This document shows positions 1-41,024 of a DNA stretch of 41,024 nucleotides, piece by piece. The position numbers and the translations under genes were made by a program. The notes under the pieces are model-generated. The model saw nothing but the letters and a program-made list of their open reading frames with translations. It did no database searches and had not been told where the DNA came from. How positions within the stretch are numbered: the first letter of the stretch is position 1; the number at the start of each line of letters is the position of its first letter. The DNA is from a virus. The DNA lies in UHGV virus genome UHGV-0070243; one strand, given 5' to 3'.

Positions 1-151
1 TCATCATTGTAAATAATTAAATTAACTTCCATAACATTAAAATATGTATTCACTGACGCTTTTTTACATAACGAAGAATTGACCATTTTGTCCTGTTGTG
101 CCTTAATGTAAGTACCGTCCACGGCGTGGGACATACTTCAAGGAACCTTTT

Positions 152-343
152 GTGAGTCAGGCAACCAGTATGCGAAAACGACACCGATTTAACAGTCGCA
201 TGACCCGTATCGTACTGCTCATCAGCTTTATCTTCTTCTTTGGCTGTTTTATCTACTCGTCCGTCGGTGCCTGGCAGCACCATCAGAGCAAAAAAGAAGC
301 TCAGCAATCCACACTCTCCGTCGAATCACCGGTACAACGTTAG
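152..343 (+). CDS. yfgG: small membrane protein, YfgG-like (63 aa); probable host gene
   Basis: ORF track; single hydrophobic helix (IVLLISFIFFFGCFIY); recalled as E. coli YfgG; lies upstream of YfgH/YfgI-like genes on the same strand. Confidence 0.45.
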   Translation: MSQATSMRKRHRFNSRMTRIVLLISFIFFFGCFIYSSVGAWQHHQSKKEAQQSTLSVESPVQR

Positions 344-653
344 CGGTTACCTTCTCCACTCTCACAGAACATAACGGCACCTCGCTGTCGGATGCTTTTG
401 CTCTTTGAAATTATCAAAGCGGCAGATATTCTTTCATCTTAAATTTTACGTCTTTGTTCTGACTGAAATTCATCCTGTTCGGCTGCGAAATAAATACATC
501 ATTAATACATATGTTGTGATGATGTATTTTTATAAATTATTTCCCACATGAATTTTAATAAATTTAATCTATTCCTTTATACGCAATACATTTACTTTCC
601 TCTTTTGATGATCTTAAATGTCTTATTTTTCGTAATGTGTATAACAAGGAATA

Positions 654-1172
654 GTGATGAAATTTAAAAAATGTCTTCTGCCCGTGGCAATGTTAGCGTC
701 ATTCACTCTGGCAGGATGCCAGTCAAATGCTGATGATCATGCCGCCGATGTTTATCAAACCGATCAACTGAATACCAAACAAGAAACTAAAACCGTTAAT
801 ATTATTTCCATTCTTCCCGCAAAAGTTGCCGTAGACAACGCCCAAAATAAACGGAACGCACAAGCCTTCGGCGCGCTTATTGGCGCTGTCGCTGGCGGTG
901 TTATCGGCCACAACGTCGGGTCTGGCAGCAATTCCGGAACGACGGCAGGTGCAGTTGGCGGCGGAGCTGTAGGCGCGGCAGCGGGTTCTATGGTGAATGA
1001 TAAAACCTTAGTGGAAGGTGTTTCTTTAACATATAAGGAAGGCACCAAAGTGTATACCTCCACCCAGGTGGGTAAAGAGTGCCAGTTTACGACAGGTTTA
1101 GCCGTTGTTATTACCACGACGTATAACGAAACGCGTATTCAGCCAAATACCAAATGTCCTGAAAAGAGCTAA
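654..1172 (+). CDS. yfgH: glycine-zipper lipoprotein, YfgH-like (172 aa); probable host gene
   Basis: signal peptide with lipobox LAGC; Gly-zipper run GALIGAVAGGVIGHNVGSG typical of SlyB/Pcp-type lipoproteins; RBS GGAATAG before ATG. Confidence 0.65.
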   Translation: MMKFKKCLLPVAMLASFTLAGCQSNADDHAADVYQTDQLNTKQETKTVNIISILPAKVAVDNAQNKRNAQAFGALIGAVAGGVIGHNVGSGSNSGTTAGAVGGGAVGAAAGSMVNDKTLVEGVSLTYKEGTKVYTSTQVGKECQFTTGLAVVITTTYNETRIQPNTKCPEKS

Positions 1173-1187
1173 TAATCAGGAGGAGTC

Positions 1188-1727
1188 ATGAAGAAAGTTT
1201 TTCTTTGCGCCATCTTAGCCTCCTTAAGCTATCCGGCTATCGCCTCATCATTGCAGGATCAACTCTCGGCTGTCGCAGAAGCGGAACAGCAAGGTAAAAA
1301 TGAAGAGCAAAGGCAGCATGACGAATGGGTCGCGGAGCGCAACAGGGAAATCCAGCAAGAGAAGCAACGTCGCGCAAACGCCCAGGCCGCGGCTAATAAA
1401 AGAGCGGCAACGGCAGCAGCGAATAAGAAAGCTCGTCAGGATAAACTGGACGCCGAAGCCACTGCGGACAAAAAACGCGATCAAAGTTATGAAGATGAGC
1501 TACGTAGCTTAGAGATTCAGAAACAAAAACTGGCGCTGGCGAAAGAAGAAGCCCGCGTTAAGCGCGAAAACGAATTTATCGATCAGGAACTGAAGCACAA
1601 AGCTGCGCAAACCGATGTGGTGCAATCTGAAGCTGACGCAAACAGAAATATGACTGAAGGCGGTCGCGATCTGATGAAAAGCGTGGGTAAAGCAGAAGAG
1701 AATAAATCAGATAGCTGGTTTAACTAA
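1188..1727 (+). CDS. yfgI: secreted coiled-coil protein, YfgI-like (179 aa); probable host gene
   Basis: signal peptide MKKVFLCAILASLSYPAIA; charged coiled-coil body; RBS AGGAGG 6 nt before ATG; followed by terminator. Confidence 0.6.
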   Translation: MKKVFLCAILASLSYPAIASSLQDQLSAVAEAEQQGKNEEQRQHDEWVAERNREIQQEKQRRANAQAAANKRAATAAANKKARQDKLDAEATADKKRDQSYEDELRSLEIQKQKLALAKEEARVKRENEFIDQELKHKAAQTDVVQSEADANRNMTEGGRDLMKSVGKAEENKSDSWFN

Positions 1728-1765
1728 ACGATGTTAGTAACTTCAAACCTATAATTCTTTAGGAT

Positions 1766-1798
1766 AAAAAACCCTCTGTAGTAACAGAGGGTTTTGTT
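1766..1798. terminator. bidirectional rho-independent terminator between host genes and prophage lysis operon
   Basis: A6 - CCCTCTG - tagtaa - CAGAGGG - TTTTGTT; hairpin flanked by A-run on one side and T-run on the other, so it works on both strands. Confidence 0.65.
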
Positions 1799-1921
1799 CA
1801 TTCATAGTGCAGGGTCAAATCATTCCCACTCAATTATTTACGATAACCATAACCAATTGAATGATAACATTTTTCCAAATCTCAATTTTTCCCGTACCGT
1901 TTTATATACCGTCACCGGAAA

Positions 1922-2419
1922 TCAGTGCCACGATTTTTGCTTCTTCAGTGAATCGTATTGCTGCTCGCAGAATTCCCCTGCGATACGATACTTTTCAGCC
2001 TCAGCTGCTGTTGCGTTGTAAACTCGGTTGCTTTCTTCAAGCATGTCGGCGAGCACACCGATGACCTTGCTGGCTGGCGTGCCAGGGGGGAAAGATCCGG
2101 TATAGTGTTCGGCGAGCCGCCTGGTTTTGTCAAGCTCGGCGCGCATGCTGTCAGCAGCGGAATTAGCATACTCAGCATCAGCACGCGCCGCATCGATACG
2201 GGATTGTGCTTCACGTTCAATTTGTGTTTTCTCCTGCTCACGCTGTGACCTTAACTTATCATCAGCCTGTTTCTGATCTTCCTTCGCCTGCGCATACCCG
2301 GCATCGTACTGACGGATGCCGTGCACATTCCAGGCAACAACTCCTGATATGACCAGAACAGCAAGCATCGCCACGATAAGTAACTGTTTACGGTATGCTT
2401 TTACAAATGCCCAGATCAT
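1922..2419 (-). CDS. Rz-like i-spanin (165 aa)
   Basis: N-terminal TM helix then charged coiled-coil periplasmic domain; start ATG overlaps endolysin stop (ATGA); last gene of lysis cassette. Confidence 0.75.
1945..2193 (-). CDS. Rz1-like o-spanin lipoprotein embedded in Rz in another frame
   Basis: internal ATG at 2191-2193 gives [17 protein letters not shown]... with lipobox LTAC and Pro-rich mature part; classic Rz/Rz1 embedded architecture. Confidence 0.5.
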   Translation of the reverse strand: MRRVLMLSMLIPLLTACAPSLTKPGGSPNTIPDLSPLARQPARSSVCSPTCLKKATEFTTQQQLRLKSIVSQGNSASSNTIH

Positions 2420-3045
2420 ACCGCCAGTACCTTACTTGCTGTGATGTACCGCGCACGCCGGTCGTCGATACCGTTTCTGCCACCATTGATAATCAGAGTT
2501 ACACGTGCAATATCGCCGGTATACTTCATGCATCCTTTGCTGGCGAAGAACCACGCCGCGCTACGAGCCGCATATTCGTCCTGCGCCAGCAGTTCAGGGC
2601 TCTCCAGCAGGTCAACCTTCAGACCGTTTCCGCAATCACGATAGTTATTCAAACCGGTAATCTGGATAAGTCCGCGCCCTCGGTAATTCCAGCCATCACC
2701 AGGGGCATTGTTCCCCATGCGTTTGCTGTATACCAGATTTGCGATCGCGCGCTGGCGCTCAAGTGGCAATGGTGGTTCACCAGCACGGCGCCCCAGTGCA
2801 TTAGCCTGCCCCTGAGTGAGACGCCCAGCCCGAACGAAGTTAGCCAGTCCGCTGACACTGTAGTTGAAATTCTCCTGCAACCTGGTGAAGCCCCCAGACT
2901 CATGCCCGACTTGAGCAATAAACATTGCCTGATCTTCTGCTTTGCTGATACCAAACTCTTTCATCGCAGAAGTTATATGCGAGAACCAGCGTGCGGCCAG
3001 TGCCTCGCTGATACCAGCAGCTCGCTGGAATTGTTTAATCTCCAT
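2416..3045 (-). CDS. endolysin, glycoside hydrolase family 19 (chitinase-like lysozyme), about 209 aa
   Basis: internal start MEIKQF... with GAGG RBS; motifs [10 protein letters not shown] and [11 protein letters not shown] recalled as GH19 phage endolysin signatures; ORF-track ORF 2416..3210 trimmed to ATG at 3045. Confidence 0.8.
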
Positions 3046-3343
3046 GTTTAGACCTCGATACTTTAAAAATTTGAACGACGTTACCGCGCGTTTTAATAAC
3101 CGCAGCCAGCATGACAGCGTTGATAATGACCTCAGATAAATCCACAGCCATTGGCGTACGTAACCAGATTGCATAGGCGACTCGAACAGGAATACTGGCC
3201 GCAGCAACAATCAGGAAATAAGCAAGCCATCCTCCCCACCTTCGATGTTGAGAGCCGTTACGCCGGAATGTGACAACGCGAATTGCTATGCCAGTGCAAA
3301 TAACTGCATTGGTGATAAGCAAAAAAAACTCATGCGTTACCAT
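3035..3343 (-). CDS. holin/antiholin-like small membrane protein (102 aa)
   Basis: three hydrophobic segments; overlaps endolysin start by 11 nt; sits between holin candidate and endolysin. Confidence 0.5.
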
Positions 3344-3734
3344 CGTCTTTTCTCCCCGGAATTAACTCGCGTGGATTATCGGAACGGTGATAGAGCCATA
3401 TACCAATACGCACAGCGACAATTGCTGACACGAATGCGCCTGCAGAGAAAACAATCCCTTTTTCAAAAGAGTCCTGCGTGATGGTAGGGATCAGGCTGGC
3501 TATGCCGATAAGAATTGATGCTGCTGGTTTGTAAAAGAGAAGGCCACAAAGAAAGCTGAGCATCGAAAGGAGCACCCGGCGACGGATGGGGTACTCTACT
3601 GCAGAGGTAACAAAAATTACCGCCCCAGCCAAAGCCCCTAAAGCAACCTCCGGAGGGACACCTGCAATAACCGCAGCAAGAGAACCAAAACTAAGCAACT
3701 GATTTAATTGCTCACTTGTTACTTGAGCAGACAT
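3330..3734 (-). CDS. holin-like membrane protein (134 aa)
   Basis: multiple TM helices, charged C-terminus; first gene of lysis cassette; overlaps next gene by 14 nt. Confidence 0.55.
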   Translation of the reverse strand: MSAQVTSEQLNQLLSFGSLAAVIAGVPPEVALGALAGAVIFVTSAVEYPIRRRVLLSMLSFLCGLLFYKPAASILIGIASLIPTITQDSFEKGIVFSAGAFVSAIVAVRIGIWLYHRSDNPRELIPGRKDDGNA

Positions 3735-4015
3735 ACTTTCTCCTGTTTACTATCTATAAGCCAGTCAATTATTGATGACTAACCCCGCATAGTAAACCAT
3801 ATATGAATCATTATTGTTCCATATCATATATCTCAATAAAAGTACTAATGATTTTACAGAACGAGCCAGCAGAGTGAGGGCAGTTGTACAGGAACCATAG
3901 ACTTAATTTTGTATTTAATAATGCTATGGTGTAATAAACCTGAACATGTATTTAAAATACGTACTGATTCATGATAGAATTCAAGGATAACTTTTCACAA
4001 ACTCCGTTTTTGATA

Positions 4016-4042
4016 CCCGCAAAATATTGCGGGCTTTTTTTT
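4016..4042. terminator. hairpin CCCGCAA-aata-TTGCGGG followed by T8 on the plus strand; abuts the tail spike stop codon
   Basis: 7-bp stem, 4-nt loop; T-run only on plus strand and A-run before it, so strand of action is ambiguous. Confidence 0.4.
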
Positions 4043-7000
4043 AACGTTCTTCCAGAGACTGAATCCGCTCTTTTATCTTATCCATTTCTCTGCGCTGCCA
4101 TGCTGCCTCGATATAGAATAAGAGATCAGGTCTGACCCCCCATCTAGATCCTGCTGGCGTTATTTCAACGCGCTCAATGATGTCTTCCATTACCATCACT
4201 GGATTATCATCCTCATCAACAATGATGCTCCCGTCATTATCAGTCAGTGGCATTTCCCTTTGGCCAGTAATGACGTCATCATATACTGCGGGATAATCGT
4301 CATAGCAAAGAAACGCATAGCGGCATGTTGTGCTTTCTTCTTCCATGAGTCCGTGAGAAATAAGAACATCACGAAGTTGCTGCGCGATTACACCATGATG
4401 TATCCTCGCCCCTTCTTCCCCCTTTATAGCGACAGCGTTCAGCCATTTATAAGCGATATACCTGACGTCACCCCAGGCATCCAGCAATGCTTCGTCAGGA
4501 GAGACCGGCTCTGTCTTTAATGTTCCGTCACTGGTAACCACAGGATTGGAGCCAAGATAAACTGTCGAGAACCTGTTTCCCGGACCACCAAGAGCATTTA
4601 CATTATCAAGATAAGGTTTAACATCTCCGTTCTCAAAAAGATGTTCGAGTGCGTTATATACCGCGCGACGTGGAGTACTGCTTCCGGAACCATGCAACGT
4701 TATCATTGCACCATCTGCTGAAGACGTTGTTTCACCGCCGCTAACGATTAATCTCTGAGCGGTAACATCATCAGACGGTACTTTCTTCGCAATAATGGCG
4801 TAATTACCCTCAAGTTTGACTTCCGCGCGAACTTGTCCTGATGTACCTGCATGGACAGTCAGTGACTGGACGGCAACATCATCTGTGAAATCAACGGGTA
4901 CAGGAACCGTCCTCACGCCTGACGTCGACATAAAAGTAGGAAGCGTTCTGTTAGGAGTGGCTCCGTAGACAAAATCCCTTGAAACAAATTCTTCCTGTTT
5001 AATTTTCACCCTGAAACAATACAAATCAGCCGGGTGACCATCGTGAACATAAGGATATTTTCTGTTGTTATCCCCTATGCTCCATGGGTTTAGAAAGTCT
5101 TCCCCACCGAAAATGTAGTACAGCCAGTTGTCTTTGATACAAACTGAACCAACACCAACCGCAGAGTTAACTATTCCGCCCTGATAAATCTGATCAGTAA
5201 CATTAACCCACTCTACATTATCCAGACTCCACTCATTGACGTTAACTCTGGTCATAAATGTTCTTGGATAATTTCCTGCATAACGGTTATCAGGTTCTCC
5301 TCCTTCCCACTCACCAAATGCGCGCTCACTGCCAAAAATAATCAGCTCATCGCCAACTTTGGCAAAAGGAAGGTTTGAGTGATGAACATTATTTGGGAAG
5401 CGAAGAGAATTCCATGATGTACCTAAATCAGAGCTTCTGTGCAATGAACTACCGGGTTGAGTACTTAATGTCCCCCTGGTCGTCAGATACAGAATGCCAT
5501 CATAATATTTTACACATGGCTCAGATGCATTCGCCTCATATTCTGCAGGTATGCGTCTGCGAACAAAGCTACCAGGAGAACCGAAAGCATCAGAGAAATA
5601 GAGTATCCCAAGCTCGCGTGGACCAATATCACCATTATGGTAGCCAACAGCAAAACTGTTATCGCTAATCGTCGCAAAACTGTGAATCTCAGTAACAGGA
5701 GTGCTTCCGTCAACAAAAGAAGGAATAGTTCCAAGACTGGTTTTTCTCCATGGTGACGAGTGAAATGATGTACCAAAACTCCAGTATCTACCCTCGTTAT
5801 TCTGATCCACATCCTGGGTATTTTGCGTCGTAACTGTAAAAGTATTTTTATCAATAACAGTAGTCACCGTCATATTCCCGGTAACACCTGTAACACCAGA
5901 GTTTGAGAAGTTGACAAAATCACCAGCAAATAATCCGTGATCAGTAATGCGAATATAAGCGACTTGCTGATTTGCTGCTTTCGTTATACCACCATAAACG
6001 CGAAGGCTGCGACTCATTGGGCGATCCCACAACTCTGCAACCTGCAGTTTATTTCCGCTCACGGTCCGCGTCTCAATTACAGCAAAAAGGCGATTTCTGA
6101 CAACCCCCATACTCATGCAGTGATAGTTAACTGTGGGATAGTTTTCATGTAAATCTGTAAGCCATTCCGGCGTTGTCCAGGTCTTCCCGTCATCTCCTGA
6201 GCGAACCCATGCAACATGGAGGTTATTTACACCATGGCGGTCTCCAGCCATAAAAGGCGCATAGATGACATTGTCATATACAAACGTTTTATCCTGCGTC
6301 CAGGCGTTGTACCACGGTGTATCTGTAATTTTAAATAACTCTCCCTGGATAAAATCTTCAGAAGCATAAAAAAGAGGCTGACCCGGTATTCTCTCAAATA
6401 AAAAACGAGCATTTTTAAATCGGCTGACATCCGGAAGAGTTGATACTTTAAAAGTAAGCCCTAATCCGTCAATTTTATAACCTGGAGATGAGGCTTCAAG
6501 GCACGCGCTTATTGCAGTGGAATCGTCATTTATACCATCACCAACAGCTCCAAAATCTTTGGGGCTAATAGCATCACGCATTTTATCCTGGAACGTTCGG
6601 TACACAGCCCCAGAACCATACTGAATAAACCAACCAAAACCACCAACAACCCCGGCGATTGCAGCATCGACATAATTACGCATTGAGCGATTATTTACAG
6701 CGTCCTGTTCAAGTGATGGATCTGCAAGGTTAGAAATTTTGTTTTGCTTTGCATCGTAATATTTTGCAAGCAAAGATGGTTTCATCAATGCACGTCTGAA
6801 CCACCCAAAACATTGCTGGATCAGCATCGTCAGGTAGTCAAAAGCATCTTCATGCACTTCGGGGAAAAATTTTCCCTGATTGCGAAGGTCTGTCTCCTGC
6901 ACTACATCAAGCACACGATCTATCGTAATTCGCCATCCAGTAGCAAGCGGCGACGGAAGAACCACAGAACCGCCACTATAAGTTCCCGCCCCAGTTACCG

Positions 7001-7160
7001 TATAACCGGTATCCAGAACCAATTCTGTTACGTTCCCGTTCAGGTCAGACACCTGAACAACCAGGTCTGATTTTCTGAAAATTCGAAAAGTATACGGAAA
7101 CGATGTCGTAACGCCGTTACCTGTGTATTCGTTGTGGTCAACTTCGGTTGAGACCGTCAT
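4041..7160 (-). CDS. tail fibre/tailspike (1039 aa): T7 gp17-like N-terminal virion-binding domain, Asp-box beta-propeller, C-terminal intramolecular chaperone (S74-like) domain; candidate endosialidase-type depolymerase
   Basis: N-terminus EYTGNGVTTSFPYTF...VVQV resembles the T7 tail-fibre N-domain (memory); two Asp-boxes SGDDGKTW and SSDLGTSW; C-terminal region LDNVNALGGPGNRFSTVYLGS...RWGVRPDLLFYIEAAWQRRE resembles the auto-cleaving chaperone of endosialidases and long tail fibres. Confidence 0.8.
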   Translation of the reverse strand: MTVSTEVDHNEYTGNGVTTSFPYTFRIFRKSDLVVQVSDLNGNVTELVLDTGYTVTGAGTYSGGSVVLPSPLATGWRITIDRVLDVVQETDLRNQGKFFPEVHEDAFDYLTMLIQQCFGWFRRALMKPSLLAKYYDAKQNKISNLADPSLEQDAVNNRSMRNYVDAAIAGVVGGFGWFIQYGSGAVYRTFQDKMRDAISPKDFGAVGDGINDDSTAISACLEASSPGYKIDGLGLTFKVSTLPDVSRFKNARFLFERIPGQPLFYASEDFIQGELFKITDTPWYNAWTQDKTFVYDNVIYAPFMAGDRHGVNNLHVAWVRSGDDGKTWTTPEWLTDLHENYPTVNYHCMSMGVVRNRLFAVIETRTVSGNKLQVAELWDRPMSRSLRVYGGITKAANQQVAYIRITDHGLFAGDFVNFSNSGVTGVTGNMTVTTVIDKNTFTVTTQNTQDVDQNNEGRYWSFGTSFHSSPWRKTSLGTIPSFVDGSTPVTEIHSFATISDNSFAVGYHNGDIGPRELGILYFSDAFGSPGSFVRRRIPAEYEANASEPCVKYYDGILYLTTRGTLSTQPGSSLHRSSDLGTSWNSLRFPNNVHHSNLPFAKVGDELIIFGSERAFGEWEGGEPDNRYAGNYPRTFMTRVNVNEWSLDNVEWVNVTDQIYQGGIVNSAVGVGSVCIKDNWLYYIFGGEDFLNPWSIGDNNRKYPYVHDGHPADLYCFRVKIKQEEFVSRDFVYGATPNRTLPTFMSTSGVRTVPVPVDFTDDVAVQSLTVHAGTSGQVRAEVKLEGNYAIIAKKVPSDDVTAQRLIVSGGETTSSADGAMITLHGSGSSTPRRAVYNALEHLFENGDVKPYLDNVNALGGPGNRFSTVYLGSNPVVTSDGTLKTEPVSPDEALLDAWGDVRYIAYKWLNAVAIKGEEGARIHHGVIAQQLRDVLISHGLMEEESTTCRYAFLCYDDYPAVYDDVITGQREMPLTDNDGSIIVDEDDNPVMVMEDIIERVEITPAGSRWGVRPDLLFYIEAAWQRREMDKIKERIQSLEER

Positions 7161-7264
7161 GTTAAATCTCCAGATAGTCGCAGCACCCGTTGCGCCGCAT
7201 ATCTGGTTATTCTATTACCTGAAAAACCACATATGGATAGAAAGACTGTGAATACGAATAGATA

Positions 7265-7279
7265 TTACCTTTCAGGTAA
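7265..7279. promoter_or_regulatory. operator-like palindrome TTACCtttcaGGTAA
   Basis: perfect inverted repeat TTACC-N5-GGTAA; same 16-mer ATTACCTTTCAGGTAA recurs at 27563-27578. Confidence 0.6.
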
Positions 7280-7318
7280 TTTGCAAAACGTGCTGGATAG
7301 CAAACAAATTATTTGCTA

Positions 7319-7334
7319 CTGTATAAATATACAG
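7319..7334. promoter_or_regulatory. LexA (SOS) box CTGTATAAATATACAG
   Basis: matches CTGT-N8-ACAG with AT-rich centre (TACTGTATAAATATACAGTT); 8 nt upstream of ATG at 7342. Confidence 0.7.
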
Positions 7335-7341
7335 TTATTGC

Positions 7342-7614
7342 ATGGAGAAGATTAAGATGCAGCAGTATCACTATCCACTGGAAGACGGATTTACCGAAAG
7401 GATTCACACGCCGGGAGGCGTCAGGTCACTGGTGGAGGGATCGCACTTGATGAAATTACTCCGGGATCTCGATAAGGATGGATTTAATGTCGATGGCCCA
7501 CTTGCCGAACTGACTGCACTGATTAACTACGTCACCAGCTCGCAGATGTCTATGCAGGATCTGCAAACACATCTCGACTATTGTGCCGAACAATTACGAA
7601 AACAAACCAGATAA
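7342..7614 (+). CDS. stand-alone antirepressor C-terminal (ANT/KilA-C-like) domain protein (90 aa), probably SOS-inducible
   Basis: aligns by eye with the shared C-terminal domain of both antirepressors (PL..G...P.GV..L.E.S.LM.LL..L..DG..V.G..AELT...Y....D.QTH..Y); LexA box immediately upstream. Confidence 0.55.
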   Translation: MEKIKMQQYHYPLEDGFTERIHTPGGVRSLVEGSHLMKLLRDLDKDGFNVDGPLAELTALINYVTSSQMSMQDLQTHLDYCAEQLRKQTR

Positions 7615-7645
7615 GGTTTGAAATTACCAAATGGAGTGCTTATAT

Positions 7646-7660
7646 TTACCTTTGCGGTAA
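7646..7660. promoter_or_regulatory. operator-like palindrome TTACCtttgcGGTAA (extended ATTTACC...GGTAAAT)
   Basis: perfect TTACC-N5-GGTAA in the structured leader upstream of the Bro-N antirepressor. Confidence 0.6.
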
Positions 7661-7926
7661 ATTTACATCGCACTCCTCTTGTGCCATAGTAATCGGGCAC
7701 TGGCAAAATCCAGTGCCGGGATTGGCGTCCCGGGTTACTACAGAGGCACATATGCCGCATAAGCGGTTTTTTTATGTGTAAAGCGCACCTATTCTATGGT
7801 GGGCTGTGTGGGGGCACCGAAAGGTGCGCCGGGTCCTTTGTAGCCGGTTACGCCAACCCTGCACAGTTCACCACCAACCGATTGGCGTCGGTAGTGGTGA
7901 TTAACCTAACTACAAAGGTGATCACT

Positions 7927-8613
7927 ATGACTGCTAACGTAACCCCATCTGTTTTTCATTTTGAATCAGAAGCAACCATTCGAGCCATTGTTATTGATGG
8001 AAATCCTTGGTTTGTTGCCAAAGACGTTATTAAAGCTCTTCAACTGACAAACCCCACTATGTCAATAAAATCTCTTGATGATGATGAAAGGGCTAAATTT
8101 AACTTAGGCCGTCAAGGCGAAACCAATATTATCAACGAGTCAGGCCTCTACACACTGATCCTCCGCTGCCGCGACGCAGTGACACCAGGCACTATCCCCT
8201 ACCGCTTTCGTAAATGGGTTACAGGTGAGGTTCTTCCTCAGATCCGCCGCACCGGAAGTTACATTAAAAACTCGCTCCCGCAGGAAGAACGCATAAAGAT
8301 GGTTGCCGACCAGGTAGCCAACGCCACAGCATCAGCAGTGATGCAGGCAATGAAGATAGAGAACAAAACCTACAGTGCCCCGCTGAAGCCCGGCTACCGC
8401 AGTCTGATTCATTCGCCGTCGGGTGTTCTCGGCCTGACGGAGCACTCACTGCTGATGAATCTGCTGAACCAGTTACAGGAAGACGGGCATGACGTATCGG
8501 GCGCGGCGGCGGAGCTGACCACCATGTTCTGCTACATCGTCGGTGTGAGCAAATGCCTGCGTGATATCCAGACGCACGCGGAGTACATCAACGACAAGGC
8601 TGGGTTCTTCTGA
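7927..8613 (+). CDS. antirepressor, Bro-N domain + ANT/KilA-C C-terminal domain (228 aa)
   Basis: Bro-N signature FHFESEATIRAIVIDGNPWFVAKDVIKAL...ESGLYTLILRCRDA...RFRKWVTGEVLPQIRRTGSY; RBS AAGGTGA; ORF 7774..8613 trimmed to ATG 7927. Confidence 0.8.
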   Translation: MTANVTPSVFHFESEATIRAIVIDGNPWFVAKDVIKALQLTNPTMSIKSLDDDERAKFNLGRQGETNIINESGLYTLILRCRDAVTPGTIPYRFRKWVTGEVLPQIRRTGSYIKNSLPQEERIKMVADQVANATASAVMQAMKIENKTYSAPLKPGYRSLIHSPSGVLGLTEHSLLMNLLNQLQEDGHDVSGAAAELTTMFCYIVGVSKCLRDIQTHAEYINDKAGFF

Positions 8614-8638
8614 CGGGCGGCGGCACAGGGATGTGCTT
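8380..8638 (+). repeat. left arm of about 258-bp inverted repeat (about 93 percent identical to 10099..10356 on the other strand)
   Basis: encodes the near-identical last 78 aa of both antirepressors plus about 25 bp of 3' flank (shared GGCACAGGGATGTGC). Confidence 0.8.
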
Positions 8639-8679
8639 CTGACATAATCATTTGCGGTGTGATGTAGATTCACGTAAGA

Positions 8680-8694
8680 TTACCTTAAAGGTAA
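8680..8694. promoter_or_regulatory. operator-like palindrome TTACCttaaaGGTAA
   Basis: perfect TTACC-N5-GGTAA 26 nt upstream of the 8721 start. Confidence 0.6.
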
Positions 8695-8720
8695 ACCATG
8701 GGTTTACATGAGGAGGAGAT

Positions 8721-8930
8721 ATGGGATTTTGGTTCGCTCGTACAAAAACGAGGGATAATGCACCCAGCCCTCAGGCAAAAAATGCAGAAGTTCCGGCGTC
8801 AGCGCAGGTTAACAAGCGTGGTGGAGTATATATCTCATCACAGCAAATTTCTGAGCTTCCTGAGGTTAAGGAGATGCGTCGTCTCGCTGCTGCAATTGTT
8901 AAACAGGATCTTGCCACTGTAAGGAAATAG
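8721..8930 (+). CDS. hypothetical small soluble protein (69 aa), first gene of two-gene cargo operon
   Basis: strong SD GAGGAGGAG 4 nt before ATG; stop TAG overlaps GTG start of next gene by 1 nt; preferred over alternative-frame ORF 8698..8922. Confidence 0.5.
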   Translation: MGFWFARTKTRDNAPSPQAKNAEVPASAQVNKRGGVYISSQQISELPEVKEMRRLAAAIVKQDLATVRK

Positions 8931-9796
8931 TGTTGTTAGCTCTTCTAATTATCCCCATTCTGGTTAGTGGTTATATTATGATAACCGCTAACCAGTATCA
9001 TTATTTCCGTTTATACCGACATGAAGGCCAGCTTCTTTATATGAAAGTAGCTGCATTAGGTACATATTGCCTTGTTGCATCAGTAATAATTGCAGCCGCT
9101 ATAAAATATAAATGGCCTGATTTTCACCTAGTTCACGATATGGTGGAAACTTTTAATGTAACATCAAAACCAGAAACAGATAGAATTTACATGTGGCTGC
9201 TTCTTCTCTCAGCCACATCCATTTGCTTCTCTTTGTGTTATGTGTCTGTTGTGTGGGTGAAAGATTTTCTTCTTGGTTGTTTTTATAAACGTGATATTTA
9301 CGAGCAAAAAACAGAGGCAATGAAGGCCAGAGTACTGCGAAAAACTTACTCGCAAGGTTCTTTAGACTTACTATTGCTTGATGCTATTGAATCGGATCCT
9401 AAACGACCAATGTTGATTACTTTATCATCAAACAAAGTGTATGTTGGAATAATAAATGGTTCTGGTGAACCAACGGAAAATCAGGGTCCGCATCAGCACA
9501 TATCTTTTGTTCCTTTAATGTCAGGATACAGGAACAAAGAAAACTTATCTGTCACATTCACTAATGCTTATCCAGGAGAAATACAGGTCAAGCGGACTGC
9601 AGCAATAAGAGGAATTAGCAGAAAGAAAGTGCCAGGACTTGAGATCATGGTGTCTATTGACGAAATAAGTTATATATCATGGTTTGATTTTGAAGTATAT
9701 AAAGCAACAAATAACAAAGTAGAATCCAGGGGGCACGTTATTCGTGTTACCAAAAATGGAAGAAATATATATCAAAGAAATAGCAAAAAAGAATAG
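8930..9796 (+). CDS. hypothetical membrane protein (288 aa): three or four N-terminal TM helices plus about 160-aa soluble C-terminal domain
   Basis: GTG start with RBS AAGGAAA; visibly AT-rich codon usage unlike flanking phage genes; followed by terminator. Confidence 0.6.
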   Translation: MLLALLIIPILVSGYIMITANQYHYFRLYRHEGQLLYMKVAALGTYCLVASVIIAAAIKYKWPDFHLVHDMVETFNVTSKPETDRIYMWLLLLSATSICFSLCYVSVVWVKDFLLGCFYKRDIYEQKTEAMKARVLRKTYSQGSLDLLLLDAIESDPKRPMLITLSSNKVYVGIINGSGEPTENQGPHQHISFVPLMSGYRNKENLSVTFTNAYPGEIQVKRTAAIRGISRKKVPGLEIMVSIDEISYISWFDFEVYKATNNKVESRGHVIRVTKNGRNIYQRNSKKE

Positions 9797-9817
9797 CCCG
9801 CGCTGCGGGCTTTTTTG
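9795..9817 (+). terminator. rho-independent terminator after membrane-protein gene
   Basis: AGCCCGC-gct-GCGGGCT followed by TTTTTTG. Confidence 0.7.
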
Positions 9818-9888
9818 TGGACGAAACAAAAGCCAGTGCTACACTCATTGACGCCACATTGAGGTGGCTTATAGATGGAAATTTCACA

Positions 9889-10050
9889 ATGAAAAAAGCA
9901 TTTGCTGCACTGTTCGTTTTGTTGTCTCTGGTAGCTTCAACTCAGGCCTTTGCCGGTCGTTGTCAGCACGACAGCGATACCGCCGCTGACGGCTCCCGCT
10001 GCGGTGGGCGTTCTGCGGATTCCCGCCCGGGCGGCGGTGGCATTCGTTAA
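9889..10050 (+). CDS. small secreted Cys-containing peptide (53 aa precursor)
   Basis: signal peptide MKKAFAALFVLLSLVASTQAFA then 31-aa Gly/Arg/Asp-rich region with 2 Cys; ORF 9817..10050 trimmed to ATG 9889; weak RBS. Confidence 0.4.
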   Translation: MKKAFAALFVLLSLVASTQAFAGRCQHDSDTAADGSRCGGRSADSRPGGGGIR

Positions 10051-10055
10051 AAACA

Positions 10056-10073
10056 AGGCCGCGAAAGCGGCCT
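10056..10073 (-). terminator. hairpin AGGCCGC-gaaa-GCGGCCT with U-run on the minus strand; terminator of ant
   Basis: 7-bp GC stem; minus-strand transcript continues into TGTTTTTAA; adjacent palindrome GTGACATGTCAC at 10074-10085. Confidence 0.55.
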
Positions 10074-10098
10074 GTGACATGTCACGATAGTTCCTTTT

Positions 10099-10356
10099 TG
10101 CACATCCCTGTGCCTCCGTTCTGTCAGAAGAACCCTGCCTTGTCATTGATGTACTCTGCGTGAGTCTGGATATCACGCAGGCATTTGCTCACACCAACGA
10201 TGTAGCAGAACATGGTGGTCAGCTCCGCCGCCGCGCCCGATACGTCATGCCCGTCGTCCTGCAACTGATTCAGCAGATTCATCAGCAATGAGTTCTCCGT
10301 CAGGCCGAGAACACCAGACGGCGAGTGAATCAGGCTGCGGTAGCCGGGCTTCAGCG
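10099..10356 (-). repeat. right arm of about 258-bp inverted repeat (partner of 8380..8638)
   Basis: reverse complement of 8380..8638 matches with a handful of substitutions. Confidence 0.8.
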
Positions 10357-11068
10357 GATAACCATAACATTTTGTCTGTGTTTTAATTGCCTCACGAAGC
10401 GCATCTAACATCTTGACTGCCACTTCATCATTCTCTGATGCAGATCCAGCAGGGAGATACTCCCCTTCAAGCGGAACCCGAGCAACAAGAGACAACGCTT
10501 CGGCGAATTGATCTTCATCAATTTCTTTGTACGAACAGCCAAAATGAGATTTCAGTGACGACCACATGGTGATCATCGCCTTAGCCTGTTTTTCTTTTGG
10601 CAGAGACTGACCGCGACTCATGACGAGTTGTTTAATGGCTTCCTGCTGTTCAGTGGTTATTTTACCCGGCAACGCCTTTTTAGCTTTGCGTGGGTTAACC
10701 ACATGGCCTTTAGTCCAGTACTCGTAGAGCACATCGTCACACTCTTCCTGATACTGGATTACCTTGTCGCGGATTTCAGGACGGACTTTGTTAGGGCTGA
10801 TGGTTTGCAACCAGCCAGCAAGTTTGCGAAGTGCCAAACAAATAATCTCACGGCGCTGTTCATCCCCAGGAAGCTGCATTGTGATTTTCACAATGCAGGT
10901 TTTAAACCGCTGCTTCATTTTCGTAAACTGTGAAGCCCAATCCATACCCATTCCCTCAACGATAGGCTTCATTGGTGTGTACGGTTCGCCGTTGTGATTG
11001 ACAACATAAAGTTCTACGCCGTGGAATGGCACGTTGATAGTAGATACCGCTGTTGCTATACTCGTCAT
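10124..11068 (-). CDS. ant: antirepressor Ant-like (314 aa): Ant N-terminal domain + shared ANT/KilA-C C-terminal domain
   Basis: N-terminus VPFHGVELYVVNHNGEPYTPMKPIVEGMGMDW and KVRPEIRDKVIQYQEECDDVLYEYW recalled as P22 Ant-like; downstream of arc-like gene as in P22 immI. Confidence 0.7.
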   Translation of the reverse strand: MTSIATAVSTINVPFHGVELYVVNHNGEPYTPMKPIVEGMGMDWASQFTKMKQRFKTCIVKITMQLPGDEQRREIICLALRKLAGWLQTISPNKVRPEIRDKVIQYQEECDDVLYEYWTKGHVVNPRKAKKALPGKITTEQQEAIKQLVMSRGQSLPKEKQAKAMITMWSSLKSHFGCSYKEIDEDQFAEALSLVARVPLEGEYLPAGSASENDEVAVKMLDALREAIKTQTKCYGYPLKPGYRSLIHSPSGVLGLTENSLLMNLLNQLQDDGHDVSGAAAELTTMFCYIVGVSKCLRDIQTHAEYINDKAGFF

Positions 11069-11140
11069 GTCGTTAATTCCTATACGTAGTTTTACGATAC
11101 TGAAGCCCTGACGGTCTGGCCACCGTTGGGCTTCGCTGTT

Positions 11141-11308
11141 TTATGCCACGCTATTCTTCTCACCAGTGAGTCCATACACTTTCCTCAGCTGATAGATAAT
11201 CTCTGTATTGAACTTTCGGCATTCTTTTTCGCCATTTCTTTCAATAGCTAACTTCACATCGTCCGGAAAACGAACTCGTCGTTGACACATCTCTTTTGCT
11301 TTTTGCAT
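11141..11308 (-). CDS. arc: Arc-like ribbon-helix-helix repressor (55 aa)
   Basis: MQKAKEMCQRRVRFPDDVKLAIERNGEKECRKFNTEIIYQLRKV resembles P22 Arc (beta-strand then NSEIYQR helix); RBS AAGGAG 9 nt upstream; ORF 11141..11344 trimmed. Confidence 0.65.
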   Translation of the reverse strand: MQKAKEMCQRRVRFPDDVKLAIERNGEKECRKFNTEIIYQLRKVYGLTGEKNSVA

Positions 11309-11428
11309 TTCATATCTCCTTAGCCCCACCGTGGGGCAAAACAATTGTCACACCGTGCGTCATTGATGTCAAGCACACGGTGAGGCATACTTCAATCATT
11401 GCAAGTAACTCAATATTTGGTGAAGAAC

Positions 11429-11860
11429 ATGAGCAGAGAAGATCCACAACTAAGGATCAGACTTCCCGTTGAAGTAAAAGAAAAAATAGAAATTTCTGCA
11501 AAAGCCAATAAGCGATCAATGAACGCTGAAATAGTACAACGTCTTGACACCAGCTTTCTGAAAGATATTCATGAAGATGACGTAATTTCTGCTTATGAAG
11601 CAAAAATTATTGCAAACAATGCACGGCATGAAATATCAAATATTATTTTCAAAAGAACCTTTAATGAAATTAATAAGAAAATAACACTTGGACATACAAG
11701 TTTTTATATAAACCTTAATGACCTTGAACTGGAATCACTTGCAGATAATGATTACCAGATCATCTTTGAAAAAACATTTAATAAGCTCAATGAACTAGGT
11801 TACATCATCTGTGAAAACTCATGGGATGCAGATGGTTTTGGAATTGAAATACCTGAATAG
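11429..11860 (+). CDS. mnt: Mnt-like ribbon-helix-helix repressor with about 60-aa C-terminal extension (143 aa)
   Basis: MSREDPQLRIRLPVEVKEKIEISAKANKRSMNAEIVQRL resembles P22 Mnt N-terminus (DDPHFNFRMPMEV...ANGRSMNSELLQIV); divergent from arc; AT-rich. Confidence 0.65.
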   Translation: MSREDPQLRIRLPVEVKEKIEISAKANKRSMNAEIVQRLDTSFLKDIHEDDVISAYEAKIIANNARHEISNIIFKRTFNEINKKITLGHTSFYINLNDLELESLADNDYQIIFEKTFNKLNELGYIICENSWDADGFGIEIPE

Positions 11861-11950
11861 GAAGAACAAAAGGCGTGTACATATTACACGTCTTTAATAC
11901 AATTGAAAAACGCCACATTACTGATGTATGTTACAACAAGGAGCGATATT

Positions 11951-12514
11951 TTGAAAACCATATCTATATTAAAGGTTGCATTAGGCGTCGCTATTATTTT
12001 GACTCTCTCAATATTGTTTTATTTTTACCACAAAAAAACAGCTATTGCTCTTGATGGTCACGCGGCAAACTCATTTTTCTCAGAGTACATAGTGCCGCTA
12101 TCAGGAAGCGGTATAACAAATAAATATACTGACTATGACATCAAATATGGAATTGATGATGGGGAGACTATTGTATTACATGTAATCATTAAAAACCTAA
12201 TGACAGTAAATAAAAATACAGACTTCAACGATAAAAATACAATACATCACAACAACAGCAAAACATTAATTTCTTATAGTAGCAACATCTATACGGATAA
12301 ATACCTAAAATACATCTCAGAAGATACAATAAAAGCAACCAGCGAAAAGTTAAAAAACATATATTGTGCATCCGGCAGTTTTCACAAATTATCGCCGCAA
12401 GAGCGTTTATTCTACGAAGCAAGAAAACAACGTAAGTCAATAATATTACATTATTATGCTGATTCAGGGGAGTCACTCATATTTAATATTGGGGTTTCCC
12501 CTGAATCATGCTAA
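11951..12514 (+). CDS. hypothetical membrane-anchored protein (about 188 aa) in the position P22 sieA occupies; candidate superinfection-exclusion/abortive-infection protein
   Basis: TTG start with perfect SD AAGGAG 7 nt upstream (alternative ATG 11924 lacks an RBS); one TM helix ISILKVALGVAIILTLSILFYFY; very AT-rich; sits between mnt and the core-protein operon. Confidence 0.5.
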   Translation: MKTISILKVALGVAIILTLSILFYFYHKKTAIALDGHAANSFFSEYIVPLSGSGITNKYTDYDIKYGIDDGETIVLHVIIKNLMTVNKNTDFNDKNTIHHNNSKTLISYSSNIYTDKYLKYISEDTIKATSEKLKNIYCASGSFHKLSPQERLFYEARKQRKSIILHYYADSGESLIFNIGVSPESC

Positions 12515-12525
12515 AGGCGTTTAAC

Positions 12526-15500
12526 TCACCGCATCACCGGATCCACCTGGTTTATTAGTGGCGCAATCCAGAACAGGTTATTGCCTGGTATCAGGGTTCG
12601 GACATTATGCACAATACGATCACCGGCATCACCATTCAACACTCCTGCGGTCACATCAATGATGCTATCCGCAAGACCAAATGACGGTCCGAATAGAGAT
12701 CCTACGAATCCACGACTGGCATACCTAGACTGTGTGCCAGTGCCAAATAAAGCCCCCAGCCCAACAGCACCACCAGTAGCCTTTTCAGCCATGTTGTTAT
12801 ATTCCATCAATGGCCCAAGAATACCGGATCTATCTATACCCTCAAGCACCAGCTTCTCTGGTGACCAGTCAACATTTTTCCCTTTCGATGCTTCTTTAAG
12901 CGCATAGACCAGTGAGCCAAGAGCAATCTGAAATGCAGTGCCATAATAAAATTGCGCAGTTCCTTCCTGTAGCCCACCAAGTAGCGCACGGTTGTATGAA
13001 GCCGTTGTGAATGATTTAAACTGAAATATCGTTCGCCCCATTGGAGTACTCGCCCATAAAGGTGTGTCACCAATACCGGGGGTGATGATAGTGTTATTAA
13101 CGTCTTTCAGAACCGCTGACTGGAATACTCCGGCAACGTACTGATCGTCCCATTTATCAAAGTTACCAATGTGCCATCCATCAATTACCTCACCATGTTT
13201 CTCGAACTCACTGCGAATACGCGCAGCCATATTGTCGTTGATACCGAGTTTTGCCATGCGACGTGCAGAAAACGCACCAGACAAAATACCGTCTGACGTG
13301 AGCATTCCGTTCATGGATTTGTTTATGTCATTAAATCGATCCATGAGTGTCAGCTTGCCGAAGGCATCAGTAATTCGCTCCATTCCTGCTTCGACTGCTG
13401 TTGTCCTGGAAGAACTGTCAACAAGATCACCAATTGCACGAGAACGTGAATGTAGTACAGTTTCCAATCCAATCCCCATCTTCAACATCTCTTCTTTGCT
13501 GGCCTTAAATGCCGGTGATTGGGATATCTGAGAAGCATAGCCTTTCATGGTGTTACGGAAACCATTAACCATAACCCCTCTGGCCAGATCTGGAATAGCT
13601 GATACTGTCATTCCACCGAGTTTGGTCGTGAAGTTCACATCCCGCAGAAAAGCGCCAGCACGAACAAAAAACGAAGACGGGTCATCAGGCATACCATATG
13701 TACCAACAAGACGATCGCGTAATGCTGTTATGTCTCTGAGATCATTTGCTCTTGATTTTGAAAGTCTGGACTGTTCTTTCCGTAATTCCTTTTCGTACTT
13801 TCGCATTAATGAATCGAGTTTACCCTGAGGAACAACTTCACCATTGCTCTCATAACGTGCTTTCAGATTTGCCACACTTTCGTCATATTTCGCCTTTATT
13901 TTTTCAGGCACTTCCCGTAACAGACTGTCATATTCGTCTTCAATTAATTGCAGACGCTCAGCCATAGTTCGTTTGCCAAATGTTCTCGTCAACTCAATTT
14001 CTGCTGCCGCTTCACGGATATGACGTTGCAGCACGTAATTCACATCACTTTCGAGATAATCCCTGATAAGACTATCAGGCACATTTAATGTTCTTTCTTT
14101 CGTACTACCTGCGGCTTTTACAGAAAATACGCTGACAAAATCCTGTGGAACCTTAGCACCAGTAATTTTATTAATTACGATATCCGCTGCAATTTCAGCA
14201 TCCTCAGGATCCAGTGTTTTATTGCCTCTCGACCACCAGTCAACCAAAATACGTCGAAATTTATCGCGTTCACTGATTATTTTTCCAACTTTATATATAC
14301 GTGGGAAATAGCTTGCCTGACCTAATGCTTTCAGTTCTTCATCTGGCGGCAATAAACCAAGCTTTTGCATTTCAACTTTCACCCGATTTAATACAGTTCG
14401 CATCGCCTGCGCCGTTTCCTGAACAACAGGATTAGCATGAACATCACCGCTTCGCATCGCATTCCCAACCTGCTGACGAAATGAATCAAAACTCATGTCA
14501 CCACCATCAGCTTTATACTTTGCGTATGCCTGTTTATTTCCGACAACAACTGCAGCTTCTTCACGCTGCCATCCACGTGTACGGGTTTCTACAGCTATCG
14601 GTGTTTCAATCCCCCTTTCATTTCCTTTAAGGGTGAAATTATTTTCGGCTAACTCCAGCGTTGTTTTTCGCACTGTCTTTGACGGAGACTCCATTAACCT
14701 TGTCAAAGGAGTAAGATAGCTCCCTGCTTTCCATGCAGCCTTTCCAACCACCCCACCAGAAACAGGGGTTAAATCATCCAGAGTCGCTGTATCAATTTTC
14801 ATAGCACCAACACTACCACCATCGGAAAGCGAAGCGGCAGCCCTGTCAGTCGCTGATGTAATGCTCATATTATCAAGAGCATCAGCAACCTCACGTGTGG
14901 CTGCAGCCCGGACGGATGGCGAAAGCGCAACACCAGCACTGGCAAACACGCCGCTCATCATCGCACCCGCTGCAACGTGAGCGGCACTTTCACCCCATGA
15001 GCGTGTTATTTGCTGATTATTCAGTACAACCTCGCTTAATGCAGTACCGGCAGCACCAATCGCAATCTGTGAGCCAATACGCGCCAGTGCCCCTCCTTGA
15101 GCACCGGGGATAAACATTGACGCAACAGTAACCGGATCCATTCCCGCAGCAATACTGGCAAGGGTTCCAACTACGCCAGCATCAGACAATAAACGTCTGT
15201 CTTCATTTTCATCATCTATCTGCTGCTTAATCCACGCCGTTTCCTCTGGCGATCGGGAATCTGCAAATTTCGCCCCCCAGTATTCATAACCGTGCAACTC
15301 ATTTTTATCAGCATATGGGTTATAACCTTCGACCGGTTCAAACTGTCTGGCTGGGCGGAAAAAACCAGCCAGAATATTGTTCTGTCGCATTGCAGCCCCC
15401 CATACGGAAGGCTCAGGTGGCAATGGCTCAGGATTAGCCCCTTCCGGAAGGGCAACATCAAACCCAGTTTGTTCCGGCAAAACATTACCTGACGGGATCA

Positions 15501-15540
15501 GTCCGTTATTAAGATCTTCAGCTTGTGCATAAACTGGCAT
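12526..15540 (-). CDS. internal virion/ejection protein (1004 aa), T7 gp16-like by position and size
   Basis: last large gene of core operon before the immI block; Gly/Ala-rich stretches; start overlaps upstream stop. Confidence 0.6.
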   Translation of the reverse strand: MPVYAQAEDLNNGLIPSGNVLPEQTGFDVALPEGANPEPLPPEPSVWGAAMRQNNILAGFFRPARQFEPVEGYNPYADKNELHGYEYWGAKFADSRSPEETAWIKQQIDDENEDRRLLSDAGVVGTLASIAAGMDPVTVASMFIPGAQGGALARIGSQIAIGAAGTALSEVVLNNQQITRSWGESAAHVAAGAMMSGVFASAGVALSPSVRAAATREVADALDNMSITSATDRAAASLSDGGSVGAMKIDTATLDDLTPVSGGVVGKAAWKAGSYLTPLTRLMESPSKTVRKTTLELAENNFTLKGNERGIETPIAVETRTRGWQREEAAVVVGNKQAYAKYKADGGDMSFDSFRQQVGNAMRSGDVHANPVVQETAQAMRTVLNRVKVEMQKLGLLPPDEELKALGQASYFPRIYKVGKIISERDKFRRILVDWWSRGNKTLDPEDAEIAADIVINKITGAKVPQDFVSVFSVKAAGSTKERTLNVPDSLIRDYLESDVNYVLQRHIREAAAEIELTRTFGKRTMAERLQLIEDEYDSLLREVPEKIKAKYDESVANLKARYESNGEVVPQGKLDSLMRKYEKELRKEQSRLSKSRANDLRDITALRDRLVGTYGMPDDPSSFFVRAGAFLRDVNFTTKLGGMTVSAIPDLARGVMVNGFRNTMKGYASQISQSPAFKASKEEMLKMGIGLETVLHSRSRAIGDLVDSSSRTTAVEAGMERITDAFGKLTLMDRFNDINKSMNGMLTSDGILSGAFSARRMAKLGINDNMAARIRSEFEKHGEVIDGWHIGNFDKWDDQYVAGVFQSAVLKDVNNTIITPGIGDTPLWASTPMGRTIFQFKSFTTASYNRALLGGLQEGTAQFYYGTAFQIALGSLVYALKEASKGKNVDWSPEKLVLEGIDRSGILGPLMEYNNMAEKATGGAVGLGALFGTGTQSRYASRGFVGSLFGPSFGLADSIIDVTAGVLNGDAGDRIVHNVRTLIPGNNLFWIAPLINQVDPVMR

Positions 15541-18257
15541 TATTTAGATCCCCACGAAAAGTAATCTTTAAATTTGTCCATACGTTCGTTATGCAGGCGC
15601 TGATACTGCTCATCCAGAGCGCGATGCTTGTCTTTGAAGTTTCGTATAGCCTGTCCACGCATAATTTCTTCCTGCTCGTACTGCTCCCGTTCCTGCTGCA
15701 TTTTCTTATAAGGTTCCCAATCTGCTAGTGATGGTTCCCAACGCATAGGACGCCCATGTTTGTTATAAAACGGCTGGACCCGATCGATGCCATTTTCATC
15801 CTTAGTTCTTACCATAATGGCGTAATCACCATTACGGGGTGTTAACACGTCAGGGGTTATGAATAATTCTCCATTAATACGACTCTCAGGGGTTTTTGTC
15901 TCAACTACAGGAGCATTACCTGACGTGATCCCAAGCAACGTCGGACTGGTTGTTATAATCTCTTTGCGCTCACCGTACATCAGCCGTTCTTTTTCAGCTT
16001 TCCACTGCGCCGCCTGCCAGCCTGACGGCCCATATTGATAAAGCGCCTCCGGTGCATATTTCATAAACTGTGCATCTCCGTTAACCTCGCTGATACTCCA
16101 GGTGCGGGCTATCTGCTGGTTGGTCATTTGCTTCGCTACGTCAGCGTTACCACCAGCAACGCGGTAGTTAATGTCATACAGCGTCTGATAGTCATTACGG
16201 AATCTAGCTGCTTCCGGCGTCTGGTCATCCGCAGAAGGATCCCAACGGAACCACTGCGCCATATTGCTGACAGCAGAATTCATCGCCTTGCTGCGATCAT
16301 TTTTGTACTCTTTTGAACTCTGCGTTGATGCCAATTGAGCTTTAAGAGCATCGGTCTGGTTGTATGTCAGGTTCTGCGCCTGCTCGATAGCCGCATCAGC
16401 AGACATGCCAGAATCAGTTAGTTGCTTAACAGTCAGATAAAAACCCTGCATATCCTTCGGCATATTTCCAATAGATGCATTGTCTGTTTCATATAACCGA
16501 CTAAACAGCTCCGCTGCATTTTTAACCACTTCCTGATTACTGGATCGGGATACTGCTGAAAGCTGCGTGATGACCTGCGAAGGCATTATGCCAGTCTGAG
16601 CCACAAGCCGAACAACCCCATCATGAGTGGAGGCATCATTAATACGAAAGTTCTGCGCCATTTCTGTGTAATCAGCAGCTTTCTGCATTGACTTGTTGCT
16701 TGGGTCTAATTTTTCACCTATTGTCAGCGCCTCATTGAATCTGCGTGAATCCCGTTGCGCCTGAATTGCTTCATTTGATCTCTGAAGCAATGCAGACAAT
16801 TTTCCGTAAGCATCGAGTTTTAACGCATAGTGAGGATCGTTAACCTCAGGCTTCACTTTCTGCATTTCTTCTTGCTGCTGAGAAGGAGGCAAATACTGAA
16901 TTGCCTGGAATATTCTCGCGTTATCAATCGCTATATCCAGTTGATTGATTATTTTATCTGCGTTTTTTCCATACCCCCTGATGATGGTCTCCTGAGCCGG
17001 TATATAATCTGGAACCTCACCGTTATATAGCTGGGCCATGGTGTTATTAATAGCTGGCTCAAGCTGTTCTAATATTAACTTCCTTTGCTTTTCTATCTGA
17101 CTATTAGCAAGGTTATCTATTTGATAAATAGTCAGCGGATCCATTCCAGTTTTATTTTTTCTATATCGGGAAAGCCACCCTTGTGTTTCTGATGGAAGAT
17201 TTCGGATAAATTCTTCTTCTGATATTTCACCTTTACGTGGATCACCGACTTTGGCGATCAGTTTATCCACGTTACCCATCCCCCAGTTATATGCTGCTCC
17301 GGTCAATATTTCTGAGCCGTACTTACCATACAGTTGATTTACATAGTCACTGGCAAGCATTTCATGCTGTTGTTCGTCCGTAGGGTTGTATTCAACGCCA
17401 CGCTTGGCCGCCAGTTCTTTCCCTGTGCCCGGCATTAACTGGTATTTCCCCTGGGCCCTCTCTCCAGAAGATGTTTTCGGTCCTTCAAGAATACTACCAT
17501 CAGGATTAAAATGACGATCACCTGATTCAACAAGGCGTATGGCACGCATGTCCATGCCTACAGAATCATTTTTCTGAAACAGACCATTTAGCCATCCTTC
17601 CGGATTAGCAGCGGCATAATTCTTCGCCCGCATTTCTGTGGCACTGCGATCATCACTTTCTATTTCTTCCAGAATGCGTTCTTGTGACCATCCCCTGGCA
17701 GCTCCATATCTGGCAATGGCTACCATTCTGGAATTTCTGGCTAAAGTGGCAGTTTGCGGGTCATTCCAGGCATCCGCTTCATTTTGTATCCATAATTTTC
17801 TCGTTGCCTGATATTGCTCATCTTCATAGGCATTTGTCTGCCCTATCTCATGTCTGAGAACTCCAGTACTGAACTGAATTTTCTGTGTTCTGGCTTGTTG
17901 CAAAAACATATTTCTTGCTGCTTCATCAGTCAATGAAGCAGCTATTTCTTCCACATCCTGATCAAATCCAGATATGTACTCTTGCCCCTTACCAATCGCA
18001 TTTTTGCCTTGTTGTGCATAAAAACCGGTTTGAGGGTTATAAAGACGTTCATTGCTGCGCTGATTAAGCTGAAGGATGGCATCCTGAGACAATGCAACAT
18101 TCGCTTTCTGCCTGGCTTCACCATATGCCACCGCATACTGATCTGCGACATTCGCCAGCACCTGACCTGCTTGAGGAACATCGAAGGTCTGAAAACCACC
18201 GGTTTGCACACCACGACTTTGCACCTGGCGTCCGGATGTAGTAGGAACAACAGGCAT
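15540..18257 (-). CDS. internal virion protein with lytic transglycosylase (SLT) domain (905 aa)
   Basis: SLT-like motifs ESGDRHFNPDGS...GKYQLMPGTG...AYNWGMGNV; gp15-like position. Confidence 0.7.
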   Translation of the reverse strand: MPVVPTTSGRQVQSRGVQTGGFQTFDVPQAGQVLANVADQYAVAYGEARQKANVALSQDAILQLNQRSNERLYNPQTGFYAQQGKNAIGKGQEYISGFDQDVEEIAASLTDEAARNMFLQQARTQKIQFSTGVLRHEIGQTNAYEDEQYQATRKLWIQNEADAWNDPQTATLARNSRMVAIARYGAARGWSQERILEEIESDDRSATEMRAKNYAAANPEGWLNGLFQKNDSVGMDMRAIRLVESGDRHFNPDGSILEGPKTSSGERAQGKYQLMPGTGKELAAKRGVEYNPTDEQQHEMLASDYVNQLYGKYGSEILTGAAYNWGMGNVDKLIAKVGDPRKGEISEEEFIRNLPSETQGWLSRYRKNKTGMDPLTIYQIDNLANSQIEKQRKLILEQLEPAINNTMAQLYNGEVPDYIPAQETIIRGYGKNADKIINQLDIAIDNARIFQAIQYLPPSQQQEEMQKVKPEVNDPHYALKLDAYGKLSALLQRSNEAIQAQRDSRRFNEALTIGEKLDPSNKSMQKAADYTEMAQNFRINDASTHDGVVRLVAQTGIMPSQVITQLSAVSRSSNQEVVKNAAELFSRLYETDNASIGNMPKDMQGFYLTVKQLTDSGMSADAAIEQAQNLTYNQTDALKAQLASTQSSKEYKNDRSKAMNSAVSNMAQWFRWDPSADDQTPEAARFRNDYQTLYDINYRVAGGNADVAKQMTNQQIARTWSISEVNGDAQFMKYAPEALYQYGPSGWQAAQWKAEKERLMYGERKEIITTSPTLLGITSGNAPVVETKTPESRINGELFITPDVLTPRNGDYAIMVRTKDENGIDRVQPFYNKHGRPMRWEPSLADWEPYKKMQQEREQYEQEEIMRGQAIRNFKDKHRALDEQYQRLHNERMDKFKDYFSWGSK

Positions 18258-18832
18258 CAGTAACCTCCTATTTTGAATCGGGAGTCAGAATTCATAAAAC
18301 CTGAGTTAGATAACATTGGCGTTCCACCACCAGATGCACTTCCTTTAGAGAACGGACTCCACGTCCCACCAAACATCTGGTACGCACCGTATGCCTTCAG
18401 AGGCGCAGTGAGCAATGTTGTTGCTGCTCCCATATTCCCCTGTTTACGGGCTGAACTGGCTTCTGCTTTATAGTTGGCAGCCTGAACCTGATAACCGTAA
18501 GCCTCGCGTTGCGCGTTATTCACCGTCGTCAGCGAATCAAGAGCGCCAAACTGGGCAGTGTCGCCAAATATATCCAGCGCGTTACCTGTAGATAAATCAG
18601 CGCCGGTAGCCCCCATTGTCGCCGCCTGTGTACCAAGCCGCTGTCGGGTCTCTCTGCGCCGTTGCTCAGCTTCAGCGTTACCTCTGTTTATTGCATCATT
18701 TGCCTGAGCTGTGGCTATATCTGCGTTCGCTTCTGCAACCTTCGAGGCATACTTTCCCTGTTGGTACTGGGTGTATGCCTGAATGCCACTCATGGCGAGC
18801 ATTGCGCCACCAGCAATAACCGGATCGCACAT
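18257..18832 (-). CDS. internal virion protein (191 aa), gp14-like by position
   Basis: Ala/Gly/Gln-rich low-complexity protein in the core-protein operon; translationally coupled. Confidence 0.45.
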   Translation of the reverse strand: MCDPVIAGGAMLAMSGIQAYTQYQQGKYASKVAEANADIATAQANDAINRGNAEAEQRRRETRQRLGTQAATMGATGADLSTGNALDIFGDTAQFGALDSLTTVNNAQREAYGYQVQAANYKAEASSARKQGNMGAATTLLTAPLKAYGAYQMFGGTWSPFSKGSASGGGTPMLSNSGFMNSDSRFKIGGY

Positions 18833-19296
18833 TATTTTCTCTCCATGTGAAATCTGTGGAAATTAAGACCAAGAGCACCATAAGGCGCGGCTTCTTCAAG
18901 CCTGAATCCAAGCCAGTGCAGCCATGCTTTGGCAACATGGTTTCGCTCGTCGACATAGTTTTCCAGGCGCGGATAAACTGCCAGCATCTGCTGCAATACA
19001 GGGCGGCAGTGGCGAAGAAATGTCTTCTGATATTTTTCGATACGGCTGGTTCCGACCAGCCAGGGCGTACCATTGCCACCGATCATTGACGCCGGAGATA
19101 CGCCAAACATGGTTACCAGTTCTCCGTTCGCAAATCCTGACCAGGCCATAGTCGCAGTGCGAAGACCAACGCGCAGCGCATCTTCGGTAGTCATCAGCGA
19201 TACCGCATACAGTTCGTCAATATCAGCCTGACGAACATCCGGCAAAATCATCTGAAGATGCTCTTCGGTAGCGGGAATAATTTGAACATCGATCAT
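18832..19296 (-). CDS. virion protein (154 aa), gp13-like by position
   Basis: position between tubular-B-like and core proteins; start overlaps upstream stop (ATGA). Confidence 0.4.
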   Translation of the reverse strand: MIDVQIIPATEEHLQMILPDVRQADIDELYAVSLMTTEDALRVGLRTATMAWSGFANGELVTMFGVSPASMIGGNGTPWLVGTSRIEKYQKTFLRHCRPVLQQMLAVYPRLENYVDERNHVAKAWLHWLGFRLEEAAPYGALGLNFHRFHMERK

Positions 19297-21767
19297 CAGA
19301 ATCCCCCAACAGTAAGGCGAGGAATAACGGCAAGAACAGACAGCGGCAACGGGTCAAGCTGACGGATTTTTACACGCCCGTTTTTGCCCCAGTTACTGTC
19401 CAGTTTCACTTCTACTTTTCCGGTAGCATCATCAACAGGATCATCGTAGAACTCGAATTCACGCTGTGGATATTCGTACCATTTACCGCCGGGCGTAGTC
19501 GCCCAGATGCCGCGACTGGCATTCACAACCAGAGTAACGGAGGGGATCACCTGTTTTTTGTCCAGCAGCGTTTCCTGTCCGTTAATGTTGATATCCAGTG
19601 TTTCGAATTCAGCAGTTATTGGCAGGCCGATGTGCACTACAGCCCCCGGAGATTCCAGCGTGACGGCACCTCCGGAAACCACTTTCTGTGGTTCCACGTT
19701 CGCATCAGAGAGAATGTTTACGGTCTGGCCTTCAAGATGAGACAGGCCTCCAAATGTCCGGCGCGCCATCTGCCAGTTCGTGGTGGCCACATTCCTGAGG
19801 GATGGCGGGACGTTCCTGTTAGCACGAACCACTACAGCGGTATTGCTGGTTACAGAAATAATGTCGCAACGTAATTCTTTTGACACTTCATCGCCAGTAT
19901 CAGGAGCAGTTCCGGTATAAGGGAACTGTAGTTGCGCACCGACATCACTACTGGTGAAGTACGCACCACCAGAAACACTGATTGTATATTCCGCGCGGTA
20001 ATCCCATTCGCCAGAACCACCAGTGATGGTCATCGTTCTGTCAGACGTATTTCTTCCATCATAGCTAAGGCCAGAATCAACAAAGAAAGCATCTTCATCG
20101 CTGGTAAATAAACGGCTGGACAGTCTCTCGATGTATCTCACTGTTTGCCCGTTAACGGTTCTGTTAACGACGAAATACACCGCATCTTCATTGCCTTCGC
20201 TGATACTGCATGTGCTTTCATATTTTCCGGTACTGGATTGTGGTGCCCATGCAAAAACCTGCTGATCACGCAAATAGGTCATCACCAGTAATTTACCGTC
20301 ATCACGAATGCAGAAGGCACTGGAGTAAGGGACAATCGAGAAGCACCAGTCAACAATGCTGTGCTTCTGAAAAAGATGATTGGCAAGGATAGTAAGGTCG
20401 TTCCCCTGATAGCCGTCAACATCGAATGAGTAGGCCAGATCACGGACAACACTGCCTTTCTCCTGGACGAACAGAGCAATATTCGCCACGGCAATTGGTG
20501 GGACATTGCTCGAGCCATTTGATCCCTGAGAGCTGAATGCAAATGATGATGGGGTTAACACTTTGTTCTGGTCGCCGGTGATGACGTACTCACCTCCGGA
20601 AGTCAGCGCCACCAGAGAACCAACATCAATCAGGTGGCGGATCTCATTAACCTGACGCCCGGCATAGGTGTAGATAATTCTGTCGTCATCCTGCGTAGGA
20701 TTGCTTTTGCCAAAATCCTTATAATCCCCGGTACGGCTGGCCCAGATAGTCTGAGGGAACGCAGTCGATGCGGCGAAGTAAAGACGCTGTTGATAATAAA
20801 CAACAGTGCCAGGATAACCATTAACACTGTTCCAGGCATATTTAGCCCATTTATAGCTGGCATTATCCTCGCCAACGACCTGCGAAGGGATATAGGAAAT
20901 CACCTCAGCAGTTGCAGTAGTGCCATTTACAGCAGTTATACTGGCAATGCCAAAACCACTGTGCAGATACTCCCACTCAATGCCAGTATCATCATCACCG
21001 GATCCGCCCCAGCCATCCCATGATGTGCCTTCTGTATGCGAAGGGCGCAAAGTACCTGTTTTGCCTGCTGTAACGGCGCGATAGTAGTTACTGTCTGCAC
21101 GGCGAATATCGCCAATCGACGTACTCTTACTGGTTTCCCATACCGGCACAGAATCCACTGCAGGCTGTTCCAGATAGAACAATTTGCCTACCTGCTCCGC
21201 GCCAAAAATAGAGGCGCTTGCCGTTAACGTAATTGTCCCGGTGCTGGCGCTGGCATAAACCGTCACTGACTCGTCAATATTGATATCTTCAAATGGCCCG
21301 TTCTTCGTTACCACATCAACCAGTTGCCAGTTGTCATGCGCATAGCGACGCAACTCTTTCGGCGGGTATGCCGGATGAACCAGCGTAAGCACGTCGGCGC
21401 TTTGCGTGAATTTAATTCGGAACAGATCGGCTTCAGTATATGGCGTGGCAATTTCATAAATAACATTGCTGCTGTTCAGCACCAACGCACCATCTTTGAT
21501 AACGCGCATGTACTGGTGTCCGAACTCCAGAGCATAGGTCTGAACCGTCGAGAACTGGAACGGGATCAGGCGGCATTTCCGATTTGGGTATTTGGCGGCA
21601 CCGACAAAACGCGTACCAGGTCGATTCTCAACGCCGCCATACTGCCGCACGATAAAGTTATCGCACTTGCGCAATGCCACCTGGTACTTCGCCATGTCAA
21701 TACGCCCGTACAACGACGGTCCAATCTCACCACCGGCAAAGCTGGGCTGGATCCAACTGATAGCCAT
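19296..21767 (-). CDS. tail tubular protein B / nozzle-like (823 aa)
   Basis: size and position match T7 gp12; N-terminal ISWIQPSFAGGEIGPSLYGRID resembles the gp12 N-terminal pattern (memory). Confidence 0.6.
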   Translation of the reverse strand: MAISWIQPSFAGGEIGPSLYGRIDMAKYQVALRKCDNFIVRQYGGVENRPGTRFVGAAKYPNRKCRLIPFQFSTVQTYALEFGHQYMRVIKDGALVLNSSNVIYEIATPYTEADLFRIKFTQSADVLTLVHPAYPPKELRRYAHDNWQLVDVVTKNGPFEDINIDESVTVYASASTGTITLTASASIFGAEQVGKLFYLEQPAVDSVPVWETSKSTSIGDIRRADSNYYRAVTAGKTGTLRPSHTEGTSWDGWGGSGDDDTGIEWEYLHSGFGIASITAVNGTTATAEVISYIPSQVVGEDNASYKWAKYAWNSVNGYPGTVVYYQQRLYFAASTAFPQTIWASRTGDYKDFGKSNPTQDDDRIIYTYAGRQVNEIRHLIDVGSLVALTSGGEYVITGDQNKVLTPSSFAFSSQGSNGSSNVPPIAVANIALFVQEKGSVVRDLAYSFDVDGYQGNDLTILANHLFQKHSIVDWCFSIVPYSSAFCIRDDGKLLVMTYLRDQQVFAWAPQSSTGKYESTCSISEGNEDAVYFVVNRTVNGQTVRYIERLSSRLFTSDEDAFFVDSGLSYDGRNTSDRTMTITGGSGEWDYRAEYTISVSGGAYFTSSDVGAQLQFPYTGTAPDTGDEVSKELRCDIISVTSNTAVVVRANRNVPPSLRNVATTNWQMARRTFGGLSHLEGQTVNILSDANVEPQKVVSGGAVTLESPGAVVHIGLPITAEFETLDININGQETLLDKKQVIPSVTLVVNASRGIWATTPGGKWYEYPQREFEFYDDPVDDATGKVEVKLDSNWGKNGRVKIRQLDPLPLSVLAVIPRLTVGGF

Positions 21768-22375
21768 CAGGACAACCTCGCAATGGTAAACTCATCAACC
21801 GGTGGCTGTGGTTCCTGTGATTCATTCTGGCTATGCGAGCCAGCACTAAGAATCACGCGATTGTACATATTGAGGGCAAACGTACCGAGGTCTGCATTCC
21901 CAGTCAGCGCCATGTTAATAGCTGCCGCAAGACGCCAGGCCAACGCCTCCATAAAAATGGCATCAAACATGTTCACATCTGAAACGCGAGAGACATACTT
22001 GAGCCATGCCTGCGGCTGGTCTGTGTAGATCAACTTTCCTGTTCCGTTGGTGTCTGCACCAACTTCGTACTGAACGCGCATTGCTGCTGTTGGATTGCGT
22101 ACACCAGGAAGCATAATTTCAGTAATGCGCAGACAATCGGACGGGTACTGGTACGCATATTCCCAGTCAGGCGGTGGATTGTTCGTATCTGCAAGCGCCA
22201 CGCGTTTGGTAGCAAAGTTCCAGTCAAAATCAGAAAGCACAGCATCACGGCAGGCCTCAAAGTGCAGCGAACATTCCCCTGCTTCCTTGCTGGCTTCCGT
22301 CAGGCTGTTAATGCTGCGGCTGTTGCCAATATTGGACAGCGCACGATTACAGATCTCTACTACAGAGGCCATCAC
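21767..22375 (-). CDS. tail tubular protein A / adaptor-like (202 aa)
   Basis: size and position match T7 gp11; coupled to the downstream gene. Confidence 0.5.
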   Translation of the reverse strand: MMASVVEICNRALSNIGNSRSINSLTEASKEAGECSLHFEACRDAVLSDFDWNFATKRVALADTNNPPPDWEYAYQYPSDCLRITEIMLPGVRNPTAAMRVQYEVGADTNGTGKLIYTDQPQAWLKYVSRVSDVNMFDAIFMEALAWRLAAAINMALTGNADLGTFALNMYNRVILSAGSHSQNESQEPQPPVDEFTIARLS

Positions 22376-22701
22376 TCACCCCCGTTACCGTAGAGGGTTT
22401 CAGCCGCTGATTTTTCTACATCACCGGAAACAGGAGCGATCGCCATATCAGTGATCTGCAGATCGGCGCTGCGATTAACACCATCGTCAGTTTCTCTGGC
22501 AGACAGGCCTCGAATAACAGCTTTTGCAGTTATCATCACTTCTGTTCCGACGCCCTGAGGTTGCGCCTTCAGCTTATTCAATGTGTCGTTATTAAGAGTG
22601 ATGCACAGCCCCCACGGGTATTCATCGCGAGTTCTGGTTTCTCCGCTCTCATCCTGGTAGCTGTCAGTGCCGGTTTTGAGGTTTACGAGTTCCATATACA
22701 C
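22372..22701 (-). CDS. hypothetical virion-module protein (109 aa)
   Basis: ORF in structural operon; RBS AGGAG upstream. Confidence 0.45.
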   Translation of the reverse strand: MYMELVNLKTGTDSYQDESGETRTRDEYPWGLCITLNNDTLNKLKAQPQGVGTEVMITAKAVIRGLSARETDDGVNRSADLQITDMAIAPVSGDVEKSAAETLYGNGGE

Positions 22702-22745
22702 TCCTGCAATAAAGGGGCCGAAGCCCCTTGTCGGATTCGCGAGGC

Positions 22746-23090
22746 TTACACGCCTAGTTCTTTACGCTTATCTGCGATCTTCTCGCGGAGCGTTTCGGCT
22801 TTAGCGTTATGGTGTGGCTTCTCGTTAAAGAGCAATTCGTACTCTTCACGGAGCTTATCCAGTTCACCATCATCTGACACATCGTTGATGATTTTGGTGC
22901 TGGTTGCTGCCATTGACACCTTTCCTGCAACTTTTGCTTTTGCCTGTCTGGCTGCATCGTTAACAGGTTCCAGTGCGCTACCAGGCTCACCTTCGTATTC
23001 GATTTCTGCCCCCTCCGGCCACAGAGTGTTATGGATATGAGAGAGGCGCAGAACGAGGTATCTTGGTTTCTCACCTGACATCGATATCAC
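22746..23090 (-). CDS. hypothetical virion-module protein (114 aa)
   Basis: ORF in structural operon; acidic. Confidence 0.45.
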   Translation of the reverse strand: MISMSGEKPRYLVLRLSHIHNTLWPEGAEIEYEGEPGSALEPVNDAARQAKAKVAGKVSMAATSTKIINDVSDDGELDKLREEYELLFNEKPHHNAKAETLREKIADKRKELGV

Positions 23091-23091
23091 C

Positions 23092-23529
23092 TTAACCAGT
23101 TACTTTTGAGCGGATCGGATACGGCGTATTGGCATCAACATCAAGACTGATACCAGCAGTGAATTCGCCAGCCGTTAGTGGGCCAGTTGCGACGGAGTAG
23201 TTAACACGCAGATATCGCTGAACACCGGCAGGCACCTTTGCAGAAACAACTCGTTTACCTGCTGTCAGGGCGGTCTTTGCCAGTGCGCCACTATCATAAA
23301 TAGTGGTCCATGAGCTGTTATTTTCACTCGTCTGCAACTGGATGTTTACAGTTGCATCACCGCTTGCCGCGGCGGCTGTGTTAACCAGCGCCCAAAACTC
23401 AAGCGGGTAACCAACGCCGATATCACGACGTTTTCCGTCAATTGGACCGAGATCGATTACGTCAGTAGAAGCCGCGGTATCAGTTACCGCCTGTGCTTCG
23501 GAGAACATCAACAGTTTGTCGGTGATCAT
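23092..23529 (-). CDS. hypothetical virion protein (145 aa), possibly capsid-associated
   Basis: immediately downstream of the capsid gene; beta-rich composition. Confidence 0.45.
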   Translation of the reverse strand: MITDKLLMFSEAQAVTDTAASTDVIDLGPIDGKRRDIGVGYPLEFWALVNTAAAASGDATVNIQLQTSENNSSWTTIYDSGALAKTALTAGKRVVSAKVPAGVQRYLRVNYSVATGPLTAGEFTAGISLDVDANTPYPIRSKVTG

Positions 23530-23580
23530 CTTCTTTCTCCATTAGTGGGTCTGTTACGACCCACAGGTTAATAACAGGCG

Positions 23581-24573
23581 TTACACCACGCGGGCTTCTG
23601 TTTCCAGAAGCGCATCAGTTTCACGGATTGGTACACCACGGAATGAAGTCCACCACTCGCCTTCTGTCTCTTTTACGCTGATAGCCAGAGATGTTTTCTC
23701 CAGAGACTGCAGATCAAGAGCCTGGCCTACAGTGCGGTTCATGTAGAACACCGGGCGGCCCATGCCACGGTTTGGAATGCGATGTAGTGCTTTAACCATC
23801 AACTTCGCAATATTTGCGGCAGAGGATGGTTCTGAAAGATTGCTGACATCGATGTTTGCAATGCGAACAACATAACGCCAGTCACGCAGAGCAAGTCCGT
23901 TATCCCATTTGTAATGGGTGCGATAGCCTTCGTACTTGCCGCCATTAGCATCTTCCAGTGTCACCTGGCCTTTATCTTCCATCTGGATGCCAGCCTTCTG
24001 CCCTTTCGGGAAGATGCCATGCACGGTGTTTTCGCCCCACACCACTAACCAGATTGAGGTGTTATCTGTACCCGTGCCACCAGCATCAATGATGTTCTGA
24101 GCATTACCCGCAGACAGGCTGGAATAGCGGGAGGACAGTCCCATAAACTGCTGAGGGTTAACGCTGGAATCACCATAAAACAGCGTCTGCGCCATCTGCT
24201 GATTCATCGCTTCAATAAATGCGCGGTCTTCAGAAAGGCGGAATTCGGCGGTATTGCCGTTCAGATCAGCCAGTGACTTATCGACTTCCGCATAGGTTTC
24301 CAGCATGCCAACGGAATCGGTTACCTGCACTGTGGTTGATTTGCTTGGCTGTACGCCATAGTTCAGCAAACGCCAGGTAGCTGAAGGTAAACCAGAACGA
24401 ATGGTGGTTCGGTGTCCGGTAGGAAGGTTCCCTTCGACAAAAGGCATATCCTGAAGGATCGGGTTAGTTTGACCGAGAAGCTCGATAATCTTATCGACTT
24501 TCCCGTTTGGATCGACGCGCTTACCCCAGTCAGCCAGCGTTAGCGCAGTTAAGCCTTTAACAGCCATTGTCAT
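23581..24573 (-). CDS. major capsid protein (330 aa)
   Basis: position after scaffold gene, size typical of T7-like major capsid; followed by a stem-loop at 23545-23564. Confidence 0.7.
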   Translation of the reverse strand: MTMAVKGLTALTLADWGKRVDPNGKVDKIIELLGQTNPILQDMPFVEGNLPTGHRTTIRSGLPSATWRLLNYGVQPSKSTTVQVTDSVGMLETYAEVDKSLADLNGNTAEFRLSEDRAFIEAMNQQMAQTLFYGDSSVNPQQFMGLSSRYSSLSAGNAQNIIDAGGTGTDNTSIWLVVWGENTVHGIFPKGQKAGIQMEDKGQVTLEDANGGKYEGYRTHYKWDNGLALRDWRYVVRIANIDVSNLSEPSSAANIAKLMVKALHRIPNRGMGRPVFYMNRTVGQALDLQSLEKTSLAISVKETEGEWWTSFRGVPIRETDALLETEARVV

Positions 24574-24581
24574 TTCCTCTC

Positions 24582-25283
24582 TTATTTGCCATAGAGCACT
24601 TCGGCCGCACTACGCTGGCCTTCATTACCACCGGTGACCATGCCATCTTCAGACATCGCCTTTCCGATTTTCACGAACGTTTTGACCAGATCAGGGTGAT
24701 TACCCAGCCCGGTGGTGTTCAGATATTCTTTGAGTTCAGGTGTCCCGAACTGGTCAAGCGCACGCTGTGCGGCGCTAAGGTTAGAAATCAACTTGTCGCC
24801 ACCGATTTCTTTGTCGGCTTTTACATCCGCAGCCCACTGCTCGGTTGTTTTCTGCCAGGCTTCTGCCTGGCGCTGCTGAACACCTGCCAGAATCTTCGGA
24901 TAAGCATCAACCAGCTTTTGCGCTTGCTCGTTGGTCAGGTTTAGTTCTCGCGCCACCGGCTCGAATTCCTTCAACGCTTCTGTATCCAGCTCTACGCCTT
25001 CGGCAGCCTGAAACTCGTACTTTTCTGGCGCACCCTCTGGTTTATCGCCGTCCTTTTTTTCATCCTGCTTATCGTTTTCAGGCTTTTTGTCATCAGCAGG
25101 TTTATCGCCATCAGCAACAGGTTGTGGCTTATCACCTTCCTGTTGTGATGGATCACCAACTGGAGCAGGGTTATCACCTGCAGGCGCTGACGGTTCTGAC
25201 GCAGCCGGAGCTGCTCCACCATCGACTGGTTGCTCATTGCAAAGACGGCGATACAGCAAACGCTCAAATAAATTCATGATCAC
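24582..25283 (-). CDS. scaffolding protein (233 aa)
   Basis: highly acidic, Pro/Asp/Lys-rich low-complexity N-terminal half, helical C-terminus; between portal and capsid. Confidence 0.65.
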   Translation of the reverse strand: MIMNLFERLLYRRLCNEQPVDGGAAPAASEPSAPAGDNPAPVGDPSQQEGDKPQPVADGDKPADDKKPENDKQDEKKDGDKPEGAPEKYEFQAAEGVELDTEALKEFEPVARELNLTNEQAQKLVDAYPKILAGVQQRQAEAWQKTTEQWAADVKADKEIGGDKLISNLSAAQRALDQFGTPELKEYLNTTGLGNHPDLVKTFVKIGKAMSEDGMVTGGNEGQRSAAEVLYGK

Positions 25284-25576
25284 TCCTGTTCACTGGCCTC
25301 TTTGGCCATCTTCAAATACTGTTCAGGGCAATGCGCCATAACGCGCTGAAACAGTTCCAGCGCCAGATTGCGTTGCCCCTCATTAAATGCCATTGCCATA
25401 GCGTCCATCGGTGAGATAGCGGAAAACACACGGCCTTTCTCCAGCACCGACCAGACAACGCGACGCCCCTGTTCACTGCTCATGACAAAGCAAATGTCAT
25501 CAATTTCACGCTGTGCCATGTCACGTTGCTTACGGGCGTTTTCTTCTTTCAGTTGATCGTCTTCGTAATCTGTCAT
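25280..25576 (-). CDS. hypothetical head-module protein (98 aa)
   Basis: ORF between portal and scaffold; overlaps both by 4 nt. Confidence 0.45.
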   Translation of the reverse strand: MTDYEDDQLKEENARKQRDMAQREIDDICFVMSSEQGRRVVWSVLEKGRVFSAISPMDAMAMAFNEGQRNLALELFQRVMAHCPEQYLKMAKEASEQE

Positions 25577-27252
25577 TGTGATTGCCCACCCTGACCACTA
25601 ACTGCATTCGCCATAGCTGACAAAACACTCGGATCCGAAGTTTTAGCTTCGCTTAGCGTCTTGGCACCCTGTGCCGCCGCCATCCCCATCGCCATCATTT
25701 GTTGCTGCTGTTGTTGCTGTGCCCGTTGCTGGCGAGCCTGCTCAACCTGTTCCTGCGGAACAATGACGGTTGGAGACACTCCGGACATATCAGCGAATGC
25801 ATCGATCGCCTGATCAACGTTGAGTTTGTCGAGAGCTTCTGGTTTCGCTTGCGCAAGTTGACCAATGAAGTTGACCGTAGACGCCAGACTGGACAGGCCG
25901 ATAGACTTCTGCGCCTGAGCCATGACGGAAATGTATTCGACCTTCAGGGGCATACCTTCCATCGCGTCAGGCGGTGGCGGCAGCATGTTTTTACGCACCA
26001 TCATCGAGAAAGCGCGATCAATGAGAGGATTAAGACATTCGTCGTTCAGACGCTCCAGAACCGGCCCCAACATCAGAAGTTTTTCTTCTTTCATTTCGAT
26101 CACCGCTTCAACAGGCATCGAGCGGGTATTGATGTTCTGCAACATCATGAACAGATCGACAAAGTAGGCGCTGTTAATGATTTGACGGGTGTCCTGAATG
26201 TCTGCCACCAAATCTGCTGTACTGGGGTTAACCAGATAAGCAGGCCTGAAACCATCCTGACCAGTAATCTGATCGATATACGTGATGTCGCCAGGAAGAA
26301 GGGAGGCACGCTGATTCTTGAGGGAAGTCGGAGCAACCATCGGCGGATTGGTGGCTTTATCAATCAACTGCGACTTGCGCTTCTGGAGAAGCTGCAATGC
26401 CTTAACAGGTCCAAGCGCCAGCATACCCGGGCATGATGATCCATAAACATCTTCGCCGTTAACTTCCCAGCGCGGAGCCATAATTGGAAACTCATCGAAT
26501 CCGGACTCACGCAACAACTTGTCGTTATCGCCACCAACCTCGTAATAAACCGATTTGAATGGCTTGTTCTTGCTATCCAGCTTCGATGTATCGCGGTCAA
26601 TGTTCGGGTAAACCGAATGCATCACTTCAATCCACTTCTCGTAGGTTCCGCTTTCCCACATGCTTTTTACGGATTCGCTGACGTTATTTAGCCCGAACTC
26701 CTGAACAAGCTGACGAACAGTCATAGAGAACTTGCGAAAACAGGTGTCCACACTGCCACGAGGTGAGTTAGCCAGGTAGTAACTGCCTATCGGGAATGGC
26801 ATTGTGCGAATGATGTCCTCGTCATCCTCCAGCACTGCCATTGCACCAGTGCTGTATGTGCCGAGGCTTCCGTATAACTGCGGCAGCGACTGATAGAGAT
26901 TCGAATTATTGAACATATCGTTCATGCGGTTCTGCACCGCCTCAAGCCACAACTTAACAGGGCCATAATCCATCATTTCAGGATCTGGCGTAGCCAGGCG
27001 AAACCACGGACGCGCGGGGCTTGTGATGCCTGACATCATGCCGCTGGCGAGAGTGCGCGCCGCCATAGTCCCGGTCGAATCAATAATACGTGTATTGCGT
27101 CGATCGTTACGGTTGACCTCAGAAGTCAGAAAGCGGGAACCACGCGGGTTGATGTAATCACTCAACTCGCGCCAGTGCGGCTCGAACGACTGACGCTCGC
27201 TTTCAAGTTGTGCGAACTGTTTGTTCAATCGCTCTTTAGTTGTTTCCGCCAT
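25573..27252 (-). CDS. portal protein (559 aa), T7-like head-to-tail connector
   Basis: size; Gln/Ala/Met-rich C-terminal tail (QQRAQQQQQQQMMAMGMAAAQ) resembles the T7 gp8 C-terminus (memory); GGAG RBS. Confidence 0.75.
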   Translation of the reverse strand: MAETTKERLNKQFAQLESERQSFEPHWRELSDYINPRGSRFLTSEVNRNDRRNTRIIDSTGTMAARTLASGMMSGITSPARPWFRLATPDPEMMDYGPVKLWLEAVQNRMNDMFNNSNLYQSLPQLYGSLGTYSTGAMAVLEDDEDIIRTMPFPIGSYYLANSPRGSVDTCFRKFSMTVRQLVQEFGLNNVSESVKSMWESGTYEKWIEVMHSVYPNIDRDTSKLDSKNKPFKSVYYEVGGDNDKLLRESGFDEFPIMAPRWEVNGEDVYGSSCPGMLALGPVKALQLLQKRKSQLIDKATNPPMVAPTSLKNQRASLLPGDITYIDQITGQDGFRPAYLVNPSTADLVADIQDTRQIINSAYFVDLFMMLQNINTRSMPVEAVIEMKEEKLLMLGPVLERLNDECLNPLIDRAFSMMVRKNMLPPPPDAMEGMPLKVEYISVMAQAQKSIGLSSLASTVNFIGQLAQAKPEALDKLNVDQAIDAFADMSGVSPTVIVPQEQVEQARQQRAQQQQQQQMMAMGMAAAQGAKTLSEAKTSDPSVLSAMANAVSGQGGQSQ

Positions 27253-27266
27253 TTCAATGACTCCGG

Positions 27267-27473
27267 TTACTGACCAAGCAGCGTTTTACCGCTGGTATTA
27301 GCGGTTGATGTGTCGCCCTGAGAACCGGTAAGCAGCGTAGAACTACGACCAGCAGCAGCGCGACGGCGACGAGTTTCTTCGTCGCGGGCATCAACAACGG
27401 CGGCATCCTGCTCCTGTGGTGCTGCCTGAACTTCTGGTGTTGCAGGCACTGATGGTGAGCTACCCATGCACAT
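27267..27473 (-). CDS. hypothetical small protein (68 aa) upstream of portal
   Basis: GGAG RBS 9 nt upstream; the same RBS context (GGAGTCATTGA) precedes the portal start. Confidence 0.45.
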   Translation of the reverse strand: MCMGSSPSVPATPEVQAAPQEQDAAVVDARDEETRRRRAAAGRSSTLLTGSQGDTSTANTSGKTLLGQ

Positions 27474-27563
27474 ATCAATGACTCCGTACGCAATTAAATT
27501 ATTACCAATTTAACCACATATGATTTATTTATCGTAGATACTTGACATTTAACGCACTAATTA

Positions 27564-27578
27564 TTACCTTTCAGGTAA
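27564..27578. promoter_or_regulatory. operator-like palindrome TTACCtttcaGGTAA next to a TTGACA -35-like hexamer (27542-27547)
   Basis: perfect site; identical 16-mer to the 7264-7279 site. Confidence 0.6.
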
Positions 27579-27900
27579 GCAAAGAGTTCATTCCGGTTAT
27601 TAACCTGACTGGCTTGTCGTTAAATTGAACAGGTGGGGTGAGCTTTTATTTTGAGCAGTACGGTGTATGGCACATGCGCCGATAGCGGTCTGGATACGTT
27701 TAAGGGGCACCCTCCCTTGCTCGGGCAAACGAACCAGGTAGCCGGAATGTGCAAGTCGAGCGGTTTTATTCCGCGCACGGGGATTCACCATCCCGGCGAT
27801 TCGGTGTGACGCCTCGGAAGAGACGAGGGTACAACGATGAGAGCATTTATGGAGCCGCGACAAAGTGTGGCGCCTTAACAGGCTAAGTGCTCTCAGCGTT

Positions 27901-27977
27901 GTGGCATTAGCTCAGTTGGACAGAGCAACCGCCTTCTAAGCGGTTGGTCGCAGGTTCGAATACTGCATGCCACGCCA
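27901..27977 (+). tRNA. tRNA-Arg (anticodon UCU), 77 nt, with a G:A mismatch in the T-stem
   Basis: acceptor GTGGCAT/ATGCCAC, discriminator G, CCA encoded; D-arm GCTC/GAGC; anticodon stem ACCGC/GCGGT with loop CTTCTAA; T-arm GCAGG-TTCGAAT-ACTGC; overall very similar to E. coli argU (memory). Confidence 0.8.
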
Positions 27978-28020
27978 GAATCACGCCTAAGGACCGTGAT
28001 GCCAGAAGTTCCAGGTGCTT

Positions 28021-28062
28021 GGCGGTGATGGTTTCCCTTGAAGGACTATCACCGCCCTTTTT
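28021..28062 (+). terminator. hairpin GGCGGTGAT...ATCACCGCC followed by CTTTTT, downstream of tRNA
   Basis: 9-bp stem with long loop and T-run. Confidence 0.5.
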
Positions 28063-28140
28063 ACAGCAGGACGCCATTGCGATGACTTCATGCTGTAAAC
28101 CAGTACAGCCACGGAAGGCATAACTCATTGCTTCCAGTTC

Positions 28141-28164
28141 GCCCGGTTCGTCCGGGCATTTTTT
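28141..28164 (+). terminator. rho-independent terminator GCCCGG-ttcgt-CCGGGC + T6
   Basis: 6-bp GC stem followed by ATTTTTT. Confidence 0.65.
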
Positions 28165-28180
28165 GCCTGATGACCACAAA

Positions 28181-28195
28181 TTACCTTAAAGGTAT
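28181..28195. promoter_or_regulatory. operator-like site TTACCttaaaGGTAt overlapping a TATAAT hexamer (28193-28198)
   Basis: one mismatch in right arm; directly upstream of the moron start codon. Confidence 0.5.
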
Positions 28196-28199
28196 AATC

Positions 28200-29048
28200 A
28201 TGAAAAACTTTAAGGTAATTAGTATGTTCGAATCGTTCAAAGAGCTGTTTTCATCTACTGCCAATACTGCCGTGCATCGAGCTAAAAACCCTGTGCTTGG
28301 TGCTTTTGTTATGTCCTGGTGCGCCTTCAACTGGAAATCACTTCTTTATCTATTTTTTAGCAAATCAAATATAATAGATAAAATTTCATACATCTCAGAT
28401 AACAGCACATGGAAAACTGTTATGTTTTATCCATGCTTATCTGTAATTACTATCTGCTGCCTATTACCATGGGTAAACAATATCATTAACGTATGGCAAG
28501 CAAAGCCTCTTGATAATAATGACTCAATCGAAAACCACCGGAAGGCAAGAAAAATACAACGTGAAACACGGCTACAGAGATTGCTGGCTAAAAAAGACAT
28601 TACTTACGAAAAAGTAAAAACAGGCGCTGAAAAAAACATTCAAGACATGAAAGAGGAAATAATTCTTTCAAAAGACAGAATGGGACAACTCACATCTGAA
28701 TTGAAAGAGAGGGAGACAGAACTGCGCGCAGCACAAGCTCGTATTTTAGAATTATCTAAGGTTATTGATGAAACAACATCTAAACTAGAAAATCTAGAAA
28801 AAACTCACAAAAATTTAAAAAACGAATATGAGTCCTATAAGAAAAACATTCCTTTGGCAACAAATAATACAATTGCTAATGGGCTTGTAGGTCTAAAATC
28901 ATTACAAGACTTTAATGAGTCCGTAAAGAAACTTGGCGTTACTGGAATTAACAATCCAGAAATCAGTACATTATTGAATAATCCTCTAGTAAATATAAAT
29001 GGTGATTTAAATTCCACCTATCAAAGAAAATCAAAAACACAAAAGTAA
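28200..29048 (+). CDS. hypothetical membrane-anchored coiled-coil protein (282 aa); moron on the strand opposite the structural genes
   Basis: two N-terminal hydrophobic helices then long heptad-like charged region (ELKERETELRAAQARILELSKVIDETTSKLENLEKTHKNLKNEYESYKK); AT-rich; alternative start ATG 28224 with RBS AAGGTAA. Confidence 0.6.
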   Translation: MKNFKVISMFESFKELFSSTANTAVHRAKNPVLGAFVMSWCAFNWKSLLYLFFSKSNIIDKISYISDNSTWKTVMFYPCLSVITICCLLPWVNNIINVWQAKPLDNNDSIENHRKARKIQRETRLQRLLAKKDITYEKVKTGAEKNIQDMKEEIILSKDRMGQLTSELKERETELRAAQARILELSKVIDETTSKLENLEKTHKNLKNEYESYKKNIPLATNNTIANGLVGLKSLQDFNESVKKLGVTGINNPEISTLLNNPLVNINGDLNSTYQRKSKTQK

Positions 29049-29051
29049 AAA

Positions 29052-30521
29052 TCATTCAAATGGGTCATAGTCTGTTATAGCCCTGCCCTGCTGCTGCCGT
29101 GGGTCATTAGTTTTCTTGGCTACCGGGAACGCAAACGTCAGCAGTAGCGCATCGCCTTTACCAGGAGAACGCCCAAGCCGCTCCTTGATATCTTCCTTCG
29201 GTTCGATAACGATTTTACCGTCCACTCGAACTTTGTACTCTGCCGCCGACAGGTCGTCCGCTGTTTCCTGGTCATCAAGCATGCCGCCCAGCCTCAGCCA
29301 TGTCTTGCATGAGTTGAACATCTCCCCACGCTTGTTGAGCATCTGCGGGTCAGTAGACGCACCACCAAACGGAACAAGTTGCCATGTACGACCCCAGCCG
29401 TCACCGATTGACTTCAGACCAGTTCCGTAACCGAAGTCGATGAACACTGCGTCAGCCTGGTACTGGTCTTCAAAGTCAGCGATACGCTTCGCCATTATCA
29501 GATCGTCAGTGGTCTTGTTGCCAGTCCACAGCACCTTACTGTGTAGCCCCTGCCGCAGGTATATCACAGCGTCATCAACGCCGGAGTATGCCGGGTCAAC
29601 GCCGATTATCACCGGAGCATGTGCAACCTGCGCAGCGGTTACCACCCGTTTCATTGCCTCGTCAGTAAGACCGGTAGGGATAAACTGCAATTCAGATGCA
29701 TCAGGGAATATGCCACGCACACGGATTTTAACGAAGTCGCTGTCTTCCCCGTAGTCATCAACCCATTTCTGCAACTGCTGTTTGTTGGTACCTTCCACCG
29801 TCCGACTGTCAATCTGCGCAGTTTTCCAGCGGTGTTTATACTTGCGGAAACATTCACGGAAACGTCCGGTATTACGCGTCGGGTTTCCGAACGCCACCCA
29901 GATAATCTCAGTGTCTTCGTCCGTAAGCGCACCCTCAGCAACTTCCCACACCAGATCCGCAATGTTCGACGCTTCATCGAATACCACGATGATGCGTTTG
30001 CGCTCGTTGTGTAGTCCGGCGAATGCCTCAGTGTTGTGCTCAGACCAGGGGATTGCGTCAGCTCGCCACCGCTTGTCGTGCCCAGGATCATTGCTGTACA
30101 TCGCAGTAGCGGTACAGGTAAACCAGTCTTTCGTGATAGCAAGGTTCGACCACTTGATAATTTCCGGCCAGGTCTTCGTTCGTAGCTGGTTGTCGGTGTT
30201 GGCGGTCACCACGACCTTACAATCCTCGCAAGTGGACATGCCCCAGTTGATCAGCATTGAGATGAATGCGGATTTACCAATACCGTGACCAGAAGCGCGT
30301 GCCAGCATAAGCGGCTGATAGCGCGTCTCTGGATTCTGCAGGTGATCACGTATCTCTCGGAACGCATCGGCCTGCCACTGACGTGGACCGGTGGCATGTG
30401 CCAGTTCAGTACCCTCTTCCCCCCACGGGAACGCATAGAGGGCATAGCCAAGCGGATCGTGAGTGAACCCTGCAATATCCTCGATCAACTGCTCTTCAGG
30501 AGATAACGCTGTATCTGTCAC
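29052..30521 (-). CDS. terminase large subunit (489 aa)
   Basis: Walker A SGHGIGKS and Walker B-like IIVVFDEAS; C-terminal nuclease-like region; overlaps terS by 4 nt. Confidence 0.85.
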   Translation of the reverse strand: MTDTALSPEEQLIEDIAGFTHDPLGYALYAFPWGEEGTELAHATGPRQWQADAFREIRDHLQNPETRYQPLMLARASGHGIGKSAFISMLINWGMSTCEDCKVVVTANTDNQLRTKTWPEIIKWSNLAITKDWFTCTATAMYSNDPGHDKRWRADAIPWSEHNTEAFAGLHNERKRIIVVFDEASNIADLVWEVAEGALTDEDTEIIWVAFGNPTRNTGRFRECFRKYKHRWKTAQIDSRTVEGTNKQQLQKWVDDYGEDSDFVKIRVRGIFPDASELQFIPTGLTDEAMKRVVTAAQVAHAPVIIGVDPAYSGVDDAVIYLRQGLHSKVLWTGNKTTDDLIMAKRIADFEDQYQADAVFIDFGYGTGLKSIGDGWGRTWQLVPFGGASTDPQMLNKRGEMFNSCKTWLRLGGMLDDQETADDLSAAEYKVRVDGKIVIEPKEDIKERLGRSPGKGDALLLTFAFPVAKKTNDPRQQQGRAITDYDPFE

Positions 30522-31114
30522 TGATTACCATCCTGACGTTCTTTGAGTCGCTTCCTGGCTGCTGCTATGCGATCAGCAATTGTCACATTCACATTAACAT
30601 CCAGACGTTCTTTGAACGCGTTGACATCAACATGCTTACCAATCAGCTCAAGGTTCTTCACCTTGTCAGGCCATTTAATTTTTTTGAGGATTGTCTCTAT
30701 CGAATCCTCGTTCATGTTCATGATGGTCGATGACAGATCAAAGCCACTAAGCGTAGTGCGCCAGATTTTCGGCCACTCACGGATTGGTTTAAGGCTCCCA
30801 TCGTCGTTGAGGATGTCGATCACGTCCATCTGGTCGATCTCCACCAGGCGCATGAGAACGTAATCAGCACTGACGCGCATTCGTTTGTTGCGCTCCTCCA
30901 TCAACTCGGCAATCCGTTTTTGAATGCGTTCATCGCGCATCATGACACTAGCTTTAACTGCCGCTGTATTTGGGGAGAATCCTGCGTTAATCGCTGCCTG
31001 AGTCTGGTTTTCAGGCGTTTTGATGTATGACTGGCAATAAGCCTCCTGCATTGCTGTTAGTGGCTTAAATTGCGTTGATTTGCGTTTATAGGTTTTAGGT
31101 TCAGCAGGCATCAT
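30518..31114 (-). CDS. terminase small subunit (about 198 aa)
   Basis: position immediately upstream of and overlapping terL; basic helical protein; ORF 30518..31192 trimmed because a terminator hairpin lies inside its 5' extension. Confidence 0.6.
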   Translation of the reverse strand: MMPAEPKTYKRKSTQFKPLTAMQEAYCQSYIKTPENQTQAAINAGFSPNTAAVKASVMMRDERIQKRIAELMEERNKRMRVSADYVLMRLVEIDQMDVIDILNDDGSLKPIREWPKIWRTTLSGFDLSSTIMNMNEDSIETILKKIKWPDKVKNLELIGKHVDVNAFKERLDVNVNVTIADRIAAARKRLKERQDGNQ

Positions 31115-31154
31115 AACCACCGTGGTAATAGTTACCGTTGTGGTAATAGTACCA

Positions 31155-31183
31155 TGCAAAATAAAGCCGCCATAGTTGGCGGC
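31155..31183 (-). terminator. rho-independent terminator between nin-like genes and terS
   Basis: GCCGCC-aactat-GGCGGC on the minus strand followed by TTTATTTTG. Confidence 0.6.
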
Positions 31184-31232
31184 AGTATTCAAACCCCATC
31201 AAATTCATCATGCATAATCTACTCGTGACATG

Positions 31233-31499
31233 TCACACTATTAATTTCGTTTCATGCCAGCCTTTAGTCACCCAGCATTGCGAGTCACCATTACACGGGC
31301 ATGAATTAACTGGAACTCTCTCGCCGCACTTACCGCAACATTTTCTGCTGATCGATTTTATACGCCCGCGCACGCGTGCATCATCCTGGCGGATCAGTAA
31401 CGCTATATACTCACCGAAGTCTGGCACTGGATATACACCTTCCGTACACTGGCGGCAGTCACAATAGAGATGCATTGTGTAACTTGCGGCAATAGCCAT
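31233..31499 (-). CDS. Cys-rich small protein (88 aa), probable zinc-binding; function unknown
   Basis: CDC..C and CCGKC...CPC clusters; last early-operon gene before the terminator and terS. Confidence 0.45.
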   Translation of the reverse strand: MAIAASYTMHLYCDCRQCTEGVYPVPDFGEYIALLIRQDDARVRGRIKSISRKCCGKCGERVPVNSCPCNGDSQCWVTKGWHETKLIV

Positions 31500-31500
31500 A

Positions 31501-31887
31501 TCACTCTCCTTTTCCCTGAAGCATTGCAGCGCGGCAGGCGTTCCAGCCTCTCACCTCTGCAATAGCGGCAACAGCATCAACCGCGTACATGCTAAGAGGA
31601 TTAGGCATTGGTTTTTCTTCCGGTACTACTGGAACGGGTGGAGCGGCGTAGACCTCAATAATTCCATTATCAATAGGCCACTCCCCATCCTTGATGTAGT
31701 CACTTGTGCCATCGACCTGCTGTTCTGCAATGTGGAAAGCACCTATTGGTTTTGCTTCCAGCGATGCCAGCGCAATCCGTGCCAGTTCTTCCGCTTCTTC
31801 TGCTGGCAGTACAACGTTGCTACCAGGTCCGTATGTTTCGCGCCACTGCTTGATTGTCAGCAGTCGCTCTTTGGTAATAGTGATCAT
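31501..31887 (-). CDS. hypothetical protein (128 aa)
   Basis: ORF coupled to neighbours (stop/start overlap). Confidence 0.45.
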   Translation of the reverse strand: MITITKERLLTIKQWRETYGPGSNVVLPAEEAEELARIALASLEAKPIGAFHIAEQQVDGTSDYIKDGEWPIDNGIIEVYAAPPVPVVPEEKPMPNPLSMYAVDAVAAIAEVRGWNACRAAMLQGKGE

Positions 31888-32399
31888 GCCGCGTTTCCTT
31901 CTTTCTTATTAACAATTACACCGTCATATATTTCATTAAGGTGCCCTCTCAACTCCATACGCCTTAATGCAGATAACATGTAATCGCATTCAACCTGCTT
32001 ATTTCCAGTAAATGGCTTATCGTCAGGATTACCCCAACAGCAATTACCCTTGGGCCACCCATGTACTTTCCGTACTCTTCCGTTAACAACGTGAAGTAAT
32101 CCCCAGCCAGGTGGTAAATCCTCAATTGAAATAATTCCCGGCTCACTAATAAAGAATCGCCAGTCGCCCATTCCAAGAGACGGATTTTTACGAAAACGCT
32201 TTTTTCTATCTGCCAACAAGTCAGCACGAGAACATTTCGCCTCTATCAGGCATGATGCTGAATTTCTGAATCCCATAGCATCTGGCTGTTCTCCGGTACT
32301 GGTTACAGCTATAAAGCGGTCATGAAAACAAACCTTGAACCCGTTGCGCTTAAGGAACTTGTACGCAATCTGACAGAGTTCGCGGTGTGTTAACGCCAT
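31884..32399 (-). CDS. putative PD-(D/E)XK-type nuclease (171 aa)
   Basis: strong RBS AAGGAGAG; motif resembling D...E-x-K (QPDAMGF...CLIEAKC); ORF 31884..32471 trimmed to ATG 32399. Confidence 0.45.
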   Translation of the reverse strand: MALTHRELCQIAYKFLKRNGFKVCFHDRFIAVTSTGEQPDAMGFRNSASCLIEAKCSRADLLADRKKRFRKNPSLGMGDWRFFISEPGIISIEDLPPGWGLLHVVNGRVRKVHGWPKGNCCWGNPDDKPFTGNKQVECDYMLSALRRMELRGHLNEIYDGVIVNKKEGNAA

Positions 32400-32400
32400 A

Positions 32401-32589
32401 TCACTCTCCTTTAGTGCGCAAGTGGTTTTTCCAGCGGTTTTGCGCCGCGCTGGGCTTTTTGCAAAAACCACAATCCATCATCCCGTAATGTTTCATTAAC
32501 CCCATCCGTCGGTTGCTGAGTCTCACCCACTGCCAGACGCCAGGAGCGTTTCTACGAACTAACAGAATCTTTGCTTTACGGTTTTTCAT
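32401..32589 (-). CDS. small basic protein (62 aa)
   Basis: RBS AGGAGAG; stop 1 nt from next start. Confidence 0.45.
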   Translation of the reverse strand: MKNRKAKILLVRRNAPGVWQWVRLSNRRMGLMKHYGMMDCGFCKKPSAAQNRWKNHLRTKGE

Positions 32590-32761
32590 CGCTTTGCTCT
32601 CCTGCGTCTCTTTGCTGCTCGTCGTGCCGCTGCAATACCGGTATGGCGGCGCTTTGGTGCTGGGGTGATGTTGTCAGCCATCAGGACCTGTGGCTTTGCA
32701 ATTAGCGCAGAAGCCCAAAAACGAGTCGGGTACGGTAACAAGCCAATACATGCCACACGCA

Positions 32762-33250
32762 CTACTCACCTCCGTTGATGCGAATGCCTGTTGCAATGCT
32801 GTTTATGATGCTGTCAGTGCATGGGGTAGAAAGCTGGGCATCTCCAGCAATTTTCATGACATCAACATCTGCATATCGAATACCGAGGTGTATCAGACCG
32901 GCTATACCTGACTTAAGCCGAGCATTTTCCATAAACAGATCCTTTGCCCGCTGTTTTTCTGCCTCAAGCTCAACGCGCAACTTCCCTACCGTTAGCGCAA
33001 TATCCTCGTTCTCCTGGTCGCGGGATTTGATGTATTGCTGGTTCCTTTCCCGTTCATCCAGTAGTGCCAGCACGGTTTCTGGTCCGGCCAGAAATTTGAA
33101 GGCGTTGAGCGCATCAATATCCACACCGTAATCTTTAAGTTCCTGTTCACTTAACAAATCATCATCAGCTGGCAACATTAACAGGCGTTCCATTGCTGGA
33201 ATTGCACGTTCCGCCGCCTCACGCAGTGCCTGGTAATTAATTTCGCTCAC
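32762..33250 (-). CDS. Ead/Ea22-like protein (162 aa)
   Basis: N-terminus MSEINYQALREAAERA recalled as typical of Ead/Ea22-family prophage proteins; coiled-coil centre. Confidence 0.45.
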   Translation of the reverse strand: MSEINYQALREAAERAIPAMERLLMLPADDDLLSEQELKDYGVDIDALNAFKFLAGPETVLALLDERERNQQYIKSRDQENEDIALTVGKLRVELEAEKQRAKDLFMENARLKSGIAGLIHLGIRYADVDVMKIAGDAQLSTPCTDSIINSIATGIRINGGE

Positions 33251-33849
33251 TGGTTGCCTCCTTTGCGAAGCTGGGCAGCAAAGTCAACTAACCACTCAGT
33301 CATTTCAACCTTCCCTACCAGGTCTGAACCAGGGTGCATACAGCAATCACTCTGCGCCGCTTTGAAATCCTTATACTCATATTCTTGGGCCACCAGATTT
33401 TTTGCAGCTTCTATAGCAGCATCCACGCCCTGCGCCCGCACTTCAGCCAGGAAAGCATCGGTGGCTGGCATATTTCCTGTTGCCTTCATGGCCTCCAAAA
33501 TAACCAGAACGCCATCTCGCCCAACCACCTCAGCGATAACCTCGGTGTTGTCGCCAACAACATCGCAGAATGCCTGAACTGCCTTACGAGCCAGCTCATT
33601 CTCCGCCGCCAGCACCGAAAACTTCTCGTGCGCCAACTTAACAGCCGAATCAGCCTGCTTAATTGACTCAGTCGCTCTCTGGTGGTCTTCGGCCAGCGCA
33701 TTAGCACGCACCAGTTGCACTTCCAGTTGCGTTGCCAAATCGCTGATCAGCTTTGCCACACTGCGCATATCAACGGCACCACATTCTGCTTTCAGTTCCG
33801 AAGCCATCTCATGCCCGGCGGCAACTAACACTTTGATATTACTTTCCAT
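33247..33849 (-). CDS. hypothetical nin-region protein (200 aa)
   Basis: helical, Ala-rich; overlaps downstream gene by 4 nt. Confidence 0.45.
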   Translation of the reverse strand: MESNIKVLVAAGHEMASELKAECGAVDMRSVAKLISDLATQLEVQLVRANALAEDHQRATESIKQADSAVKLAHEKFSVLAAENELARKAVQAFCDVVGDNTEVIAEVVGRDGVLVILEAMKATGNMPATDAFLAEVRAQGVDAAIEAAKNLVAQEYEYKDFKAAQSDCCMHPGSDLVGKVEMTEWLVDFAAQLRKGGNQ

Positions 33850-33910
33850 CTTTACCCTCGCTTATCCACATAACTTATTGATTACATTGATAACTAAAAA
33901 GATCGTCGAT

Positions 33911-34276
33911 TCAGAACTCTTCGATGTTCCAGCCGCCACCTGCTTTCTTTGGTTTAACCGTTACCCCGATGATTCGGAACGGATACTGATCTGCGGCTAC
34001 TTTGGTTTTCACCCTGGCGTCGTCGGTCCAGAATCCCCCTTTCACTTCGTGCAGTTCCATCTCTCCGGTGGCGAGCATCACAGCGAAATCGGGCGTATAG
34101 AACGTGTTGTCAGCTAACCGCAGCTTAATACCCTCGAATCGATACCAGGCGATTTCCCCTGCACGTTTACGCTGCTCAAGGTGCTGGCAATACGCAGATT
34201 CTGTTTTGTTCATCTGGCCTGTTTTGTTCATCTGGCCTGTTTTGAGTCGACCAAGAGCCTGTATCTGTTTTCTCAT
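33911..34276 (-). CDS. hypothetical protein (121 aa) with internal 18-bp tandem duplication; possible PD-(D/E)XK fold
   Basis: motif YTPDF...EMELHEVKG; DNA repeat CTGTTTTGTTCATCTGGC x2 at 34201-34236 encodes TGQMNKTGQMNK; operator-like site immediately upstream. Confidence 0.45.
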   Translation of the reverse strand: MRKQIQALGRLKTGQMNKTGQMNKTESAYCQHLEQRKRAGEIAWYRFEGIKLRLADNTFYTPDFAVMLATGEMELHEVKGGFWTDDARVKTKVAADQYPFRIIGVTVKPKKAGGGWNIEEF

Positions 34277-34279
34277 GAT

Positions 34280-34294
34280 TTACCTCTAAGGTAA
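34280..34294. promoter_or_regulatory. operator-like palindrome TTACCtctaaGGTAA
   Basis: perfect site 4 nt upstream of the 34276 start codon. Confidence 0.6.
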
Positions 34295-34341
34295 TTAAAA
34301 ACCACATAAGACACGAAATCAATAGAGCTTAGAATATTTTG

Positions 34342-34356
34342 TTACCTTATAGGTAA
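34342..34356. promoter_or_regulatory. operator-like palindrome TTACCttataGGTAA
   Basis: perfect site, 62 bp from the previous one in the same intergenic region. Confidence 0.6.
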
Positions 34357-34393
34357 TTATTGAGGCGTAAAAAAATGCGCTATCGCGCTGGTA

Positions 34394-35176
34394 TTACTTG
34401 ATAAATCCTGCCGCCTTTCCCCGCCTGTATTCCTCCATCAGCCACTGCGCCGGTGTTATTCCCCCAAGGGTGGCGGCGTTAGGCATGCACCCGAAACTTC
34501 GCCCTGGTGGATGGTAAACGTCTCTCCCTGTGTCCGGAGGTGTACTCATGGGCTCTGGCTTTGCCTGTATGCTGATCACCGGATCGGGTATCTGCTGTCC
34601 GGAAGCCACCTTTTTCGCCCAATCATCGAGCAGCCTGCGCGCGTGTTTCTCAACCTCAATCTCGCTAAGCTGGCGCTGATACATTGCACGGCGGGTATCA
34701 CATACGACCCAGTACATAACCGGATGCCGCCACGGGAATCTTTCGGGACCACCAGGATATAAACTTTTTTCCTTGCTGTACCGGTGAAACTCCGCCATCA
34801 CATCGTCAATGGTGACGCCAAGAACCATCTTGCTGTCTTTGCACCACTTGATGAATTGCCCAGGCGACGGCCAGAACGGAGATTCACTGGCGCGGGCGTG
34901 GCGCATACCAGCGTTAACCTGTTCCATTGTTGTGATCCCATTCTCCAGAAACGCAAGCATCCATTGTTTTCGAAATTCGTTTAGCTTTCCTTGCTCGCTG
35001 ATAGCAGCGATGCTGCCTGGAAATGCAGCCTGTAACTGGACAAACATTTCGTTGAAAATTCTTGCAACCTGCTCCTTCTTTGCCCTTTCATCGTCAGCAG
35101 AAGCAACCGCCGTCGAGTGGTCATGCCCACCACGAAAGCGATCGTACTCATTAAGAAGTTCTGGAGTTGATTTCAT
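34394..35176 (-). CDS. replication protein P-like (DnaB helicase loader), about 260 aa
   Basis: QWMLAFLENGITTMEQVNAGMRHARASESPFWPSPGQFIKWC closely matches the lambda P region QWVLAFRENGITTMEQVNAGMRVARRQNRPFLPSPGQFVAWC (memory); RBS GAGGTG; overlaps O-like gene. Confidence 0.8.
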   Translation of the reverse strand: MKSTPELLNEYDRFRGGHDHSTAVASADDERAKKEQVARIFNEMFVQLQAAFPGSIAAISEQGKLNEFRKQWMLAFLENGITTMEQVNAGMRHARASESPFWPSPGQFIKWCKDSKMVLGVTIDDVMAEFHRYSKEKSLYPGGPERFPWRHPVMYWVVCDTRRAMYQRQLSEIEVEKHARRLLDDWAKKVASGQQIPDPVISIQAKPEPMSTPPDTGRDVYHPPGRSFGCMPNAATLGGITPAQWLMEEYRRGKAAGFIK

Positions 35177-35984
35177 CCCACACCTCATCTATCCAGTCAG
35201 TGTTATGCCAGTCAAGGCTCTTTCTGACTTCACCTGATTTCTGTCTACAGAACTGGATGCGCCTTGCCAGCTTCTGCTCCCACTGTGCCTGATGGTATGC
35301 CTTACCCTCAGCCATCCAGTAAATTCTGAACTCTGCAAGTTCCTGTGCCGTTGGCAGACTGTCCAGGTAGATTCCCTGCAATGAGCTTTTCCGAAGAAAG
35401 TCATCTGATGGCTGCCATTGTTCATGCATGACAAATTTACCTAATTGCCCTGGCCCACCAGGAGGAACAAAGTTATTCATCACGGCGTTGTTTGCGCCGG
35501 GGTCATGAGGAACAGAATCCCCGGTTTTTGTCCTGCTCTCCCTCTCTTGGTTAAATGACTGGTTATATGACTGGTTCTGGATCCCGTTTTTGGGATCATT
35601 CAACATCCCGTTTTTGGGATCATTCAACATCCCGTTTTTGGGTATATTCCCGTTTTCGGTAACATTACCGTTTTCGGGTTCATTGCCCCCCTCCCGGTTG
35701 CCTTTAATGTTCCCGTTTTTGGTTATATTAAGAGAGAAAACCCGCACTCTTTTTGTCGCTCCCTTTCTCTCTCCGGTATCTGAAATAAGCCCCATTTTCA
35801 TGAGCGATATAAGCCCGGCCTGCACGGTTTTTTTATTCAGGCAAGTGTCTTTAACGAGGCGTTCTATGCTGGGGTAGCAGAGGTTATATTCATCGGCTCT
35901 GTCAGCCATCGAGAGCAGTATGAGCTTTAATGATGAGCTACCTGGATCTGTCTCCCAGGCCCAATCTGTTGCATGTCTGCTCAT
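35151..35984 (-). CDS. replication initiator (O-like position): N-terminal DNA-binding region, iteron-encoded Asn/Gly/Pro repeat linker, DnaT-like C-terminal domain
   Basis: C-terminus GKFVMHEQWQPSDDF...ELAEFRIYWMAEGKAYHQAQWEQKLARRIQ resembles E. coli DnaT (memory); GGAG RBS; contains iterons. Confidence 0.7.
   Translation of the reverse strand: MSRHATDWAWETDPGSSSLKLILLSMADRADEYNLCYPSIERLVKDTCLNKKTVQAGLISLMKMGLISDTGERKGATKRVRVFSLNITKNGNIKGNREGGNEPENGNVTENGNIPKNGMLNDPKNGMLNDPKNGIQNQSYNQSFNQERESRTKTGDSVPHDPGANNAVMNNFVPPGGPGQLGKFVMHEQWQPSDDFLRKSSLQGIYLDSLPTAQELAEFRIYWMAEGKAYHQAQWEQKLARRIQFCRQKSGEVRKSLDWHNTDWIDEVWDEINSRTS
35581..35730. repeat. iteron array (candidate replication origin) inside the O-like gene
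   Basis: two perfect 24-bp tandem repeats ATCCCGTTTTTGGGATCATTCAAC (35581-35604, 35605-35628) then four degenerate CCCGTTTT(T/C)GG units, followed by AT-rich DNA. Confidence 0.7.
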
Positions 35985-35999
35985 GATTAATCTCCGCTA

Positions 36000-36200
36000 T
36001 CAGCTTGAGTGTTGTGGGGAGGAATTAATCATGATCTGCTTAATCTCTGCCCTGATGCGACGGTTTGATTCCATGGTGCACTCAACACAGTGTCCGTTGT
36101 AAACCCAGCGTTCACTGTCATGTCCGTGCTTACATGGTTTTCCGGTGTAGTAGCGTTTAAGTCCGCGCTTTGCGGCATCAATACGTGTAATGATTTCCAT
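36000..36200 (-). CDS. small Cys/His-rich protein (66 aa) in the cII-like position
   Basis: internal ATG at 36200; CKHGH...CVEC zinc-finger-like spacing; ORF-track start 36263 is TTG and overlaps the operator site. Confidence 0.4.
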   Translation of the reverse strand: MEIITRIDAAKRGLKRYYTGKPCKHGHDSERWVYNGHCVECTMESNRRIRAEIKQIMINSSPQHSS

Positions 36201-36280
36201 GGTAAGCCCTGTTATTAGTATTGGGATTACGGTTATTTTGTGCTGACACAAAAAAAAGATCAACCAGATTTGGTTTTTTA

Positions 36281-36295
36281 TTACCTTTGAGGTAC
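36281..36295. promoter_or_regulatory. operator-like site TTACCtttgaGGTAc between the cro terminator and the next gene
   Basis: one mismatch in right arm. Confidence 0.5.
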
Positions 36296-36300
36296 GAATA

Positions 36301-36328
36301 GATATGAAAAGACCGCCGGGTGGCGGTC
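36301..36328 (-). terminator. rho-independent terminator directly after the cro-like gene (tR1-like)
   Basis: GACCGCC-accc-GGCGGTC on the minus strand followed by TTTTCATATC. Confidence 0.65.
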
Positions 36329-36350
36329 TACAGAGGGTTGTGGCTGGATA

Positions 36351-36581
36351 TCATGAGTAGAAGAAGTATGCCAGTTCTGCTTTTGAGCGCAGCCATTGTC
36401 TTGTTTTACAGGCTTTAAAAAGCCCATTCATCAATACTTTACCTGGCATTTTTCGCTTACCTGTTAAGTGAGTCTGGATATAGTGACTCGTCGTTCCGGC
36501 TTCCTGTGCGAAGGCTTCACGCTCATCCGGAGTAAGTGCAAGCCAGTGCTTTTTGAAATCGAAATGTCCGTTATCGCTCAT
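36351..36581 (-). CDS. Cro-like HTH regulator (76 aa)
   Basis: HTH-like segment AFAQEAGTTSHYIQTHLTGKRKMP; first gene transcribed leftward from the divergent operator region. Confidence 0.55.
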   Translation of the reverse strand: MSDNGHFDFKKHWLALTPDEREAFAQEAGTTSHYIQTHLTGKRKMPGKVLMNGLFKACKTRQWLRSKAELAYFFYS

Positions 36582-36617
36582 AGCTATTGCCTGATATTTA
36601 TTTCAGATAATAAATAT

Positions 36618-36680
36618 TCACCCATAAGGTAACAAAAATCAAGGATAGTTACCTATGAGGTGCATTTACCTGTTGGGTAA
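36618..36680. promoter_or_regulatory. OR-like tripartite operator between divergent cro-like and repressor genes
   Basis: three sites: TcACCcataaGGTAA (36618-36632), TTACCtatgaGGTgc (36649-36663), TTACCtgttgGGTAA (36666-36680). Confidence 0.65.
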
Positions 36681-36735
36681 TATTGCTTTAAATTGAATCA
36701 TCTACTGATTCATATATGAGGCGATTTTCCAGAAA

Positions 36736-37320
36736 ATGAAAAGTATCCAGGACGTCCGCAGGCAAAATCTCAACGACTTGATCGACCGTGAATTCAATGG
36801 TGTTCAGACGCGGATGGCAGAAAAACTTGGAACTCAGGCAAATCTGGTAAACCGCTGGGCTCTTGGCAAGAAGGTTATCGGCGACCAGGTTGCGCGAAAA
36901 ATTGAAGCTGCCGCCAATAAACCCCGTAACTGGCTTGATATCGATCGCTCGCTTTCTCAGGAAGGTTTTCAGCCTGTCGGCCCAAGCGACATTGGTCAGC
37001 TGGCGGCTCACAACCTGGAACGCTGGATGAGCGAAAGCCGCGACCTTTCAACACAGGGAAAACTTCACCGCGCATCCGGCGTCGCCCAGGTGACAATCAG
37101 CCGCCTGTTAAACAATGAGGTCAGCGTTTCCATTTCCACCCTGGAGAATGTTGCATCCGCATTCGGGCGTCACGGCTATGAATTACTGATTCACCCGCAC
37201 GACCCTGCGACTATCAACTATGACCGCTCGCGCTACGCATTGTTACCCGAAACAGAGAAGGCAAAGATCGAAAGTTACATTGAATTTGTCATCAGCCAGA
37301 ACGAAAAAAACAAACAATAA
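36736..37320 (+). CDS. tandem-HTH (two XRE-type domains) repressor-like protein (194 aa), no S24 peptidase domain
   Basis: two HTH segments (GVQTRMAEKLGTQANLVNRWALGKK and HRASGVAQVTISRLLNNEV); cI-like position between OR-like and OL-like operator clusters; own terminator. Confidence 0.6.
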   Translation: MKSIQDVRRQNLNDLIDREFNGVQTRMAEKLGTQANLVNRWALGKKVIGDQVARKIEAAANKPRNWLDIDRSLSQEGFQPVGPSDIGQLAAHNLERWMSESRDLSTQGKLHRASGVAQVTISRLLNNEVSVSISTLENVASAFGRHGYELLIHPHDPATINYDRSRYALLPETEKAKIESYIEFVISQNEKNKQ

Positions 37321-37340
37321 AATCATATTTTTCAGTAAGT

Positions 37341-37367
37341 AAGCCGCCTCATGGCGGCTTTTTTATT
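37341..37367 (+). terminator. rho-independent terminator after repressor gene
   Basis: AAGCCGCC-tcat-GGCGGCTT + TTTTATT. Confidence 0.75.
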
Positions 37368-37377
37368 GCCAGCAAGA

Positions 37378-37454
37378 TTACCTTATGGGTAATTTTTTTA
37401 ACTCATATCTATTGACATCAAACCAGATACGCATAATCATTACCTCAACGGTAA
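37378..37454. promoter_or_regulatory. OL-like operator pair flanking a PL-like promoter
   Basis: TTACCttatgGGTAA (37378-37392), TTGACA at 37412-37417, TTACCtcaacGGTAA (37440-37454), extra half-site GGTAAC at 37463-37468. Confidence 0.6.
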
Positions 37455-37473
37455 CAGACCGAGGTAACAAATT

Positions 37474-37626
37474 ATGCAGTGGAAAATCATCAACGGTTGG
37501 TACTGCGTTACTGCATGCGGATTCATGAGCTGGAAGTTCCGCACCTTACAGGAAGGCATTAAGTGGGCTTTCGTCAGCAAAGAAGCTCGCGATGTGGCCA
37601 ACGATAACGAGATATGGGAGGGCTGA
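37474..37626 (+). CDS. hypothetical small protein (50 aa), first gene of rightward early operon
   Basis: not in ORF track (under 60 aa); SD GAGGT 8 nt before ATG; Trp/Cys-containing. Confidence 0.4.
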   Translation: MQWKIINGWYCVTACGFMSWKFRTLQEGIKWAFVSKEARDVANDNEIWEG

Positions 37627-37628
37627 TA

Positions 37629-37928
37629 ATGAACGTTAATCAGCAGAAAAATCTTCAAAAAATCATGCAGGCATTCGACAAGGACTACCACCTGTCAGAA
37701 CAGCTATATGACCGACAAGTTGAACTGATTGAGAGCATCCGACTTCATCAACTGTCATCAACTTTCGACGTTGTAACAGGCAAAGGCGTTCGTCAGGAAG
37801 TACTGGAGGCTGCTAAAGACAGCCCTGAGTTCGAAGAACTGATGGATGCCTATCGGCGAGAGGCAATGGCAATTATCGCCCGCTGGGATCTGGCGGATCA
37901 GCTTGATGGACAGAAGGACGCGGCATGA
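37629..37928 (+). CDS. hypothetical early protein (99 aa)
   Basis: SD GGGAGGG 6 nt before ATG 37629; ORF 37614..37928 trimmed; overlaps exonuclease start. Confidence 0.5.
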   Translation: MNVNQQKNLQKIMQAFDKDYHLSEQLYDRQVELIESIRLHQLSSTFDVVTGKGVRQEVLEAAKDSPEFEELMDAYRREAMAIIARWDLADQLDGQKDAA

Positions 37929-38746
37929 AACCGGGAATTTATTTCGGCATCAGCAACGAAGACTACCACGCAGGTGACGGCGTGAGTAAGTCGCAACTGG
38001 ACATGGTTGCCAAGAATCCGGCGCTTCTTAAATGGGTTCAGGCAGCACCAGAAGACGAAGAGAAAAAGTCTGCATTGGATATGGGAACCGCATTGCACTG
38101 CCTGCTTCTGGAACCTGGAGAATTCGACAAACGCTTCATCGTGTCACCGAAATTCGATCGTCGGACAAAACAAGGTAAAGCTGACGAAGAAGCATTTCTT
38201 CGTGATGTGGCGGATATGGGTATTACGGTACTTGATGTCGAGCAGTGGCGAAAACTTGAGCTCATGCGTGATAGCGCAATGGCTCATCCGGCGGCACGCT
38301 GGATGTTGGAAGCACCTGGTTACTGCGAAGCATCAATGTACTGGAACGATGAAGAGACGGGTGAGTTGTGCCGAATTCGTCCAGACAAATGGCTGAACGA
38401 GCACAACGTGATCGTCGACGTGAAAAAGGTTGCAGATATGGACCGTTTTGCACGCCACATCGAGGAATTCCGCTACCACGTGCAGGACGCAATGTACCGC
38501 GAAGGCGCAACGAGGGTTACTGGTCAACCGCATGGTTTTTTCTTTCTTGCCGTGAGCGAAAGCATTGATTGTGGTCGGTATCCGGTACGCGTGTTCGAGT
38601 TGGATGCGCCGGATGTCGATGCCGGGCACGCTCTGTTCCGCCGGGATCTGAATACCTATCACGAATGCCGCATAAATGATGAATGGGGCGGCGTGGAAAT
38701 TATTAAACGCCCTGACTGGGCACGTAAACAGGATATGTATGTATGA
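37925..38746 (+). CDS. RecE-like PD-(D/E)XK exonuclease (273 aa)
   Basis: nuclease motif RIRPDKW...IVDVKK; immediately upstream of and overlapping the RecT/Bet gene. Confidence 0.65.
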   Translation: MKPGIYFGISNEDYHAGDGVSKSQLDMVAKNPALLKWVQAAPEDEEKKSALDMGTALHCLLLEPGEFDKRFIVSPKFDRRTKQGKADEEAFLRDVADMGITVLDVEQWRKLELMRDSAMAHPAARWMLEAPGYCEASMYWNDEETGELCRIRPDKWLNEHNVIVDVKKVADMDRFARHIEEFRYHVQDAMYREGATRVTGQPHGFFFLAVSESIDCGRYPVRVFELDAPDVDAGHALFRRDLNTYHECRINDEWGGVEIIKRPDWARKQDMYV

Positions 38747-39624
38747 GCAATGATATCGCAATCACATCACAACCAGGCGCAACTGTAGGCACTGCTGCGG
38801 CAATCTTCAGCCCCGAGGGCATGAATCAACTGGTGCGTTTCGCGGAGTTGATGTCACAAAGCAAAGCGACTGTACCGAAACATCTTGAAGGCAAACCTGC
38901 CGATTGCCTGGCGGTGACTATGCAGGCGGCACAGTGGGGAATGAACCCTTTCGCCGTGGCGCAGAAAACGCATGTGGTAAACGGAACGTTAGGCTACGAA
39001 GCACAGTTGGTAAACGCGGTCGTATCCTCTTCCAGCCTGCTGGCGACACGCCTGAATTATCGCTGGAGCGGTGACTGGTCGAATGTTAACGGCAAAACAG
39101 ATAAATCACCGAATCTGACGGTAACTGTGTCAGCAGTTCTTAAAGGTGAAACAGAACCCCGTGAGCTTACCATCAGTATGGCGCAAGCCGGAGTGCGTAA
39201 CTCTCCATTGTGGGAACAGGATCCGCGCCAGCAGCTTGCCTATCTTTGCACGAAACGATGGGCTCGCCTGCACGCTCCTGATGTGCTTCTCGGTGTTTAC
39301 ACCCCTGACGAATTACAGGAAACGGCACCGCGCGTTGAGCGAGACATTACTCCGCAAACAACTACTGCTGCGGGAATGAACAGTCTGATCAACGCTAAAC
39401 CAGTGAAAAAGCCTGATGAGCAAACTCGTAAAGCGGATAGCCGTGATCCAGAAGAAATGCTGATGGCCTTTACCAGCGCAGCGATGAATTACAGCACTGT
39501 CTCCGAACTGGATAAGGCTTACAAATACATTGCACAAAAACTTTCAGATGATGACGAACTGCTGGCAAAAGCCACCGACGTTTACAGCGTTCGTCGGGAA
39601 GAATTAAACGAAACATCTATGTAA
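38743..39624 (+). CDS. bet: RecT/Bet-family single-strand annealing protein (293 aa)
   Basis: segments resembling lambda Bet (e.g. ERDITP; memory); gene pair with upstream exonuclease. Confidence 0.7.
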   Translation: MSNDIAITSQPGATVGTAAAIFSPEGMNQLVRFAELMSQSKATVPKHLEGKPADCLAVTMQAAQWGMNPFAVAQKTHVVNGTLGYEAQLVNAVVSSSSLLATRLNYRWSGDWSNVNGKTDKSPNLTVTVSAVLKGETEPRELTISMAQAGVRNSPLWEQDPRQQLAYLCTKRWARLHAPDVLLGVYTPDELQETAPRVERDITPQTTTAAGMNSLINAKPVKKPDEQTRKADSRDPEEMLMAFTSAAMNYSTVSELDKAYKYIAQKLSDDDELLAKATDVYSVRREELNETSM

Positions 39625-39673
39625 CCACCACCGCGGCGCCACGCGCGCCGCACTGCAACCAAGAGAGGTATTT

Positions 39674-39922
39674 ATGAAAGGTGCATTAGGTAAGAAGGAA
39701 CTCCTGGCGGTGGTGCCACTGTCATGGAGCACTATCGACCGTATGGAGCGCGCAGGGGAATTTCCTAAACGCTGGTATATCACCGATAAACGCTGCGCAT
39801 GGAACCGTGACGAAGTTGAGCGTTGGCTTGATGAACGTCAGGCAGCAAGCCCGGCAGAGTTCCAGGGTAAAAAACCTCCTGTTCAGCAACGTGTATATCG
39901 TCCCGTGAGCAACGCTGCATGA
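39674..39922 (+). CDS. AlpA/excisionase-like HTH regulator (82 aa)
   Basis: MerR/Xis-like winged-helix pattern (LAVVPLSWSTIDRMERAGEFPKRWYITDKRCAWNRDEVERWL) typical of the AlpA family; RBS AGAGAGG. Confidence 0.6.
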   Translation: MKGALGKKELLAVVPLSWSTIDRMERAGEFPKRWYITDKRCAWNRDEVERWLDERQAASPAEFQGKKPPVQQRVYRPVSNAA

Positions 39923-40031
39923 GTGCGCTGCTAAGGCACTGGATCAAATGGTCAGGATGGTACTTATTCCTGGCCTCTGTTTCAGCATGGCTTTATCTGC
40001 TGGCATTAATTTTCAGAGAGGGTTGGATTAA

Positions 40032-40331
40032 GTGAGAAAGTTAAGCCGACTTGAAAAATACCACATGAATAAGGTTTCAATGCGCAGTCCGTCAAAGATT
40101 GTCGCCGTTACTCCTGCGGCGATAGAGATCGAAAAACGCGCGATTGAAAGAGAGAAAAAAGGGCAGTTCCGCATTGCCGCTCACCTTTGGCTTCAGTGTA
40201 TGGATGTTGCTTCTGGTGATGTTGAACGTGCAAGGATCGCGGTTCGCAGGGACCAATGTATCACAAAAGGTAACGGCCTTCGCCGTGGCGACTATAGCGG
40301 CATAGGATGTTGTGGGGTGGTTTATGACTAA
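40032..40331 (+). CDS. hypothetical protein (99 aa)
   Basis: ORF track; start uncertain (GTG 40032 or ATG 40065). Confidence 0.4.
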   Translation: MRKLSRLEKYHMNKVSMRSPSKIVAVTPAAIEIEKRAIEREKKGQFRIAAHLWLQCMDVASGDVERARIAVRRDQCITKGNGLRRGDYSGIGCCGVVYD

Positions 40332-40974
40332 GAAATACACACTAATCTATGCAGATCCACCCTGGGTATACCGGGACAAAGCCGCAGATGGTAATCGCGG
40401 TGCCGGTTTTAAATATCCAGTTATGAGTGTGCTGGATATCTGCCGCCTTCCTGTGTGGGATTTGACCGCTGAAAACTGTCTGTTGGCCATGTGGTGGGTG
40501 CCAACACAACCACTCGAAGCACTAAAAGTTGTTGAAGCCTGGGGATTTCGTCTGATGACGATGAAGGGCTTCACGTGGATAAAATGTGGTAGTCGACAAC
40601 CAGATAAACTGGTTATGGGTATGGGACACATGACTCGCGCCAATAGTGAAGATTGCCTGTTTGCGGTAAAGGGAAAACTACCTACGCGCATTAATGCAGG
40701 GATCGTTCAGTCATTTACCGCACCGCGGCTTGAGCATTCAAGAAAGCCAGATATCGTTCGTGAAAAACTTGTGCAATTATTAGGCGATGTTTCTCGCATT
40801 GAACTGTTCGCCCGCCAGACGTCTCATGGCTTCGATGTTTGGGGTAATCAGTGCGAAGACCCGGCAGTGCAACTACACCCTGGATACGCGTTGGATATTG
40901 GCGGATTAACAAATGCATTCAGCAATGCTCCGCTGTCACCAACAGACATCCAGGGGCGGGAGCGTGCTGCATGA
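40324..40974 (+). CDS. MT-A70-family N6-adenine DNA methyltransferase (216 aa), orphan
   Basis: catalytic motif DPPW (IYADPPWVY) near N-terminus; no adjacent restriction gene in the window. Confidence 0.75.
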   Translation: MTKKYTLIYADPPWVYRDKAADGNRGAGFKYPVMSVLDICRLPVWDLTAENCLLAMWWVPTQPLEALKVVEAWGFRLMTMKGFTWIKCGSRQPDKLVMGMGHMTRANSEDCLFAVKGKLPTRINAGIVQSFTAPRLEHSRKPDIVREKLVQLLGDVSRIELFARQTSHGFDVWGNQCEDPAVQLHPGYALDIGGLTNAFSNAPLSPTDIQGRERAA

Positions 40975-41024
40975 ACAGGGCATCACCAGCAGATTTAAGA
41001 AAATGCCTTGAAACTGCAAACATG

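Follow-up and report, generated by a model that had tools for sequence, protein, structure and literature searches.

The stretch of DNA analysed here (41,024 nt; hereafter the window) carries a tailspike gene at 4041..7160 that raises two questions: which capsule would the spike attack, and from which phages do its parts come? The original prediction had described a chimera of a T7-fibre N-terminus, a sialidase-type propeller and a self-cleaving chaperone domain, and had proposed a capsule depolymerase, possibly an endosialidase specific for polysialic acid. As judged from sequence, the protein is very probably an endo-alpha-2,8-sialidase and the only tailspike of a temperate podovirus of epsilon15-like (Uetakevirus) type, which sits as a prophage in an E. 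coli chromosome. Such a spike is already known: RefSeq contains an annotated copy of the very same chimera, a description exists for phage ZX5, and work on CUS-3 and K1F has characterised its enzyme module.

The tailspike gene and its prophage

The interval 4041..7160 corresponds exactly to one complete ORF on the minus strand, as do all gene segments located below, with an ATG start, a ribosome-binding site (GGAG) 7 nt upstream of it and a product of 1039 aa (115.6 kDa), an endosialidase precursor. PHROG 1171, ‘tail spike protein’, covers the protein end to end, and the DNA of the gene is 99.6-99.8% identical to annotated genes of phage ZX5 and of E. coli genomes. A search of the whole protein against NCBIfam gave no match. 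Lying 7 nt past the stop codon, a GC-rich hairpin (CCCGCAATATTTTGCGGG, 4016..4033, no strand assigned) may be a terminator or an RNA-stabilising hairpin; its T-run is on the plus-strand side only, with none on the coding-strand side.

The window as a whole represents a prophage of Uetakevirus type within the chromosome of E. coli, and its left end is host chromosome. Its structural genes share 97-98% identity with their counterparts in phages of this type, and as a genome it is 97-98% identical to PAS61, phiv142-3 and ZX5. The genes for virion structure, lysis and regulation are all present and collinear with TL-2011b, phiv142-3 and PAS61. The integrase is absent from the window and lies beyond its right end.

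Near-identical copies of the spike occur elsewhere. The endosialidase of an E. coli APEC O1 prophage (WP_000218907.1) is one residue apart (L150F), and ORF7 of phage vB_EcoP_ZX5 (QTH80017.1, MW722083) is two residues apart (L150F, S368R), each also of 1039 aa. Both share the three-part architecture and the genome slot, which runs from a small divergent gene to the holin genes, and there is essentially no difference between them and the window's spike. At the DNA level, the window allele is unlike all five other compared alleles at gene nt 738, 2847 and 2913. ZX5 is classified as a Uetakevirus and is a viable free-living phage; the 2022 ZX5 paper reads its spike as a T7-like tail-fibre N-terminus, an endosialidase and an intramolecular chaperone. 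Full-length copies of the spike were found in 72 of 5426 complete E. coli genomes, and these include O1:K1:H7-labelled strains and cerebrospinal-fluid isolates.

Catalytic head, stalk and chaperone

The Pfam search placed the central region squarely within the endosialidases, with no assignment to a non-sialidase glycosidase family: four endosialidase domains and Peptidase_S74 (PF13884) each scored above their gathering cut-offs. The endosialidase N-terminal extension, or cap, occupies aa 205-271 (6348..6548; PF12218, 109.6 bits, E 5.9e-32). It is followed by the catalytic six-bladed beta-propeller at aa 272-721 (4998..6347; PF12217, E 1.4e-233), which matches model positions 1-367 of 367 at 774.9 bits against a cut-off of 24 and into which a beta-barrel domain is inserted at aa 383-465 (5766..6014; PF12195, 155.7 bits, E 3.2e-46). 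The stalk, a triple beta-helix or tail-spike domain, covers aa 722-876 (4533..4997; PF12219, 260.4 bits, E 8.4e-78) and contains R863. The cap, barrel and stalk matches are also full length. We take the enzyme to belong to family GH58.

Structures of endoNF, the K1F gp17 endosialidase (1v0e, 3gvl, 3gvj), match aa 205-876 of the spike with E = 0. The catalytic residues listed for endoNF (H350, R549, E581, R596 and R647; PMC12632334) align, within the propeller, with H309, R515, E547, R562 and R613, and the second-shell residues Q289, K551 and N665 are kept. The two Asp-boxes that had suggested a sialidase fold are indeed present inside the propeller, SGDDGKTW at aa 321-328 (6177-6200) and SSDLGTSW at aa 576-583 (5412-5435), and both align with Asp-boxes of endoNF. 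The pattern S-x-D-x-G-x-x-[WFY] has no further match in the spike, and two or more strict Asp-boxes (S-x-D-x-G-x-[TS]-W) arose in 0 of 5000 residue shuffles.

Compared with EndoNF (PDB 1v0e, 3gvl, 3gw6), the domain order is the same from the cap onward, with 64.7% identity over aa 234-1029, two Asp-boxes in each protein, and all catalytic and autocleavage residues kept. EndoNF differs in lacking a 7-aa insertion, FVDGSTP (aa 482-488 of the window's spike), which CUS-3 shares. The endoNF stalk also has a polysialic-acid-binding site that we take to consist of R837, S848 and Q853; the last of these presumably corresponds to Met819 in the window's spike, a residue that CUS-3 has as well.

A characterised close relative of the catalytic module is siaK1 (ABQ88383.1), the tailspike gene of CUS-3, which is a prophage of E. 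coli K1 and a P22-like Lederbergvirus. A block of 2393 nt, gene nt 699-3091 (4070..6462), is 99.46% identical to siaK1 in DNA, and the catalytic module is common to both spikes. At the protein level, identity is 100% for propeller and barrel and 98.7% for the stalk; over aa 234-1025 there are four differences from CUS-3 EndoN (A266V, G826R, T866I and A891T), none of them in the propeller. The last 14 codons differ between the two genes. Since the propeller is identical to that of CUS-3 EndoN, for which the GenBank record cites direct-assay evidence of endo-alpha-sialidase activity, we infer that the window's spike would cleave alpha-2,8-polysialic acid internally. Taken together, the four Pfam domains, the endoNF match, the retained catalytic residues and the 99.5% DNA identity to siaK1 bear out the proposal of a capsule depolymerase and probable K1 endosialidase.

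The expectation that roughly the last 150 aa form an endosialidase-type intramolecular chaperone also held, the domain comprising 163 aa (aa 877-1039, 4044..4532, 18.7 kDa). Peptidase_S74 matches aa 877-937 (41.4 bits against a cut-off of 22) directly after the triple beta-helix, and the endoNF chaperone structure 3gw6 matches aa 757-1038 (E 1.3e-93). Cleavage in endoNF relies on a Ser-Lys dyad, S911/K916, with an assisting R897 (PMC8326128); these residues align with S877, K882 and R863, so the dyad is kept. The predicted cleavage site lies between T876 and S877 and would yield products with computed masses of 96.9 and 18.7 kDa.

The virion anchor and the junction

The N-terminal 150 aa had been likened to the virion-attachment domain of the T7 tail fibre. 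This likeness survives at the level of fold, as a remote one, and the family assignment does not: the domain belongs, by sequence, to the epsilon15/Uetakevirus tailspike anchors, to which T7 gp17 is only distantly related. The virion-attachment domain spans aa 1-165 (6666..7160); its identity is 71.5% with the tail fibre protein of epsilon15, presumably gp20, and 68.5% with the spike of phiV10. The nearest solved structure is the Carin-1 tailspike Dpo31 (PDB 8ck1, 28lx), which matches aa 1-211 (E 1.2e-35; Foldseek E 6e-11, 48% identity). Dpo31 has a beta-sandwich D1 domain at the virion base (residues 8-87) with a coiled-coil next, and it likewise sheds a C-terminal domain, of 18 kDa; it is a marine podovirus protein that differs from the window's spike in catalytic domain and substrate. 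The anchor has a comparable layout, with a beta-sandwich at about aa 9-82 and helices following. An AF2 model of the N-terminus had a mean pLDDT of 66, and its sole confident stretch was aa 11-80 (86-92).

T7 gp17 itself (PF03906; PDB 7boz, 7ey9, 9jz0) has the same podovirus tail-attachment role, and the modelled N-terminal domain appears to have the same fold: Foldseek comparisons with T7 gp17 N-terminal chains gave E-values of 1.8e-4 to 1.1e-2 (7ey9_a, 1.8e-4; 7boz_a, 4.1e-4), with an rmsd of 2.1 A over 83 columns for 9jz0_b. Sequence similarity is marginal, however, and the window phage is not T7-like. Phage_T7_tail (PF03906) reached 15.9 bits, under the Pfam gathering cut-off of 25.2, and is weak in all 28 members of the N-terminal family (best E 2.2e-6). 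BLASTP against T7 gp17 aligned just 22 aa (E 0.012), and hhalign of this family against a profile built from two sequences, T7 and K1F, was collinear over 122 columns with a probability of 4.4%, both profiles being shallow. In view of the hhalign result, no membership of the T7 fibre family is claimed at the level of sequence. A T7-like N-terminus proper is found in the K1F endosialidase and not in the window's spike: K1F, whose genome is of the T7-like Autographiviridae, has a gp17 N-terminus of its own that shows no convincing alignment to the window's.

Between anchor and catalytic head lies a linker or neck, aa 166-204 (6549..6665), most of which is common to other Uetakevirus spikes and across which the confidence of the AF2 model is low. 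It was delimited by comparison with the ‘eliminase’ spike of EC.W1-9, which is 98% identical over aa 1-204 and whose DNA homology stops at gene nt 596. The spikes of epsilon15 and phiV10 share the phage type and gene position, with 68-72% identity over the N-terminal 165 aa; from annotations and general background, we take their receptor-destroying parts to be beta-helix folds that target O-antigen, where the window's spike has an endosialidase. The other flank of the junction is CUS-3-like. No DNA homology to the window gene is detectable over the first ~174 aa of the CUS-3 spike, a domain that we presume, from the Lederbergvirus classification, to be of the P22 gp9 type; the window's spike instead has an epsilon15-type anchor of ~200 aa.

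The junction segment proper, as bounded by blastn and three-way alignment, comprises 102 nt (gene nt 597-698, aa ~200-233; 6463..6564) and at the DNA level has no match in either CUS-3 or the Uetakevirus parent type. It encodes GA-x-GDG-x-x-DD, a motif that opens both endosialidase caps and beta-helix depolymerases, and it includes a weak PF12708 match (aa 201-221). A simple two-parent recombinant is a misfit, as this segment matches neither parent type; a third origin of the segment would hint at more than one exchange event. These patterns may reflect that an endosialidase module of 2.4 kb was recently passed on ready-made between prophages of two genera, P22-like CUS-3 and an epsilon15-like Uetakevirus, with GA-x-GDG-x-x-DD perhaps a general splice point at which podovirus spikes swap receptor-destroying modules, although we hold this reading only tentatively. 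It is similarly possible, without being the favoured expectation, that the crossover fell at this motif. CUS-3-type and Uetakevirus-type prophages can share one K1 chromosome: some K1 strains hold both the window-type and the CUS-3 spike. The two copies of strain EC69, one Uetakevirus-type and one CUS-3-type, differ at 11 of 2393 positions, and its CUS-3-type copy is identical to CUS-3. Ongoing gene conversion between co-resident copies was rejected, given that the differences within EC69 are at the between-genome level.

The surroundings of the module differ as well. The capsule O-acetyltransferase gene neuO adjoins the spike downstream in CUS-3, while the window prophage has no neuO. Only 306 nt separate the spike gene from the next gene, and a search of the window for a neuO-like phase-variable O-acetyltransferase by the spike found no AAGACTC heptad repeats.

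Proposed mechanism, alternatives and host range

By homology to endoNF and CUS-3, from which we infer cleavage, trimerisation, docking and substrate, three 115.6-kDa precursors would join through the C-terminal chaperone domain (aa 877-1039). Once the trimer had folded, the Ser877-Lys882 dyad, helped by Arg863, would cut before Ser877, freeing the 18.7-kDa chaperone and leaving a stable mature subunit of 96.9 kDa. The trimer would dock to the virion tail hub by its N-terminal part, the beta-sandwich together with the helical neck (up to about aa 204). A mushroom-shaped head, formed by the cap, the six-bladed propeller and the beta-barrel, would bind and cleave the K1 capsule at a site made up of H309, R515, E547, R562 and R613, and this cleavage would let the phage tunnel to the outer membrane.

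Alternatives to this reading concern the activity, the substrate and the expression of the spike. The spike could bind polysialic acid while being catalytically weak or dead, as a lectin-like adhesin. Engineered single substitutions of endoNF exist (R647A, chain 3gvj), and one change could in principle matter greatly; four substitutions do separate the spike from CUS-3 over aa 234-1025. None of these falls in the propeller, however, the five catalytic or binding residues are retained together with Q289, K551 and N665, and ZX5, whose spike is nearly the same, is a viable phage. We consider this alternative very improbable. Hardly more probable is a preference for another sialic-acid polymer, either K92 (alternating alpha-2,8/2,9) or heavily O-acetylated K1. 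In its favour, the endosialidase of phi92 (4hiz), a phage that we take to infect K92 hosts, falls in the same family (E 1.6e-271), FVDGSTP is an insertion relative to endoNF, and neuO adjoins the spike in CUS-3-type prophages. Yet CUS-3, itself a phage of K1 strains, shares the insertion and the entire propeller without any difference, K1-labelled strains are among the genomes that bear the gene, and the window prophage carries neither neuO nor another acetyltransferase.

The gene might instead belong to a defective prophage, a silent remnant whose product never enters virions, which would touch on expression and not on the identity of the protein. Many E. coli prophages are cryptic, the integrase is outside the window and the window's left end is host chromosome. 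Against this, the ORF is intact and one or two residues from the copies of APEC O1 and the free-living ZX5, and the collinear structural, lysis and regulatory gene set is full; we regard a silent remnant as unlikely.

If the spike degrades the K1 capsule, the host range of the prophage would be limited to K1-encapsulated E. coli, a group that takes in avian pathogenic strains and strains of neonatal meningitis and urinary-tract disease. As a class, endosialidases serve as reagents and are candidates for therapy directed at capsules. Biologically the window itself brings nothing new; it is of modest value as a further clean example of tailspike modularity, in which the same catalytic head is carried on a different virion anchor.

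Identity and architecture of the tailspike

The gene at window 4041-7160 (hereafter the spike gene) encodes an endosialidase tailspike that is already known from annotations and the literature, and the original prediction was a correct reading of the sequence. Along its full length, its DNA shares 99.6% identity with the spike gene in vB_EcoP_ZX5 (ZX5), a temperate Uetakevirus whose spike protein differs at two residues, and likewise with two unannotated phage records. E. coli genes that carry the annotation [quoted passage not shown] are, among the matches listed, 99.6-99.8% identical. Full-length matches were found in 72 of 5426 complete E. coli genomes, including APEC O1 (one residue different, L150F), O1:K1:H7 strains and cerebrospinal-fluid isolates. 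The ZX5 paper (PMC9782041) divides that phage's ORF into a "phage T7 like tail" domain at the N-terminus, an endosialidase in the centre and an intramolecular chaperone at the C-terminus, which is the original reading nearly word for word.

The interval is exactly one minus-strand ORF of 1039 aa, with an ATG start and a GGAG ribosome-binding site 7 nt 5' of it. Both predicted Asp-boxes are real and lie on the minus strand, SGDDGKTW at aa 321-328 (window 6177-6200) and SSDLGTSW at aa 576-583 (window 5412-5435). The pattern S-x-D-x-G-x-x-[WFY] has no further matches in the protein, and two strict boxes (S-x-D-x-G-x-[TS]-W) appeared in 0 of 5000 shuffles of it. Five Pfam domains exceeded curated cut-offs: End_N_terminal (aa 205-271), End_beta_propel (aa 272-721, E 1.4e-233, full model length) with End_beta_barrel inside it (aa 383-465), End_tail_spike (aa 722-876) and Peptidase_S74 (aa 877-937). 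The best solved-structure matches were those of endoNF, the endosialidase tailspike gp17 of phage K1F (1v0e, 3gvl, 3gvj and 3gvk; E = 0, aa 205-876), together with 4hiz, the endosialidase of phi92; 3gw6, the structure of the endoNF chaperone domain, matched aa 757-1038 (E 1.3e-93). PHROG 1171 ("tail spike protein") covers the protein end to end.

To map residues, the spike was aligned with full-length K1F gp17 and with EndoN, the endosialidase spike protein of CUS-3, a P22-like (Lederbergvirus) prophage of E. coli K1. Met819 of the spike (window 4704-4706) stands where endoNF has Q853, presumably a residue of its stalk polysialic-acid-binding site; CUS-3 also has Met there. R837 and S848, presumably also part of that endoNF site, are conserved in the spike as R803 and S814. 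The essential endoNF residues H350, R549, E581, R596 and R647 (PMC12632334) correspond to H309, R515, E547, R562 and R613, all conserved, and an inactive, lectin-like spike appears unlikely. Also conserved are S877 and K882, the counterparts of the S911/K916 dyad for autocleavage, and R863, the counterpart of R897, which assists it (PMC8326128). With the predicted cut before S877, the 115.6-kDa precursor would yield a mature chain of 96.9 kDa and a chaperone fragment of 18.7 kDa. Domains, structures and residues alike support the proposed sialidase-type propeller and a putative self-cleaving chaperone.

The CUS-3 spike gene, siaK1, is 99.46% identical to gene nt 699-3091 (counted from the start codon), and its GenBank record carries direct-assay evidence of endo-alpha-sialidase activity. 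The two proteins are 100% identical in propeller and barrel, with only four substitutions over aa 234-1025; it is improbable that the spike's substrate would be a different sialic-acid polymer.

The N-terminal anchor

The N-terminal domain belongs to the epsilon15/Uetakevirus anchor family. Residues 1-165 share 71.5% identity with the N-terminal part of the tail fibre protein (presumably gp20) of Salmonella phage epsilon15 and 68.5% with its phiV10 counterpart; weaker relatives, among the matches listed, come from podoviruses of Pseudomonas, Pelagibacter, Vibrio, Xanthomonas and Bordetella. None of the best 50 matches was to a T7-like phage. Over aa 1-211 the closest solved structure (E 1.2e-35) was Dpo31, the tailspike of the marine podovirus Carin-1, in which a beta-sandwich at the virion base leads into a coiled-coil. 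An AlphaFold model built with 28 relatives has the same layout, with strands at aa 9-82 (pLDDT 86-92 over aa 11-80) followed by long low-confidence helices.

The resemblance to the T7 fibre N-terminus seen in the original prediction holds as a remote likeness of fold. Foldseek recovered T7 gp17 N-terminal chains (7ey9_a, E 1.8e-4; 7boz_a, E 4.1e-4; 9jz0_b, rmsd 2.1 A over 83 columns), and Pfam Phage_T7_tail matched 28 of 28 family members weakly (best E 2.2e-6). Against these stand a Phage_T7_tail score for the spike of 15.9 bits, under the 25.2 cut-off, a BLASTP alignment with T7 gp17 of just 22 residues, and a shallow hhalign comparison of the family with the T7 type (4.4% probability). Weighing the fold and family-wide matches against these scores, we regard the relationship as real but distant; the domain would serve in the role of the T7 fibre anchor, and common ancestry is probable. 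The endosialidase in a genuinely T7-like genome, by comparison, is that of K1F.

Prophage setting and proposed mechanism

As in APEC O1, window 1 to ~1818 is collinear with E. coli chromosomal DNA on the yfgG-yfgH-yfgI side, and homology to ZX5 starts at 1818. The left end being chromosomal, the window is an integrated prophage with a boundary near 1818; judging from ZX5 gene order, its integrase would lie beyond the right end. Downstream of the spike, on the minus strand, are two holin-type genes (3330-3734 and 3035-3343), an endolysin (2416 to ~3045) and a DUF2514 spanin-like gene (1922-2419). The spike-to-lysis gap is only 306 nt (3735-4040), whereas TL-2011b has an O-acetyltransferase (gp49) between spike and holin genes and CUS-3 has neuO after its spike. 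A GC-rich hairpin (4016-4033) lies 3' of the stop codon, with a T-run on the plus-strand side only; no heptad repeats were found in the window. Upstream are divergently transcribed small genes and antirepressor genes of Bro-N (7774-8613) and P22_AR_N (10124-11068, minus strand) type, with an Arc-like repressor at 11399-11860. Low-GC stretches of this region hold plus-strand ORFs at 8930-9796 (288 aa) and 11903-12514 (203 aa), both lacking Pfam matches. Elsewhere, a phage-borne tRNA-Arg (anticodon TCT, 27901-27977) adjoins a stretch of GC 0.37 that contains a plus-strand 306-aa ORF (28128-29048), also with no Pfam match and a candidate moron or accessory gene. The structural genes share 97-98% identity with their counterparts in TL-2011b, PAS61, phiv142-3 and ZX5, and we consider it unlikely that the prophage is dead and the spike gene a silent remnant in it.

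We are highly confident in the mechanism as a whole, that of a self-cleaving, trimeric K1-capsule endosialidase spike. By homology, the C-terminal domain would drive trimerisation and stalk folding and then cut itself off by means of the Ser877-Lys882 dyad. Once mature, the trimer would dock on the podovirus tail through the N-terminal beta-sandwich, and its propeller heads would bind and cleave alpha-2,8-polysialic acid, letting the virion cross the K1 capsule.

Mosaic gene and proposed exchange of the catalytic module

The spike gene is mosaic. It is of the Uetakevirus spike type, 96.9% identical to phage EC.W1-9, from 299 nt before the start codon as far as gene nt 596; the EC.W1-9 spike then runs into an unrelated "eliminase". 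The CUS-3-type block spans gene nt 699-3091; CUS-3 also differs over the last 29 nt. The intervening 102 nt (gene nt 597-698, window 6463-6564) match neither type and would have a third origin. Aligned, all three proteins carry here, in diverged form, the motif GA-x-GDG-x-x-DD common to endosialidase caps and beta-helix depolymerases, and aa 201-221 give a weak pectate-lyase-type Pfam match. We infer that this conserved stretch may have eased module exchange.

The catalytic module was matched in 186 of the 5426 complete genomes, with at least 99% identity in 185 of them. It occupies 247 places in these genomes, and many therefore hold two copies. The K1-type cerebrospinal-fluid isolate EC69 (NZ_CM128670.1) carries two endosialidase tailspikes in prophages of different genera, a Uetakevirus-type copy (1,372,560-1,375,679) and a CUS-3-type copy (1,540,907-1,543,852) ~165 kb apart. 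Comparison of these two alleles gave 11 mismatches in 2393 positions, as many as between genomes, with no sign that gene conversion keeps the copies identical. These few differences, equal within and between genomes, suggest that the module was exchanged recently on the scale of the family, without homogenising gene conversion.

Follow-up and report, generated by a model that had tools for sequence, protein, structure and literature searches.

Copies of one palindrome, TTACC-N5-GGTAA, are scattered over the prophage in the window (the whole stretch of 41,024 nucleotides analysed here, UHGV virus genome UHGV-0070243), a phiV10/TL-2011b-like Uetakevirus. Which protein reads these copies, and which genes would it control? 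Our results indicate that Rep, the prophage's master repressor, uses the 15 copies of A-TTACC-N5-GGTAA-T as its operators. This reading comes from sequence comparison, and we give it a probability of roughly 0.85.

Number, location and conservation of the palindrome

An exact scan of the window recovered 10 perfect copies of TTACC-N5-GGTAA, whereas dinucleotide shuffles gave an expectation of only 0.04 ± 0.20. They start at 7265, 7646, 8680, 27564, 31132, 34280, 34342, 36666, 37378 and 37440, and sites are named below by such starts. With at most one mismatch the number rises to 14, against 0.83 expected, through the addition of 28181, 31114, 36281 and 36618. The copy at 36649, with its two mismatches, is credible only on the grounds that it adjoins 36666 and that epsilon15, SPC32H, Klebsiella phages and BUCT711 all have a perfect site in its place. 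This brings the total to 15 credible copies (10 perfect, five near-perfect). All 15 lie in non-coding DNA, which amounts to 7.3% of the prophage (computed for the prophage part, with a curated gene list). For the 14 copies found when one mismatch was allowed, the naive probability of an entirely non-coding placement is ~1e-16.

These numbers agree well with a preliminary description of the locus, which had listed nine perfect and four imperfect sites, all intergenic, and a chance expectation of about 0.04. Every listed site was recovered where it had been placed, and the enrichment over shuffled sequence was present in the window. The list was incomplete, however, in that it missed the perfect site 31132 and the one-mismatch site 31114 before the start of the small terminase gene. 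Both are intergenic too, because terS really begins downstream of them, at the ATG that is annotated as its start in TL-2011b, epsilon15 and Tyrion. What had been taken for an outward-facing variant at 31126 is simply the point where these two sites meet. A variant with a 3-bp spacer does exist at 28464, but it is a lone copy within a coding region and probably a chance match. A two-mismatch match at 36457, inside the cro-like gene, is probably due to chance as well.

Among 38 perfect sites from four genomes, the symmetrised consensus reads A-TTACC-WWWWW-GGTAA-T, with A or T as the central base in 74 of 76 half-counts. The 17-bp palindrome occupies syntenic positions in phiV10, TL-2011b, Tyrion, BUCT711, epsilon15 and SPC32H, relatives from E. 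coli, Enterobacter, Klebsiella and Salmonella. These positions are terS, gp3, ant/tail fibre, the PL pair, OR, the region after cro, the nin pair and int, and in relatives also the lysis genes. The motif was furthermore found around rep in six further species. The flanks diverge, whereas neither the half-sites nor the -35 hexamers nor their spacing vary. Near distant Rep homologues that share only the N-terminal domain the motif was missing, and the two of these that were translated both have different recognition helices. In the RefSeq record of epsilon15 (NC_004775.2), seven of the sites, all reading ATTACC..GGTAAT, already carry the label 'protein_bind: repressor'.

Rep, its antirepressor and the cro-position gene

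Rep matches the SPC32H Repressor over residues 1–190 (5d50_A; phmmer, E=4e-42) and contains a Pfam HTH_3 domain at residues 106–147. The SPC32H protein is reported to bind DNA through its N-terminal domain, to dimerise through a middle HTH-like domain, and to form tetramers and bind Ant through its C-terminal domain (PMC9986798), a layout that Rep of the window shares. The earlier label 'tandem-HTH repressor' is therefore misleading, since only the first of the two would contact DNA. Secondary sources present Rep as a tetramer that binds palindromic sites (PMC9638917, PMC9986798). The recognition helix in the N-terminal domain, ANLVNRW, is invariant in five clades, at an overall Rep identity of 42–78%. 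A Pfam scan of Rep returned HTH families only; the absence of a peptidase S24 domain from Rep would fit a switch that is induced by antirepression. The repressor of phiV10 is 99.5% identical to Rep of the window. In phage ZX5, overexpression of a repressor described as identical to that of phiV10 lowered the endolysin and holin transcripts by >99.9% and blocked lytic growth (PMC9782041).

Ant can be aligned with the SPC32H anti-repressor over 83 residues (5d50_E; phmmer, E=4e-47), and the LexA box before ant is kept in all clades compared. The prophage also carries a Bro-N gene (7774–8613) and a P22-type arc/ant module. The cro-position protein is 58–84% identical across clades and matches phrog_35 'transcriptional repressor'. 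It is highly conserved as well and could share the sites of Rep.

Table 1. Putative Rep operators and associated features, in window coordinates.
Feature	Coordinates	Strand	Context
Operator, divergent ant/tail-fibre region	7264..7280	.	epsilon15 repressor-binding 19895-19911
LexA box CTGTATAAATATACAG	7319..7334		before ant; read from sequence; perfect
Ant, small antirepressor inactivating Rep	7357..7614	+	SPC32H anti-repressor homology
Operator before Bro-N gene	7645..7661	.	overlaps -10 end of TTGAAA-17-TATATT
Operator directly before cargo genes orf74, orf288	8679..8695	.	ATG 2 nt past site
Operator between structural (gp3-like) operon and tRNA-Arg	27563..27579	.	epsilon15 repressor-binding 2931-2947
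Operator, 1 mismatch	28180..28196	.	in spacer of ATGACC-17-TATAAT, before orf282
terS-proximal operator, 1 mismatch	31113..31129	.	overlaps ribosome-binding site; then terS ATG 31111
terS-proximal operator, perfect	31131..31147	.	first of abutting tandem pair, directly after terminator
O1, promoter-proximal operator of nin-region promoter	34279..34295	.	
nin-region promoter TTGATT-17-TTTAAT	34294..34322	-	geometry as PL
O2, upstream operator of nin-region promoter	34341..34357	.	
Operator, 1 mismatch, after cro terminator	36280..36296	.	conserved in phiV10, Tyrion, BUCT711
cro-position gene, 76 aa	36351..36581	-	divergent from rep; invariant HTH-like segment AGTTSHYIQTHLTG
OR operator, 1 mismatch	36617..36633	.	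overlaps PR -35 hexamer and spacer
OR operator, degenerate, 2 mismatches	36648..36664	.	abuts next site, 17-bp spacing
OR operator, perfect, closest to rep	36665..36681	.	exact scan
Rep, master repressor, 194 aa	36736..37320	+	full-length homologue of SPC32H Rep (PDB 5D50)
OL2, upstream operator of PL	37377..37393	.	ends 18 nt before -35 hexamer
PL promoter TTGACA-17-AATCAT	37412..37440	+	drives early-left genes (recE/recT side)
OL1 operator	37439..37455	.	overlaps last 2 bp of -10 hexamer and transcription start

Putative operators, promoters and alternative readings

The operators overlap the -10/+1, spacer or -35 of the PL, PR, nin-region, Bro-N, tRNA-Arg and orf282 promoters and, in relatives, of the int promoter. 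Others lie upstream of the late-type promoters of the structural operon and the tail-fibre genes, or directly before terS. OR consists of three sites, with spacings of 31 and 17 bp, at the cro-side promoter PR (minus strand, TTGTTA-17-TATTAT). OL consists of two, 62 bp apart from centre to centre, at a PL whose -35 hexamer and geometry are invariant in five clades. The PL and nin promoters have an identical layout of operator, 18 nt, -35, 17 nt, and a -10 that overlaps the second operator. Each has an operator pair 62 bp apart, a spacing that fits the reported Rep tetramer. At the nin promoter, the right half of O1 is the Shine-Dalgarno sequence of the DUF1064 gene, with the ATG 2 nt further.

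Late and accessory genes have more varied arrangements. A conserved TTGACA-17 promoter points to tRNA-Arg, and its -10 (TACCTT) is supplied by the left half of 27564, an operator that also lies upstream of the gp3 late-type promoter. The position of 28181 before orf282, whose product has two hydrophobic N-terminal segments and a coiled coil, matches that of the operator preceding int in relatives. At 8680, which has a counterpart in TL-2011b at 33333, only a weak promoter was seen (TTGCGG-17-TAAGAT); the promoters at both 8680 and 27564 are weak matches. The p42-like and replication genes have a TTGATC-17-CAAAAT promoter, which lies 16 nt downstream of the end of site 36281. Like 7265, and 27564 relative to gp3, this site is an upstream-only operator that leaves the core promoter unoccluded. 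At the terS tandem pair no sigma-70 promoter was evident; the perfect site of this pair is annotated as repressor-binding in epsilon15 (12–27). In line with the preliminary description, the OR-like triplet, the OL-like pair and the sites before ant, the Bro-N gene, the cargo genes, the tRNA, orf282, the DUF1064 gene and the gene after cro were all as it had reported. The reading that a single phage DNA-binding protein, encoded next to the site cluster, controls the immunity switch and dispersed accessory or late genes is close to the suggestion made there. It gains support from the homology of Rep, from a motif and positions kept in five repressor clades together with the recognition helix, and from the epsilon15 annotation.

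Each palindrome is most likely bound by paired N-terminal HTH domains of Rep. Because Rep is reported to be tetrameric, a single tetramer could occupy two operators simultaneously, either abutting ones (17–18 bp, at OR and terS) or ones 62 bp apart (at PL and nin), where the spacing suggests that the promoter would be looped between them. In the lysogen, Rep would thereby silence nearly every transcription unit but its own gene. Induction would proceed as in SPC32H: DNA damage would remove LexA from its box, Ant would be made, and Ant would then pull Rep off all operators simultaneously.

An alternative explanation might be that the palindrome is mainly read by the cro-position protein or by the small Cys-rich regulator before terS, and that Rep binds the OR/OL subset only, or something else. 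The conservation of the cro-position protein, including its invariant HTH-like segment, would agree with this, as would the common operators used by Cro and CI of the lambda type. Yet the annotators of epsilon15 gave the sites to the repressor, SPC32H Rep is reported in secondary sources to bind palindromic sites (PMC9638917), and a separate conserved palindrome, AACCA-N4-TGGTT / CATATNNGGTT, provides a candidate site for a second regulator. We therefore consider this explanation unlikely, and a Cro that shared sites would not contradict control by Rep. It is even less probable that the palindrome acts in RNA, where a UUACCU...AGGUAA hairpin would hide its Shine-Dalgarno-like right arm and control translation of the downstream gene. 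At 8680, 28181, 34280 and 31114 the right half is indeed the sole Shine-Dalgarno-like sequence, with an ATG within 1–3 nt, and hairpins of -3 to -5 kcal/mol are predicted. However, such hairpins are weak, and many copies lie upstream of a -35 or in spacers, untranscribed in the relevant direction. Moreover, both arms are invariant at the 38 sites of the four genomes, without compensatory changes, and therefore carry the signature of protein–DNA recognition and not of structure. An effect on translation may be secondary and restricted to a few sites. Finally, the repeats might chiefly be recombination points or module boundaries for cargo exchange, in which case the accessory-gene copies would have no regulatory role. 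The cargo next to sites 7646, 8680 and 28181 is lineage-specific and not the same in phiV10, TL-2011b and the window. Still, 17 bp is short for homologous exchange, and the accessory-gene copies keep the precise promoter geometry of the core sites, which makes this about as improbable as the RNA role. Besides, exchange would add to regulation by Rep and would not replace it.

Beside the Rep sites lies a second conserved box, CATATNNGGTT, with the palindromic form AACCATATATGGTT / CATATNNGGTT. PL and the nin promoter carry this box in their spacers, and the promoters of the replication genes and of Bro-N carry it on their -35 hexamers. In the structural, tail-fibre and lysis promoters, all three of which are late and without a -35 hexamer, it precedes the -10 by 7 nt. 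Possibly, Uetakeviruses use two operator codes, with a second regulator that turns early promoters off and late promoters on, plus roadblocks at terS. As one joint reading this is tentative, and we rather doubt it. Rep would read ATTACC-N5-GGTAAT, and the second box may be read by the cro-position protein or by the Cys-rich one encoded before terS. Early promoters would be turned off because the box lies in their spacers or on their -35 hexamers, and the three late promoters would be turned on because it lies 7 nt before the -10, which would resemble late activation by p4 of phi29. At terS, where no promoter is evident, the tandem Rep sites would act as roadblocks to elongation.

Comparison with other phages and implications

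Epsilon15 (NC_004775.2 / AY150271) has the identical 17-bp palindrome ATTACC-N5-GGTAAT at orthologous positions before terS and the gp3 operon, at ant/tail fibre, at PL and in the nin region, and likewise has 62-bp operator pairs. Its Rep is ~43% identical overall to that of the window, with an identical recognition helix. Its OR sites and second nin site are present but unmarked in its record. Epsilon15 differs in having three PL sites instead of two, and a site before its lysis genes; this operator, found in other relatives too, is missing in front of the lysis cassette of the window. Conversely, the window has the extra sites 7646, 8680 and 28181 before lineage-specific genes. SPC32H (PDB 5D50, 5D4Z) has a Rep homologous over its full length, a closely similar Ant, a LexA box before ant and the operator motif at matching places. 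In contrast, the middle and C-terminal domains of Rep diverge, and the window adds the Bro-N gene and the P22-type arc/ant module.

As with CI and Cro of lambda, the repressor and cro-position genes diverge with three operators between them, and a second operator cluster lies at the early-left promoter. As in lambda, the oligomeric repressor is likely to bind cooperatively or with looping. However, lambda CI cleaves itself (S24, RecA-stimulated), whereas Rep lacks this domain. The two OL sites of the window flank the promoter, whereas lambda OL has three adjacent sites. Furthermore, the window has about ten additional dispersed operator places, including those at late, tRNA and accessory genes.

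The preliminary description had compared the sites to those of P1 C1 and to the stoperators of L5. This holds as an analogy of function and layout, but the closest relatives are epsilon15 and SPC32H, and most of the novelty claimed for the sites is therefore gone. In P1, one repressor, C1, acts at many scattered operators of unlinked genes and is countered by an antirepressor, a layout like that of the window. C1, a monomeric protein that is not known to be related to Rep, recognises asymmetric 17-mers. The site in the window differs from this type in being a perfect palindrome, and Rep matches HTH_3 and SPC32H Rep. The gp71 stoperators of L5 are likewise many intergenic copies of a repressor site, some of them inside transcription units. 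A stoperator is an asymmetric 13-mer with one active orientation, whereas the sites of the window are symmetric and mostly overlap or flank promoter hexamers; only the terS pair has no recognisable promoter. This pair and the copies that overlap ribosome-binding sites could, by analogy, block elongation as L5 stoperators do.

For epsilon15 and SPC32H, a dispersed Rep operator regulon, released by an antirepressor under LexA control, has already been established or annotated. Our finding therefore extends this annotation to the E. coli lineage and adds no new mechanism. Since epsilon15 already annotates the same motif and positions, the finding is sound but ordinary. The rep immunity region is present in 541 of 5,426 complete E. 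coli genomes, and hence governs a very common prophage family, to which O-antigen-modifying phages belong, as do reporter phages such as phiV10. The operator map indicates which genes would be silent in the lysogen, in the window including tRNA-Arg and the accessory genes, and offers engineers a clean set of promoters under the control of Rep.

Probable Rep operators in the window and its relatives

As far as sequence features can tell, the palindromes of the window are the operator regulon of Rep, the 194-aa master repressor, of epsilon15-like phages. The core TTACC-N5-GGTAA occurs in 10 perfect copies in the window against 0.04 expected, and in 14 against 0.83 when up to one mismatch is allowed. 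Taken together, 38 perfect sites from four genomes yield the consensus A-TTACC-WWWWW-GGTAA-T. All 15 credible sites lie in non-coding DNA, which makes up only 7.3% of the prophage in a curated gene list. The pattern is real and strongly non-random. The preliminary description had called the copies intergenic, and every site coordinate given there is correct. Its list overlooked, however, the perfect site at 31132 and the one-mismatch site at 31114, and the outward variant it placed at 31126 is merely the junction between these two.

Two candidates were set aside. A perfect TTACC-N3-GGTAA is a lone copy inside the coding region of the accessory gene orf282 and probably arose by chance. A two-mismatch site at 36457 is likewise a single copy within a coding region and was treated as chance.

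The Rep operator regulon is already known for the genus Uetakevirus through the annotation of epsilon15. The RefSeq record of this phage holds seven features labelled 'protein_bind / repressor / lysogeny', which read ATTACC-N5-GGTAAT and are orthologues of the window's sites. Three of them are at the early-left promoter PL; terS (the small terminase gene) and the gp3 structural operon each have one in front, another lies between ant (gp19) and the tail fibre, and the last is in the nin region. No relevant publication turned up in full-text literature searches for the motif string.

Over-representation of the motif is just as marked in the related phages. With up to one mismatch, there are 18 sites in SPC32H (0.48 expected), 15 in Tyrion (0.75 expected) and 13 in Klebsiella phage BUCT711 (0.42 expected); counting perfect copies only, phiV10 has 8, TL-2011b 10 and epsilon15 11. 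Operator positions are syntenic across related phages, and the motif also surrounds rep in Superficieibacter, Erwinia, Klebsiella, Citrobacter and Scandinavium prophages. Among the matches listed, an IMG/VR scan for ATTACCTNNNAGGTAAT gave mostly single copies on unrelated contigs, and some multi-site clusters.

The window shares 95–98% identity over long stretches with Escherichia phages phiV10, TL-2011b, PAS61, ZX5 and relatives (genus Uetakevirus), and it is reversed relative to the phiV10 record. Its single copy of the attachment core ATTGAGTGGGAATGATT, a sequence published in PMC9782041, places bases 1–1817 outside the prophage, which extends from 1818 to beyond the window's right end. The integrase end lies beyond the window, so that the integrase is not included. 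No Rep site was found in the ~1.8 kb outside the prophage, nor in the guaA/guaB flank of a sister lysogen, E. coli 04-00955. Next to guaA, this lysogen carries a further one-mismatch operator 42 bp before int (13713–13727 of its sequence). The prophage family is very common: 541 of the 5,426 complete genomes of E. coli carry its immunity region at ≥95% identity.

The lysis-cassette promoter region of the window keeps the CATATATGGTT box and lacks a Rep operator. This differs from phiV10, epsilon15, SPC32H and Tyrion, which have one ~35 nt upstream. In these four phages, the stretch from tail-fibre gene to lysis cassette also holds O-antigen-modification genes (an O-acetyltransferase in phiV10), which are absent in the window.

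Positions of features in the window
Feature	Position (strand)	Remarks
Attachment core	1818-1834
Lysis-cassette promoter region	3735-3960
LexA box CTGTATAAATATACAG	7319-7334	perfect; precedes ant
ant	7357-7614	true start at 7357, the second ATG, rather than 7342
Bro-N gene promoter	7618-7646
P22-type Ant and Arc-like genes	10124-11068(-), 11141-11344(-), 11399-11860(+)	phrog_524/245
tRNA-Arg	27901-27977
TTACC-N3-GGTAA	28464-28476	inside orf282
phiV10-annotated terS frame	30518-31192	phiV10 41-715; 224 aa
terS start	31111	198 aa, most likely
Cys-rich protein	31233-31499(-)	CDCRQC...CCGKCG...CPC; phrog_536 'transcriptional regulator'
Iteron-like tandem repeats	35548-35684	24-bp unit x 2.6 (100% identity); 18-bp unit x 3.1; 12-bp unit x 2.4
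Immunity region	36250-37480
Inverted repeat ATATTTATT-N6-AATAAATAT	36594-36617	spans -10 of cro-side promoter
Inverted repeat GAATCA-N5-TGATTC	36695-36711	between OR and rep start
rep	36736-37320
Second conserved box	3795-3805(-), 7198-7208(+), 7225-7235(-), 7605-7618(+), 27512-27522(-), 34300-34310(-), 36262-36275(+), 37421-37431(-)

Repressor and antirepressors

Both proteins have SPC32H counterparts in PDB 5D50: the rep product aligns over its whole length with the repressor, chain A (E=4e-42), while Ant, the antirepressor in chain E, is the match of the ant product (E=4e-47). Secondary sources (PMC9638917; PMC9986798) describe SPC32H Rep as a tetramer binding palindromic sites; its N-terminal domain binds DNA, the middle one serves dimerisation, and the C-terminal one serves tetramerisation and Ant binding. 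A peptidase S24 domain is absent from the rep product, and hence this is not a lambda-type CI. The ZX5 repressor, stated to be identical to that of phiV10 (PMC9782041), is 99.5% identical to the window's Rep (tblastn). Its overexpression abolished free phage ZX5 and lowered endolysin and holin transcripts by >99.9% (PMC9782041).

All repressors compared share the N-terminal recognition helix ANLVNRW, even though they are just 43–78% identical. Rep homologues that share only the N-terminal domain (Paraburkholderia, Hydrogenovibrio, Thiomicrospira) had no perfect motif copy among the matches listed, an inverted-repeat search around four distant ones revealed no operator-like palindrome, and the recognition helices of two that were translated differ from that of Rep. 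The absence of the motif there is consistent with the Rep model, as weak evidence.

Other elements were observed in the window. In addition to the SPC32H-type Ant and the Bro-N gene, there is a further antirepressor module of a P22-type Ant and two Arc-like genes, with no Rep operator in front. Within the DnaT-like replication gene, the iteron-like repeats are probably the phage origin. Of the two inverted repeats near rep, the one over the cro-side promoter is kept in Tyrion and not in epsilon15. No convincing promoter of rep itself (PRM) was found, with no match at the promoter-scan threshold.

Arrangement of operators and promoters

PL (operators 37378 and 37440) and the nin-region promoter (34280 and 34342) share one design: operator O2, 18 nt, the -35, 17 nt, and a -10 whose last two bases are the first two of operator O1. 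The predicted hexamers are TTGACA or TTGATT (-35) and AATCAT or TTTAAT (-10). Alignments of both promoters from five clades show diverging flanks around unchanged half-sites, -35 hexamer and spacings; measured between centres, the distance from O1 to O2 is 62 bp throughout, except for 63 bp at the Klebsiella PL. The Bro-N gene promoter has the same O1 arrangement.

Elsewhere the overlap takes other forms. At site 28181, and at the site before int in relatives, the operator fills the promoter spacer and its right end makes the -10 (GGTATAAT); the promoter predicted at site 28181 spans 28170–28198. At site 27564, a TTGACA (-35) that is conserved across the four compared genomes is followed, after 17 nt, by TACCTT within the left half of the operator. 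The predicted promoter, which spans 27542–27570, points toward tRNA-Arg, which makes the earlier mention of a tRNA leader reasonable; the operator is also upstream of the late-type promoter of gp3 on the opposite strand. In the operator triplet OR, site 36618 covers the -35 and spacer of the cro-side promoter (TTGTTA-17-TATTAT), and site 36281 ends 16 nt upstream of the predicted replication-gene promoter TTGATC-17-CAAAAT. Sites 8680, 28181, 34280 and 31114 also supply the ribosome-binding site with their right half, and the start codon comes 1–3 nt later.

The pair 31132 and 31114 follows a terminator and immediately precedes the terS start codon, and no promoter was found there. This start matches the annotated one in TL-2011b, epsilon15 and Tyrion, and SPC32H also starts terS after the operators. 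The phiV10 annotation uses a longer, TTG-initiated frame that begins upstream of both operators. Most likely, the shorter frame is the terS of the window. Directly before terS lies a small Cys-rich protein without a Pfam match, a candidate late-gene activator; proteins annotated as transcriptional regulators occupy this place in phiV10, TL-2011b, epsilon15 and Tyrion as well.

Proposed switch and a second conserved box

Beyond what was observed directly (site statistics, conservation, promoter overlap, and homology of Rep and Ant to the SPC32H pair), Rep tetramers would hold operator pairs that abut or lie 62 bp apart with looping. Such a loop would be comparable in scale to the 75-bp loop of the structurally related pLS20 Rco (PMC9986798). 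Rep would thereby silence the early-left, early-right, nin, replication, accessory, tRNA and late units in the lysogen, until LexA cleavage frees production of Ant, which would strip Rep off all sites.

The earlier proposal that one DNA-binding protein serves both the immunity switch and the accessory genes appears right, as every feature of a Rep regulon that sequence can reveal was found. Its comparison with P1 C1 and the L5 stoperators is a fair analogy for the dispersed layout, but the system is a different one, because the window's sites are symmetric and mostly promoter-associated. The cro-position protein, encoded at 36351–36581 and 58–84% identical across clades, could share the Rep sites. 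It is unlikely that the palindrome acts as an RNA hairpin: predicted hairpins are weak, and we reject this reading because the arms never covary. If the sites also served as boundaries for recombination, this would come on top of regulation by Rep.

Beside the Rep operators lies a second conserved box, CATATNNGGTT (palindromic form AACCATATATGGTT; also written CATATGTGGTT). It has 4–7 copies per genome against ~0.2–0.35 expected in the window, phiV10, epsilon15, Tyrion and SPC32H, always intergenic and in the same places, and just one perfect copy in BUCT711. The database records examined hold no annotation of it. PL and the nin promoter carry the box in their spacers, the replication-gene and Bro-N promoters carry it on the -35, and each of the three late-type promoters (those of gp3, the tail fibre and lysis) has it exactly 7 nt ahead of the -10. 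Among the loose ends of our analysis this box is the most interesting, and a second regulator in the early-to-late switch may bind there.

Follow-up and report, generated by a model that had tools for sequence, protein, structure and literature searches.

The small gene ant and the LexA (SOS) box in front of it, together at 7317-7614 of the 41,024-nucleotide stretch of viral DNA that we analyzed (the window), very probably form the arm by which the lysis-lysogeny switch of an epsilon15/phiV10-like E. coli prophage senses the SOS response, an arm orthologous to the Ant/Rep/LexA system of the Salmonella phage SPC32H. The SPC32H switch was reportedly worked out genetically by Kim and Ryu in 2013 and structurally by Kim et al. 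in 2016. At the level of sequence, our locus has every property of an SPC32H-type switch, the overlap of the box with the ant promoter being putative. The first-pass annotation had proposed that an SOS box drives a small, Tum-like antirepressor, which inactivates a repressor without a peptidase domain of its own. That finding is correct, and our results support its interpretation once three points are corrected: translation starts further downstream, the relation to Tum is one of analogy, and the protein does not belong to the ANT/KilA-C families.

By its sequence, the window is an epsilon15/phiV10-like (Uetakevirus) phage of E. coli. Over the 640 bases surrounding the locus, identity is 94-98% to the E. 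coli phages phiV10, vB_EcoP_ZX5 (ZX5), phiv142-3, HEMP4, and TL-2011b and 78% to Enterobacter phage Tyrion; all six are Uetakevirus (epsilon15-like) podoviruses. ZX5 is especially close, with a small Ant that is 100% and a Rep that is 99.5% identical to the window's. The gene ant stands at the edge of the virion structural block and is divergent from the tailspike gene, an arrangement shared by SPC32H, epsilon15, phiV10, Tyrion, BUCT554, BUCT711, and four more distant metagenome or genome contigs. Among 5,426 complete E. coli genomes, 529 (~10%) contain the locus.

We compared the box with the 20-nt E. coli LexA consensus, TACTGTATATATATACAGTA, and found that TACTGTATAAATATACAGTT, at 7317-7336, departs from it at 2 of 20 positions. 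No other site with three or fewer mismatches to the consensus is present in the window, and none of 100 dinucleotide-preserving shuffles of the window gave one. The box is no chance match, and the near-consensus SOS box of the first-pass annotation stands. Its CTGT-N8-ACAG core (7319-7334) is perfect. The same core occurs at 23551 and 28093, and we judged both occurrences to be due to chance, as only the core matches, the AT-rich spacer and flanks are absent, and 0.59 such matches are expected. In an alignment of upstream regions, both arms of the box are kept in 11 relatives whose Ant identities range from 64 to 100%; conservation of the box spans genera.

The comparison of SPC32H with SPC32N bears directly on this site. 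Within the aligned region these two phages differ by a single C-to-A change, which falls in the ACAG arm of the box at the equivalent of C7332 in the window. According to what Kim and Ryu are said to have found in 2013, SPC32N is a constitutively lytic sibling only two nucleotides apart from SPC32H genome-wide, and the change in the box derepresses ant and results in a lytic phage. Mutation of C7332 should turn a phage such as ours obligately lytic, which would be useful in phage engineering.

The gene itself required correction. The first-pass annotation had described a 90-aa ORF that begins 8 nt after the box, and although an ORF of that length is present (7342..7614), its first codon is not the start of the gene; the gap from the box is 5 nt to ATG 7342 and 20 nt to the real start at 7357. 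Both ATG 7357 and the GGAG in front of it (7344-7347) are invariant in the 11 aligned upstream regions (9 in the first alignment), whereas 4 of the 11 relatives have ACG or CG at the place of ATG 7342. Nearly all of the 136 Ant homologues are 85-86 aa long, and the annotated ant CDS of SPC32H begins at the ATG aligned with 7357. Given these results, we rejected ATG 7342, a codon that is not conserved, and place the start of ant at 7357, with a product of 85 aa. A hairpin that overlaps the stop codon also forms in the RNA fold; it is followed by no T-run on the plus strand and is terminator-like for leftward transcription only, and in epsilon15 a rho-independent terminator is annotated on the opposite strand at the equivalent place. 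The features of the locus and its surroundings are collected in the table.

Table. Coordinates of the regulatory elements and genes discussed, in window positions
Feature	Position	Strand	Remarks
Presumed Rep operator	7264..7280	.	Perfect palindrome, ATTACCTTTCAGGTAAT; invariant in 11 relatives
Candidate -35 of ant, TGGATA	7294..7299	+	Putative; CTGG (7293-7296) and A7299 invariant in 11 relatives
Candidate -10 of ant, TACTGT	7317-7322	+	Left arm of the LexA box
Shine-Dalgarno, GGAG	7344..7347	+	9 nt before ATG 7357; invariant in 11 aligned regions
ant	7357..7614	+	85-aa SPC32H-type small antirepressor; stop codon within the coordinates
Hairpin	7603..7620	.	CAAACCAGATAAGGTTTG; overlaps the ant stop codon; terminator-like site of the minus strand
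c4-a1b1 target element	7684-7736	+	Rfam, 44.1 bits, just below threshold
isrK RNA	7697-7773	+	Rfam, 74.7 bits; downstream of ant
C4 antisense RNA	7792-7878	+	Rfam, 79.5 bits
sar RNA	11070-11137		Rfam; antisense to the start of the P22_AR_N protein
Possible Arc-like ORF	11141..11308	-	55 aa; by eye only, no Pfam match
Mnt-like ORF	11399..11860		Arc-domain
rep	36736..37320	+	194-aa two-domain HTH repressor; presumed target of Ant

The assignment of the product as an antirepressor comes from its similarity to SPC32H Ant, with which it shares 73 of 83 residues (88% identity, BLASTP) and whose gene is annotated "ant: anti-repressor protein" in GenBank. Structures of the SPC32H antirepression system are deposited as PDB 5D50 and 5D4Z, and phmmer matched our protein to chain E of 5D50, "Anti-repressor protein," at E=4.4e-47 (query residues 7-89, chain residues 3-85). 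Its best PHROG is phrog_450 (E=3e-48), which is labelled "unknown function," and it also matches PHROG 15539 and, at a weaker level, PHROG 1760, which is an anti-repressor family. An HMM comparison with ANT/KilA-C models, which had been proposed as a check on the annotation, turned out negative: at E<=1, Pfam hmmscan of the 90-aa ORF gave no ANT (PF03374), KilA-C, Bro-N, or P22_AR_N, and returned only a spurious, sub-threshold DUF724. In NCBIfam, we found no family for the small Ant or for either of the two large Ant proteins that the phage also encodes. As far as Pfam and NCBIfam go, the small Ant is a stand-alone protein without any other domain.

A sigma-70 consensus scan found no rightward promoter upstream of ant in either the window or SPC32H. 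The alignment nevertheless offers a candidate, TGGATA-17-TACTGT, which the scan did not report because it matches the consensus at 7 of 12 positions. The 17-nt spacing from TGGATA to TACTGT/TATATG is kept in the window and in the BUCT711-type Klebsiella sequence, the two in which we counted it. If this candidate is right, the -10 of ant would lie within the LexA box. We rejected TTGCAA and TTGCTA as the -35 and TATACA and TATAAA as the -10, since in the 11-sequence alignment either their spacing or their conservation failed. The blocks that are invariant upstream of the gene are ATTACC-N5-GGTAA (7264-7280), CTGG (7293-7296), the T-TG-N-TA(C/T)-TGT and ACAGT arms of the box, the Shine-Dalgarno sequence, and the ATG.

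A similar promoter layout is annotated in phage 186, where p95, which drives tum, has a -35 TTCACA separated by 18 nt from a -10 TACTGT, with which the LexA site TACTGTATGTTTATACAGTA begins, the same geometry as that of our candidate. The logic would also be shared, in that Tum of phage 186 and the antirepressors of Gifsy and Fels-2 are LexA-repressed antirepressors that inactivate a non-cleavable repressor. The proteins, however, are not related. Tum is 146 aa long and annotated as DinI-related, and a single BLASTP comparison of Ant with it gave 16.5 bits (E=0.06), which is no detectable sequence similarity; the relation is one of analogy, not homology. The word "Tum-like" therefore applies only to function and to the way the promoter is laid out. 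Of the indirect induction route envisaged in the first-pass annotation, the logic is supported by the 88% identity to SPC32H Ant, by the homology of the repressors, and by the position of the box, while the Tum comparison has to be narrowed.

The presumed target of Ant matches chain A of PDB 5D50, "Repressor," at E=4.1e-42 across residues 1-190. It is 42.7% identical to SPC32H Rep overall, the N-terminal domains sharing 54% of their residues and the C-terminal domains 38.5%, and the SPC32H homologue is annotated "rep" in GenBank. Pfam found HTH_3 and a weak YdaS-like HTH in the window Rep and no Peptidase_S24; with HTH domains as its only Pfam matches, the repressor indeed lacks the S24 peptidase, as had been claimed. 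In the 2016 structure paper, the C-terminal domain of Rep is reportedly the part contacted by Ant. We extrapolate Ant-Rep binding in the window phage from SPC32H, since our Rep is only 42% identical to that of SPC32H and 38.5% in the C-terminal domain.

We presume that the palindrome at 7264-7280 is an operator for Rep. Flanked by the divergent promoters of the tailspike gene and ant, it stands 36 nt ahead of the LexA box and belongs to a motif, ATTACC-N5-GGTAAT, that occurs in 15 copies with two or fewer mismatches in the window, against 1.3 expected, with a cluster of copies near rep/cro (36280-37455). SPC32H carries the same motif around its rep gene and at the same place upstream of ant, and the epsilon15 record annotates the site homologous to 7264-7280 as "protein_bind: repressor; lysogeny."

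From these elements, we propose the following course of events. In the lysogen, host LexA bound to 7317-7336 would cover the probable -10, TACTGT, and the transcription start, and ant would be silent. Upon DNA damage, RecA is activated and LexA cleaves itself. With LexA gone, the promoter should fire, and the 85-aa Ant would be translated from ATG 7357 by way of the GGAG at 7344. If it behaves like its homologue in the solved complex, Ant would then bind two Rep dimers as a tetramer and break the DNA-binding Rep tetramer, and Rep, which has no autocleavage domain, would leave its ATTACC-N5-GGTAAT operators, so that the lytic genes are turned on. In this phage, we infer the occupancy of the box by LexA, the exact promoter hexamers, and the binding of Rep by Ant. 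For SPC32H, the Ant tetramer that binds two Rep dimers and the breaking of the Rep tetramer are described in PMC9638917.

How closely does the locus follow its model? Both phages belong to the same genus, their Ant proteins are about equal in length, and the window's Rep is a full-length homologue without S24. The LexA box, Shine-Dalgarno sequence, and start codon occupy the same aligned positions, ant is next to the tailspike gene, and the operator motif is identical. In contrast, the host here is E. coli rather than Salmonella, the window Rep (~42% identity) is of another immunity type, the window Ant is one residue shorter, and the box has the spacer ATAAATAT instead of the ATGTTTAT found in SPC32H. 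Finally, the accessory region downstream of ant encodes two extra Ant-domain proteins that SPC32H lacks.

Independent support for an SOS switch comes from the induction of phiV10-species prophages by a microcin. For two such prophages, carried by E. coli isolates from humans, a preprint (bioRxiv 10.64898/2026.05.26.727859) reports 21- and 47-fold induction, and its title and conclusion class the inducing microcin as DNA-damaging. In addition, PMC7380047 places the 2013 study of Kim and Ryu among the LexA-controlled antirepressor systems and describes SOS/LexA-controlled Ant in Salmonella prophages. Several observations speak against our model. No sigma-70 promoter passes the scan upstream of ant, the candidate having only its 7/12 matches, and two other antirepressors encoded by the phage share the C-terminal domain. 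The presumed Rep operator 36 nt upstream of the box is a caveat as well.

The two further antirepressors deserve closer attention. The first-pass annotation had noted that the small protein shares a domain with the C-termini of both, and this was confirmed: the 90-aa ORF is 40% identical to the C-terminus of the protein encoded at 7774..8613 (82 aa, E=3e-16) and 44% identical to that of the protein encoded at 10124..11068 on the minus strand (81 aa, E=7e-17). An Ant domain of ~80 aa with 17 invariant columns is common to all three proteins, and within our phage collection only the Uetakevirus-like set that bears Rep contains this domain, either on its own or as part of a fusion. The Pfam matches to Bro-N and P22_AR_N in the two large proteins are limited to the N-terminal parts. 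The true start of the Bro-N protein is likely ATG 7927 (7927..8613).

Taken as a whole, the region 7161-11860 is a stack of three antirepressor modules whose control elements are of three kinds, namely, LexA, P1 immI-like, and P22 immI-like. The isrK, C4, and a1/b1 elements are directly downstream of ant and ahead of the Bro-N protein. A promoter-like TTTACA-17-CATAGT at 7662-7690, from which transcription would begin near the first base of isrK, directly adjoins a palindrome at 7645-7661 that resembles an operator, and this adjacency suggests that Rep may control the second (Bro-N) module, possibly as a feed-forward step. In P22 immI (mnt, arc, ant, and sar RNA) and P1/P7 immI (c4 RNA and icd-ant), secondary immunity modules set an antirepressor against the primary repressor. 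Element types of both are physically present next to the window's small ant. Those modules are controlled by ribbon-helix-helix (RHH) repressors or antisense RNAs and not by LexA, and the domains P22_AR_N, Bro-N, and Pfam ANT are all absent from the small Ant.

We tentatively read the 85-aa Ant fold as a portable Rep-targeting module that the phage has deployed three times under three kinds of input, an idea that we put forward as possible rather than probable. The first copy would be Ant alone behind the LexA box (7317-7614), with DNA damage as its input. The second would be the Bro-N fusion behind the isrK/C4 cassette (7645-8613), in the style of P1 immI and of IsrK in Gifsy-1, and the third would be the P22_AR_N fusion within the Mnt-like/sar cassette and its possible Arc-like ORF (10124-11860), in the style of P22 immI. 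If all three target one Rep, the region would be a multi-input induction hub. Such a hub could have a feed-forward step, in which the small Ant frees Rep from its operators and the second Ant is derepressed in turn.

The presence of these proteins raises the alternative that the small Ant is real and LexA-controlled, although redundant or a modulator, with induction proceeding mainly through the two fusion proteins. In favor of it are the shared domain with its invariant columns and the match of the large-Ant C-terminal domain to 5D50 chain E (E=9e-15), and the small Ant might co-assemble with the C-terminal domains of the large ones; mixed oligomers are conceivable because SPC32H Ant acts as a tetramer, as described in PMC9638917. 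A further point for a route through the large Ants is that overexpression of the Bro-N-type anti-repressor ORF4 of ZX5, by position and domain the counterpart of 7927..8613, lowered lysogeny and reduced prophage titers ~1,000-fold (PMC9782041). Given this effect and the presence of two more antirepressors, the small Ant may not be the sole route of induction. However, the small Ant is the sole one in SPC32H, epsilon15, and other Salmonella members, with one match per genome, and it is the universally conserved member of the three and the only one with a LexA box, whereas the large Ants sit in a variable accessory region and the phiV10 copy is split into two ORFs. We therefore consider it improbable that the small Ant plays only a subsidiary part, and we retain it as the SOS-sensing arm of the switch.

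Homologues of Ant and Rep differ in how far they have diverged between phage groups. Identities to the window's Ant and Rep, respectively, are 98-100% and 99% in the E. coli group, 86% and 78% in Tyrion, 78% and 75% in BUCT554, 84-88% and 42% in the Salmonella group, and 58-63% and 45% in the Klebsiella group. As these pairs differ across groups, ant and the immunity region have been reassorted. Either Ant may tolerate very divergent Reps, in which case cross-induction would be possible, or the binding may differ in detail here. On the tentative reading of Ant as a portable module, its 88% conservation against Reps that are 42% identical would imply cross-induction among heteroimmune Uetakevirus prophages.

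The same asymmetry could be taken to mean that the small Ant acts mainly in trans, on the repressors of heteroimmune Uetakevirus prophages and not on the resident Rep. Such trans-acting cross-talk between antirepressors is documented for Gifsy and Fels-2 prophages (PMC3121763, PMC7380047), and the phages of E. coli and of Salmonella share 84-88% identity in Ant but only ~42% in Rep, so that Ant would either tolerate very different Reps or be matched to just one of them. Nevertheless, homologues of Ant (in 35 records) and of Rep (in 36 Uetakevirus-like ones) come from nearly the same 35-37 phage records, with one of each per genome, and both immunity groups keep the operator motif at the same place ahead of ant. 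Moreover, a phage would not be inducible if its only SOS sensor could not act on its own Rep, yet a microcin described as DNA-damaging in the preprint cited above induces phiV10-type prophages. We regard an action mainly in trans as very unlikely, and action on the resident Rep remains our preferred reading.

That the palindrome is a non-working LexA site, or one that regulates the divergent tailspike gene instead of ant, is barely credible: it does lie in a 196-nt intergenic region common to both genes (tailspike start at 7160) and the consensus scan found no strong rightward promoter near it, but it is 20 nt from the start of ant as against 156 nt from that of the tailspike gene, the conserved leftward promoter-like blocks (TAGAAT/TTCATA in SPC32H) are >80 nt away, and the box is unique in the window, statistically unexpected, and conserved across genera.

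Judged by homology, what we describe is the E. coli orthologue of a switch already known in SPC32H. Because that switch has been solved genetically and structurally, the mechanism itself adds nothing new, and the practical value of our result concerns annotation. The Ant family lacks a model in both Pfam and NCBIfam, and for this reason the gene is labelled "hypothetical protein" in phiV10, epsilon15, ZX5, the listed E. coli genome records, and nearly all of the 136 homologues. The 2022 study of ZX5 tested only the Bro-N protein ORF4 and attributed antirepression to it, with no mention of LexA or SPC32H (PMC9782041). The triple-module architecture and the asymmetry in conservation between Ant and Rep are also worth noting, and the stacking of three modules, although a side observation, is a more interesting point than the switch itself. 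For the biology of these phages, the LexA-Ant-Rep circuit would explain why phiV10-type prophages respond to DNA-damaging agents and to bacteriocins in the gut.

The domain that makes up the small Ant, an 85-aminoacid SPC32H-type antirepressor encoded behind a LexA box, also occurs fused to other N-terminal domains in two large antirepressors. The C-terminal ~85 residues of these proteins (8359-8613 and 10124-10381) are near-identical to one another and share only 37-39% identity with the small Ant, despite which this domain matches the Ant of Salmonella phage SPC32H (PDB 5D50_E, 'Anti-repressor protein', E=9e-15). In the phage collection that we searched, every occurrence of the Ant domain, free or fused, fell within the Uetakevirus-like phages that have a homologue of Rep, the two-domain repressor presumed to be Ant's target.

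A review terms these Ants 'homologous to Tum', the LexA-controlled antirepressor of coliphage 186 (PMC7380047); BLASTP gave no support for the SPC32H-type Ant as a Tum homologue. The only antirepressor tested in the study of the related phage ZX5 was the Bro-N protein ORF4, and the LexA-controlled small ant, which is 100% identical in ZX5, was overlooked (PMC9782041).

Each large antirepressor lies in an immI-style cassette. The first (7645-8613, plus strand), which adjoins small ant on its downstream side, is of the P1 immI / Gifsy-1 IsrK style, with the Bro-N::Ant-C protein encoded after the c4-a1b1 targets, isrK RNA and C4 antisense RNA; the real start of this protein is likely the ATG at 7927, not 7774. 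The second (10124-11860) is of the P22 immI style. Between and beside these cassettes are low-GC ORFs (31-38% GC) without a Pfam hit, which are probably accessory genes ('morons'). One of them encodes a hydrophobic protein of 288 aa; in another, of 77 aa, the N-terminus resembles, by eye, a signal peptide.

Features of the window, with strand where assigned
Feature	Position	Strand	Remarks
Tailspike gene	4041-7160	minus	full endosialidase
Operator-like palindrome	7645-7661		adjoins promoter-like site
Promoter-like site TTTACA-17-CATAGT	7662-7690	+	start expected at about isrK +1
c4-a1b1 targets	7684-7736	+	44.1 bits, slightly below gathering score
isrK RNA	7697-7773	+	74.7 bits
Terminator of isrK RNA	7754-7775	+	
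C4 antisense RNA	7792-7878	+	79.5 bits
Low-GC ORFs	8930-9796, 9817-10050, 11903-12514		
P22_AR_N::Ant-C protein	10124..11068	minus	
sar antisense RNA	11070-11137		45.2 bits
Possible Arc-like ORF, 55 aa	11141..11308	minus	identified by eye; no Pfam hit
Mnt-like ORF	11399..11860		divergent; Arc domain (PF03869, E=1e-14)
tRNA-Arg, anticodon TCT	27901-27977	+	phage-borne
ATTACC-N5-GGTAAT sites	7264, 7645, 8679, 27563, 28180, 31113/31131, 34279/34341, 36280, 36665, 37377/37439, others besides		

The palindrome ATTACC-N5-GGTAAT, which we presume to be the Rep operator, recurs at 15 sites in the window at up to 2 mismatches (1.3 expected), spanning 3375-37455, and the same motif is present in SPC32H and epsilon15. 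Two conserved blocks within 7205-7240, ATTCTATTACC and ATATG(A/G)AT, resemble -10 and -35 elements, respectively, and may belong to a promoter directed leftward into the tailspike gene; the corresponding sequence in SPC32H is TTCATA-17-TAGAAT. An operator half-site adjoins the candidate -10, and an 11-nt perfect inverted repeat pairs 7214-7224 with 7270-7280, the right arm of the operator at 7264-7280.

The tailspike itself comprises End_N_terminal, End_beta_propel, End_beta_barrel and End_tail_spike domains and a Peptidase_S74 chaperone domain. Since endosialidase tailspikes are a mark of phages that grow on K1-capsulated E. coli, this epsilon15-like phage probably targets such hosts.

Between E. 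coli and Salmonella Uetakeviruses, Ant (7357-7614) retains 84-88% identity, while Rep (36736-37320) retains only about 42%, and its C-terminal domain 38.5%. This asymmetry implies that the immunity region has been reassorted, and possibly that antirepression by Ant is cross-reactive between immunity groups.

Follow-up and report, generated by a model that had tools for sequence, protein, structure and literature searches.

Two convergent, modular antirepressor genes in the virus genome UHGV-0070243 end in the same domain, and a large inverted repeat exists around the gene cassette between them for this reason. The shared tail, a paralog of the antirepressor Ant of phage SPC32H, acts most probably (we would put this at about three in four) as a passive recombination joint of ordinary phage mosaicism and not as a dedicated switch, with the tails directed at the prophage repressor Rep and the cassette under Rep control. 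The window, meaning the whole stretch of 41,024 nt that was analyzed, is an epsilon15-like, K1-specific E. coli prophage; its epsilon15-like features are a GP7 capsid family, an epsilon15-type tailspike N-terminus and an SPC32H-type Rep.

The inverted repeat and the domain it encodes

The high-identity core of the repeat, as found with MAFFT and pairwise alignment, pairs a left arm at 8378-8637 (+ strand) with the reverse complement of a right arm at 10099-10358 (- strand). The first-pass annotation had proposed facing repeats of ~93% identity at 8380-8638 and 10099-10356 while allowing that the arms might prove dissimilar at the DNA level; the alignment agrees with it within 2 nt, and 241 of the 261 aligned columns are identical (~93%; 18 mismatches and one 1-nt indel). 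The arms match without a break for at most 59 bp, at 8482-8540, and a repeat scan of the window returned a single large inverted pair at 8345-8614 and 10123-10392 (270 nt, 90% complementary). The core comprises the final 77 codons of both antirepressor genes, the stop codon and ~24 nt of 3' flank, close to the 78 codons and 25 bp given earlier. Just past this conserved non-coding flank the similarity drops sharply, and the same sharp 3' boundary is common to all related arms. The inverted repeat is real. Identity of ~93% over 260 nt rules out a chance origin, and TL-2011b and dozens of complete genomes have this architecture too, which leaves chance similarity or an assembly artefact with a negligible probability.

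Both arm C-termini match PDB entry 5D50_E, 'Anti-repressor protein' (E = 1.9e-13 for the Bro-N gene and 1.4e-13 for the P22_AR_N gene), over residues 3-79 of 86, and by this homology each arm encodes a paralog of the SPC32H antirepressor Ant. The left arm ends a Bro-N::Ant-domain antirepressor gene of 228 aa (7927..8613, +; Pfam Bro-N, 8e-20), whose mechanically called ORF starts at 7774 and overruns the leader RNAs described below. The right arm ends a P22_AR_N::Ant-domain antirepressor gene of 314 aa (10124..11068, -; Pfam P22_AR_N, 3.7e-44), for whose C-terminus Pfam reported no family, P22_AR_C included. The two arm proteins of the window differ by two residues (H/N and E/D). The Bro-N antirepressor is 82% identical to ORF4 of ZX5, with a single residue difference in the arm, and ZX5 ORF4 is an experimentally tested antirepressor whose overexpression lowered prophage titres ~1000-fold (PMC9782041). 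Both genes had been called antirepressors from the outset, which holds for the Bro-N gene and for the P22_AR_N gene within its P22-like immI module; the identity of the arms as the repressor-binding SPC32H Ant domain had been missed.

A third, diverged copy of the domain is found in a stand-alone antirepressor of 90 aa (7342..7614, +; 5D50_E, E = 4e-47), the ortholog of SPC32H Ant, which is 43% identical to the arms by BLASTP. All three Ant-domain proteins presumably target the prophage repressor Rep (36736..37320, +), which matches 5D50_A over its full length (E = 4e-42). In the passages of PMC9638917 and PMC9986798 that cite Kim et al. 2016, SPC32H Ant is described as binding Rep and dissociating the Rep tetramer. 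By analogy, all three proteins would inactivate the resident SPC32H-type Rep, and each of their control circuits could then trigger derepression. Given the low identity to the stand-alone Ant, the fused domains could also target another repressor, as in prophage cross-talk.

Three controls on one domain

The Ant domain is present three times in the window under three controls, namely a LexA box, a Rep operator combined with leader RNAs, and immI. The palindrome TTACC-N5-GGTAA is found 10 times in the window compared to 0.04 expected, and three copies flank rep (36666, 37378 and 37440); from this enrichment and positioning it is a putative Rep operator. One copy lies upstream of the stand-alone ant gene (7265..7279). 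A pattern search also placed a LexA-box consensus, CTGTATAAATATACAG, just upstream of this gene (7319..7334). It is the sole intergenic consensus match in the window, and the other two matches (23551 and 28093) are far from the locus. SOS-induced antirepressor control is attributed to Salmonella prophages where PMC7380047 cites Kim & Ryu 2013, and this precedent together with the consensus suggests that 7319-7334 acts as a LexA site. The same pattern search of the window found no LexA box upstream of the Bro-N or P22_AR_N genes, and the fused Ant genes appear to be regulated differently from the LexA-controlled Ant.

The Bro-N transcript is preceded by a promoter-like TTGAAA-17-TATATT with a Rep operator overlapping its -10 at 7646-7660 (together 7618..7660, +). 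Its leader contains an isrK-family RNA (7697..7773, +; Rfam RF01394, 74.7 bits, gathering score 50) and a C4 antisense-RNA family element (7792..7878, +; RF01695, 79.5 bits, gathering score 45). The P22_AR_N gene is part of a P22-type immI module, which also holds the sar antisense RNA (11070..11137, +; RF00262, 45.2 bits, gathering score 43), an Arc-like repressor gene (11141..11308, -) and a Mnt-like repressor gene of the Arc family (11429..11860, +; Pfam Arc, 1.2e-14; start taken from the AR_0085 annotation). The Arc-like ORF is named after the TL-2011b annotation, has its start placed according to the 168-bp annotation in relatives, and gave no Pfam match at E <= 0.01. Further to the right, the non-cassette ORF 11903-12514 has a weak ThsB/TIR-like PADLOC match (E = 0.0059).

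The cassette between the arms

The cassette begins with a promoter-like TTGCGG-17-TAAGAT carrying the putative Rep operator ATTACCTTAAAGGTAA over its -10 hexamer (8653..8694, +), a promoter that was read by eye and lies below the promoter-scan threshold. The palindrome TTACCTTAAAGGTAA occupies 8680-8694. Two overlapping genes follow on the + strand. Gene 1 (8721..8930, 69 aa) belongs to phrog_5739, labeled 'unknown function', and gene 2 (8930..9796, 288 aa) to phrog_3630; the latter has N-terminal membrane-like helices, and a moderate-confidence model gives its C-terminus an Sm/LSm-like barrel. A bidirectional terminator-like hairpin with a T-run (9795..9811, both strands) closes this operon, and homology resumes here in relatives with a different cassette. 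Next is sec (9889..10050, +; phrog_14503, 2e-40), coding for a small secreted or membrane-associated protein of 53 aa with a signal-peptide-like N-terminus; the locus census marks it as a conserved tail common to most cassette types. A further terminator-like hairpin with a T-run at 10056..10073 (-) is oriented for leftward transcription. The operator, two-gene operon, terminators and secreted-peptide gene reported by the first-pass annotation are all present as a palindrome, overlapping ORFs, hairpins and a signal-peptide-like gene. Its description of the enclosed DNA as AT-rich applies to 8638-9787 (38.4% GC) and fails for 9788-10098 (53.4% GC), the window average being 47.5%. The cassette proteins gave no match to PADLOC defense models at E <= 0.01, and PHROGs places them only in families of 'unknown function' or 'membrane (associated) protein'.

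The cassette had also been called a moron. In favor of this, it has its own promoter-like head and terminators, is absent from some relatives and has an atypical GC content. However, in all cassette heads of the relatives the layout is the same, with a Rep operator over the promoter -10, which predicts repression in the lysogen and makes the label doubtful. The cassette is probably repressed in lysogens and switched on at derepression, and would not be a classic moron.

Exchange of cassettes among relatives

In total, 85 loci were analyzed (the window, 79 IMG/VR loci and five others). At least six cassette types are found among them, in both single-arm and two-arm loci, and the enclosed DNA differs between close relatives, as the proposal of swappable cargo had implied. 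Aligned to the window, the relatives lose homology at the 3' edge of the left arm (at 8636 in 42 loci) and regain it in the terminator/sec tail, at 9786-9811 or 9970-10033, rather than at the right arm. That arm came in with a separate immI insertion, which begins near 10090, and homology with single-arm relatives stops at 10075-10089. More than two thirds of the loci (59 of 85) have the Bro-N arm only and carry the same cassette types.

These patterns bear on the idea that the arm pair itself is a swappable moron slot, in which cargo expressed in the lysogen enters by double crossover in both arms. Cargo does differ between phages whose flanks are >95% identical, the left break coincides exactly with the left arm edge in 42 loci, the cassette has a promoter-like site, terminators and low GC, and three relatives (L036, L041 and L084) have no cassette at all. 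On the other hand, the single-arm loci with the same cassettes, the right break at the terminator/sec tail and the separate immI insertion mean that the arm pair does not define the slot, and the first of these largely refutes the model. In addition, a double crossover between inverted arms alone cannot swap the interior in a fixed orientation, and each cassette head has a repressor operator across its -10, which speaks against lysogenic expression. The slot model is unlikely, and the earlier interpretation is supported in part.

Inversion of the cassette

The same cassette has been observed in both orientations between the same arm pair, with breakpoints inside the arms, as had been suggested of the repeats. 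Examples are L064 versus L023, L087 versus L030 and L010, and L088 versus L030; the L064 flip was assembled from a metagenome, where a repeat of 432 bp and 98.8% identity could have been placed in the wrong orientation. Whole-block flips are also found, with breakpoints in leader repeats. The arm is present in roughly 535 complete E. coli genomes. In a census that took the stand-alone ant gene as the anchor of its query, the flip signature was present in 33 of the 71 complete E. coli genomes where sec abuts an arm; these 33 are largely clonal, and independent inversion events are few (at least three). Flipped cassettes occur in two-arm loci only and in none of the 59 single-arm loci. A chimeric query of Bro-N, arm and inverted sec gave six full-length matches, which proved to be Bro-N genes in the distal position and not inversions.

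A programmed invertible switch for phase variation would flip frequently, with the cassette read from either the Bro-N or the immI side. Such a switch would agree with the occurrence of both orientations in nature only where two arms are present, and a flip would place the cassette downstream of the transcription unit of the other antirepressor. However, Pfam detected neither an invertase nor any other site-specific recombinase in the locus ORFs and the further window ORFs on which it was run. The breakpoints are scattered over 260-430 bp of coding homology, or lie in leader repeats, and do not fall in short crossover sites of the kind used by Gin, Cin or Hin. Also, the ~30 complete genomes of one arrangement all have the same orientation, and the best unflipped matches to this clonal group are only 94.4% identical; with no near-identical unflipped counterpart, there is no evidence of ongoing switching. 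The orientation should be of little consequence, since each cassette brings a promoter with it. Altogether, a programmed switch is highly improbable.

The arms as one allele pool

The 111 arm copies from relatives are ~96% identical in DNA and almost invariant in protein, with 94 distinct DNA sequences and essentially three protein variants. Their polymorphic sites are mostly at third codon positions (38, versus six first-position and one second-position sites), and all four gametes are found in 314 of 741 site pairs, so the SNPs are reticulate. Among 22 dereplicated two-arm loci, arm identity within a locus (0.9594) is no higher than between loci (0.9584; permutation p = 0.30). The arm pair of the window is among the most divergent (0.937), and SNP blocks of its distal arm reappear in the proximal arms of other phages.

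Concerted evolution, through a recent duplication or continuing gene conversion, could also keep the two arms of a genome alike, with no wider meaning, and a few loci (L064, L033 and L075) do have near-identical arms or private shared SNPs. Concerted evolution within a genome was the hypothesis of the permutation test and was not found; the divergence of the window pair, the SNP blocks in the proximal arms of other phages, the two residue differences between the window arms and the predominantly third-position polymorphism in the population also speak against it. This explanation is very unlikely. Together with its 24-nt 3' flank, the Ant domain behaves as a single recombining allele pool across phages, and strong purifying selection acts on the protein.

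Different N-terminal heads are joined to this tail. Bro-N, P22_AR_N, AntA and ORF6N heads are all found on it in the analyzed loci, and a Rha head is also present in the wider family (34 clusters), where the Ant domain is always C-terminal. The architectures of the wider family come from an exhaustive representative search combined with Pfam; the homologs retrieved with the 82-aa arm were all short proteins, none of them a fusion, and say nothing about architectures. Two pairs of phages show the exchange of heads directly. MCJCHV-1 and SCU-387 share 99.9% identity as far as a position within the distal arm, after which one continues into Bro-N and the other into P22_AR_N-immI. Rightwards from the 5' edge of the proximal arm, MCJCHV-1 and CUVET21-H2 are 99.7% identical, and leftwards they have AntA or Bro-N.

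Probable recombination at a shared tail

As the Ant tail is long and conserved, it probably serves as a passive joint for homologous recombination, which could be carried out by host RecA or by the phage RecT and PDDEXK exonuclease, both of which are encoded in the window. Three outcomes are observed among relatives. Different N-terminal heads are joined to one and the same tail. Cassettes are exchanged, with the left joint at the 3' edge of the left arm and the right joint at the terminator/sec tail. In loci with two facing arms, the cassette is occasionally inverted. The cassette itself would be a transcription unit controlled by a Rep operator and would probably be turned on at derepression.

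A bolder version holds that the Ant tail and its 24-nt flank are a selected 'linker', a platform on which heads, cassettes and orientation are permuted. A flip would then rewire the cassette from the Rep/C4-controlled Bro-N side to the Arc/Mnt-controlled immI side, and the cassettes might be induction-triggered host-takeover or abortive-infection functions fired by any antirepressor, including that of an invading phage. The cassettes among relatives include YafO toxins and membrane proteins, and DUF2335 and a 210-aa protein are also among the alternative cassette products. We consider this version rather unlikely, and the passive joint remains the preferred reading.

Comparison with known systems

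The locus resembles several known systems in part. As in the Rep-Ant system of SPC32H (PDB 5D4Z and 5D50), the window combines a Rep homolog with a stand-alone ant gene that is preceded by a LexA box and adjoins the tailspike gene, and the arms encode the same domain; unlike in SPC32H, the domain is also the C-terminal module of Bro-N and P22_AR_N proteins that have no LexA box. No description of such Ant-domain fusions was found in the literature searched, nor any earlier description of the inverted-repeat/cassette architecture, which is weak evidence. The genes and sar match of the immI module have the order and orientation of P22 immI (ant, arc, mnt and sar). However, the window phage is epsilon15-like and the C-terminus of its immI ant is an SPC32H-type Ant domain, from which the presumed target is a repressor of another family than that of P22. 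C4 and isrK covariance-model matches directly upstream of the Bro-N gene recall the c4-icd-ant operon of P1/P7 and isrK-anrP of Gifsy-1; the leader in the window differs in also carrying a Rep operator.

Domain shuffling among Bro-N, KilA-N, AntA, Rha and ORF6N phage regulators was reportedly recognized by Iyer, Koonin and Aravind in 2002. The present genes share with such regulators the alternative N-terminal modules on a common C-terminal module and the homology boundary at the domain boundary. They differ in that the common module is a structurally characterized repressor-binding domain and that the swaps can be seen directly in near-identical phage pairs. Juhala and colleagues reportedly treated morons and mosaic module boundaries of temperate phages in 2000, and Clark and colleagues 'boundary sequences' in 2001. 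The cassette is similarly a low-GC independent transcription unit that is present, absent or replaced, with a reused joint at the arm 3' edge; unlike in morons, the Rep operator on its promoter means that expression in the lysogen, the moron hallmark, is not expected. With the G segment of Mu and the C segment of P1 (Gin/Cin), it has in common that a segment bounded by inverted repeats occurs in both orientations. Here, on the other hand, no invertase was found, the repeats are 260-430 bp of coding homology without short crossover sites, and flips are rare, clonally stable and switch no coding sequence.

Implications for prophage biology

A signature that looks like that of a mobile element receives a molecular reading here, as the end by which two antirepressors under different controls bind a repressor. 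Through this shared domain, SOS, antisense-RNA and Arc/Mnt inputs appear to converge on a single repressor in the prophage. The locus also provides a well-sampled natural example of phage mosaicism at the resolution of domain boundaries. If the cassettes are truly controlled by the repressor, they would be a class of accessory genes whose expression accompanies derepression and not lysogeny. This would bear on the annotation of prophage cargo, since several of these cassettes are now labeled as morons or as toxins of toxin-antitoxin systems.

Anatomy of the inverted repeat

A repeat search of positions 7000-12000 returned a single large inverted pair, 8345-8614 and 10123-10392 (270 nt, 90%), and alignment delimits a core of high identity, with 8378-8637 paired to the reverse complement of 10099-10358. 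The two halves, here called the proximal (left) and distal (right) arms, are identical in 241 of 261 columns with one 1-nt indel, and have perfect runs of 59, 32, 23 and 21 bp in common, 59 bp being the longest. Either side of the core, the likeness drops away sharply. The first-pass annotation had described 258-bp repeats of about 93% identity, and both its coordinates and its percentage are borne out by the alignment. The core takes in the 77 final codons of the plus-strand Bro-N gene and of the minus-strand P22_AR_N gene, together with the stop codon and some 24 nt of 3' flank; the two 77-codon products differ at two residues.

Ant, the antirepressor of Salmonella phage SPC32H (PDB 5D50 chain E), is matched by the C-terminal ~78 residues of both proteins (E = 1.9e-13 and 1.4e-13). 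The 90-aa product of 7342-7614 is an orthologue of this Ant (E = 4e-47) and is 43% identical to the arms, while the prophage repressor Rep (36736-37320) aligns over its full length with 5D50 chain A (E = 4e-42). According to passages of PMC9638917 and PMC9986798, the Ant contact is made through the C-terminal tetramerisation domain of Rep. The Bro-N protein of Uetakevirus ZX5 is 82% identical to that of the window, with one residue different in the arm; its overexpression lowered prophage titres about 1000-fold (PMC9782041). The arm homology to Ant, the presence of the cognate Rep and the effect of the ZX5 homologue together point to the inverted repeat as the repressor-binding end of two antirepressors, Rep binding by the arms being putative.

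The window has 10 copies of the palindrome TTACC-N5-GGTAA, where 0.04 would be expected. Copies lie on both sides of rep (36666, 37378, 37440) and over the promoter -10s of the stand-alone ant region (7265), the Bro-N gene (7646) and the DNA between the arms (8680); we infer that these palindromes are Rep operators. Sites also lie beyond the immunity region, close to the tRNA, terminase and replication genes (27564, 31132, 34280, 34342, 36666, 37378, 37440), which suggests that the Rep regulon extends past the classical operator pair.

Prophage context and regulatory circuits

The window corresponds to the right-hand part of a prophage of epsilon15-like (Uetakevirus-like, TL-2011b-like) type that adjoins the host genes yfgH and yfgI, an assignment backed by a GP7-family capsid protein, a T7 gp14-like internal virion protein, an SLT-domain protein, a lysis cassette and a tailspike with endosialidase (K1) domains. 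Side features at 654-1727, 27901-27977 and 40312-40974 comprise yfgH and yfgI, which mark the prophage end, as well as a tRNA-Arg(TCT) and an MT-A70-family methyltransferase, both encoded by the phage.

From left to right, the locus runs from the minus-strand tailspike gene through a repressor-operator palindrome and a perfect LexA-box consensus (7319-7334), the 90-aa stand-alone ant gene, a promoter with operator, isrK and C4 RNA elements, the Bro-N gene, the accessory cassette and the minus-strand P22_AR_N gene, to a sar RNA match, an Arc-like gene, a Mnt-like gene, a 187-203-aa membrane-type ORF and the minus-strand virion operon. The leader of the Bro-N gene holds an isrK-family element (7697-7773; Rfam 74.7 bits) and a C4 antisense-RNA-family element (7792-7878; 79.5 bits), which suggest RNA control of the P1 c4-ant or Gifsy-1 isrK-anrP type. 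Since the mechanical ORF (7774-8613) overruns these leader RNAs, the true start of the Bro-N gene is probably 7927. The sar antisense RNA match (11070-11137), between the Arc-like gene and ant, scores 45.2 bits, just over the gathering score of 43, and makes a P22-type immI module complete inside an epsilon15-like phage. Three Ant-domain proteins appear to be placed under three circuits, namely LexA, a Rep operator with a C4/isrK leader, and Arc/Mnt/sar. After the Mnt-like gene, in the position of P22 sieA, lies an ORF (11903-12514) of low GC content (~32%) with a hydrophobic N-terminal stretch, which matches phrog_8033 (unknown function) and, weakly, a ThsB/TIR-like PADLOC model (E 0.0059).

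The arm as a shared module

Arms were sampled from 79 IMG/VR loci carrying the arm protein, together with phage and complete-genome loci, and were counted in 85 sequences (the window, the 79 IMG/VR loci and five other loci). One arm is present in 59 of these, two in 25 and three in one. Throughout this set, paired arms are convergent in every case, with 0.7-1.7 kb between them, and all arms end at the identical nucleotide, 24 nt beyond the stop codon. The 111 arm copies represent 94 distinct DNA sequences and essentially three protein variants, with 38 polymorphic sites at third, six at first and one at second codon positions. The four-gamete pattern is found in 314 of 741 pairs of informative sites, and SNP blocks cross arm positions and types of head (the N-terminal domain fused to the arm tail); for example, one SNP block of the window's distal arm also occurs in proximal Bro-N arms of other phages. 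Recent local duplication or local gene conversion could be proposed as the source of the arms' likeness, and both are rejected because identity within genomes (0.9594) is about that between genomes (0.9584; permutation p = 0.30). The arm is therefore one strongly constrained, freely recombining module.

Bro-N, P22_AR_N, AntA (PF08346) and ORF6N (PF10543) heads are all found on the same tail. An exhaustive search of 1.84 billion representatives gave only 34 clusters with the arm domain, whose members are either stand-alone (~86-95 aa) or carry it at the extreme C-terminus after AntA, Bro-N, Rha or ORF6N heads. Head swaps are caught directly in two near-identical pairs: MCJCHV-1 and SCU-387 are 99.9% identical until a point within the distal arm and thereafter carry Bro-N and P22_AR_N-immI, respectively, and MCJCHV-1 and CUVET21-H2 are 99.7% identical rightwards from the 5' edge of the proximal arm, with AntA against Bro-N leftwards.

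Cassette exchange

The features previously noted between the arms are present: an operator-like palindrome (8680-8694), overlapping ORFs (8721-8930 and 8930-9796), terminator-like hairpins (9795-9811 and 10056-10073) and a 53-codon gene with a signal-peptide-like start (9889-10050), here called sec. Described as AT-rich, the cargo is so only in its core (8638-9787, 38.4% GC) and not in its tail (9788-10098, 53.4% GC). The cassette proteins have no PADLOC match, and their PHROGs matches are to families of unknown function only. A model of the 288-aa protein (moderate confidence) has a helical N-terminal region, by appearance membrane helices, and an Sm/LSm-like barrel.

The proposal of a swappable slot holds in that the cargo varies among relatives, but the arm pair does not make the slot. 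Cassettes may be absent or consist of sec alone, the window's 69-aa and 288-aa genes with sec, two YafO-toxin versions, a 210-aa protein with or without sec, a DUF2335 pair with sec, or stacked cassettes, and all types are also found in single-arm phages, between the Bro-N gene and the virion operon. Collinearity with the window is lost at 8636 in 42 loci and in the shared operator region (8694-8724) in 26 more, and homology returns at 9786-9811 in 45 loci (47 counting two at 9773) and at 9970-10033 in 25. Therefore, the exchanged unit is ~8637-9787; its left anchor is the 3' edge of the arm and its right anchor the terminator/sec tail. The homology of single-arm relatives to the window extends as far as 10075-10089; the right arm is thus part of an immI block that was acquired separately.

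All cassette heads start directly after the arm, and each has a promoter-like site whose -10 is overlapped by an ATTACC-N5-GGTAA/GGTGA operator. By this layout, Rep is predicted to keep the cassette silent in the lysogen, with expression once repression is lifted. Such a pattern is at odds with what defines a moron; the cargo is unlikely to be a lysogen-expressed one, and that earlier label is doubtful.

In MS 196-1, the interval 7392-10464 contains a stack of two cassettes, with a Bro-N arm on one side and an ORF6N arm on the other; the 55-aa product of the inner sec-like gene terminates in ...GGGTGMCL, its reading frame running into arm 3'-flank sequence GGCACAGGGATGTGC, and this looks like a recombination scar. 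Many loci (for example L003 7981-8709; L015, L016, L018, L026) have a second variable slot, located between stand-alone ant and the Bro-N gene; its cargo is either a 242-aa protein with endonuclease VII/HNH-like zinc-ribbon matches (phrog_6762) or an inverted YafO-like gene, and in the window (7615-7640) it is empty.

Inversion

The suggestion that the cassette could invert proved right as a phenomenon. With the stand-alone ant gene, arm and inverted sec gene as query, sec was found abutting the proximal arm in 33 complete E. coli genomes, and abutting any convergent arm in 71 genomes in total. The cassette is reversed with flanks and antirepressor heads collinear in SCU-387 against L030/L010, MCJCHV-1 against L030 and L064 against L023, and the breakpoints are therefore inside the arms. 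On its distal side, SCU-387 matches the window's architecture exactly (P22_AR_N-immI), and its cassette is flipped. In a second kind of flip, the entire Bro-N-cassette-Bro-N block is turned (L021 6265-9523 against L065; also CUVET21-H2); in L021 against L065 the breakpoints fall outside the C-terminal arms, within the best-conserved 50-100 bp of the leader/promoter repeats, so the two antirepressor genes trade places.

No flipped cassettes were found among the 59 single-arm loci. Allowing for shared ancestry, at least three independent flips are counted (210-aa/sec cassette, YafO/sec cassette and sec alone). Orientation is constant in about 30 genomes with one common arrangement, for which a near-identical unflipped counterpart was looked for and not found. 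No site-specific recombinase was detected in the locus or among the other window ORFs put through Pfam. The arms' perfect runs are long enough for homologous recombination, and the phage's own pair of PDDEXK exonuclease (DUF3799) and RecT (37925-39624) is a plausible agent of recombination at the short homologies of the locus.

Relation to known systems

This epsilon15-like prophage brings together the Rep-Ant system of SPC32H, an immI module of the P22 type and an RNA leader of the P1/Gifsy type, and its mosaic joints and domain shuffling are of a kind already described for phage regulators. In the best-supported reading, the inverted repeat follows inevitably from the convergence of two modular antirepressors that have a conserved Rep-binding tail in common. 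This shared tail would be a passive joint at which recombination swaps heads, sets the left end of cassette exchange and, rarely, inverts the cassette.

Follow-up and report, generated by a model that had tools for sequence, protein, structure and literature searches.

A prophage cassette pairing a small basic protein with a three-helix membrane protein of predicted Sm-like fold: a candidate mobile conflict module

In the window, by which we mean the whole 41,024-nucleotide stretch of the virus genome UHGV-0070243, two overlapping genes that we call A and B encode a small soluble protein and an inner-membrane protein. Together they form a strictly conserved unit, and the module occupies variable, defence-rich slots of unrelated mobile elements. 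Our leading and still tentative reading is that the pair is a mobile membrane-acting conflict module, whether for defence, for exclusion or like a toxin–antitoxin (TA) system, in which B would serve as a ring-forming effector and A as its partner. The genes and the terminator that follows them are arranged as listed here.

8721–8930, plus strand: gene A, ATG start, encoding a soluble protein of 69 aa (from the list of open reading frames)
8930–9796, plus strand: gene B, GTG start (alternative TTG at 8933), encoding an inner-membrane protein of 288 aa
9795–9817, plus strand: intrinsic terminator AGCCCGC-GCT-GCGGGCT followed by TTTTTT, with its hairpin at 9795–9811, bidirectional by virtue of an A-run upstream

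Both open reading frames are present as the sequence-only reading had described them, with the coupling that it noted: the final G of the TAG stop codon of A (8928–8930) is also the first base of the GTG start of B. The strong SD that it assigned to the first gene is likewise in place, AGGAGGAG at 8711–8718, which lies 2 nt 5′ of the ATG and has 4 nt between its GGAGG core and that codon, and the terminator is as clean as was claimed, a hairpin and then a T-run, in addition to acting in both directions. The operon had also been called AT-rich relative to the phage; this holds for B (36% GC) but not for A, whose GC content of 47% is close to the 47.7% of the prophage. In 96% of B family members the start falls one codon downstream of the position equivalent to the GTG, so TTG 8933 may be the true start of B. 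E. coli E23 matches the query at 100% identity, and in this strain RefSeq has the same two coding sequences, each labelled “hypothetical protein”, and this annotation is the sole point in favor of regarding them as chance or decaying open reading frames without function. We consider that idea extremely improbable and reject it, given dN/dS values of 0.03–0.22, thousands of full-length homologues, conserved synteny and a confident fold prediction. Both genes are under purifying selection (dN/dS 0.03–0.22 against relatives with 82–94% protein identity; 0.0–0.22 for A), which together with the deep homologues makes them far more than chance reading frames. A and B are real genes.

The DNA of the window belongs to a podovirus-type E. 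coli prophage, integrated beside yfgH/yfgI, that encodes a T7-gp14-like core protein and an endosialidase tailspike. The pair had been placed in an immI-like block, and we concur, as Bro-N antirepressor-like, P22-Ant-type (on the opposite strand) and Arc-like genes surround it. The surrounding features include the two arms of a long inverted repeat.

4041–7160, minus strand: endosialidase tailspike
8345–8614, plus strand: left arm of the inverted repeat, 270 nt, at the 3′ end of the Bro-N antirepressor gene
10123–10392, minus strand: right arm of the inverted repeat, at the 3′ end of the P22-Ant-type gene; the arms are 90% complementary

This repeat brackets exactly 1508 nt, within which lie A, B and a gene for a 52-aa signal-peptide protein. 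When the region is compared with 50,697 phage records, the flanks alone match related phages, and the equivalent slot of TL-2011b holds a pair of 59 and 181 aa with the RefSeq name YafO-family toxin. The earlier description of the operon as cargo is therefore upheld, the operon being an exchangeable cassette.

Between the Bro-N gene and A lies a leader with the features listed next.

8614–8720, plus strand: intergenic leader with two overlapping palindromes and the SD of A
8680–8694: palindrome TTACCTT-A-AAGGTAA
8691–8707: palindrome GTAAACC-ATG-GGTTTAC

The sequence-only reading had given the operon an operator-like site of its own. The palindromes are real, but the entire leader (8614–8720) is also kept in TL-2011b and in E. 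coli 4/4, both with other cargo, and on account of this conservation beside different cargo we assign it to the phage slot rather than to the cassette. A simple scan found no good sigma-70 match in the leader, and no terminator was found between the upstream Bro-N gene and A, so that a promoter belonging to the operon itself would be conjectural here. Transcription in this phage may instead read through from the antirepressor-like gene, and the operon might then be repressed in the lysogen.

The junction between the two genes can fold into a stable RNA structure.

8923–9008, plus strand: junction RNA structure, a helix (8923–8932 with 8999–9008) enclosing a 15-bp hairpin (8960–8974 with 8981–8995)

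The 5′ strand of the helix (8923–8932) covers the SD of B, the TAG of A and the GTG of B. The structure has an MFE of −35.4 kcal/mol (z −4.7), and among 200 shuffled sequences not one folds as well. Enterobacterales relatives with as little as 46% protein identity retain the hairpin, with 80% of cells paired as compared with 27–61% in slid controls and with 7 pairs that change on both sides, and in Citrobacter the hairpin is maintained despite both-side changes; coding constraints confound this pair count, so that we regard the support from hairpin conservation as moderate. The simplest reading would be that the junction helix enforces translational coupling of B to A.

Protein B is divided into a membrane domain and a folded C-terminal domain.

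8933–9280, plus strand: membrane domain of B, with TM1 at aa 2–20, TM2 at aa 34–61 and TM3 at aa 81–117 (hydropathy and model)
9362–9730, plus strand: Sm/LSm/Hfq-fold domain of B, aa 145–267, predicted to be cytoplasmic, with an N-terminal helix and five bent strands

The AF2 model of B, built from a 92-sequence alignment, has a pLDDT of 88.6 and a pTM of 0.79. It displays long helices at aa 2–30, 33–61 and 81–117 as well as two short helices, followed by a helix and five bent strands (aa 145–251), a final helix and a disordered tail. The Sm-fold domain carries an insertion of 24 aa (aa 215–238) between β4 and β5. Three or four TM helices had been proposed for this protein; hydropathy, the AF2 model and family-wide analysis all give three and speak against a fourth. 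Family-wide, the loop charges are +1.4 for loop 1, −0.95 for loop 2 and +3.0 for the segment after TM3, and since they obey the positive-inside rule, we predict that B is a 3-TM protein of N-out/C-in topology whose Sm/Hfq-fold domain faces the cytoplasm. TM1 bears a conserved LLIPILVSGY motif, with P9, L11 and G14 conserved in this helix, and the cytoplasmic loop and the start of TM2 contribute R30, G33, Q34, L36, Y37 and G44. In the Sm domain, the conserved residues are K169, Y171, G173, P181, E183, P195, S198, G199, Y200, R201 and Y214, of which K169, Y171, S198, G199, R201 and Y214 are invariant. The periplasmic loop is variable across the family.

Neither protein had been recognized at first sight, and the same is true of the databases, as searches of Pfam, NCBIfam, PADLOC and PDB sequences came back empty for both. 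B itself has no match in Pfam, NCBIfam or PADLOC, and 92 diverse homologues of B yield no meaningful Pfam, PADLOC or PDB-sequence match, the lone PADLOC match among them being AbiEii in one member at a chance-level E of 0.0094. Sequence profile searches of the PDB with A and B return chance matches only, and a structure search of BFVD with B gives weak Sm-like matches only. B corresponds to phrog_3630, and its C-terminal half also matches phrog_23864, both of them PHROGs of unknown function.

Sm proteins form rings, and Sm/Hfq folds usually bind RNA. The C-terminal domain of B shares with Sm, LSm and Hfq proteins an N-terminal α-helix and five strongly bent antiparallel strands, and it differs from them in its fusion to three TM helices, in its 24-aa insertion and in being acidic on average. 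None of the Sm1, Sm2 or Hfq motifs is present in B, none of the 92 family members has an LSM or Hfq match in Pfam, and hhalign gives a 0.2% probability for B against E. coli Hfq. The similarity of the modeled domain to Sm/Hfq proteins is at the level of fold only. These observations bear on a different role for the pair, as lysogenic-conversion cargo with no connection to phage defence, in which B could be, for example, a membrane-tethered Sm/Hfq-like binder of RNA or a small ligand that alters host physiology, envelope stress or gene expression to the advantage of the lysogen. The usual RNA binding of the fold and the lack of any defence homology in our searches count in its favor, the missing Sm1/Sm2 and Hfq motifs and the acidity of the domain count against it, and we deem this role unlikely while allowing it an appreciable share of the probability.

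The middle domain of MscS is also Sm-like (SCOP b.38) and ring-forming, and in MscS channels three TM helices precede this cytoplasmic β domain, as they do in B. The likeness is one of architecture only, as no MS_channel match is found in Pfam and hhalign assigns a 0.1% probability to B against MscS. Moreover, in MscS a C-terminal α–β domain closes the cytoplasmic cage, whereas B has a helix and a disordered tail in its place. Class I holins share the topology of B, with 3 TM helices and an N-out/C-in orientation, and are about 100 aa long and encoded in the lysis cassette. We rejected a role for B as the lysis holin, as it is 288 aa long with a folded domain and the lysis cassette of this prophage lies elsewhere (about 1922–3734).

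Protein A is a soluble, basic protein (69 aa, pI 10.4) with a conserved core, V.V...G.V.I....I..LPEVKEM...A..IV, that corresponds to a β-hairpin and a helix. It matches phrog_5739 and has no match in Pfam, NCBIfam, PADLOC or the PDB, and family scans of 16 A homologues were no more informative. A reading of A as an RHH or AbrB-like protein was dropped for want of profile support, since 16 homologues of A give no Pfam match at E ≤ 1 to RHH, HTH, AbrB or Phd. A profile search with A retrieves 80 clusters, some of them misnamed “multidrug ABC transporter ATPase”. The core, in the form ..V.V...G.V.I....I......K......A..IV, is also encoded by small genes that precede distant homologues of B in Providencia, Citrobacter, Pectobacterium, Yersinia, Brachymonas, Bowmanella, Acidobacteriota and Pseudomonadales. 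On average, A has a charge of +3 and the Sm domain of the family a charge of −5; the Sm domain of the B encoded in the window has a net charge of 0.

The B family extends well beyond the relatives of this phage. A word-indexed search with B finds 28 clusters, from Enterobacterales only, and an exhaustive profile search against 1.84 billion representatives finds 2338 at E ≤ 1e-3, of which 901 remain at E ≤ 1e-10 and 123 at E ≤ 1e-30. The family is thus large, at 2338 cluster representatives. Among the best 150 of the 2338 matches, nearly all are full length (about 250–300 aa). The 255 proteins that we retrieved include no A–B fusion, and a C-terminal extension is present in only three of them. 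Matches to B come from the genomes of Symbiopectobacterium, Arsenophonus, Yersinia, Brachymonas and Bowmanella, from a Pseudomonadales MAG and from two Acidobacteriota MAGs.

At every locus with an intact B and available upstream DNA (about 60 loci, scanned with HMMs), A immediately precedes B on the same strand. The genes are −1 to about +20 nt apart, except in one Pseudomonadales MAG, in which the gap is 42 nt and the start of B is uncertain. These paired loci span Enterobacterales, Betaproteobacteria, Alteromonadales, Pseudomonadales and Acidobacteriota. The count leaves out two B genes at contig edges, and the A profile includes some of the sequences in the scan; the 33 IMG/VR loci are independent of the profile. 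Loss of one gene has been seen in one direction. Four loci (L008, L028, L014 and L016) hold either A-only remnants or an intact A beside a B that is truncated or decayed, the last three having an intact A and a truncated or frameshifted B, and no intact B without A was seen among the loci fetched. In a decayed Arsenophonus copy, both genes are broken. Among 5426 complete E. coli genomes, 28 contain A and B, and two further genomes contain A only; in one E. coli strain with A only, other cargo, a DUF2335 membrane protein among it, has replaced B. The existence of A-only but not B-only loci fits a harmful B that is restrained by A.

At L041 and L042, A is nearly identical to the copy in the window (dS 0.02) and B has diverged (dS 0.5), which places a recombination breakpoint at the A/B junction. 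One A can thus pair with B variants that differ at dS 0.5, which shows that exact A–B matching is, judged from these sequence comparisons, loose.

This organization would also suit an addiction (TA) module that serves chiefly to stabilize a prophage or plasmid rather than to halt other phages, with B as a membrane toxin and A as its labile protein antitoxin, which translational coupling would supply in excess. The small gene comes first, the start and stop codons overlap and a helix sequesters the SD of B; the slot-mate in TL-2011b is a TA toxin of the YafO family; the pair resides on IncC plasmids and beside CbtA toxins; and A-only remnants exist, intact B-only loci not having been seen. Type II TA systems share with A/B a small upstream gene that overlaps a larger downstream one, mobility and orphan copies of the upstream gene. 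However, A has no recognizable DNA-binding or antitoxin domain, neither protein has a known domain of such systems, and no known type II toxin is a 3-TM protein with an Sm domain. Known membrane toxins are short peptides, and B, with its 288 aa and conserved soluble domain, does not resemble them. In addition, TA and defence roles are not exclusive of one another. We regard pure addiction as an improbable explanation, if one that retains real weight. The strict pairing with a small partner and the spread over mobile elements fit conflict systems better than they fit lysogenic-conversion cargo.

The other genomic homes of the pair are variable slots in several kinds of element. In the P2-like phages SEN4 and SEN5 of Salmonella and in ST15-OXA48phi14.1 of Klebsiella, it lies between the replication gene A of the phage and the portal gene Q, and many Salmonella prophages likewise carry it in this gpA–gpQ interval. 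In the Klebsiella phage, the neighbor of the pair is bSEFIR (PADLOC, 6.9e-103). The gpA–gpQ region of P2 is a hotspot of anti-phage systems (Rousset et al. 2022, PMC9122126), and the E. coli relatives of our pair appear in Table S5B of that study as systems #57 and #43, unnamed and without Pfam assignments. System #57 (75 occurrences) has a B homologue as its protein 1 (MFALLIIPLLVSGY...ISGYRDKD) and an A homologue as its protein 2; system #43 (93 occurrences) consists of a B-like protein only, a homologue of the P2 type. Both belong to the same family as A and B, in different subfamilies and in P2-like rather than podovirus-type phages. The B motif and the sequences of #57 and #43 are absent from the table of cloned systems in the same study, so the two were apparently never cloned or tested there. 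P2 hotspots also hold cargo that is not for defence (PMC9122126), a point for the lysogenic-conversion role.

Elsewhere, the pair lies between int and the attachment site in Cronobacter phiES15 and in lambdoid prophages of Citrobacter, Pectobacterium and Kosakonia, and further copies are found among IS elements and CbtA toxins. It occurs on 33 IMG/VR contigs and on 26 Salmonella plasmid records; on the IncC conjugative plasmid that we examined, it adjoins a RecD-like helicase (PADLOC typeIV_RecD / PDC-S68) and a methyltransferase. Neither the plasmid nor the phage versions of A and B have a PADLOC match. In 19 diverse loci, the neighbors are mainly integrases, transposases and CI-like repressors, and PADLOC candidates and defence matches are scattered, not dense. 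Literature on Sm-like/LSm proteins and on phage defence yielded no description of the family, and its motifs are absent from the DefensePredictor paper and supplements. The sequence-only reading had put forward the operon as a phage-exclusion, abortive-infection or TA candidate. That proposal survives in part, as the pair recurs in defence and accessory slots, but it has no homology to known defence, exclusion or TA families.

P22 SieA and HK97 gp15 keep incoming DNA from crossing the inner membrane and leave the cell alive, and on the P22 map sieA occupies an immI-like position next to the tailspike gene. A and B occupy a corresponding position adjoining the tailspike gene, B is an inner-membrane protein by hydropathy and charge counts, and the carriers of the pair are almost exclusively temperate elements. 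These parallels would suit superinfection exclusion, in which the pair would bar phage DNA at the inner membrane non-lethally and A would act as an assembly or stability factor. Against this, the most conserved parts of B are cytoplasmic (the Sm domain and loop 1) and the periplasmic loop is variable, and the spread of the family over phyla, very different phage types and plasmids argues against recognition of a single injection apparatus. Nor is there any SieA-type similarity in the phage collection, where tblastn of B against the 50,697 records returns 10 that include neither P22 nor any of its relatives. We judge exclusion of this kind to be quite unlikely.

The conflict-module reading that we favor can be set out as a working mechanism, in which A/B would protect the host or the element by acting at the inner membrane. 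The Sm-like domain would allow B to form a 6- or 7-fold ring beneath the membrane, and this ring would gather 18–21 TM helices in an architecture like that of a small MscS-type channel. The conserved Sm residues (KVYVG, EPxE, SGYR and Y214), together with the cytoplasmic loop between TM1 and TM2, could form a site for a partner or ligand that controls the membrane part. A would be translated first, and ribosomes finishing A would open the helix over the SD and start of B; under this proposal, any synthesis of B would depend on that of A. A, which is usually basic, could then bind the cytoplasmic face of B, where the Sm domain is usually acidic, and would either hold B inactive or act as a sensor of infection. 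Infection might be signaled by the loss, titration or modification of A, or by a phage ligand on the ring, and B, once triggered, would leak or block the membrane, so that phage growth stops.

A bolder version, to which we assign a low probability, makes B the founder of a widespread class of membrane-anchored Sm/Hfq-like rings that combine the sensor and the effector of innate immunity. In such a scheme, a ring positioned at the site of genome entry in the cytoplasm would recognize a nucleic acid or a protein of the phage, or else that A has been lost, and this recognition would gate the attached assembly of 18–21 helices. If true, this would be a new defence system and a new use of the Sm fold.

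Pairs of this general kind have precedents in the RexA/RexB proteins of phage lambda and in gp30/gp31 of the mycobacteriophage Sbash, each a prophage-encoded combination of a soluble and a multi-TM protein from an immunity or accessory region, as A/B is. Control of a membrane channel by the soluble partner in these systems is the same logic that we propose for A and B. Neither pair has homology to A/B, however, and RexB has 4 TM helices without a soluble domain and RexA has 279 aa compared with the 69 aa of A. A/B, a prophage-borne two-gene module with a candidate membrane effector, has a novel domain architecture. PHROGs and Table S5B of Rousset et al. (PMC9122126) already list the family, which has no name in the sources searched.

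Should A/B prove protective, it would represent a new and widespread defence or exclusion system of at least 2338 clusters at 50% identity, ranging over Proteobacteria and Acidobacteriota and over P2-like, lambdoid and podovirus-type prophages and IncC resistance plasmids. Its membrane-tethered Sm/Hfq-type ring, if real, would be a component not yet used in known systems, and a function would be provided for two unnamed E. coli entries of the P2 hotspot and for PHROGs 3630 and 5739. If the pair serves mainly in addiction, it would bear on how stably prophages and IncC multidrug-resistance plasmids are maintained. As a piece of DNA, the A/B cassette is 1.1 kb long and self-contained.

The segment of the window that carries gene A, encoding a small basic protein, and gene B, encoding a three-TM membrane protein, is bordered by two different antirepressor-like genes whose 3′ ends form an inverted repeat.

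Window 8345-8614, Bro-N-type gene, plus strand: 270-nt repeat arm
Window 10123-10392, P22-Ant-N-type gene, minus strand: 270-nt repeat arm, 90% complementary to the first

The proteins encoded by the two genes have in common a C-terminal domain of ~89 aa that is near-identical between them. Because the repeat encloses exactly the cargo segment (8615-10122), it could promote inversion of this segment or exchange of the cassette.

Gene A of the window hardly differs from that of two IMG/VR loci, L041 and L042 (dS 0.02), whereas gene B has a dS of 0.5; the A/B junction is therefore the site of a recombination breakpoint. The GC content of A in the window is backbone-like at 47%, and that of B is 36%. 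In E. coli 4/4 (NZ_CP023826, 5020-5967), A is retained with other cargo in place of B, namely a short ORF plus a DUF2335 protein whose C-terminal part holds two TM helices; here A is either an orphan or the partner of another membrane protein. Many A homologues of ~70 aa (P0201, P0208-P0213, P0232 and others) are plainly misnamed in databases as "multidrug ABC transporter ATPase".

We also observe the pair on other mobile elements, including the P2 hotspot, the gpA–gpQ region of P2-like phages that serves as a reservoir of anti-phage systems (Rousset 2022).

Klebsiella phage ST15-OXA48phi14.1 (locus L023), 3286-5995: stretch of the P2 hotspot with the A/B pair (gp13, gp14)
Salmonella pSTY1-2010K-1587 (locus L067), 3872-9065: stretch of an IncC resistance plasmid with the A/B pair

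In the Klebsiella phage, gp13 and gp14 are followed directly by a 69-aa gene and bSEFIR (gp16; PADLOC, 6.9e-103). On the plasmid, the pair is flanked on one side by a 547-aa RecD-like helicase (PADLOC typeIV_RecD, 2e-50; PDC-S68) and on the other by a DNA methyltransferase, with mer genes adjoining.

The window has three further features of note.

Window 9892-10050: 52-aa protein gene (phrog_14503, "membrane associated protein", moron category)
Window 11399-12514: second cargo pair, AT-rich (GC 30-34%)
Window 4041-7160, minus strand: tailspike (RefSeq: endosialidase catalytic beta-propeller protein)

The 52-aa protein, with a signal-peptide-like N terminus and a Gly/Arg-rich tail, is kept across related phages irrespective of cargo; 3′ of its gene lies a hairpin resembling a terminator, which was called in the minus-strand orientation (10073-10056). 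The second pair, which may be a further accessory or defence module, encodes a 153-aa protein with an Arc-like N terminus and an uncharacterised C-terminal part (phrog_1388) and an uncharacterised 203-aa protein (phrog_8033) with a weak ThsB/TIR-like match (PADLOC, E = 0.006). Finally, the endosialidase annotation of the tailspike suggests a phage with specificity for a capsule of polysialic acid, which may be K1.

Follow-up and report, generated by a model that had tools for sequence, protein, structure and literature searches.

A small, widespread prophage gene predicted to encode a Sec-exported two-cysteine peptide, and the cross-phylum module to which the peptide belongs

A 53-codon open reading frame (ORF) between hairpins in an E. 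coli prophage raises the questions of whether it is a gene, where its product would act, and what it would do for the lysogen. The window, meaning the whole stretch of DNA that was analysed (UHGV virus genome UHGV-0070243, 41,024 nucleotides), is an E. coli prophage of the TL-2011b/phiV10/epsilon15 (Uetakevirus) type. Beside the ORF lies an ant/arc/mnt immunity region with two antirepressor modules and antisense RNAs. The ejection proteins of the prophage correspond to minus-strand ORFs at 12526..15540, 15540..18257 and 19296..21767. A preliminary description of the locus had proposed a 53-aa precursor with a signal peptide ending in AFA and a 31-aa mature part with two Cys, and both its coordinates and its sequence proved exact. 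It had regarded the coding status as uncertain and had suggested an exported effector, a lysogenic-conversion factor or a bacteriocin-like peptide. The explanation that we prefer as a whole, at a probability of roughly 0.55, is that the gene is an autonomous moron, whose product would be exported by Sec, would form a disulfide-looped periplasmic peptide that binds an envelope ligand, and would serve as a lysogenic-conversion factor.

The pre-peptide consists of the leader MKKAFAALFVLLSLVASTQAFA followed by the mature part GRCQHDSDTAADGSRCGGRSADSRPGGGGIR (Table 1). Both of its cysteines, Cys25 and Cys38, are located in the 31-aa mature part, which has a GRAVY value of -1.19 and a net charge of about +1. 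The G+C content of the mature part was 0.71, whereas the window as a whole had 0.475 and the upstream cargo gene 0.36. The identical protein is present in RefSeq as WP_000708858.1, labelled 'hypothetical protein' or 'transmembrane anchored protein', the latter also being the name of the product in NCBI and UniProt, and the ORF matched PHROG 14503 ('membrane associated protein') with E=2.3e-40, residues 1-53 aligning with positions 1-53 of the 53-position profile. A literature search found no published work on the gene. It is already annotated in databases, with no function assigned to it. Two overlapping frames were rejected. The GTG-initiated 77-aa ORF at 9817..10050 (PHROG 3117) was discarded because all homologues begin with the ATG of MKK and show no conservation of the extension ahead of it, and the antisense ORF at 9937..10176 on the minus strand was judged to arise artefactually from the G+C-rich frame. 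Prophages of Klebsiella, Enterobacter, Pectobacterium and other Enterobacterales were also seen to carry the gene.

Table 1. Features of the small gene and its surroundings (positions in the window)
Feature	Position	Strand	Remarks
Intrinsic terminator of the upstream 288-aa gene	9795..9817	+	Stem 9795-9811 (7 bp, 6 GC), then TTTTTT
Candidate sigma-70 promoter	9818..9845	+	-35-like TGGACG at 9818-9823, 16-nt spacer, extended -10 TGcTACACT
5' stem-loop GCCAC-attgag-GTGGC	9853..9868	+	Predicted at or near the mRNA 5' end; 7-8 nt past TAnnnT
YTAYAMA box, then GGA	9869..9879	+	TTATAGA here, CTACACA in most relatives; SD-like GGA at 9877-9879
Protein-coding gene	9889..10050	+	ATG at 9889, TAA at 10048-10050; 53 codons plus TAA; WP_000708858.1, UniProt A0A0A1A7U0, PHROG 14503
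Predicted Sec signal peptide, residues 1-22	9889..9954	+	MKK / AFAALFVLLSLVAS / TQAFA; predicted cut after Ala22
Predicted mature peptide GRCQHDSDTAADGSRCGGRSADSRPGGGGIR, 31 aa	9955..10047	+	Hydrophilic, 71% G+C, 5 Arg, 4 Asp
Conserved module Cys25-Gly49, 25 residues	9961..10035	+	C-x4-D-x-A-x-D-G-S-R-C-G-x-R-[SA]-[AS]-x2-R-P-G-G
GC-rich hairpin AGGCCGC-gaaa-GCGGCCT	10056..10073	.	7 bp; good U-tract on the minus strand only
Perfect palindrome GTGACATGTCAC	10074..10085	.	Downstream edge of the conserved unit
ant, P22-type antirepressor gene	10124..11068	-	Convergent with the small gene

The ORF was present in 463 of 5426 complete E. coli genomes (about 8.5%), and the exact protein was found on at least 1000 contigs. 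Homologues of the protein were found in Shigella, Citrobacter, Klebsiella, Cronobacter, Franconibacter, Salmonella, Pectobacterium and Dickeya. The preliminary description had been prepared to abandon the gene if it was not conserved in related prophages; the wide conservation of the ORF decisively answers this concern. In the alignment of the Enterobacterales homologues, the leader drifts yet stays hydrophobic, and residues 25-49 are almost invariant. The values of pS and pN were 0.71 and 0.11 among 14 enterobacterial lineages, and 0.81 and 0.26 among 56 loci from all phyla, where the conservation of the pattern residues looks inflated since the cross-phylum loci were fished with peptide patterns. 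Pairwise differences amounted to 0.56-0.66 at third codon positions versus 0.10-0.31 at positions 1 and 2. The invariant Ser36 is encoded by both TCN and AGY codons, and the invariant Arg41 by both CGN and AGR codons. The frame, the start ATG AAA/AAG AAA/AAG and the position of the stop codon are kept in every lineage. Since the synonymous sites are saturated while the peptide is kept, even across switches between the codon sets of six-fold-degenerate residues, the coding is real and the conservation acts on the protein.

Because the other loci had been retrieved by peptide pattern, three E. coli alleles chosen by nucleotide identity alone (95-97.5%) were added as a check sample. They contained 17 differences, 16 of which were silent changes at third positions, and the remaining one, F21S, lies in the leader and keeps the A-x-A site. 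The inflation caused by pattern retrieval is offset by this allele comparison together with the exhaustive profile search described below (367 clusters). Consequently, the 53-codon ORF is a real gene with strong purifying selection on its mature peptide, and the earlier doubt about its coding status is removed by the pS and pN values, the silent third positions and the match to PHROG 14503.

The boundaries of the unit that carries the gene were determined by a BLAST comparison of window positions 7001-12500 with 85 prophage loci carrying it. The homology block started at 9786-9811 in 76 of the 85 loci and ended at 10075-10098 in 64 of them, with most blocks stopping at 10085-10087. The conserved unit is thus a discrete block of about 290 bp (9795-10086) with variable flanks in the 85 prophages. 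The upstream cargo is the YafO toxin in TL-2011b, a DUF2335 protein elsewhere and a 288-aa PHROG-3630 protein here, and the gene downstream of the cassette also varies among the prophages. In phiV10 the small gene is absent. The preliminary description had placed the gene inside a cargo cassette, which is correct in that variable cargo lies upstream; the small gene itself, however, is a separate and constant unit with its own breaks on either side.

The slot occupied by the gene also differs among lineages. It is located after an Rz-like spanin in L004, upstream of the small terminase subunit in L005, after a Q-like antiterminator in L009, next to a CI-type repressor in L015 and Tolumonas, and next to an internal virion protein in L006. 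The elements moving with the gene across lineages are the TAnnnT element, the 5' hairpin, the YTAYAMA box, the weak Shine-Dalgarno (SD) sequence and the post-stop hairpin. Taken together, the discrete block, the variable slots, the flanking elements of its own and the deviant G+C content constitute the anatomy of a moron, including a discrete insertion that is present or absent among close relatives and a terminator of its own. By anatomy and distribution, the small gene therefore has the features of a phage moron, in line with its earlier designation as a candidate for lysogenic conversion.

The candidate promoter directly follows the terminator of the upstream gene. Its extended -10 element comprises TG at 9837-9838 and TACACT at 9840-9845, with a predicted transcription start at about 9851-9853, and its 8 of 12 matches place it below the scan threshold. 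A TAnnnT element (TACACT, TACAAT, TACGCT or TATGAT) is found equally far upstream of the hairpin in most enterobacterial lineages; the Klebsiella-type cassettes have TACAAT at this place, and the TACACT in the window follows a TG. An alternative promoter composed of TTGACG (9848-9853), a 16-nt spacer and TATAGA (9870-9875), which would give a near-leaderless mRNA, was ranked lower because its -10 lacks the final T and its -35 is not conserved in the Klebsiella-type cassettes.

The 5' hairpin lies 17-26 nt ahead of the ATG in nearly all lineages, with varying stem sequences (GCCGC/GCGGC, GCCGTC/GATGGC, GGCTATC/GATAGCC and TTGCC/GGCAA). Of 13 folds, 12 included it in the minimum-free-energy (MFE) structure, with z-scores that were modest. 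In the alignment, 91% of the cells were paired, compared with 24-63% when the partners were slid, and there were 13 double-sided changes versus 4.2+-1.5 in the shuffles (0/500). Since the z-scores are modest and the independent changes are few, we regard the hairpin as a likely but still putative 5'-UTR element. The ribosome-binding site is as weak as first reported, consisting only of the GGA 8 nt upstream of the start codon (-3.3 kcal/mol versus -13.5 kcal/mol for the consensus SD). A weak GG(A/U) was found 4-8 nt upstream in all 15 lineages, with values of -2.8 to -6.0 kcal/mol in the 14 others.

The gene had also been described as lying between two hairpin terminators. The upstream terminator was found and the downstream hairpin is real, but the T-run of the latter is on the minus strand, which formally makes it the terminator of ant. 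In 13 of 14 enterobacterial lineages, nevertheless, the stop codon is immediately followed by a GC-rich hairpin, and in the lineages without ant (L004, L005, L012 and L015) this hairpin carries a plus-strand T-run, which indicates that it travels with the small gene. The hairpin is thus a terminator common to the small gene on the plus strand and ant on the minus strand. The palindrome that follows it was also found in the Kluyvera, Klebsiella and Buttiauxella loci.

The location of the product was assessed from the leader, which is composed of an MKK n-region, a 14-residue uncharged hydrophobic core (AFAALFVLLSLVAS) and a TQAFA c-region ending in A-F-A. The family members with the module near the N-terminus were used for comparison (138 members). 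An AxA-type site of small residues was located 0-5 residues ahead of the first Cys in 136 of them, with Ala at -1 in 124 and A, S or V at -3 in 134, and 117 of the 136 had exactly two residues between this site and the first Cys. The basic n-region, an h-region within 7-15 residues and the small residues at -3 and -1 are the hallmarks of Sec export and signal peptidase I cleavage. These family-wide features support the proposed gene for a small Sec-type exported peptide, and we infer export via Sec with cleavage after Ala22. A lipoprotein is excluded because there is no lipobox of the type L-[AS]-[GA]-C, the sequence here being AFAGRC. The overall pattern points to a cleavable signal peptidase I substrate and to neither a lipoprotein nor a signal anchor.

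The main rival on this point is an uncleaved signal anchor, in which a type II inner-membrane peptide would expose 30 residues to the periplasm and might act on a sensor or transporter in the manner of MgrB. The names 'transmembrane anchored protein' (NCBI, UniProt) and 'membrane associated protein' (PHROG 14503) agree with it, as do one branch of the family in which the module is followed by a true transmembrane (TM) helix and the AF2 model, in which residues 2-15 are helical. However, the uncharged run is only about 14-15 residues long (median 15 in the 138 members, with at least 18 in only 9%), the Ala at -1 and the A/S/V at -3 are kept in 134-136 of the 138, and the leader sequence drifts freely. 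The fixed two-residue spacing to the first Cys is likewise expected of a cleavage site and not of an anchor. An uncleaved anchor thus appears improbable. The label 'transmembrane anchored protein' in the databases is therefore probably an error introduced by TM predictors, given that the leader looks like one that signal peptidase I can cleave.

The mature part belongs to a wider family. A pattern scan with one genome per species yielded 57 loci with the 25-residue module. Beyond the Enterobacterales, these included Tolumonas, Vibrio, Bacteriovorax, a Polyangiaceae MAG, cyanobacteria (Dolichospermum, Nostoc and others) and the Rhizobiales Mesorhizobium, Devosia, Methylobacterium, Rhizobium, Bradyrhizobium and Agrobacterium. 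Nearly all of the 57 loci are ORFs of about 50 codons with a leader, the module, 0-4 further residues and a stop, and their motif is C-x4-D-[TR]-A-[AS]-D-G-S-R-C-G-x-R-[SA]-[AS]-x2-R-P-G-G. C25, C38 and R41 are invariant in the 56-sequence alignment, and Asp30, Asp34 and Ser36 are nearly so. The exhaustive profile search of 1.84 billion representatives returned 367 clusters (50% identity) at E<=1e-3.

Longer architectures were also observed. In one, the leader and module are followed by 'RNPDTDW', a TM helix and a cytoplasmic domain of about 150 aa; in another, by a Pro-rich linker and a C-terminal domain of no known family. Others have two or three tandem modules, or bacterial SH3 domains (SH3b) followed by a C-terminal four-Cys variant, CPCPYNxxxNGSRCGGRSAYSRPGGxxPLCY. 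Among 92 longer proteins, the only recognisable partner domains were SH3_3/SH3_4 (3 proteins) and PG_binding_1/2 (2 each), so that the cell-wall link concerns about 5 of the 92 fusion proteins, most partners having no known domain.

Searches of the peptide, its mature part and the CPCPY-type relatives against Pfam, NCBIfam and PADLOC gave nothing significant, and a sequence search of the PDB with the profile and a 67-aa relative gave no match. The AF2 model built with the 56-sequence alignment had an overall pLDDT of 76 and about 80 over residues 31-50, and showed, with moderate confidence, a compact loop with a beta-bridge and short turns, for which there was no structural neighbour in the PDB or BFVD. 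An all-vs-all BLAST of the flanking ORFs of the 57 loci revealed no shared neighbour outside the phage backbone, and when 127 genes adjoining the 44 non-enterobacterial loci were assigned to Pfam families, none of these families occurred in more than two loci. The module is a cross-phylum family or mini-domain that is missing from current domain libraries.

These results can be combined into a mechanism. The cassette would bring a weak promoter-like element, a 5' stem-loop, a weak ribosome-binding site with AUG AAA AAA, and a GC-hairpin terminator, and since the promoter-like and terminator elements are its own, the gene could be expressed in the lysogen independently of the neighbouring immunity genes. 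As the signal features shared throughout the family suggest, the 53-aa product would then leave the cytoplasm through Sec and lose its leader to signal peptidase I, with the cut after Ala22. This would free into the periplasm a hydrophilic 31-aa peptide with its invariant Cys 12 residues apart. As is generally expected for periplasmic proteins, DsbA would join Cys25 and Cys38 into a small disulfide loop. The peptide represents a stand-alone copy of an extracytoplasmic module of about 25 residues that ranges from enterobacterial prophages to Rhizobiales and cyanobacteria, and which in larger proteins adjoins cell-wall-binding domains or forms the sole periplasmic part of single-pass membrane proteins.

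The function of the peptide we infer from this setting. Because the 25 residues are fixed across phyla, occur as a sole periplasmic part and have cell-wall-binding partners, the module may recognise a universal ligand of the envelope. It would be a tiny envelope ligand-binding module, most probably directed at the peptidoglycan layer or at a cation or envelope component that this layer binds. We favour peptidoglycan, or something bound to peptidoglycan, as the target, with a cation-binding loop as the main alternative. The benefit to the prophage would be a lysogenic conversion that alters the host envelope, for example by hindering a superinfecting phage. A bolder version, which is possible but doubtful, treats the core as a hitherto undescribed mini-domain of ancient origin that acts outside the cytoplasm and binds a component common to all envelopes, such as peptidoglycan. 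Enterobacterial temperate phages would have captured its minimal stand-alone form as a portable moron that gates the lysogen's periplasm; the ejection proteins with which superinfecting phages degrade the wall might, for example, be inhibited or kept away from the peptidoglycan.

The cation-binding alternative assumes a periplasmic metal-binding peptide that holds Ca2+, Zn2+ or Cu through its cluster of Asp, Ser, His and Cys, is related to DxDxDG/Excalibur sequences, and buffers or senses the cation rather than binding the wall. DxDxDGxxCE is the signature of Excalibur (PF05901), which D30-x-A-x-D34-G-S-R-C38-G resembles with its Cys at the same offset from DG, and the near-invariance of Asp30, Asp34 and Ser36 fits such a role. 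The fusion protein P0182 also has, by eye, an Excalibur-like segment upstream of the module, although Pfam found no domain there. On the other hand, no Pfam match to Excalibur or any other family was obtained even at E<=10, the middle position of DxDxDG has a conserved Ala in place of Asp, the conservation of His27 is confined to the enterics, and the CPCPY branch has Asn at the Asp positions. A metal-binding peptide of this kind is thus an unlikely substitute for the envelope-ligand module.

A toxin of the bacteriocin or microcin type, or a maturase-dependent RiPP precursor of the bufferin or HxsA kind, is highly improbable, in spite of the small, exported, Cys-containing product and a weak NCBIfam match to HxsA3 (E=0.073, 12.9 bits), which is far under the 65-bit cutoff. 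The leader is of the Sec type and not a double-glycine leader, and the surroundings of the gene, both in the window and in 57 other loci, contain no gene for an exporter, an immunity protein or an rSAM or MNIO enzyme; the neighbours here are antirepressors and cargo of unknown function. For the bufferins, in which a precursor of the BufA/DUF2282 or BUF_6/12Cys type lies next to an MNIO (DUF692) enzyme, there was neither a Pfam match nor a conserved or enriched neighbour family. The bacteriocin-like role put forward at the outset is thus unsupported, the more so since the mature part is hydrophilic and almost invariant across genera and phyla, in contrast to the diversification typical of toxins.

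A phage communication peptide analogous to arbitrium, which would be secreted and sensed and would bias the lysis-lysogeny decision, is scarcely credible. The product is indeed small and secreted, and the gene adjoins two antirepressor modules and their antisense RNAs, but its place in other phages is the lysis, Q or terminase region. In contrast to what would be expected of an AimP, the mature part does not vary between genera, and neither a receptor gene nor any other neighbour is conserved; the mature part therefore lacks lineage specificity, its sequence being essentially the same across phage genera and non-phage chromosomal loci. Finally, the idea that the ORF is spurious and that its conservation is due to an element in the RNA or DNA itself, for example an sRNA, a recombination site or the terminator region of ant, could appeal to the weak SD and to the flanking hairpins and palindrome, but is refuted by the codon analysis above, with amino acids fixed over saturated synonymous sites and the start, frame and stop held in every lineage, and by the absence of any Rfam match over 9800-10100.

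Phage morons are a main route by which prophages change the surface properties, virulence and phage resistance of their hosts. The small gene is unusually common, small and conserved for its kind, and its database name is probably misleading. The motif of its core delimits a family of secreted mini-proteins and protein modules that spans phyla and for which current domain libraries have no entry. If the module does bind the cell wall or a cation, the known set of envelope domains would gain a new minimal member, and several hundred unannotated small ORFs would acquire a function. Since a peptide of 31 residues is easy to synthesise, its binding, its structure and its phage-exclusion or envelope phenotypes are directly testable.

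Several known systems resemble the predicted peptide in part. With Excalibur (PF05901), an extracellular Ca-binding domain, it has in common a short extracytoplasmic module that is bracketed by Cys and whose Asp-rich loop closes with DG-x-x-C. The cysteines are 12 residues apart here and about 30 in Excalibur, the middle Asp is replaced by the conserved Ala, the motif reads D-x-A-x-D-G-x-x-C-G with no match to the Pfam HMM at E<=1 or E<=10, and the Arg-rich second half G-x-R-[SA]-[AS]-x2-R-P-G-G is not found in Excalibur. MgrB, in which two periplasmic Cys are needed for function, is similar in its size of about 50 codons, its N-terminal hydrophobic segment and its two periplasmic Cys. It is, however, a membrane-anchored chromosomal regulator of PhoQ, whereas the leader here looks cleavable and the module family spans phyla without PhoQ.

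T4 Sp (spackle) is an envelope-located superinfection-exclusion protein with a Sec signal that resides in the periplasm. The analogy with superinfection exclusion is based on this protein, which is likewise a small phage protein with a Sec signal, and on other exclusion proteins of the envelope, all of which work in the periplasm during infection or lysogeny. The size of Sp is about three times that of the product here, and no similarity to it was detected in sequence or fold. HxsA of the HXS defence is a periplasmic, signal-peptide-bearing, basic, peptidoglycan-tied effector that blocks phage DNA entry, and it sets a precedent for 'periplasmic gatekeeping' (PMC13128918). In contrast to the single, incidental H-D-S here, HxsA has five HxS repeats, a PG-binding domain and maturation by HxsB/C/D; the score against it was 12.9 bits at a cutoff of 65, and there is no adjacent rSAM hxsBCD. 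The small peptide belongs to neither the T4 Sp nor the HxsA family.

The closest parallel in genetic organisation is provided by the morons, of which lambda bor, located downstream of Rz, and HK97 gp15 are examples. Of their products, Bor is a lipoprotein and gp15 resides in the inner membrane; the product here, unrelated to either, is predicted to be a soluble 31-aa peptide. As in the moron concept in the Juhala/Hendrix sense (PMC3594210), the gene forms a small autonomous unit with promoter-like and terminator elements, is placed between backbone genes, and is present or absent among relatives. Its slots are classical as well, namely after Rz, after Q and beside the immunity genes.

Judged from its sequence, the prophage contains two different antirepressor modules, each under separate antisense RNA control. 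The isrK, C4 and a1/b1 matches were clustered directly 5′ of the BRO-N antirepressor ORF and overlapped its start, and this region (7684-7878), together with the ORF, is identifiable as an immunity module of the P1/P7 c4-icd-ant type, carried by a Uetakevirus-like prophage. The sar RNA was located just 5′ of the point at which the P22_AR_N antirepressor gene begins, a position which argues for a second antirepressor module with antisense RNA control of its own.

Coordinates of the RNA elements, genes and repeats
Feature	Position	Strand	Source or remark
c4 a1/b1 target element	7684-7736	+	Rfam
isrK	7697-7773	+	Rfam
BRO-N antirepressor ORF	7774..8613
C4 antisense RNA	7792-7878	+	Rfam
Inverted repeat arms	8345-8614 / 10123-10392		270 nt
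Variable cargo slot	8721-9796	+	69-aa ORF + 288-aa protein
Stem-loop CTGGTTAGTGGTTAT...ATAACCGCTAACCAG	8960-8995	+	15-bp stem; terminator scan
5′-UTR elements of the 53-aa gene	9853-9879	+	conserved order
Perfect 12-bp palindrome GTGACATGTCAC	10074-10085		directly after shared terminator
P22_AR_N antirepressor gene	10124..11068	-
sar antisense RNA	11070-11137	+	Rfam RF00262, 45.2 bits
203-aa ORF	11903-12514	+	downstream of Arc/Mnt-like gene

Because the two antirepressor genes have a C-terminal domain in common, they form an inverted repeat with 90% complementary arms. These arms enclose a 1.5-kb segment carrying the 69-aa, 288-aa, and 53-aa genes, and therefore recombination between them could invert the segment.

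The 69-aa ORF of the cargo slot belongs to PHROG 5739, while the 288-aa protein (PHROG 3630, 36% G+C) has hydrophobic segments at its N-terminus; neither protein had a match in Pfam, NCBIfam, or PADLOC. Since the slot encodes either the toxin YafO or a DUF2335 protein in other prophages, the cargo here might be a defence or toxin gene not yet recognised as such. The stem-loop in this slot, though picked by the terminator scan, falls in the 288-aa ORF, within 70 nt of its start, and is hence coding sequence. The 203-aa ORF, which gave a weak TIR-like (ThsB) PADLOC match (E=0.006, 15 bits), is possibly another defence-type moron.

The palindrome was retained in prophages of Kluyvera, Klebsiella, and Buttiauxella, where it again follows the homologous hairpin. 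It is also the place where downstream homology most often breaks off (10085-10087), and it could be a protein-binding or recombination site.

In the alphaproteobacterial loci L017-L021 (Mesorhizobium, Devosia, Methylobacterium) from the peptide-pattern scan, the mature region was nearly the same as that of the peptide from enterobacterial phages, as CQHDYDTASDGSRCGDRSADSRPGG illustrates, even though synonymous sites were saturated. This near-identity is due either to extreme constraint or to an old inter-class transfer.

The 5′-UTR of the 53-aa gene had a conserved order of elements, in which a short hairpin whose stems covary comes first, then a CTACACA-type box, and then GG(A/U); this arrangement matched no Rfam family. 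The CTACACA-type box with GGA bears a loose likeness to CsrA-type A(N)GGA sites.

Follow-up and report, generated by a model that had tools for sequence, protein, structure and literature searches.

In a TL-2011b-like E. coli prophage, the stretch that separates the tailspike gene from the injection-protein genes raises the question of whether it holds a P22 immI locus with unusual operators and an exclusion factor in the sieA position, as an earlier note on this DNA had proposed, or a different arrangement. The window analysed here, the whole stretch of 41,024 nucleotides, is that prophage; its GC content is 0.475. Our preferred reading, with a probability of roughly 0.6, is that two independent modules stand side by side, namely a P22-type immI switch and an AT-rich moron. 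Both fall within the variable ‘ant moron’ zone that has the injection-protein genes on one side and the tailspike gene on the other. The immI module is ordinary, and the AT-rich envelope protein is the new lead. The host phage itself is unlike P22, since it has T7-type internal virion proteins. An epsilon15-like label for TL-2011b was dropped because its taxonomy is unclassified Caudoviricetes and its internal virion protein is <40% identical to that of any other phage record.

A full homologue of P22 immI spans 10124–11860. Its gene order, its orientations and its location between injection-protein and tailspike genes are those of P22, and it includes ant, arc-like and mnt-like genes and sar, which makes it more complete than the earlier note had described. 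The ant gene (10124–11068, minus strand) encodes a 314-aa antirepressor with a P22_AR_N domain (Pfam, 3.7e-44) and 40% identity to P22 Ant across 217 aa (E 1e-41). Between the arc-like and ant genes, a sar-like antisense RNA (11070–11137, plus strand) covers the ribosome-binding region of ant, with which it would pair. The Rfam sar model RF00262 is matched along its full length at 45.2 bits, compared with a gathering score of 43 (E 2e-7), and the RNA ends in a terminator hairpin (11113–11132) followed by a T-run. A Psar-like promoter with an extended TG (TTGATA-17-TATACT, 11034–11062, plus strand; 10/12 matches in the promoter scan) lies upstream of the RNA, its end 7 nt from where the Rfam match starts.

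The mnt-like gene (11429–11860, plus strand, starting at ATG 11429) is transcribed divergently from arc-ant and encodes a 143-aa repressor recognised by the Pfam Arc model (1.1e-14), matched to PHROG 1388 along its full length and 32% identical to P22 Mnt across 88 aa (BLASTP, E 3e-14). Its AlphaFold2 (AF2) model (pLDDT 79) consists of an RHH head (residues 1–45), a long helix (55–86) and an acidic α/β domain (87–143; pI 4.05), and Foldseek matched this model to Arc (1par) and AmrZ (3qoq) with probabilities of 0.99–1.0. P22 Mnt, of about 83 aa, has the RHH domain and a single C-terminal tetramerisation helix, so that the extension of about 60 aa that had been pointed out before is present as the additional α/β domain. 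Helix 55–86 aligns with the C-terminal helix of P22 Mnt and is, on this alignment, probably the counterpart of the tetramerisation helix. The acidic domain is unlikely to be a DNA-contacting part of the repressor; it probably adds protein–protein contacts, which would provide either cooperativity between operator-bound oligomers or interaction with a partner. Its topology resembles a winged helix, with no family membership claimed, and the winged-helix-like Foldseek matches (Stn1, ORC, ScpA and Cdt1) all had E >0.2. The best structural match to the RHH head is AmrZ of Pseudomonas aeruginosa (PDB 3qoq; 40% over 40 columns, probability 1.0). AmrZ also has a C-terminal oligomerisation region, and it differs from the phage protein in being a chromosomal global regulator with another C-terminal domain and other operators.

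The extended Mnt belongs to a widespread two-domain family, with 58–69% identity across Enterobacterales and 33–39% in Pseudomonas; judged from these homologues, the C-terminal extension is not peculiar to the TL-2011b-like prophage. Three residues on the β strand, Q7, R9 and R11, are invariant across the family, and a pN/pS of 0.02 shows strong purifying selection on mnt. The reference genome of TL-2011b has, as recorded, a frameshift in mnt (window position 11454), which matters to users of that record.

The arc-like gene (11141–11308, minus strand; its ATG is the complement of 11306–11308) is the first gene of the Pant operon and encodes a 55-aa repressor that matches PHROG 228 (Arc-like, 3.4e-5) and is 33% identical to P22 Arc across 40 aa (BLASTP, E 4e-5). 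It does not reach the Pfam Arc threshold (12.8 vs 20.4 bits), and its PDB profile matches to Arc are weak (E 0.07–0.14). Comparison with the Mnt-like RHH domain by hhalign gave a probability of 84% (E 7e-6), and Q9, R/K11 and R13 of the arc-like protein align with Q7, R9 and R11 of the Mnt-like one, such that both share the DNA-reading residues Gln-Arg/Lys-Arg. The RHH fold expected of both small proteins is thus found in the Mnt-like protein by Pfam and AF2, and is probable for the arc-like protein from its sequence. The reading residues at this locus are Q-R-R, compared with H-N-R in P22 Mnt and Q-N-R in P22 Arc.

The two repressor genes diverge from a 120-bp spacer (11309–11428) that contains, as originally described, the palindrome GCCCCACCGTGGGGC (11323–11337; 7-bp arms around a central C) and two further CACCGTG/CACGGTG cores (11351–11357 and 11376–11382, beside 11327–11333). 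The three cores are spaced by 24 and 25 bp. In the whole window the core motif was found six times, compared with 4.7 expected, and three of these matches lie in the mnt-arc spacer. Over 26 related loci, the 130 bp that precede mnt-like genes contain 21.6 motifs per kb vs 0.10 per kb elsewhere, an enrichment of ~200-fold.

The three sites are distributed over the Pant start, the Pant spacer and −10, and the Pmnt spacer. O1 (GCCCCAC-C-GTGGGGC, 11323–11337), a perfect Mnt-type candidate operator that has the core and position of P22 Omnt, extends over Pant positions of about +1 to +15 and immediately precedes the arc SD; its sole polymorphism among 17 close relatives is at the centre base, C11330G. 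Pant (11344–11372, minus strand; 10/12 in the promoter scan) consists of a −35 TTGACA (11372–11367), a 17-bp spacer and a −10 GACAAT (11349–11344), and carries an extended TG; the sequence TTGnnGTCAA is kept in nearly all related loci. O2 (GTCACAC-C-GTGCGTC, 11347–11361), a candidate equivalent of Oarc, lies in the Pant spacer and overlaps its −10, and its sequence is nearly invariant in Enterobacterales. The putative Pmnt (11363–11391, plus strand) was read from the sequence as −35 TTGATG (11363–11368), a 17-bp spacer and −10 CATACT (11386–11391). It was not listed by the promoter scan because only 8/12 positions match; in relatives, TTGAAG-17-CATAAT occupies the same place. O3 (AGCACAC-G-GTGAGGC, 11372–11386), a degenerate Mnt-type site within the Pmnt spacer, is the candidate autoregulatory site. 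Relatives have the consensus CCCCAC-S-GTGGGG at this site, with CATAAT after it, and both O3 and the Pmnt −10 of the TL-2011b-like prophage are weaker than the family consensus; Mnt-like autoregulation may therefore be weak.

Comparison with P22 separates what is shared from what is particular to this locus. P22 Omnt is AGGTCCACGGTGGACCT and O1 is AGCCCCACCGTGGGGCA; both contain the CCAC-S-GTGG core, and the palindrome core CCACGGTGG is found at the Pant start in both, shortly after the Pant −10 and before the arc SD. These operators had been described as chemically distinct from the TTACC-N5-GGTAA sites elsewhere in the genome. That distinction holds, as TTACC-N5-GGTAA occurs at 14 sites in the whole window vs 0.83 expected and at none in the immI-like block, but a new operator chemistry was rejected once the sequence of P22 Omnt was compared. 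P22 immI has one Omnt and one Arc-type (TAGA) operator, whereas the TL-2011b-like locus has three Mnt-type operators; no TAGA of the P22-type Arc operator (21 bp with TAGA half-sites, placed between the Pant −35 and −10) is present in 11309–11428, and O2 occupies that position. The promoters, which overlap fully in P22, are arranged here back to back with overlapping −35 hexamers. A reading of O1 as an RNA hairpin was also rejected, because the inferred Pant start lies within O1 and because no stem of 7 bp could close on a loop of 1 nt.

Palindromes of this kind, two or three per locus, were found in 43 loci, ranging from Enterobacterales to Pseudomonas, Acinetobacter and Rhizobium, nearly all of which have TTGnnGTCAA between the last two palindromes. 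The centre base of the operators may be C or G without restriction, among species as well as within the population, as expected of a two-fold-symmetric site. The layout is conserved in the 43 loci whatever the C-terminal domain of the repressor. A tie between the triple operator and the Mnt C-terminal extension was ruled out: relatives of 87–201 aa with other C-termini share the operators.

The proposed circuit follows from this arrangement. Pant would drive arc and ant, while mnt would be transcribed the other way from Pmnt. Bound to O1–O3 in the lysogen, the Mnt-like protein would silence the antirepressor and limit its own synthesis; after infection or induction, the Arc-like protein made from Pant would feed back on the divergent region, with O2 as its likeliest site. 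It is doubtful, though a reading to be weighed, that the two repressors share no operators, such that the Mnt-like protein alone occupies O1–O3 and the arc-like protein acts elsewhere or has lost DNA binding. The weak match of the arc-like protein to Arc profiles is in keeping with this view, as is the retention of all three operators in loci that have no arc-like gene. However, the Q/R(K)/R reading residues are common to both proteins and conserved, and a GTCACAC-type middle site, standing where P22 has Oarc, is present in 18/18 loci that keep an arc-like gene and in 0/25 without one, the 18 being members of one clade.

Seen against the immI locus described here and its relatives, the textbook Mnt/Arc switch of P22 is a single derived form of a far more widespread cassette, composed of an ‘MSREDPQ-x-R-x-R’ RHH head, promoters placed back to back and CCAC-S-GTGG operators, two or three in number. 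Joined to different C-terminal domains, this cassette recurs in podovirus, siphovirus-like and filamentous prophages, in taxa that range from Enterobacterales to Pseudomonas, Acinetobacter and Rhizobium, and its loci form a comparative data set on how an antirepressor switch is tuned by the number of its operators and by its oligomerisation domains.

The second module begins just beyond mnt with the gene at 11951–12514 (plus strand; PHROG 8033, unknown function), which starts with a TTG codon after AAGGAG and encodes a 187-aa membrane-anchored protein. Its description as a very AT-rich gene for a single-pass membrane protein in the sieA position was borne out: GC content is 0.326 compared with 0.475 for the window, one hydrophobic segment covers residues ~4–27 (Kyte-Doolittle 19-residue maximum 2.47; AF2 helix 4–27), and the gene, read in the same direction as mnt, is flanked by mnt and the last internal-virion-protein gene, as is the case for sieA in P22. 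Upstream of it are two promoter-like sites, TGTACA-16-TACAAT and TTGAAA-18-TATGTT (11876–11932, plus strand), which are consensus matches only (9/12 each in the promoter scan). Between mnt and the moron, the terminator scan detected on the minus strand a hairpin, CGTGTA-CATAT-TACACG (11874–11890), which on the plus strand is followed by TCTTTAAT and would be a weak, possibly bidirectional terminator.

After the N-terminal anchor, the moron protein has a soluble α/β domain of ~155 aa that is probably periplasmic, as far as its sequence indicates. The AF2 model (pLDDT 78, pTM 0.69) has as its best, moderate fold matches the type II secretion (T2SS) pilotin AspS (PDB 4ftf) and PA3611 (PDB 3npd), whose α1-β1-β2-β3-α2-α3-β4-β5-α4 fold is also present in the model. 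Two Cys residues, 138 and 187, are invariant in the family and are positioned at the end of α2 and at the C-terminus; in AspS and PA3611 a disulfide joins α2 to the C-terminal element. AspS and PA3611 differ from the phage-borne moron in being lipoproteins or free periplasmic proteins instead of having an inner-membrane anchor, and the TL-2011b subgroup of the moron family has a 29-residue insertion relative to them. Sequence kinship to AspS/PA3611 was not seen in Pfam or PDB sequence matches. The protein had no Pfam, NCBIfam or meaningful PADLOC match, and a PADLOC match to ThsB (E 0.005, 15 bits) was judged to be due to chance. A PDB profile match of the family to iota-carbonic anhydrase has a summed E of 7e-7 that is derived from three repeats, each non-significant (i-E 0.5–0.85), and conflicts with the AF2 secondary structure. 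Foldseek comparison of the model with viral structures found nothing with E <0.1, and a search of viral contigs with the query P0133 found no match. The relatives, detected only by exhaustive HMMER searches, are few and distant (27–30% identity). Some have cleavable signal peptides.

The genomic neighbourhood of the moron is more constant than its sequence. Convergent with it and 11 bp away is the gene for the last internal virion (ejectosome) protein (12526–15540, minus strand; 1004 aa), which matches PHROG 342, ‘internal virion protein with endolysin domain’ (1.4e-209). The internal-virion-protein genes occupy 12526–18257, and another of their products has 905 aa. Homologues of the 1004-aa protein, with 45–97% identity, adjoin every member of the moron family and also the alternative gene that fills this slot in E. 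coli MS8345. In 9/9 lineages examined, the moron gene is immediately next to the 3′ end of the last internal-virion-protein gene, both where immI is nearby and where it is not. The moron diverges faster than this neighbour (27–30% vs 51–74% identity; pN/pS 0.54 vs 0.17). The constant linkage could reflect shared descent, not function.

P22 SieA, an inner-membrane protein encoded between homologues of P22 genes 16 and 9, is proposed to act by disturbing the gp20/gp16 conduit for DNA delivery (PMC10883804). The moron has the slot, orientation and adjacency to the last injection-protein gene of SieA types A–C (PMC10883804), and both proteins are membrane proteins from morons in an AT-poor context. 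P22 SieA, however, has several TM helices and the cytoplasmic motif FxRYPxEAxxFNK (PMC10883804), whereas the moron protein has one anchor and a large predicted periplasmic domain. The motif is absent from the moron protein, whose BLASTP similarity to SieA (E 0.15) involves TM segments only. By sequence and by predicted topology, then, the moron protein is not a SieA homologue.

A role in superinfection exclusion, the candidate function originally suggested for this gene, is plausible and is proposed because of the position of the gene, its conserved linkage to injection genes and the predicted periplasmic fold. The moron product would be anchored in the inner membrane and have a periplasmic domain with a disulfide bond. 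Transcription of the gene would come from a promoter of its own, from Pmnt by read-through, or from both, so that the protein would be made in the lysogen. In the periplasm it would most likely interfere with the envelope-spanning conduit that related phages, on superinfection, build from their ejected internal virion proteins, an outcome like that of SieA reached by an unrelated protein. Small phage envelope proteins that block entry of superinfecting DNA, often with a single N-terminal anchor, include T4 Sp (spackle) and Imm, lactococcal Sie2009 and HK97 gp15; these offer an analogy of mechanism only, with no homology expected. A more specific proposal, which we offer tentatively, is that the protein founds a new class of exclusion factor, in which a disulfide-bonded, AspS/PA3611-like periplasmic domain on an inner-membrane tether captures a segment of the ejected T7-type internal virion proteins, keeps the trans-envelope DNA conduit from forming and co-evolves with the abutting injection gene. 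The protein is a cheaply testable candidate for a periplasmic DNA-entry block against phages with T7-type ejectosomes, and blocks of this kind have rarely been characterised (P22 SieA in 2024, PMC10883804; the HXS system in 2026, PMC13128918).

Other functions would place the same protein on a different target. The fold matches to PA3611 and to AspS, a pilotin that binds the S-domain of GspD (PMC3542185), suggest a lysogenic-conversion or fitness factor that acts on an envelope machine of the host, e.g., by chaperoning or blocking a secretin, and conversion genes (gtrABC-like, acyltransferase) do occur in neighbouring slots of related prophages. This is unlikely, as a canonical lipobox is absent from every family member, no outer-membrane targeting signal is present in the family, most members have the domain attached to the inner membrane, and the 9/9 adjacency to the injection-protein gene would be left unexplained. 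A lytic-cycle function, either in helping the adjacent internal virion proteins during assembly or infection or in inhibiting the virion's own SLT transglycosylase in the periplasm, would account for synteny with the injection module that is kept down to 45–50% internal-virion-protein identity and for the SLT-domain protein gene that is next in the operon. It is nonetheless quite improbable, given that the moron is opposite in strand to the late genes, that its GC content is 10–13 points below that of its neighbours in every lineage, and that no other sequenced phage with homologous internal virion proteins carries it. Furthermore, in E. coli MS8345, where the neighbouring internal virion protein is 97% identical, the slot holds an unrelated gene, which encodes a non-homologous, N-terminally anchored protein. 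Finally, a decaying or functionless remnant, with which a pN/pS of 0.54 (vs 0.17 for the internal-virion-protein gene), frameshifted or truncated database variants (P0002–P0004) that also fit relaxed constraint, and a very narrow distribution would agree, is very improbable for an ORF that is intact in 18/18 IMG/VR contigs, keeps its motifs and both Cys residues in relatives at 27–30% identity and yields a confident AF2 model.

The immI region of this prophage (10124-11860), a P22-style second immunity switch, belongs to a known type but varies it in regulation: it has three Mnt-type operators, its promoters stand back to back, the reading heads are Q-R-R, and Mnt has two domains. The sequence and the ORF list confirmed the genes: ant (10124-11068, minus strand), an arc-like gene (11141-11308, minus), a divergent mnt-like gene (11429-11860, plus) across a 120-bp spacer, and a membrane-protein gene (11951-12514, plus; 187 codons, TTG start, AAGGAG upstream), which converges with an internal-virion-protein gene 11 bp away (12526-15540, minus; 1004 codons). 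GC content is 0.326 in the membrane-protein gene and 0.322 in mnt, compared with 0.475 for the window. Assignment to a P22 immI-like block was borne out by homologues of Ant, Mnt and Arc, by a sar RNA and by gene order, which in the P22 record likewise runs gene 16, sieA, orf59a, mnt, operators, arc, sar, ant, gene 9. Ant contains a P22_AR_N domain (Pfam 3.7e-44) and shares 40% identity with its P22 counterpart. For the Mnt-like protein, the hits were Pfam Arc (1e-14) and P22 Mnt (E 3e-14, 32% identity over 88 amino acids), the latter in an alignment that takes in the P22 C-terminal helix. Matches of the arc-like protein are weaker (Pfam E 0.11; PHROG Arc-like 3e-5; P22 Arc E 4e-5), and hhalign relates it to the Mnt-like RHH with 84%. 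The sar RNA (11070-11137, plus) is a full-length Rfam match above the gathering score, preceded at a distance of 7 nt by a promoter matching at 10/12 positions (11034-11062, plus) and closed by a terminator hairpin (11113-11132) with a T-run at the RNA 3' end. This complete sar-like antisense unit (11034-11142, plus) between arc and ant, which overlaps the ant ribosome-binding site, was missing from the earlier note.

The arc-mnt spacer contains the palindrome GCCCCACCGTGGGGC at 11323-11337 and two further CACCGTG/CACGGTG cores at 11351-11357 and 11376-11382, as originally reported, so that three of the six core matches in the entire window are packed into 56 bp. A promoter scan placed Pant, which drives arc-ant, at 11372-11344 (minus; TTGACA-17-GACAAT, extended TG), while homology with relatives placed Pmnt on the plus strand (-35 TTGATG 11363-11368, 17-bp spacing, -10 CATACT 11386-11391); the two promoters stand back to back, with overlapping -35 hexamers. 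The predicted Pant start falls within O1 (11323-11337). The Pant spacer contains O2 (11347-11361), which also overlaps the -10, and the Pmnt spacer contains O3 (11372-11386). The palindromes are real, but their chemistry is not new: the P22 mnt operator, AGGTCCACGGTGGACCT, shares the CCAC-S-GTGG core with O1 and is placed identically with respect to the arc SD and the Pant -10; they are therefore Mnt-type operators. The commonest intergenic polymorphism, C11342T, lies two bases downstream of the Pant -10 and occurs in 11 of 17 close-relative loci, including Escherichia phage TL-2011b.

Comparison across loci supports this strongly. Genome sequences for 25 full-length relatives (16 from Enterobacterales and nine from Pseudomonas or Stutzerimonas) show three palindromes in every case, spaced 24-29 bp apart; TTGnnGTCAA (TTGCTGTAAA in one) separates the second from the third. 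Motif density is 21.6 per kb in the operator region and 0.10 per kb elsewhere. The central operator base interchanges freely between C and G among species, and C11330G is the sole operator polymorphism among 17 near-identical IMG/VR relatives; this switch is exactly what a two-fold-symmetric protein would tolerate. In Giesbergeria, Acinetobacter, Stenotrophomonas, Rhizobium, Serratia and Xenorhabdus, the same layout precedes relatives that have just the RHH head in common and carry different C-termini (52-201 amino acids). Head and operator array thus form an old cassette with an exchangeable C-terminal domain, a cassette-level view of the Mnt family that is among the most useful outputs of the analysis.

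The C-terminal extension previously remarked upon in Mnt is a real extra domain (87-143), and the whole protein belongs to a common family of 262 clusters (PHROG 1388, no function assigned there) with 58-69% full-length identity in many enterobacterial genera. An AF2 model (pLDDT 79) contains an RHH head, a long helix (55-86) and a β-α-α-β-β domain (87-143) that is acidic (pI 4.05). Foldseek confirmed the RHH head (AmrZ and Arc, probability at least 0.99) and returned only non-significant winged-helix-like matches for the tail, for which we infer a protein-protein role. Strong purifying selection acts on mnt (pN/pS 0.02). The published TL-2011b genome (L001/L071) has an extra G at window position 11454-11455, in mnt codon 9 (CTAAGGGATC vs CTAAGGATC), which causes a frameshift within the DNA-binding strand and hence the truncated 113-aa annotation. 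The gene is intact there in the window and in 16 of 17 IMG/VR relatives, and the frameshift reflects either a sequencing error or a truly mnt-defective phage. In Pseudomonas, the same two-domain protein is encoded in Pf-like inovirus prophages opposite an excisionase-like gene, where it may be the main prophage repressor. The Pseudomonas/Stutzerimonas loci L020-L028 combine full-length Mnt-like genes and three GGACCAC-S-GTGGTCC operators in Pf-like filamentous prophages (Inovirus Coat B, 1e-6), where the Mnt-like genes are divergent from an HTH_17 excisionase-like gene and have AT-rich cargo after them (e.g., local coordinates 1337-1588 and 3672-3965 in L025).

The DNA-facing β-strand residues Q7, R9 and R11 are invariant in the Mnt-like family, and their counterparts in the alignment with the arc-like protein are Q9, R/K11 and R13; this suggests that both proteins read the same core. 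O2 occupies the place of P22 Oarc, and its GTCACAC-type flank is found in 18/18 loci with an arc-like gene and 0/25 without one, making O2 a candidate preferred site for the arc-like protein; because the 18 loci form one clade, the association is a lead rather than proof.

The membrane protein does occupy the sieA position, as the earlier note held, but it has no similarity to P22 SieA and is outside the SieA family; position is the sole tested SieA feature that it shares. No Pfam, NCBIfam or meaningful PADLOC match was found, and a word-based search returned near-identical copies only, while exhaustive HMMER yielded 17 cluster representatives. Several motifs are kept in the family alignment, two Cys are conserved in every member spanning those positions, and in some members a cleavable signal peptide replaces the anchor; together, these features point to an extracytoplasmic, disulfide-bonded domain. 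In nine of nine lineages the gene is convergent with a homologue of the 1004-aa internal virion protein (45-75% identity), abutting or overlapping its 3' end, even in loci without mnt, arc and ant. Where the neighbor is 51-74% identical, the accessory protein is down to 27-30%, and its gene is 10-13 GC points below its neighbors in every lineage. In E. coli MS8345, where the internal virion protein is 97% identical, the slot is taken by an unrelated N-terminally anchored protein. This non-homologous 175-aa protein (L052 4448-4975) has an N-terminal TM segment and no Pfam or PADLOC match.

sieA lies between homologues of P22 genes 16 and 9, and its three divergent types are reported to act on the ejection-protein conduit (PMC10883804). 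Since the membrane-protein gene behaves in parallel, superinfection exclusion is its best-supported candidate function, at a probability of about one in three, and the protein may work like SieA. As a new and concrete candidate for blocking DNA entry in the periplasm, it is the other main output of the analysis. On the rival readings it is an envelope moron directed at the host, a helper in the lytic cycle or an ORF in decay; as to the last, the ORF is intact in all 18 close relatives, among which pN/pS is 0.54, compared with 0.17 for the neighboring internal virion protein. Directly downstream of the mnt-like gene, Citrobacter carries a gtrA/gtrB/gtrC-like O-antigen glucosylation cassette (L006 4664-7400) and Dryocola an AT-rich acyltransferase (L007 4510-5607), both identified from N-terminal sequences. 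The position 3' of mnt-like genes seems to serve generally as a site for surface or defence genes expressed from the prophage.

The 1.6 kb at 11000-12600 matches TL-2011b at 99.3% identity and an E. coli AR_0085 prophage at 100%; of 5,426 complete E. coli genomes, 36 contain most of it. Within the Caudoviricetes, TL-2011b is unclassified; its large internal virion protein is <40% identical to its counterpart in any other sequenced phage, and therefore no named genus is assigned. The window also contains 14 TTACC-N5-GGTAA palindromes (0.83 expected), at 7265, 7646, 8680, 27564, 28181, 31114, 31132, 34280, 34342, 36281, 36618, 36666, 37378 and 37440. Close to the tailspike gene, three lie directly upstream of plus-strand ORFs (7342-7614, 7774-8613 and the AT-rich 8930-9796), and a site of this type also precedes the alternative slot gene of MS8345 (L052, about 4415). 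The set looks like operators of another repressor, with morons among its putative targets. A 45-bp segment at the 3' end of the internal-virion-protein gene (12532-12576), with a terminator-like hairpin (12536-12551), recurs at 100% identity, unannotated, in several E. coli prophages with differing flanks (matches H21-H26); it may be a joint formed by recombination, or a terminator that these prophages share.
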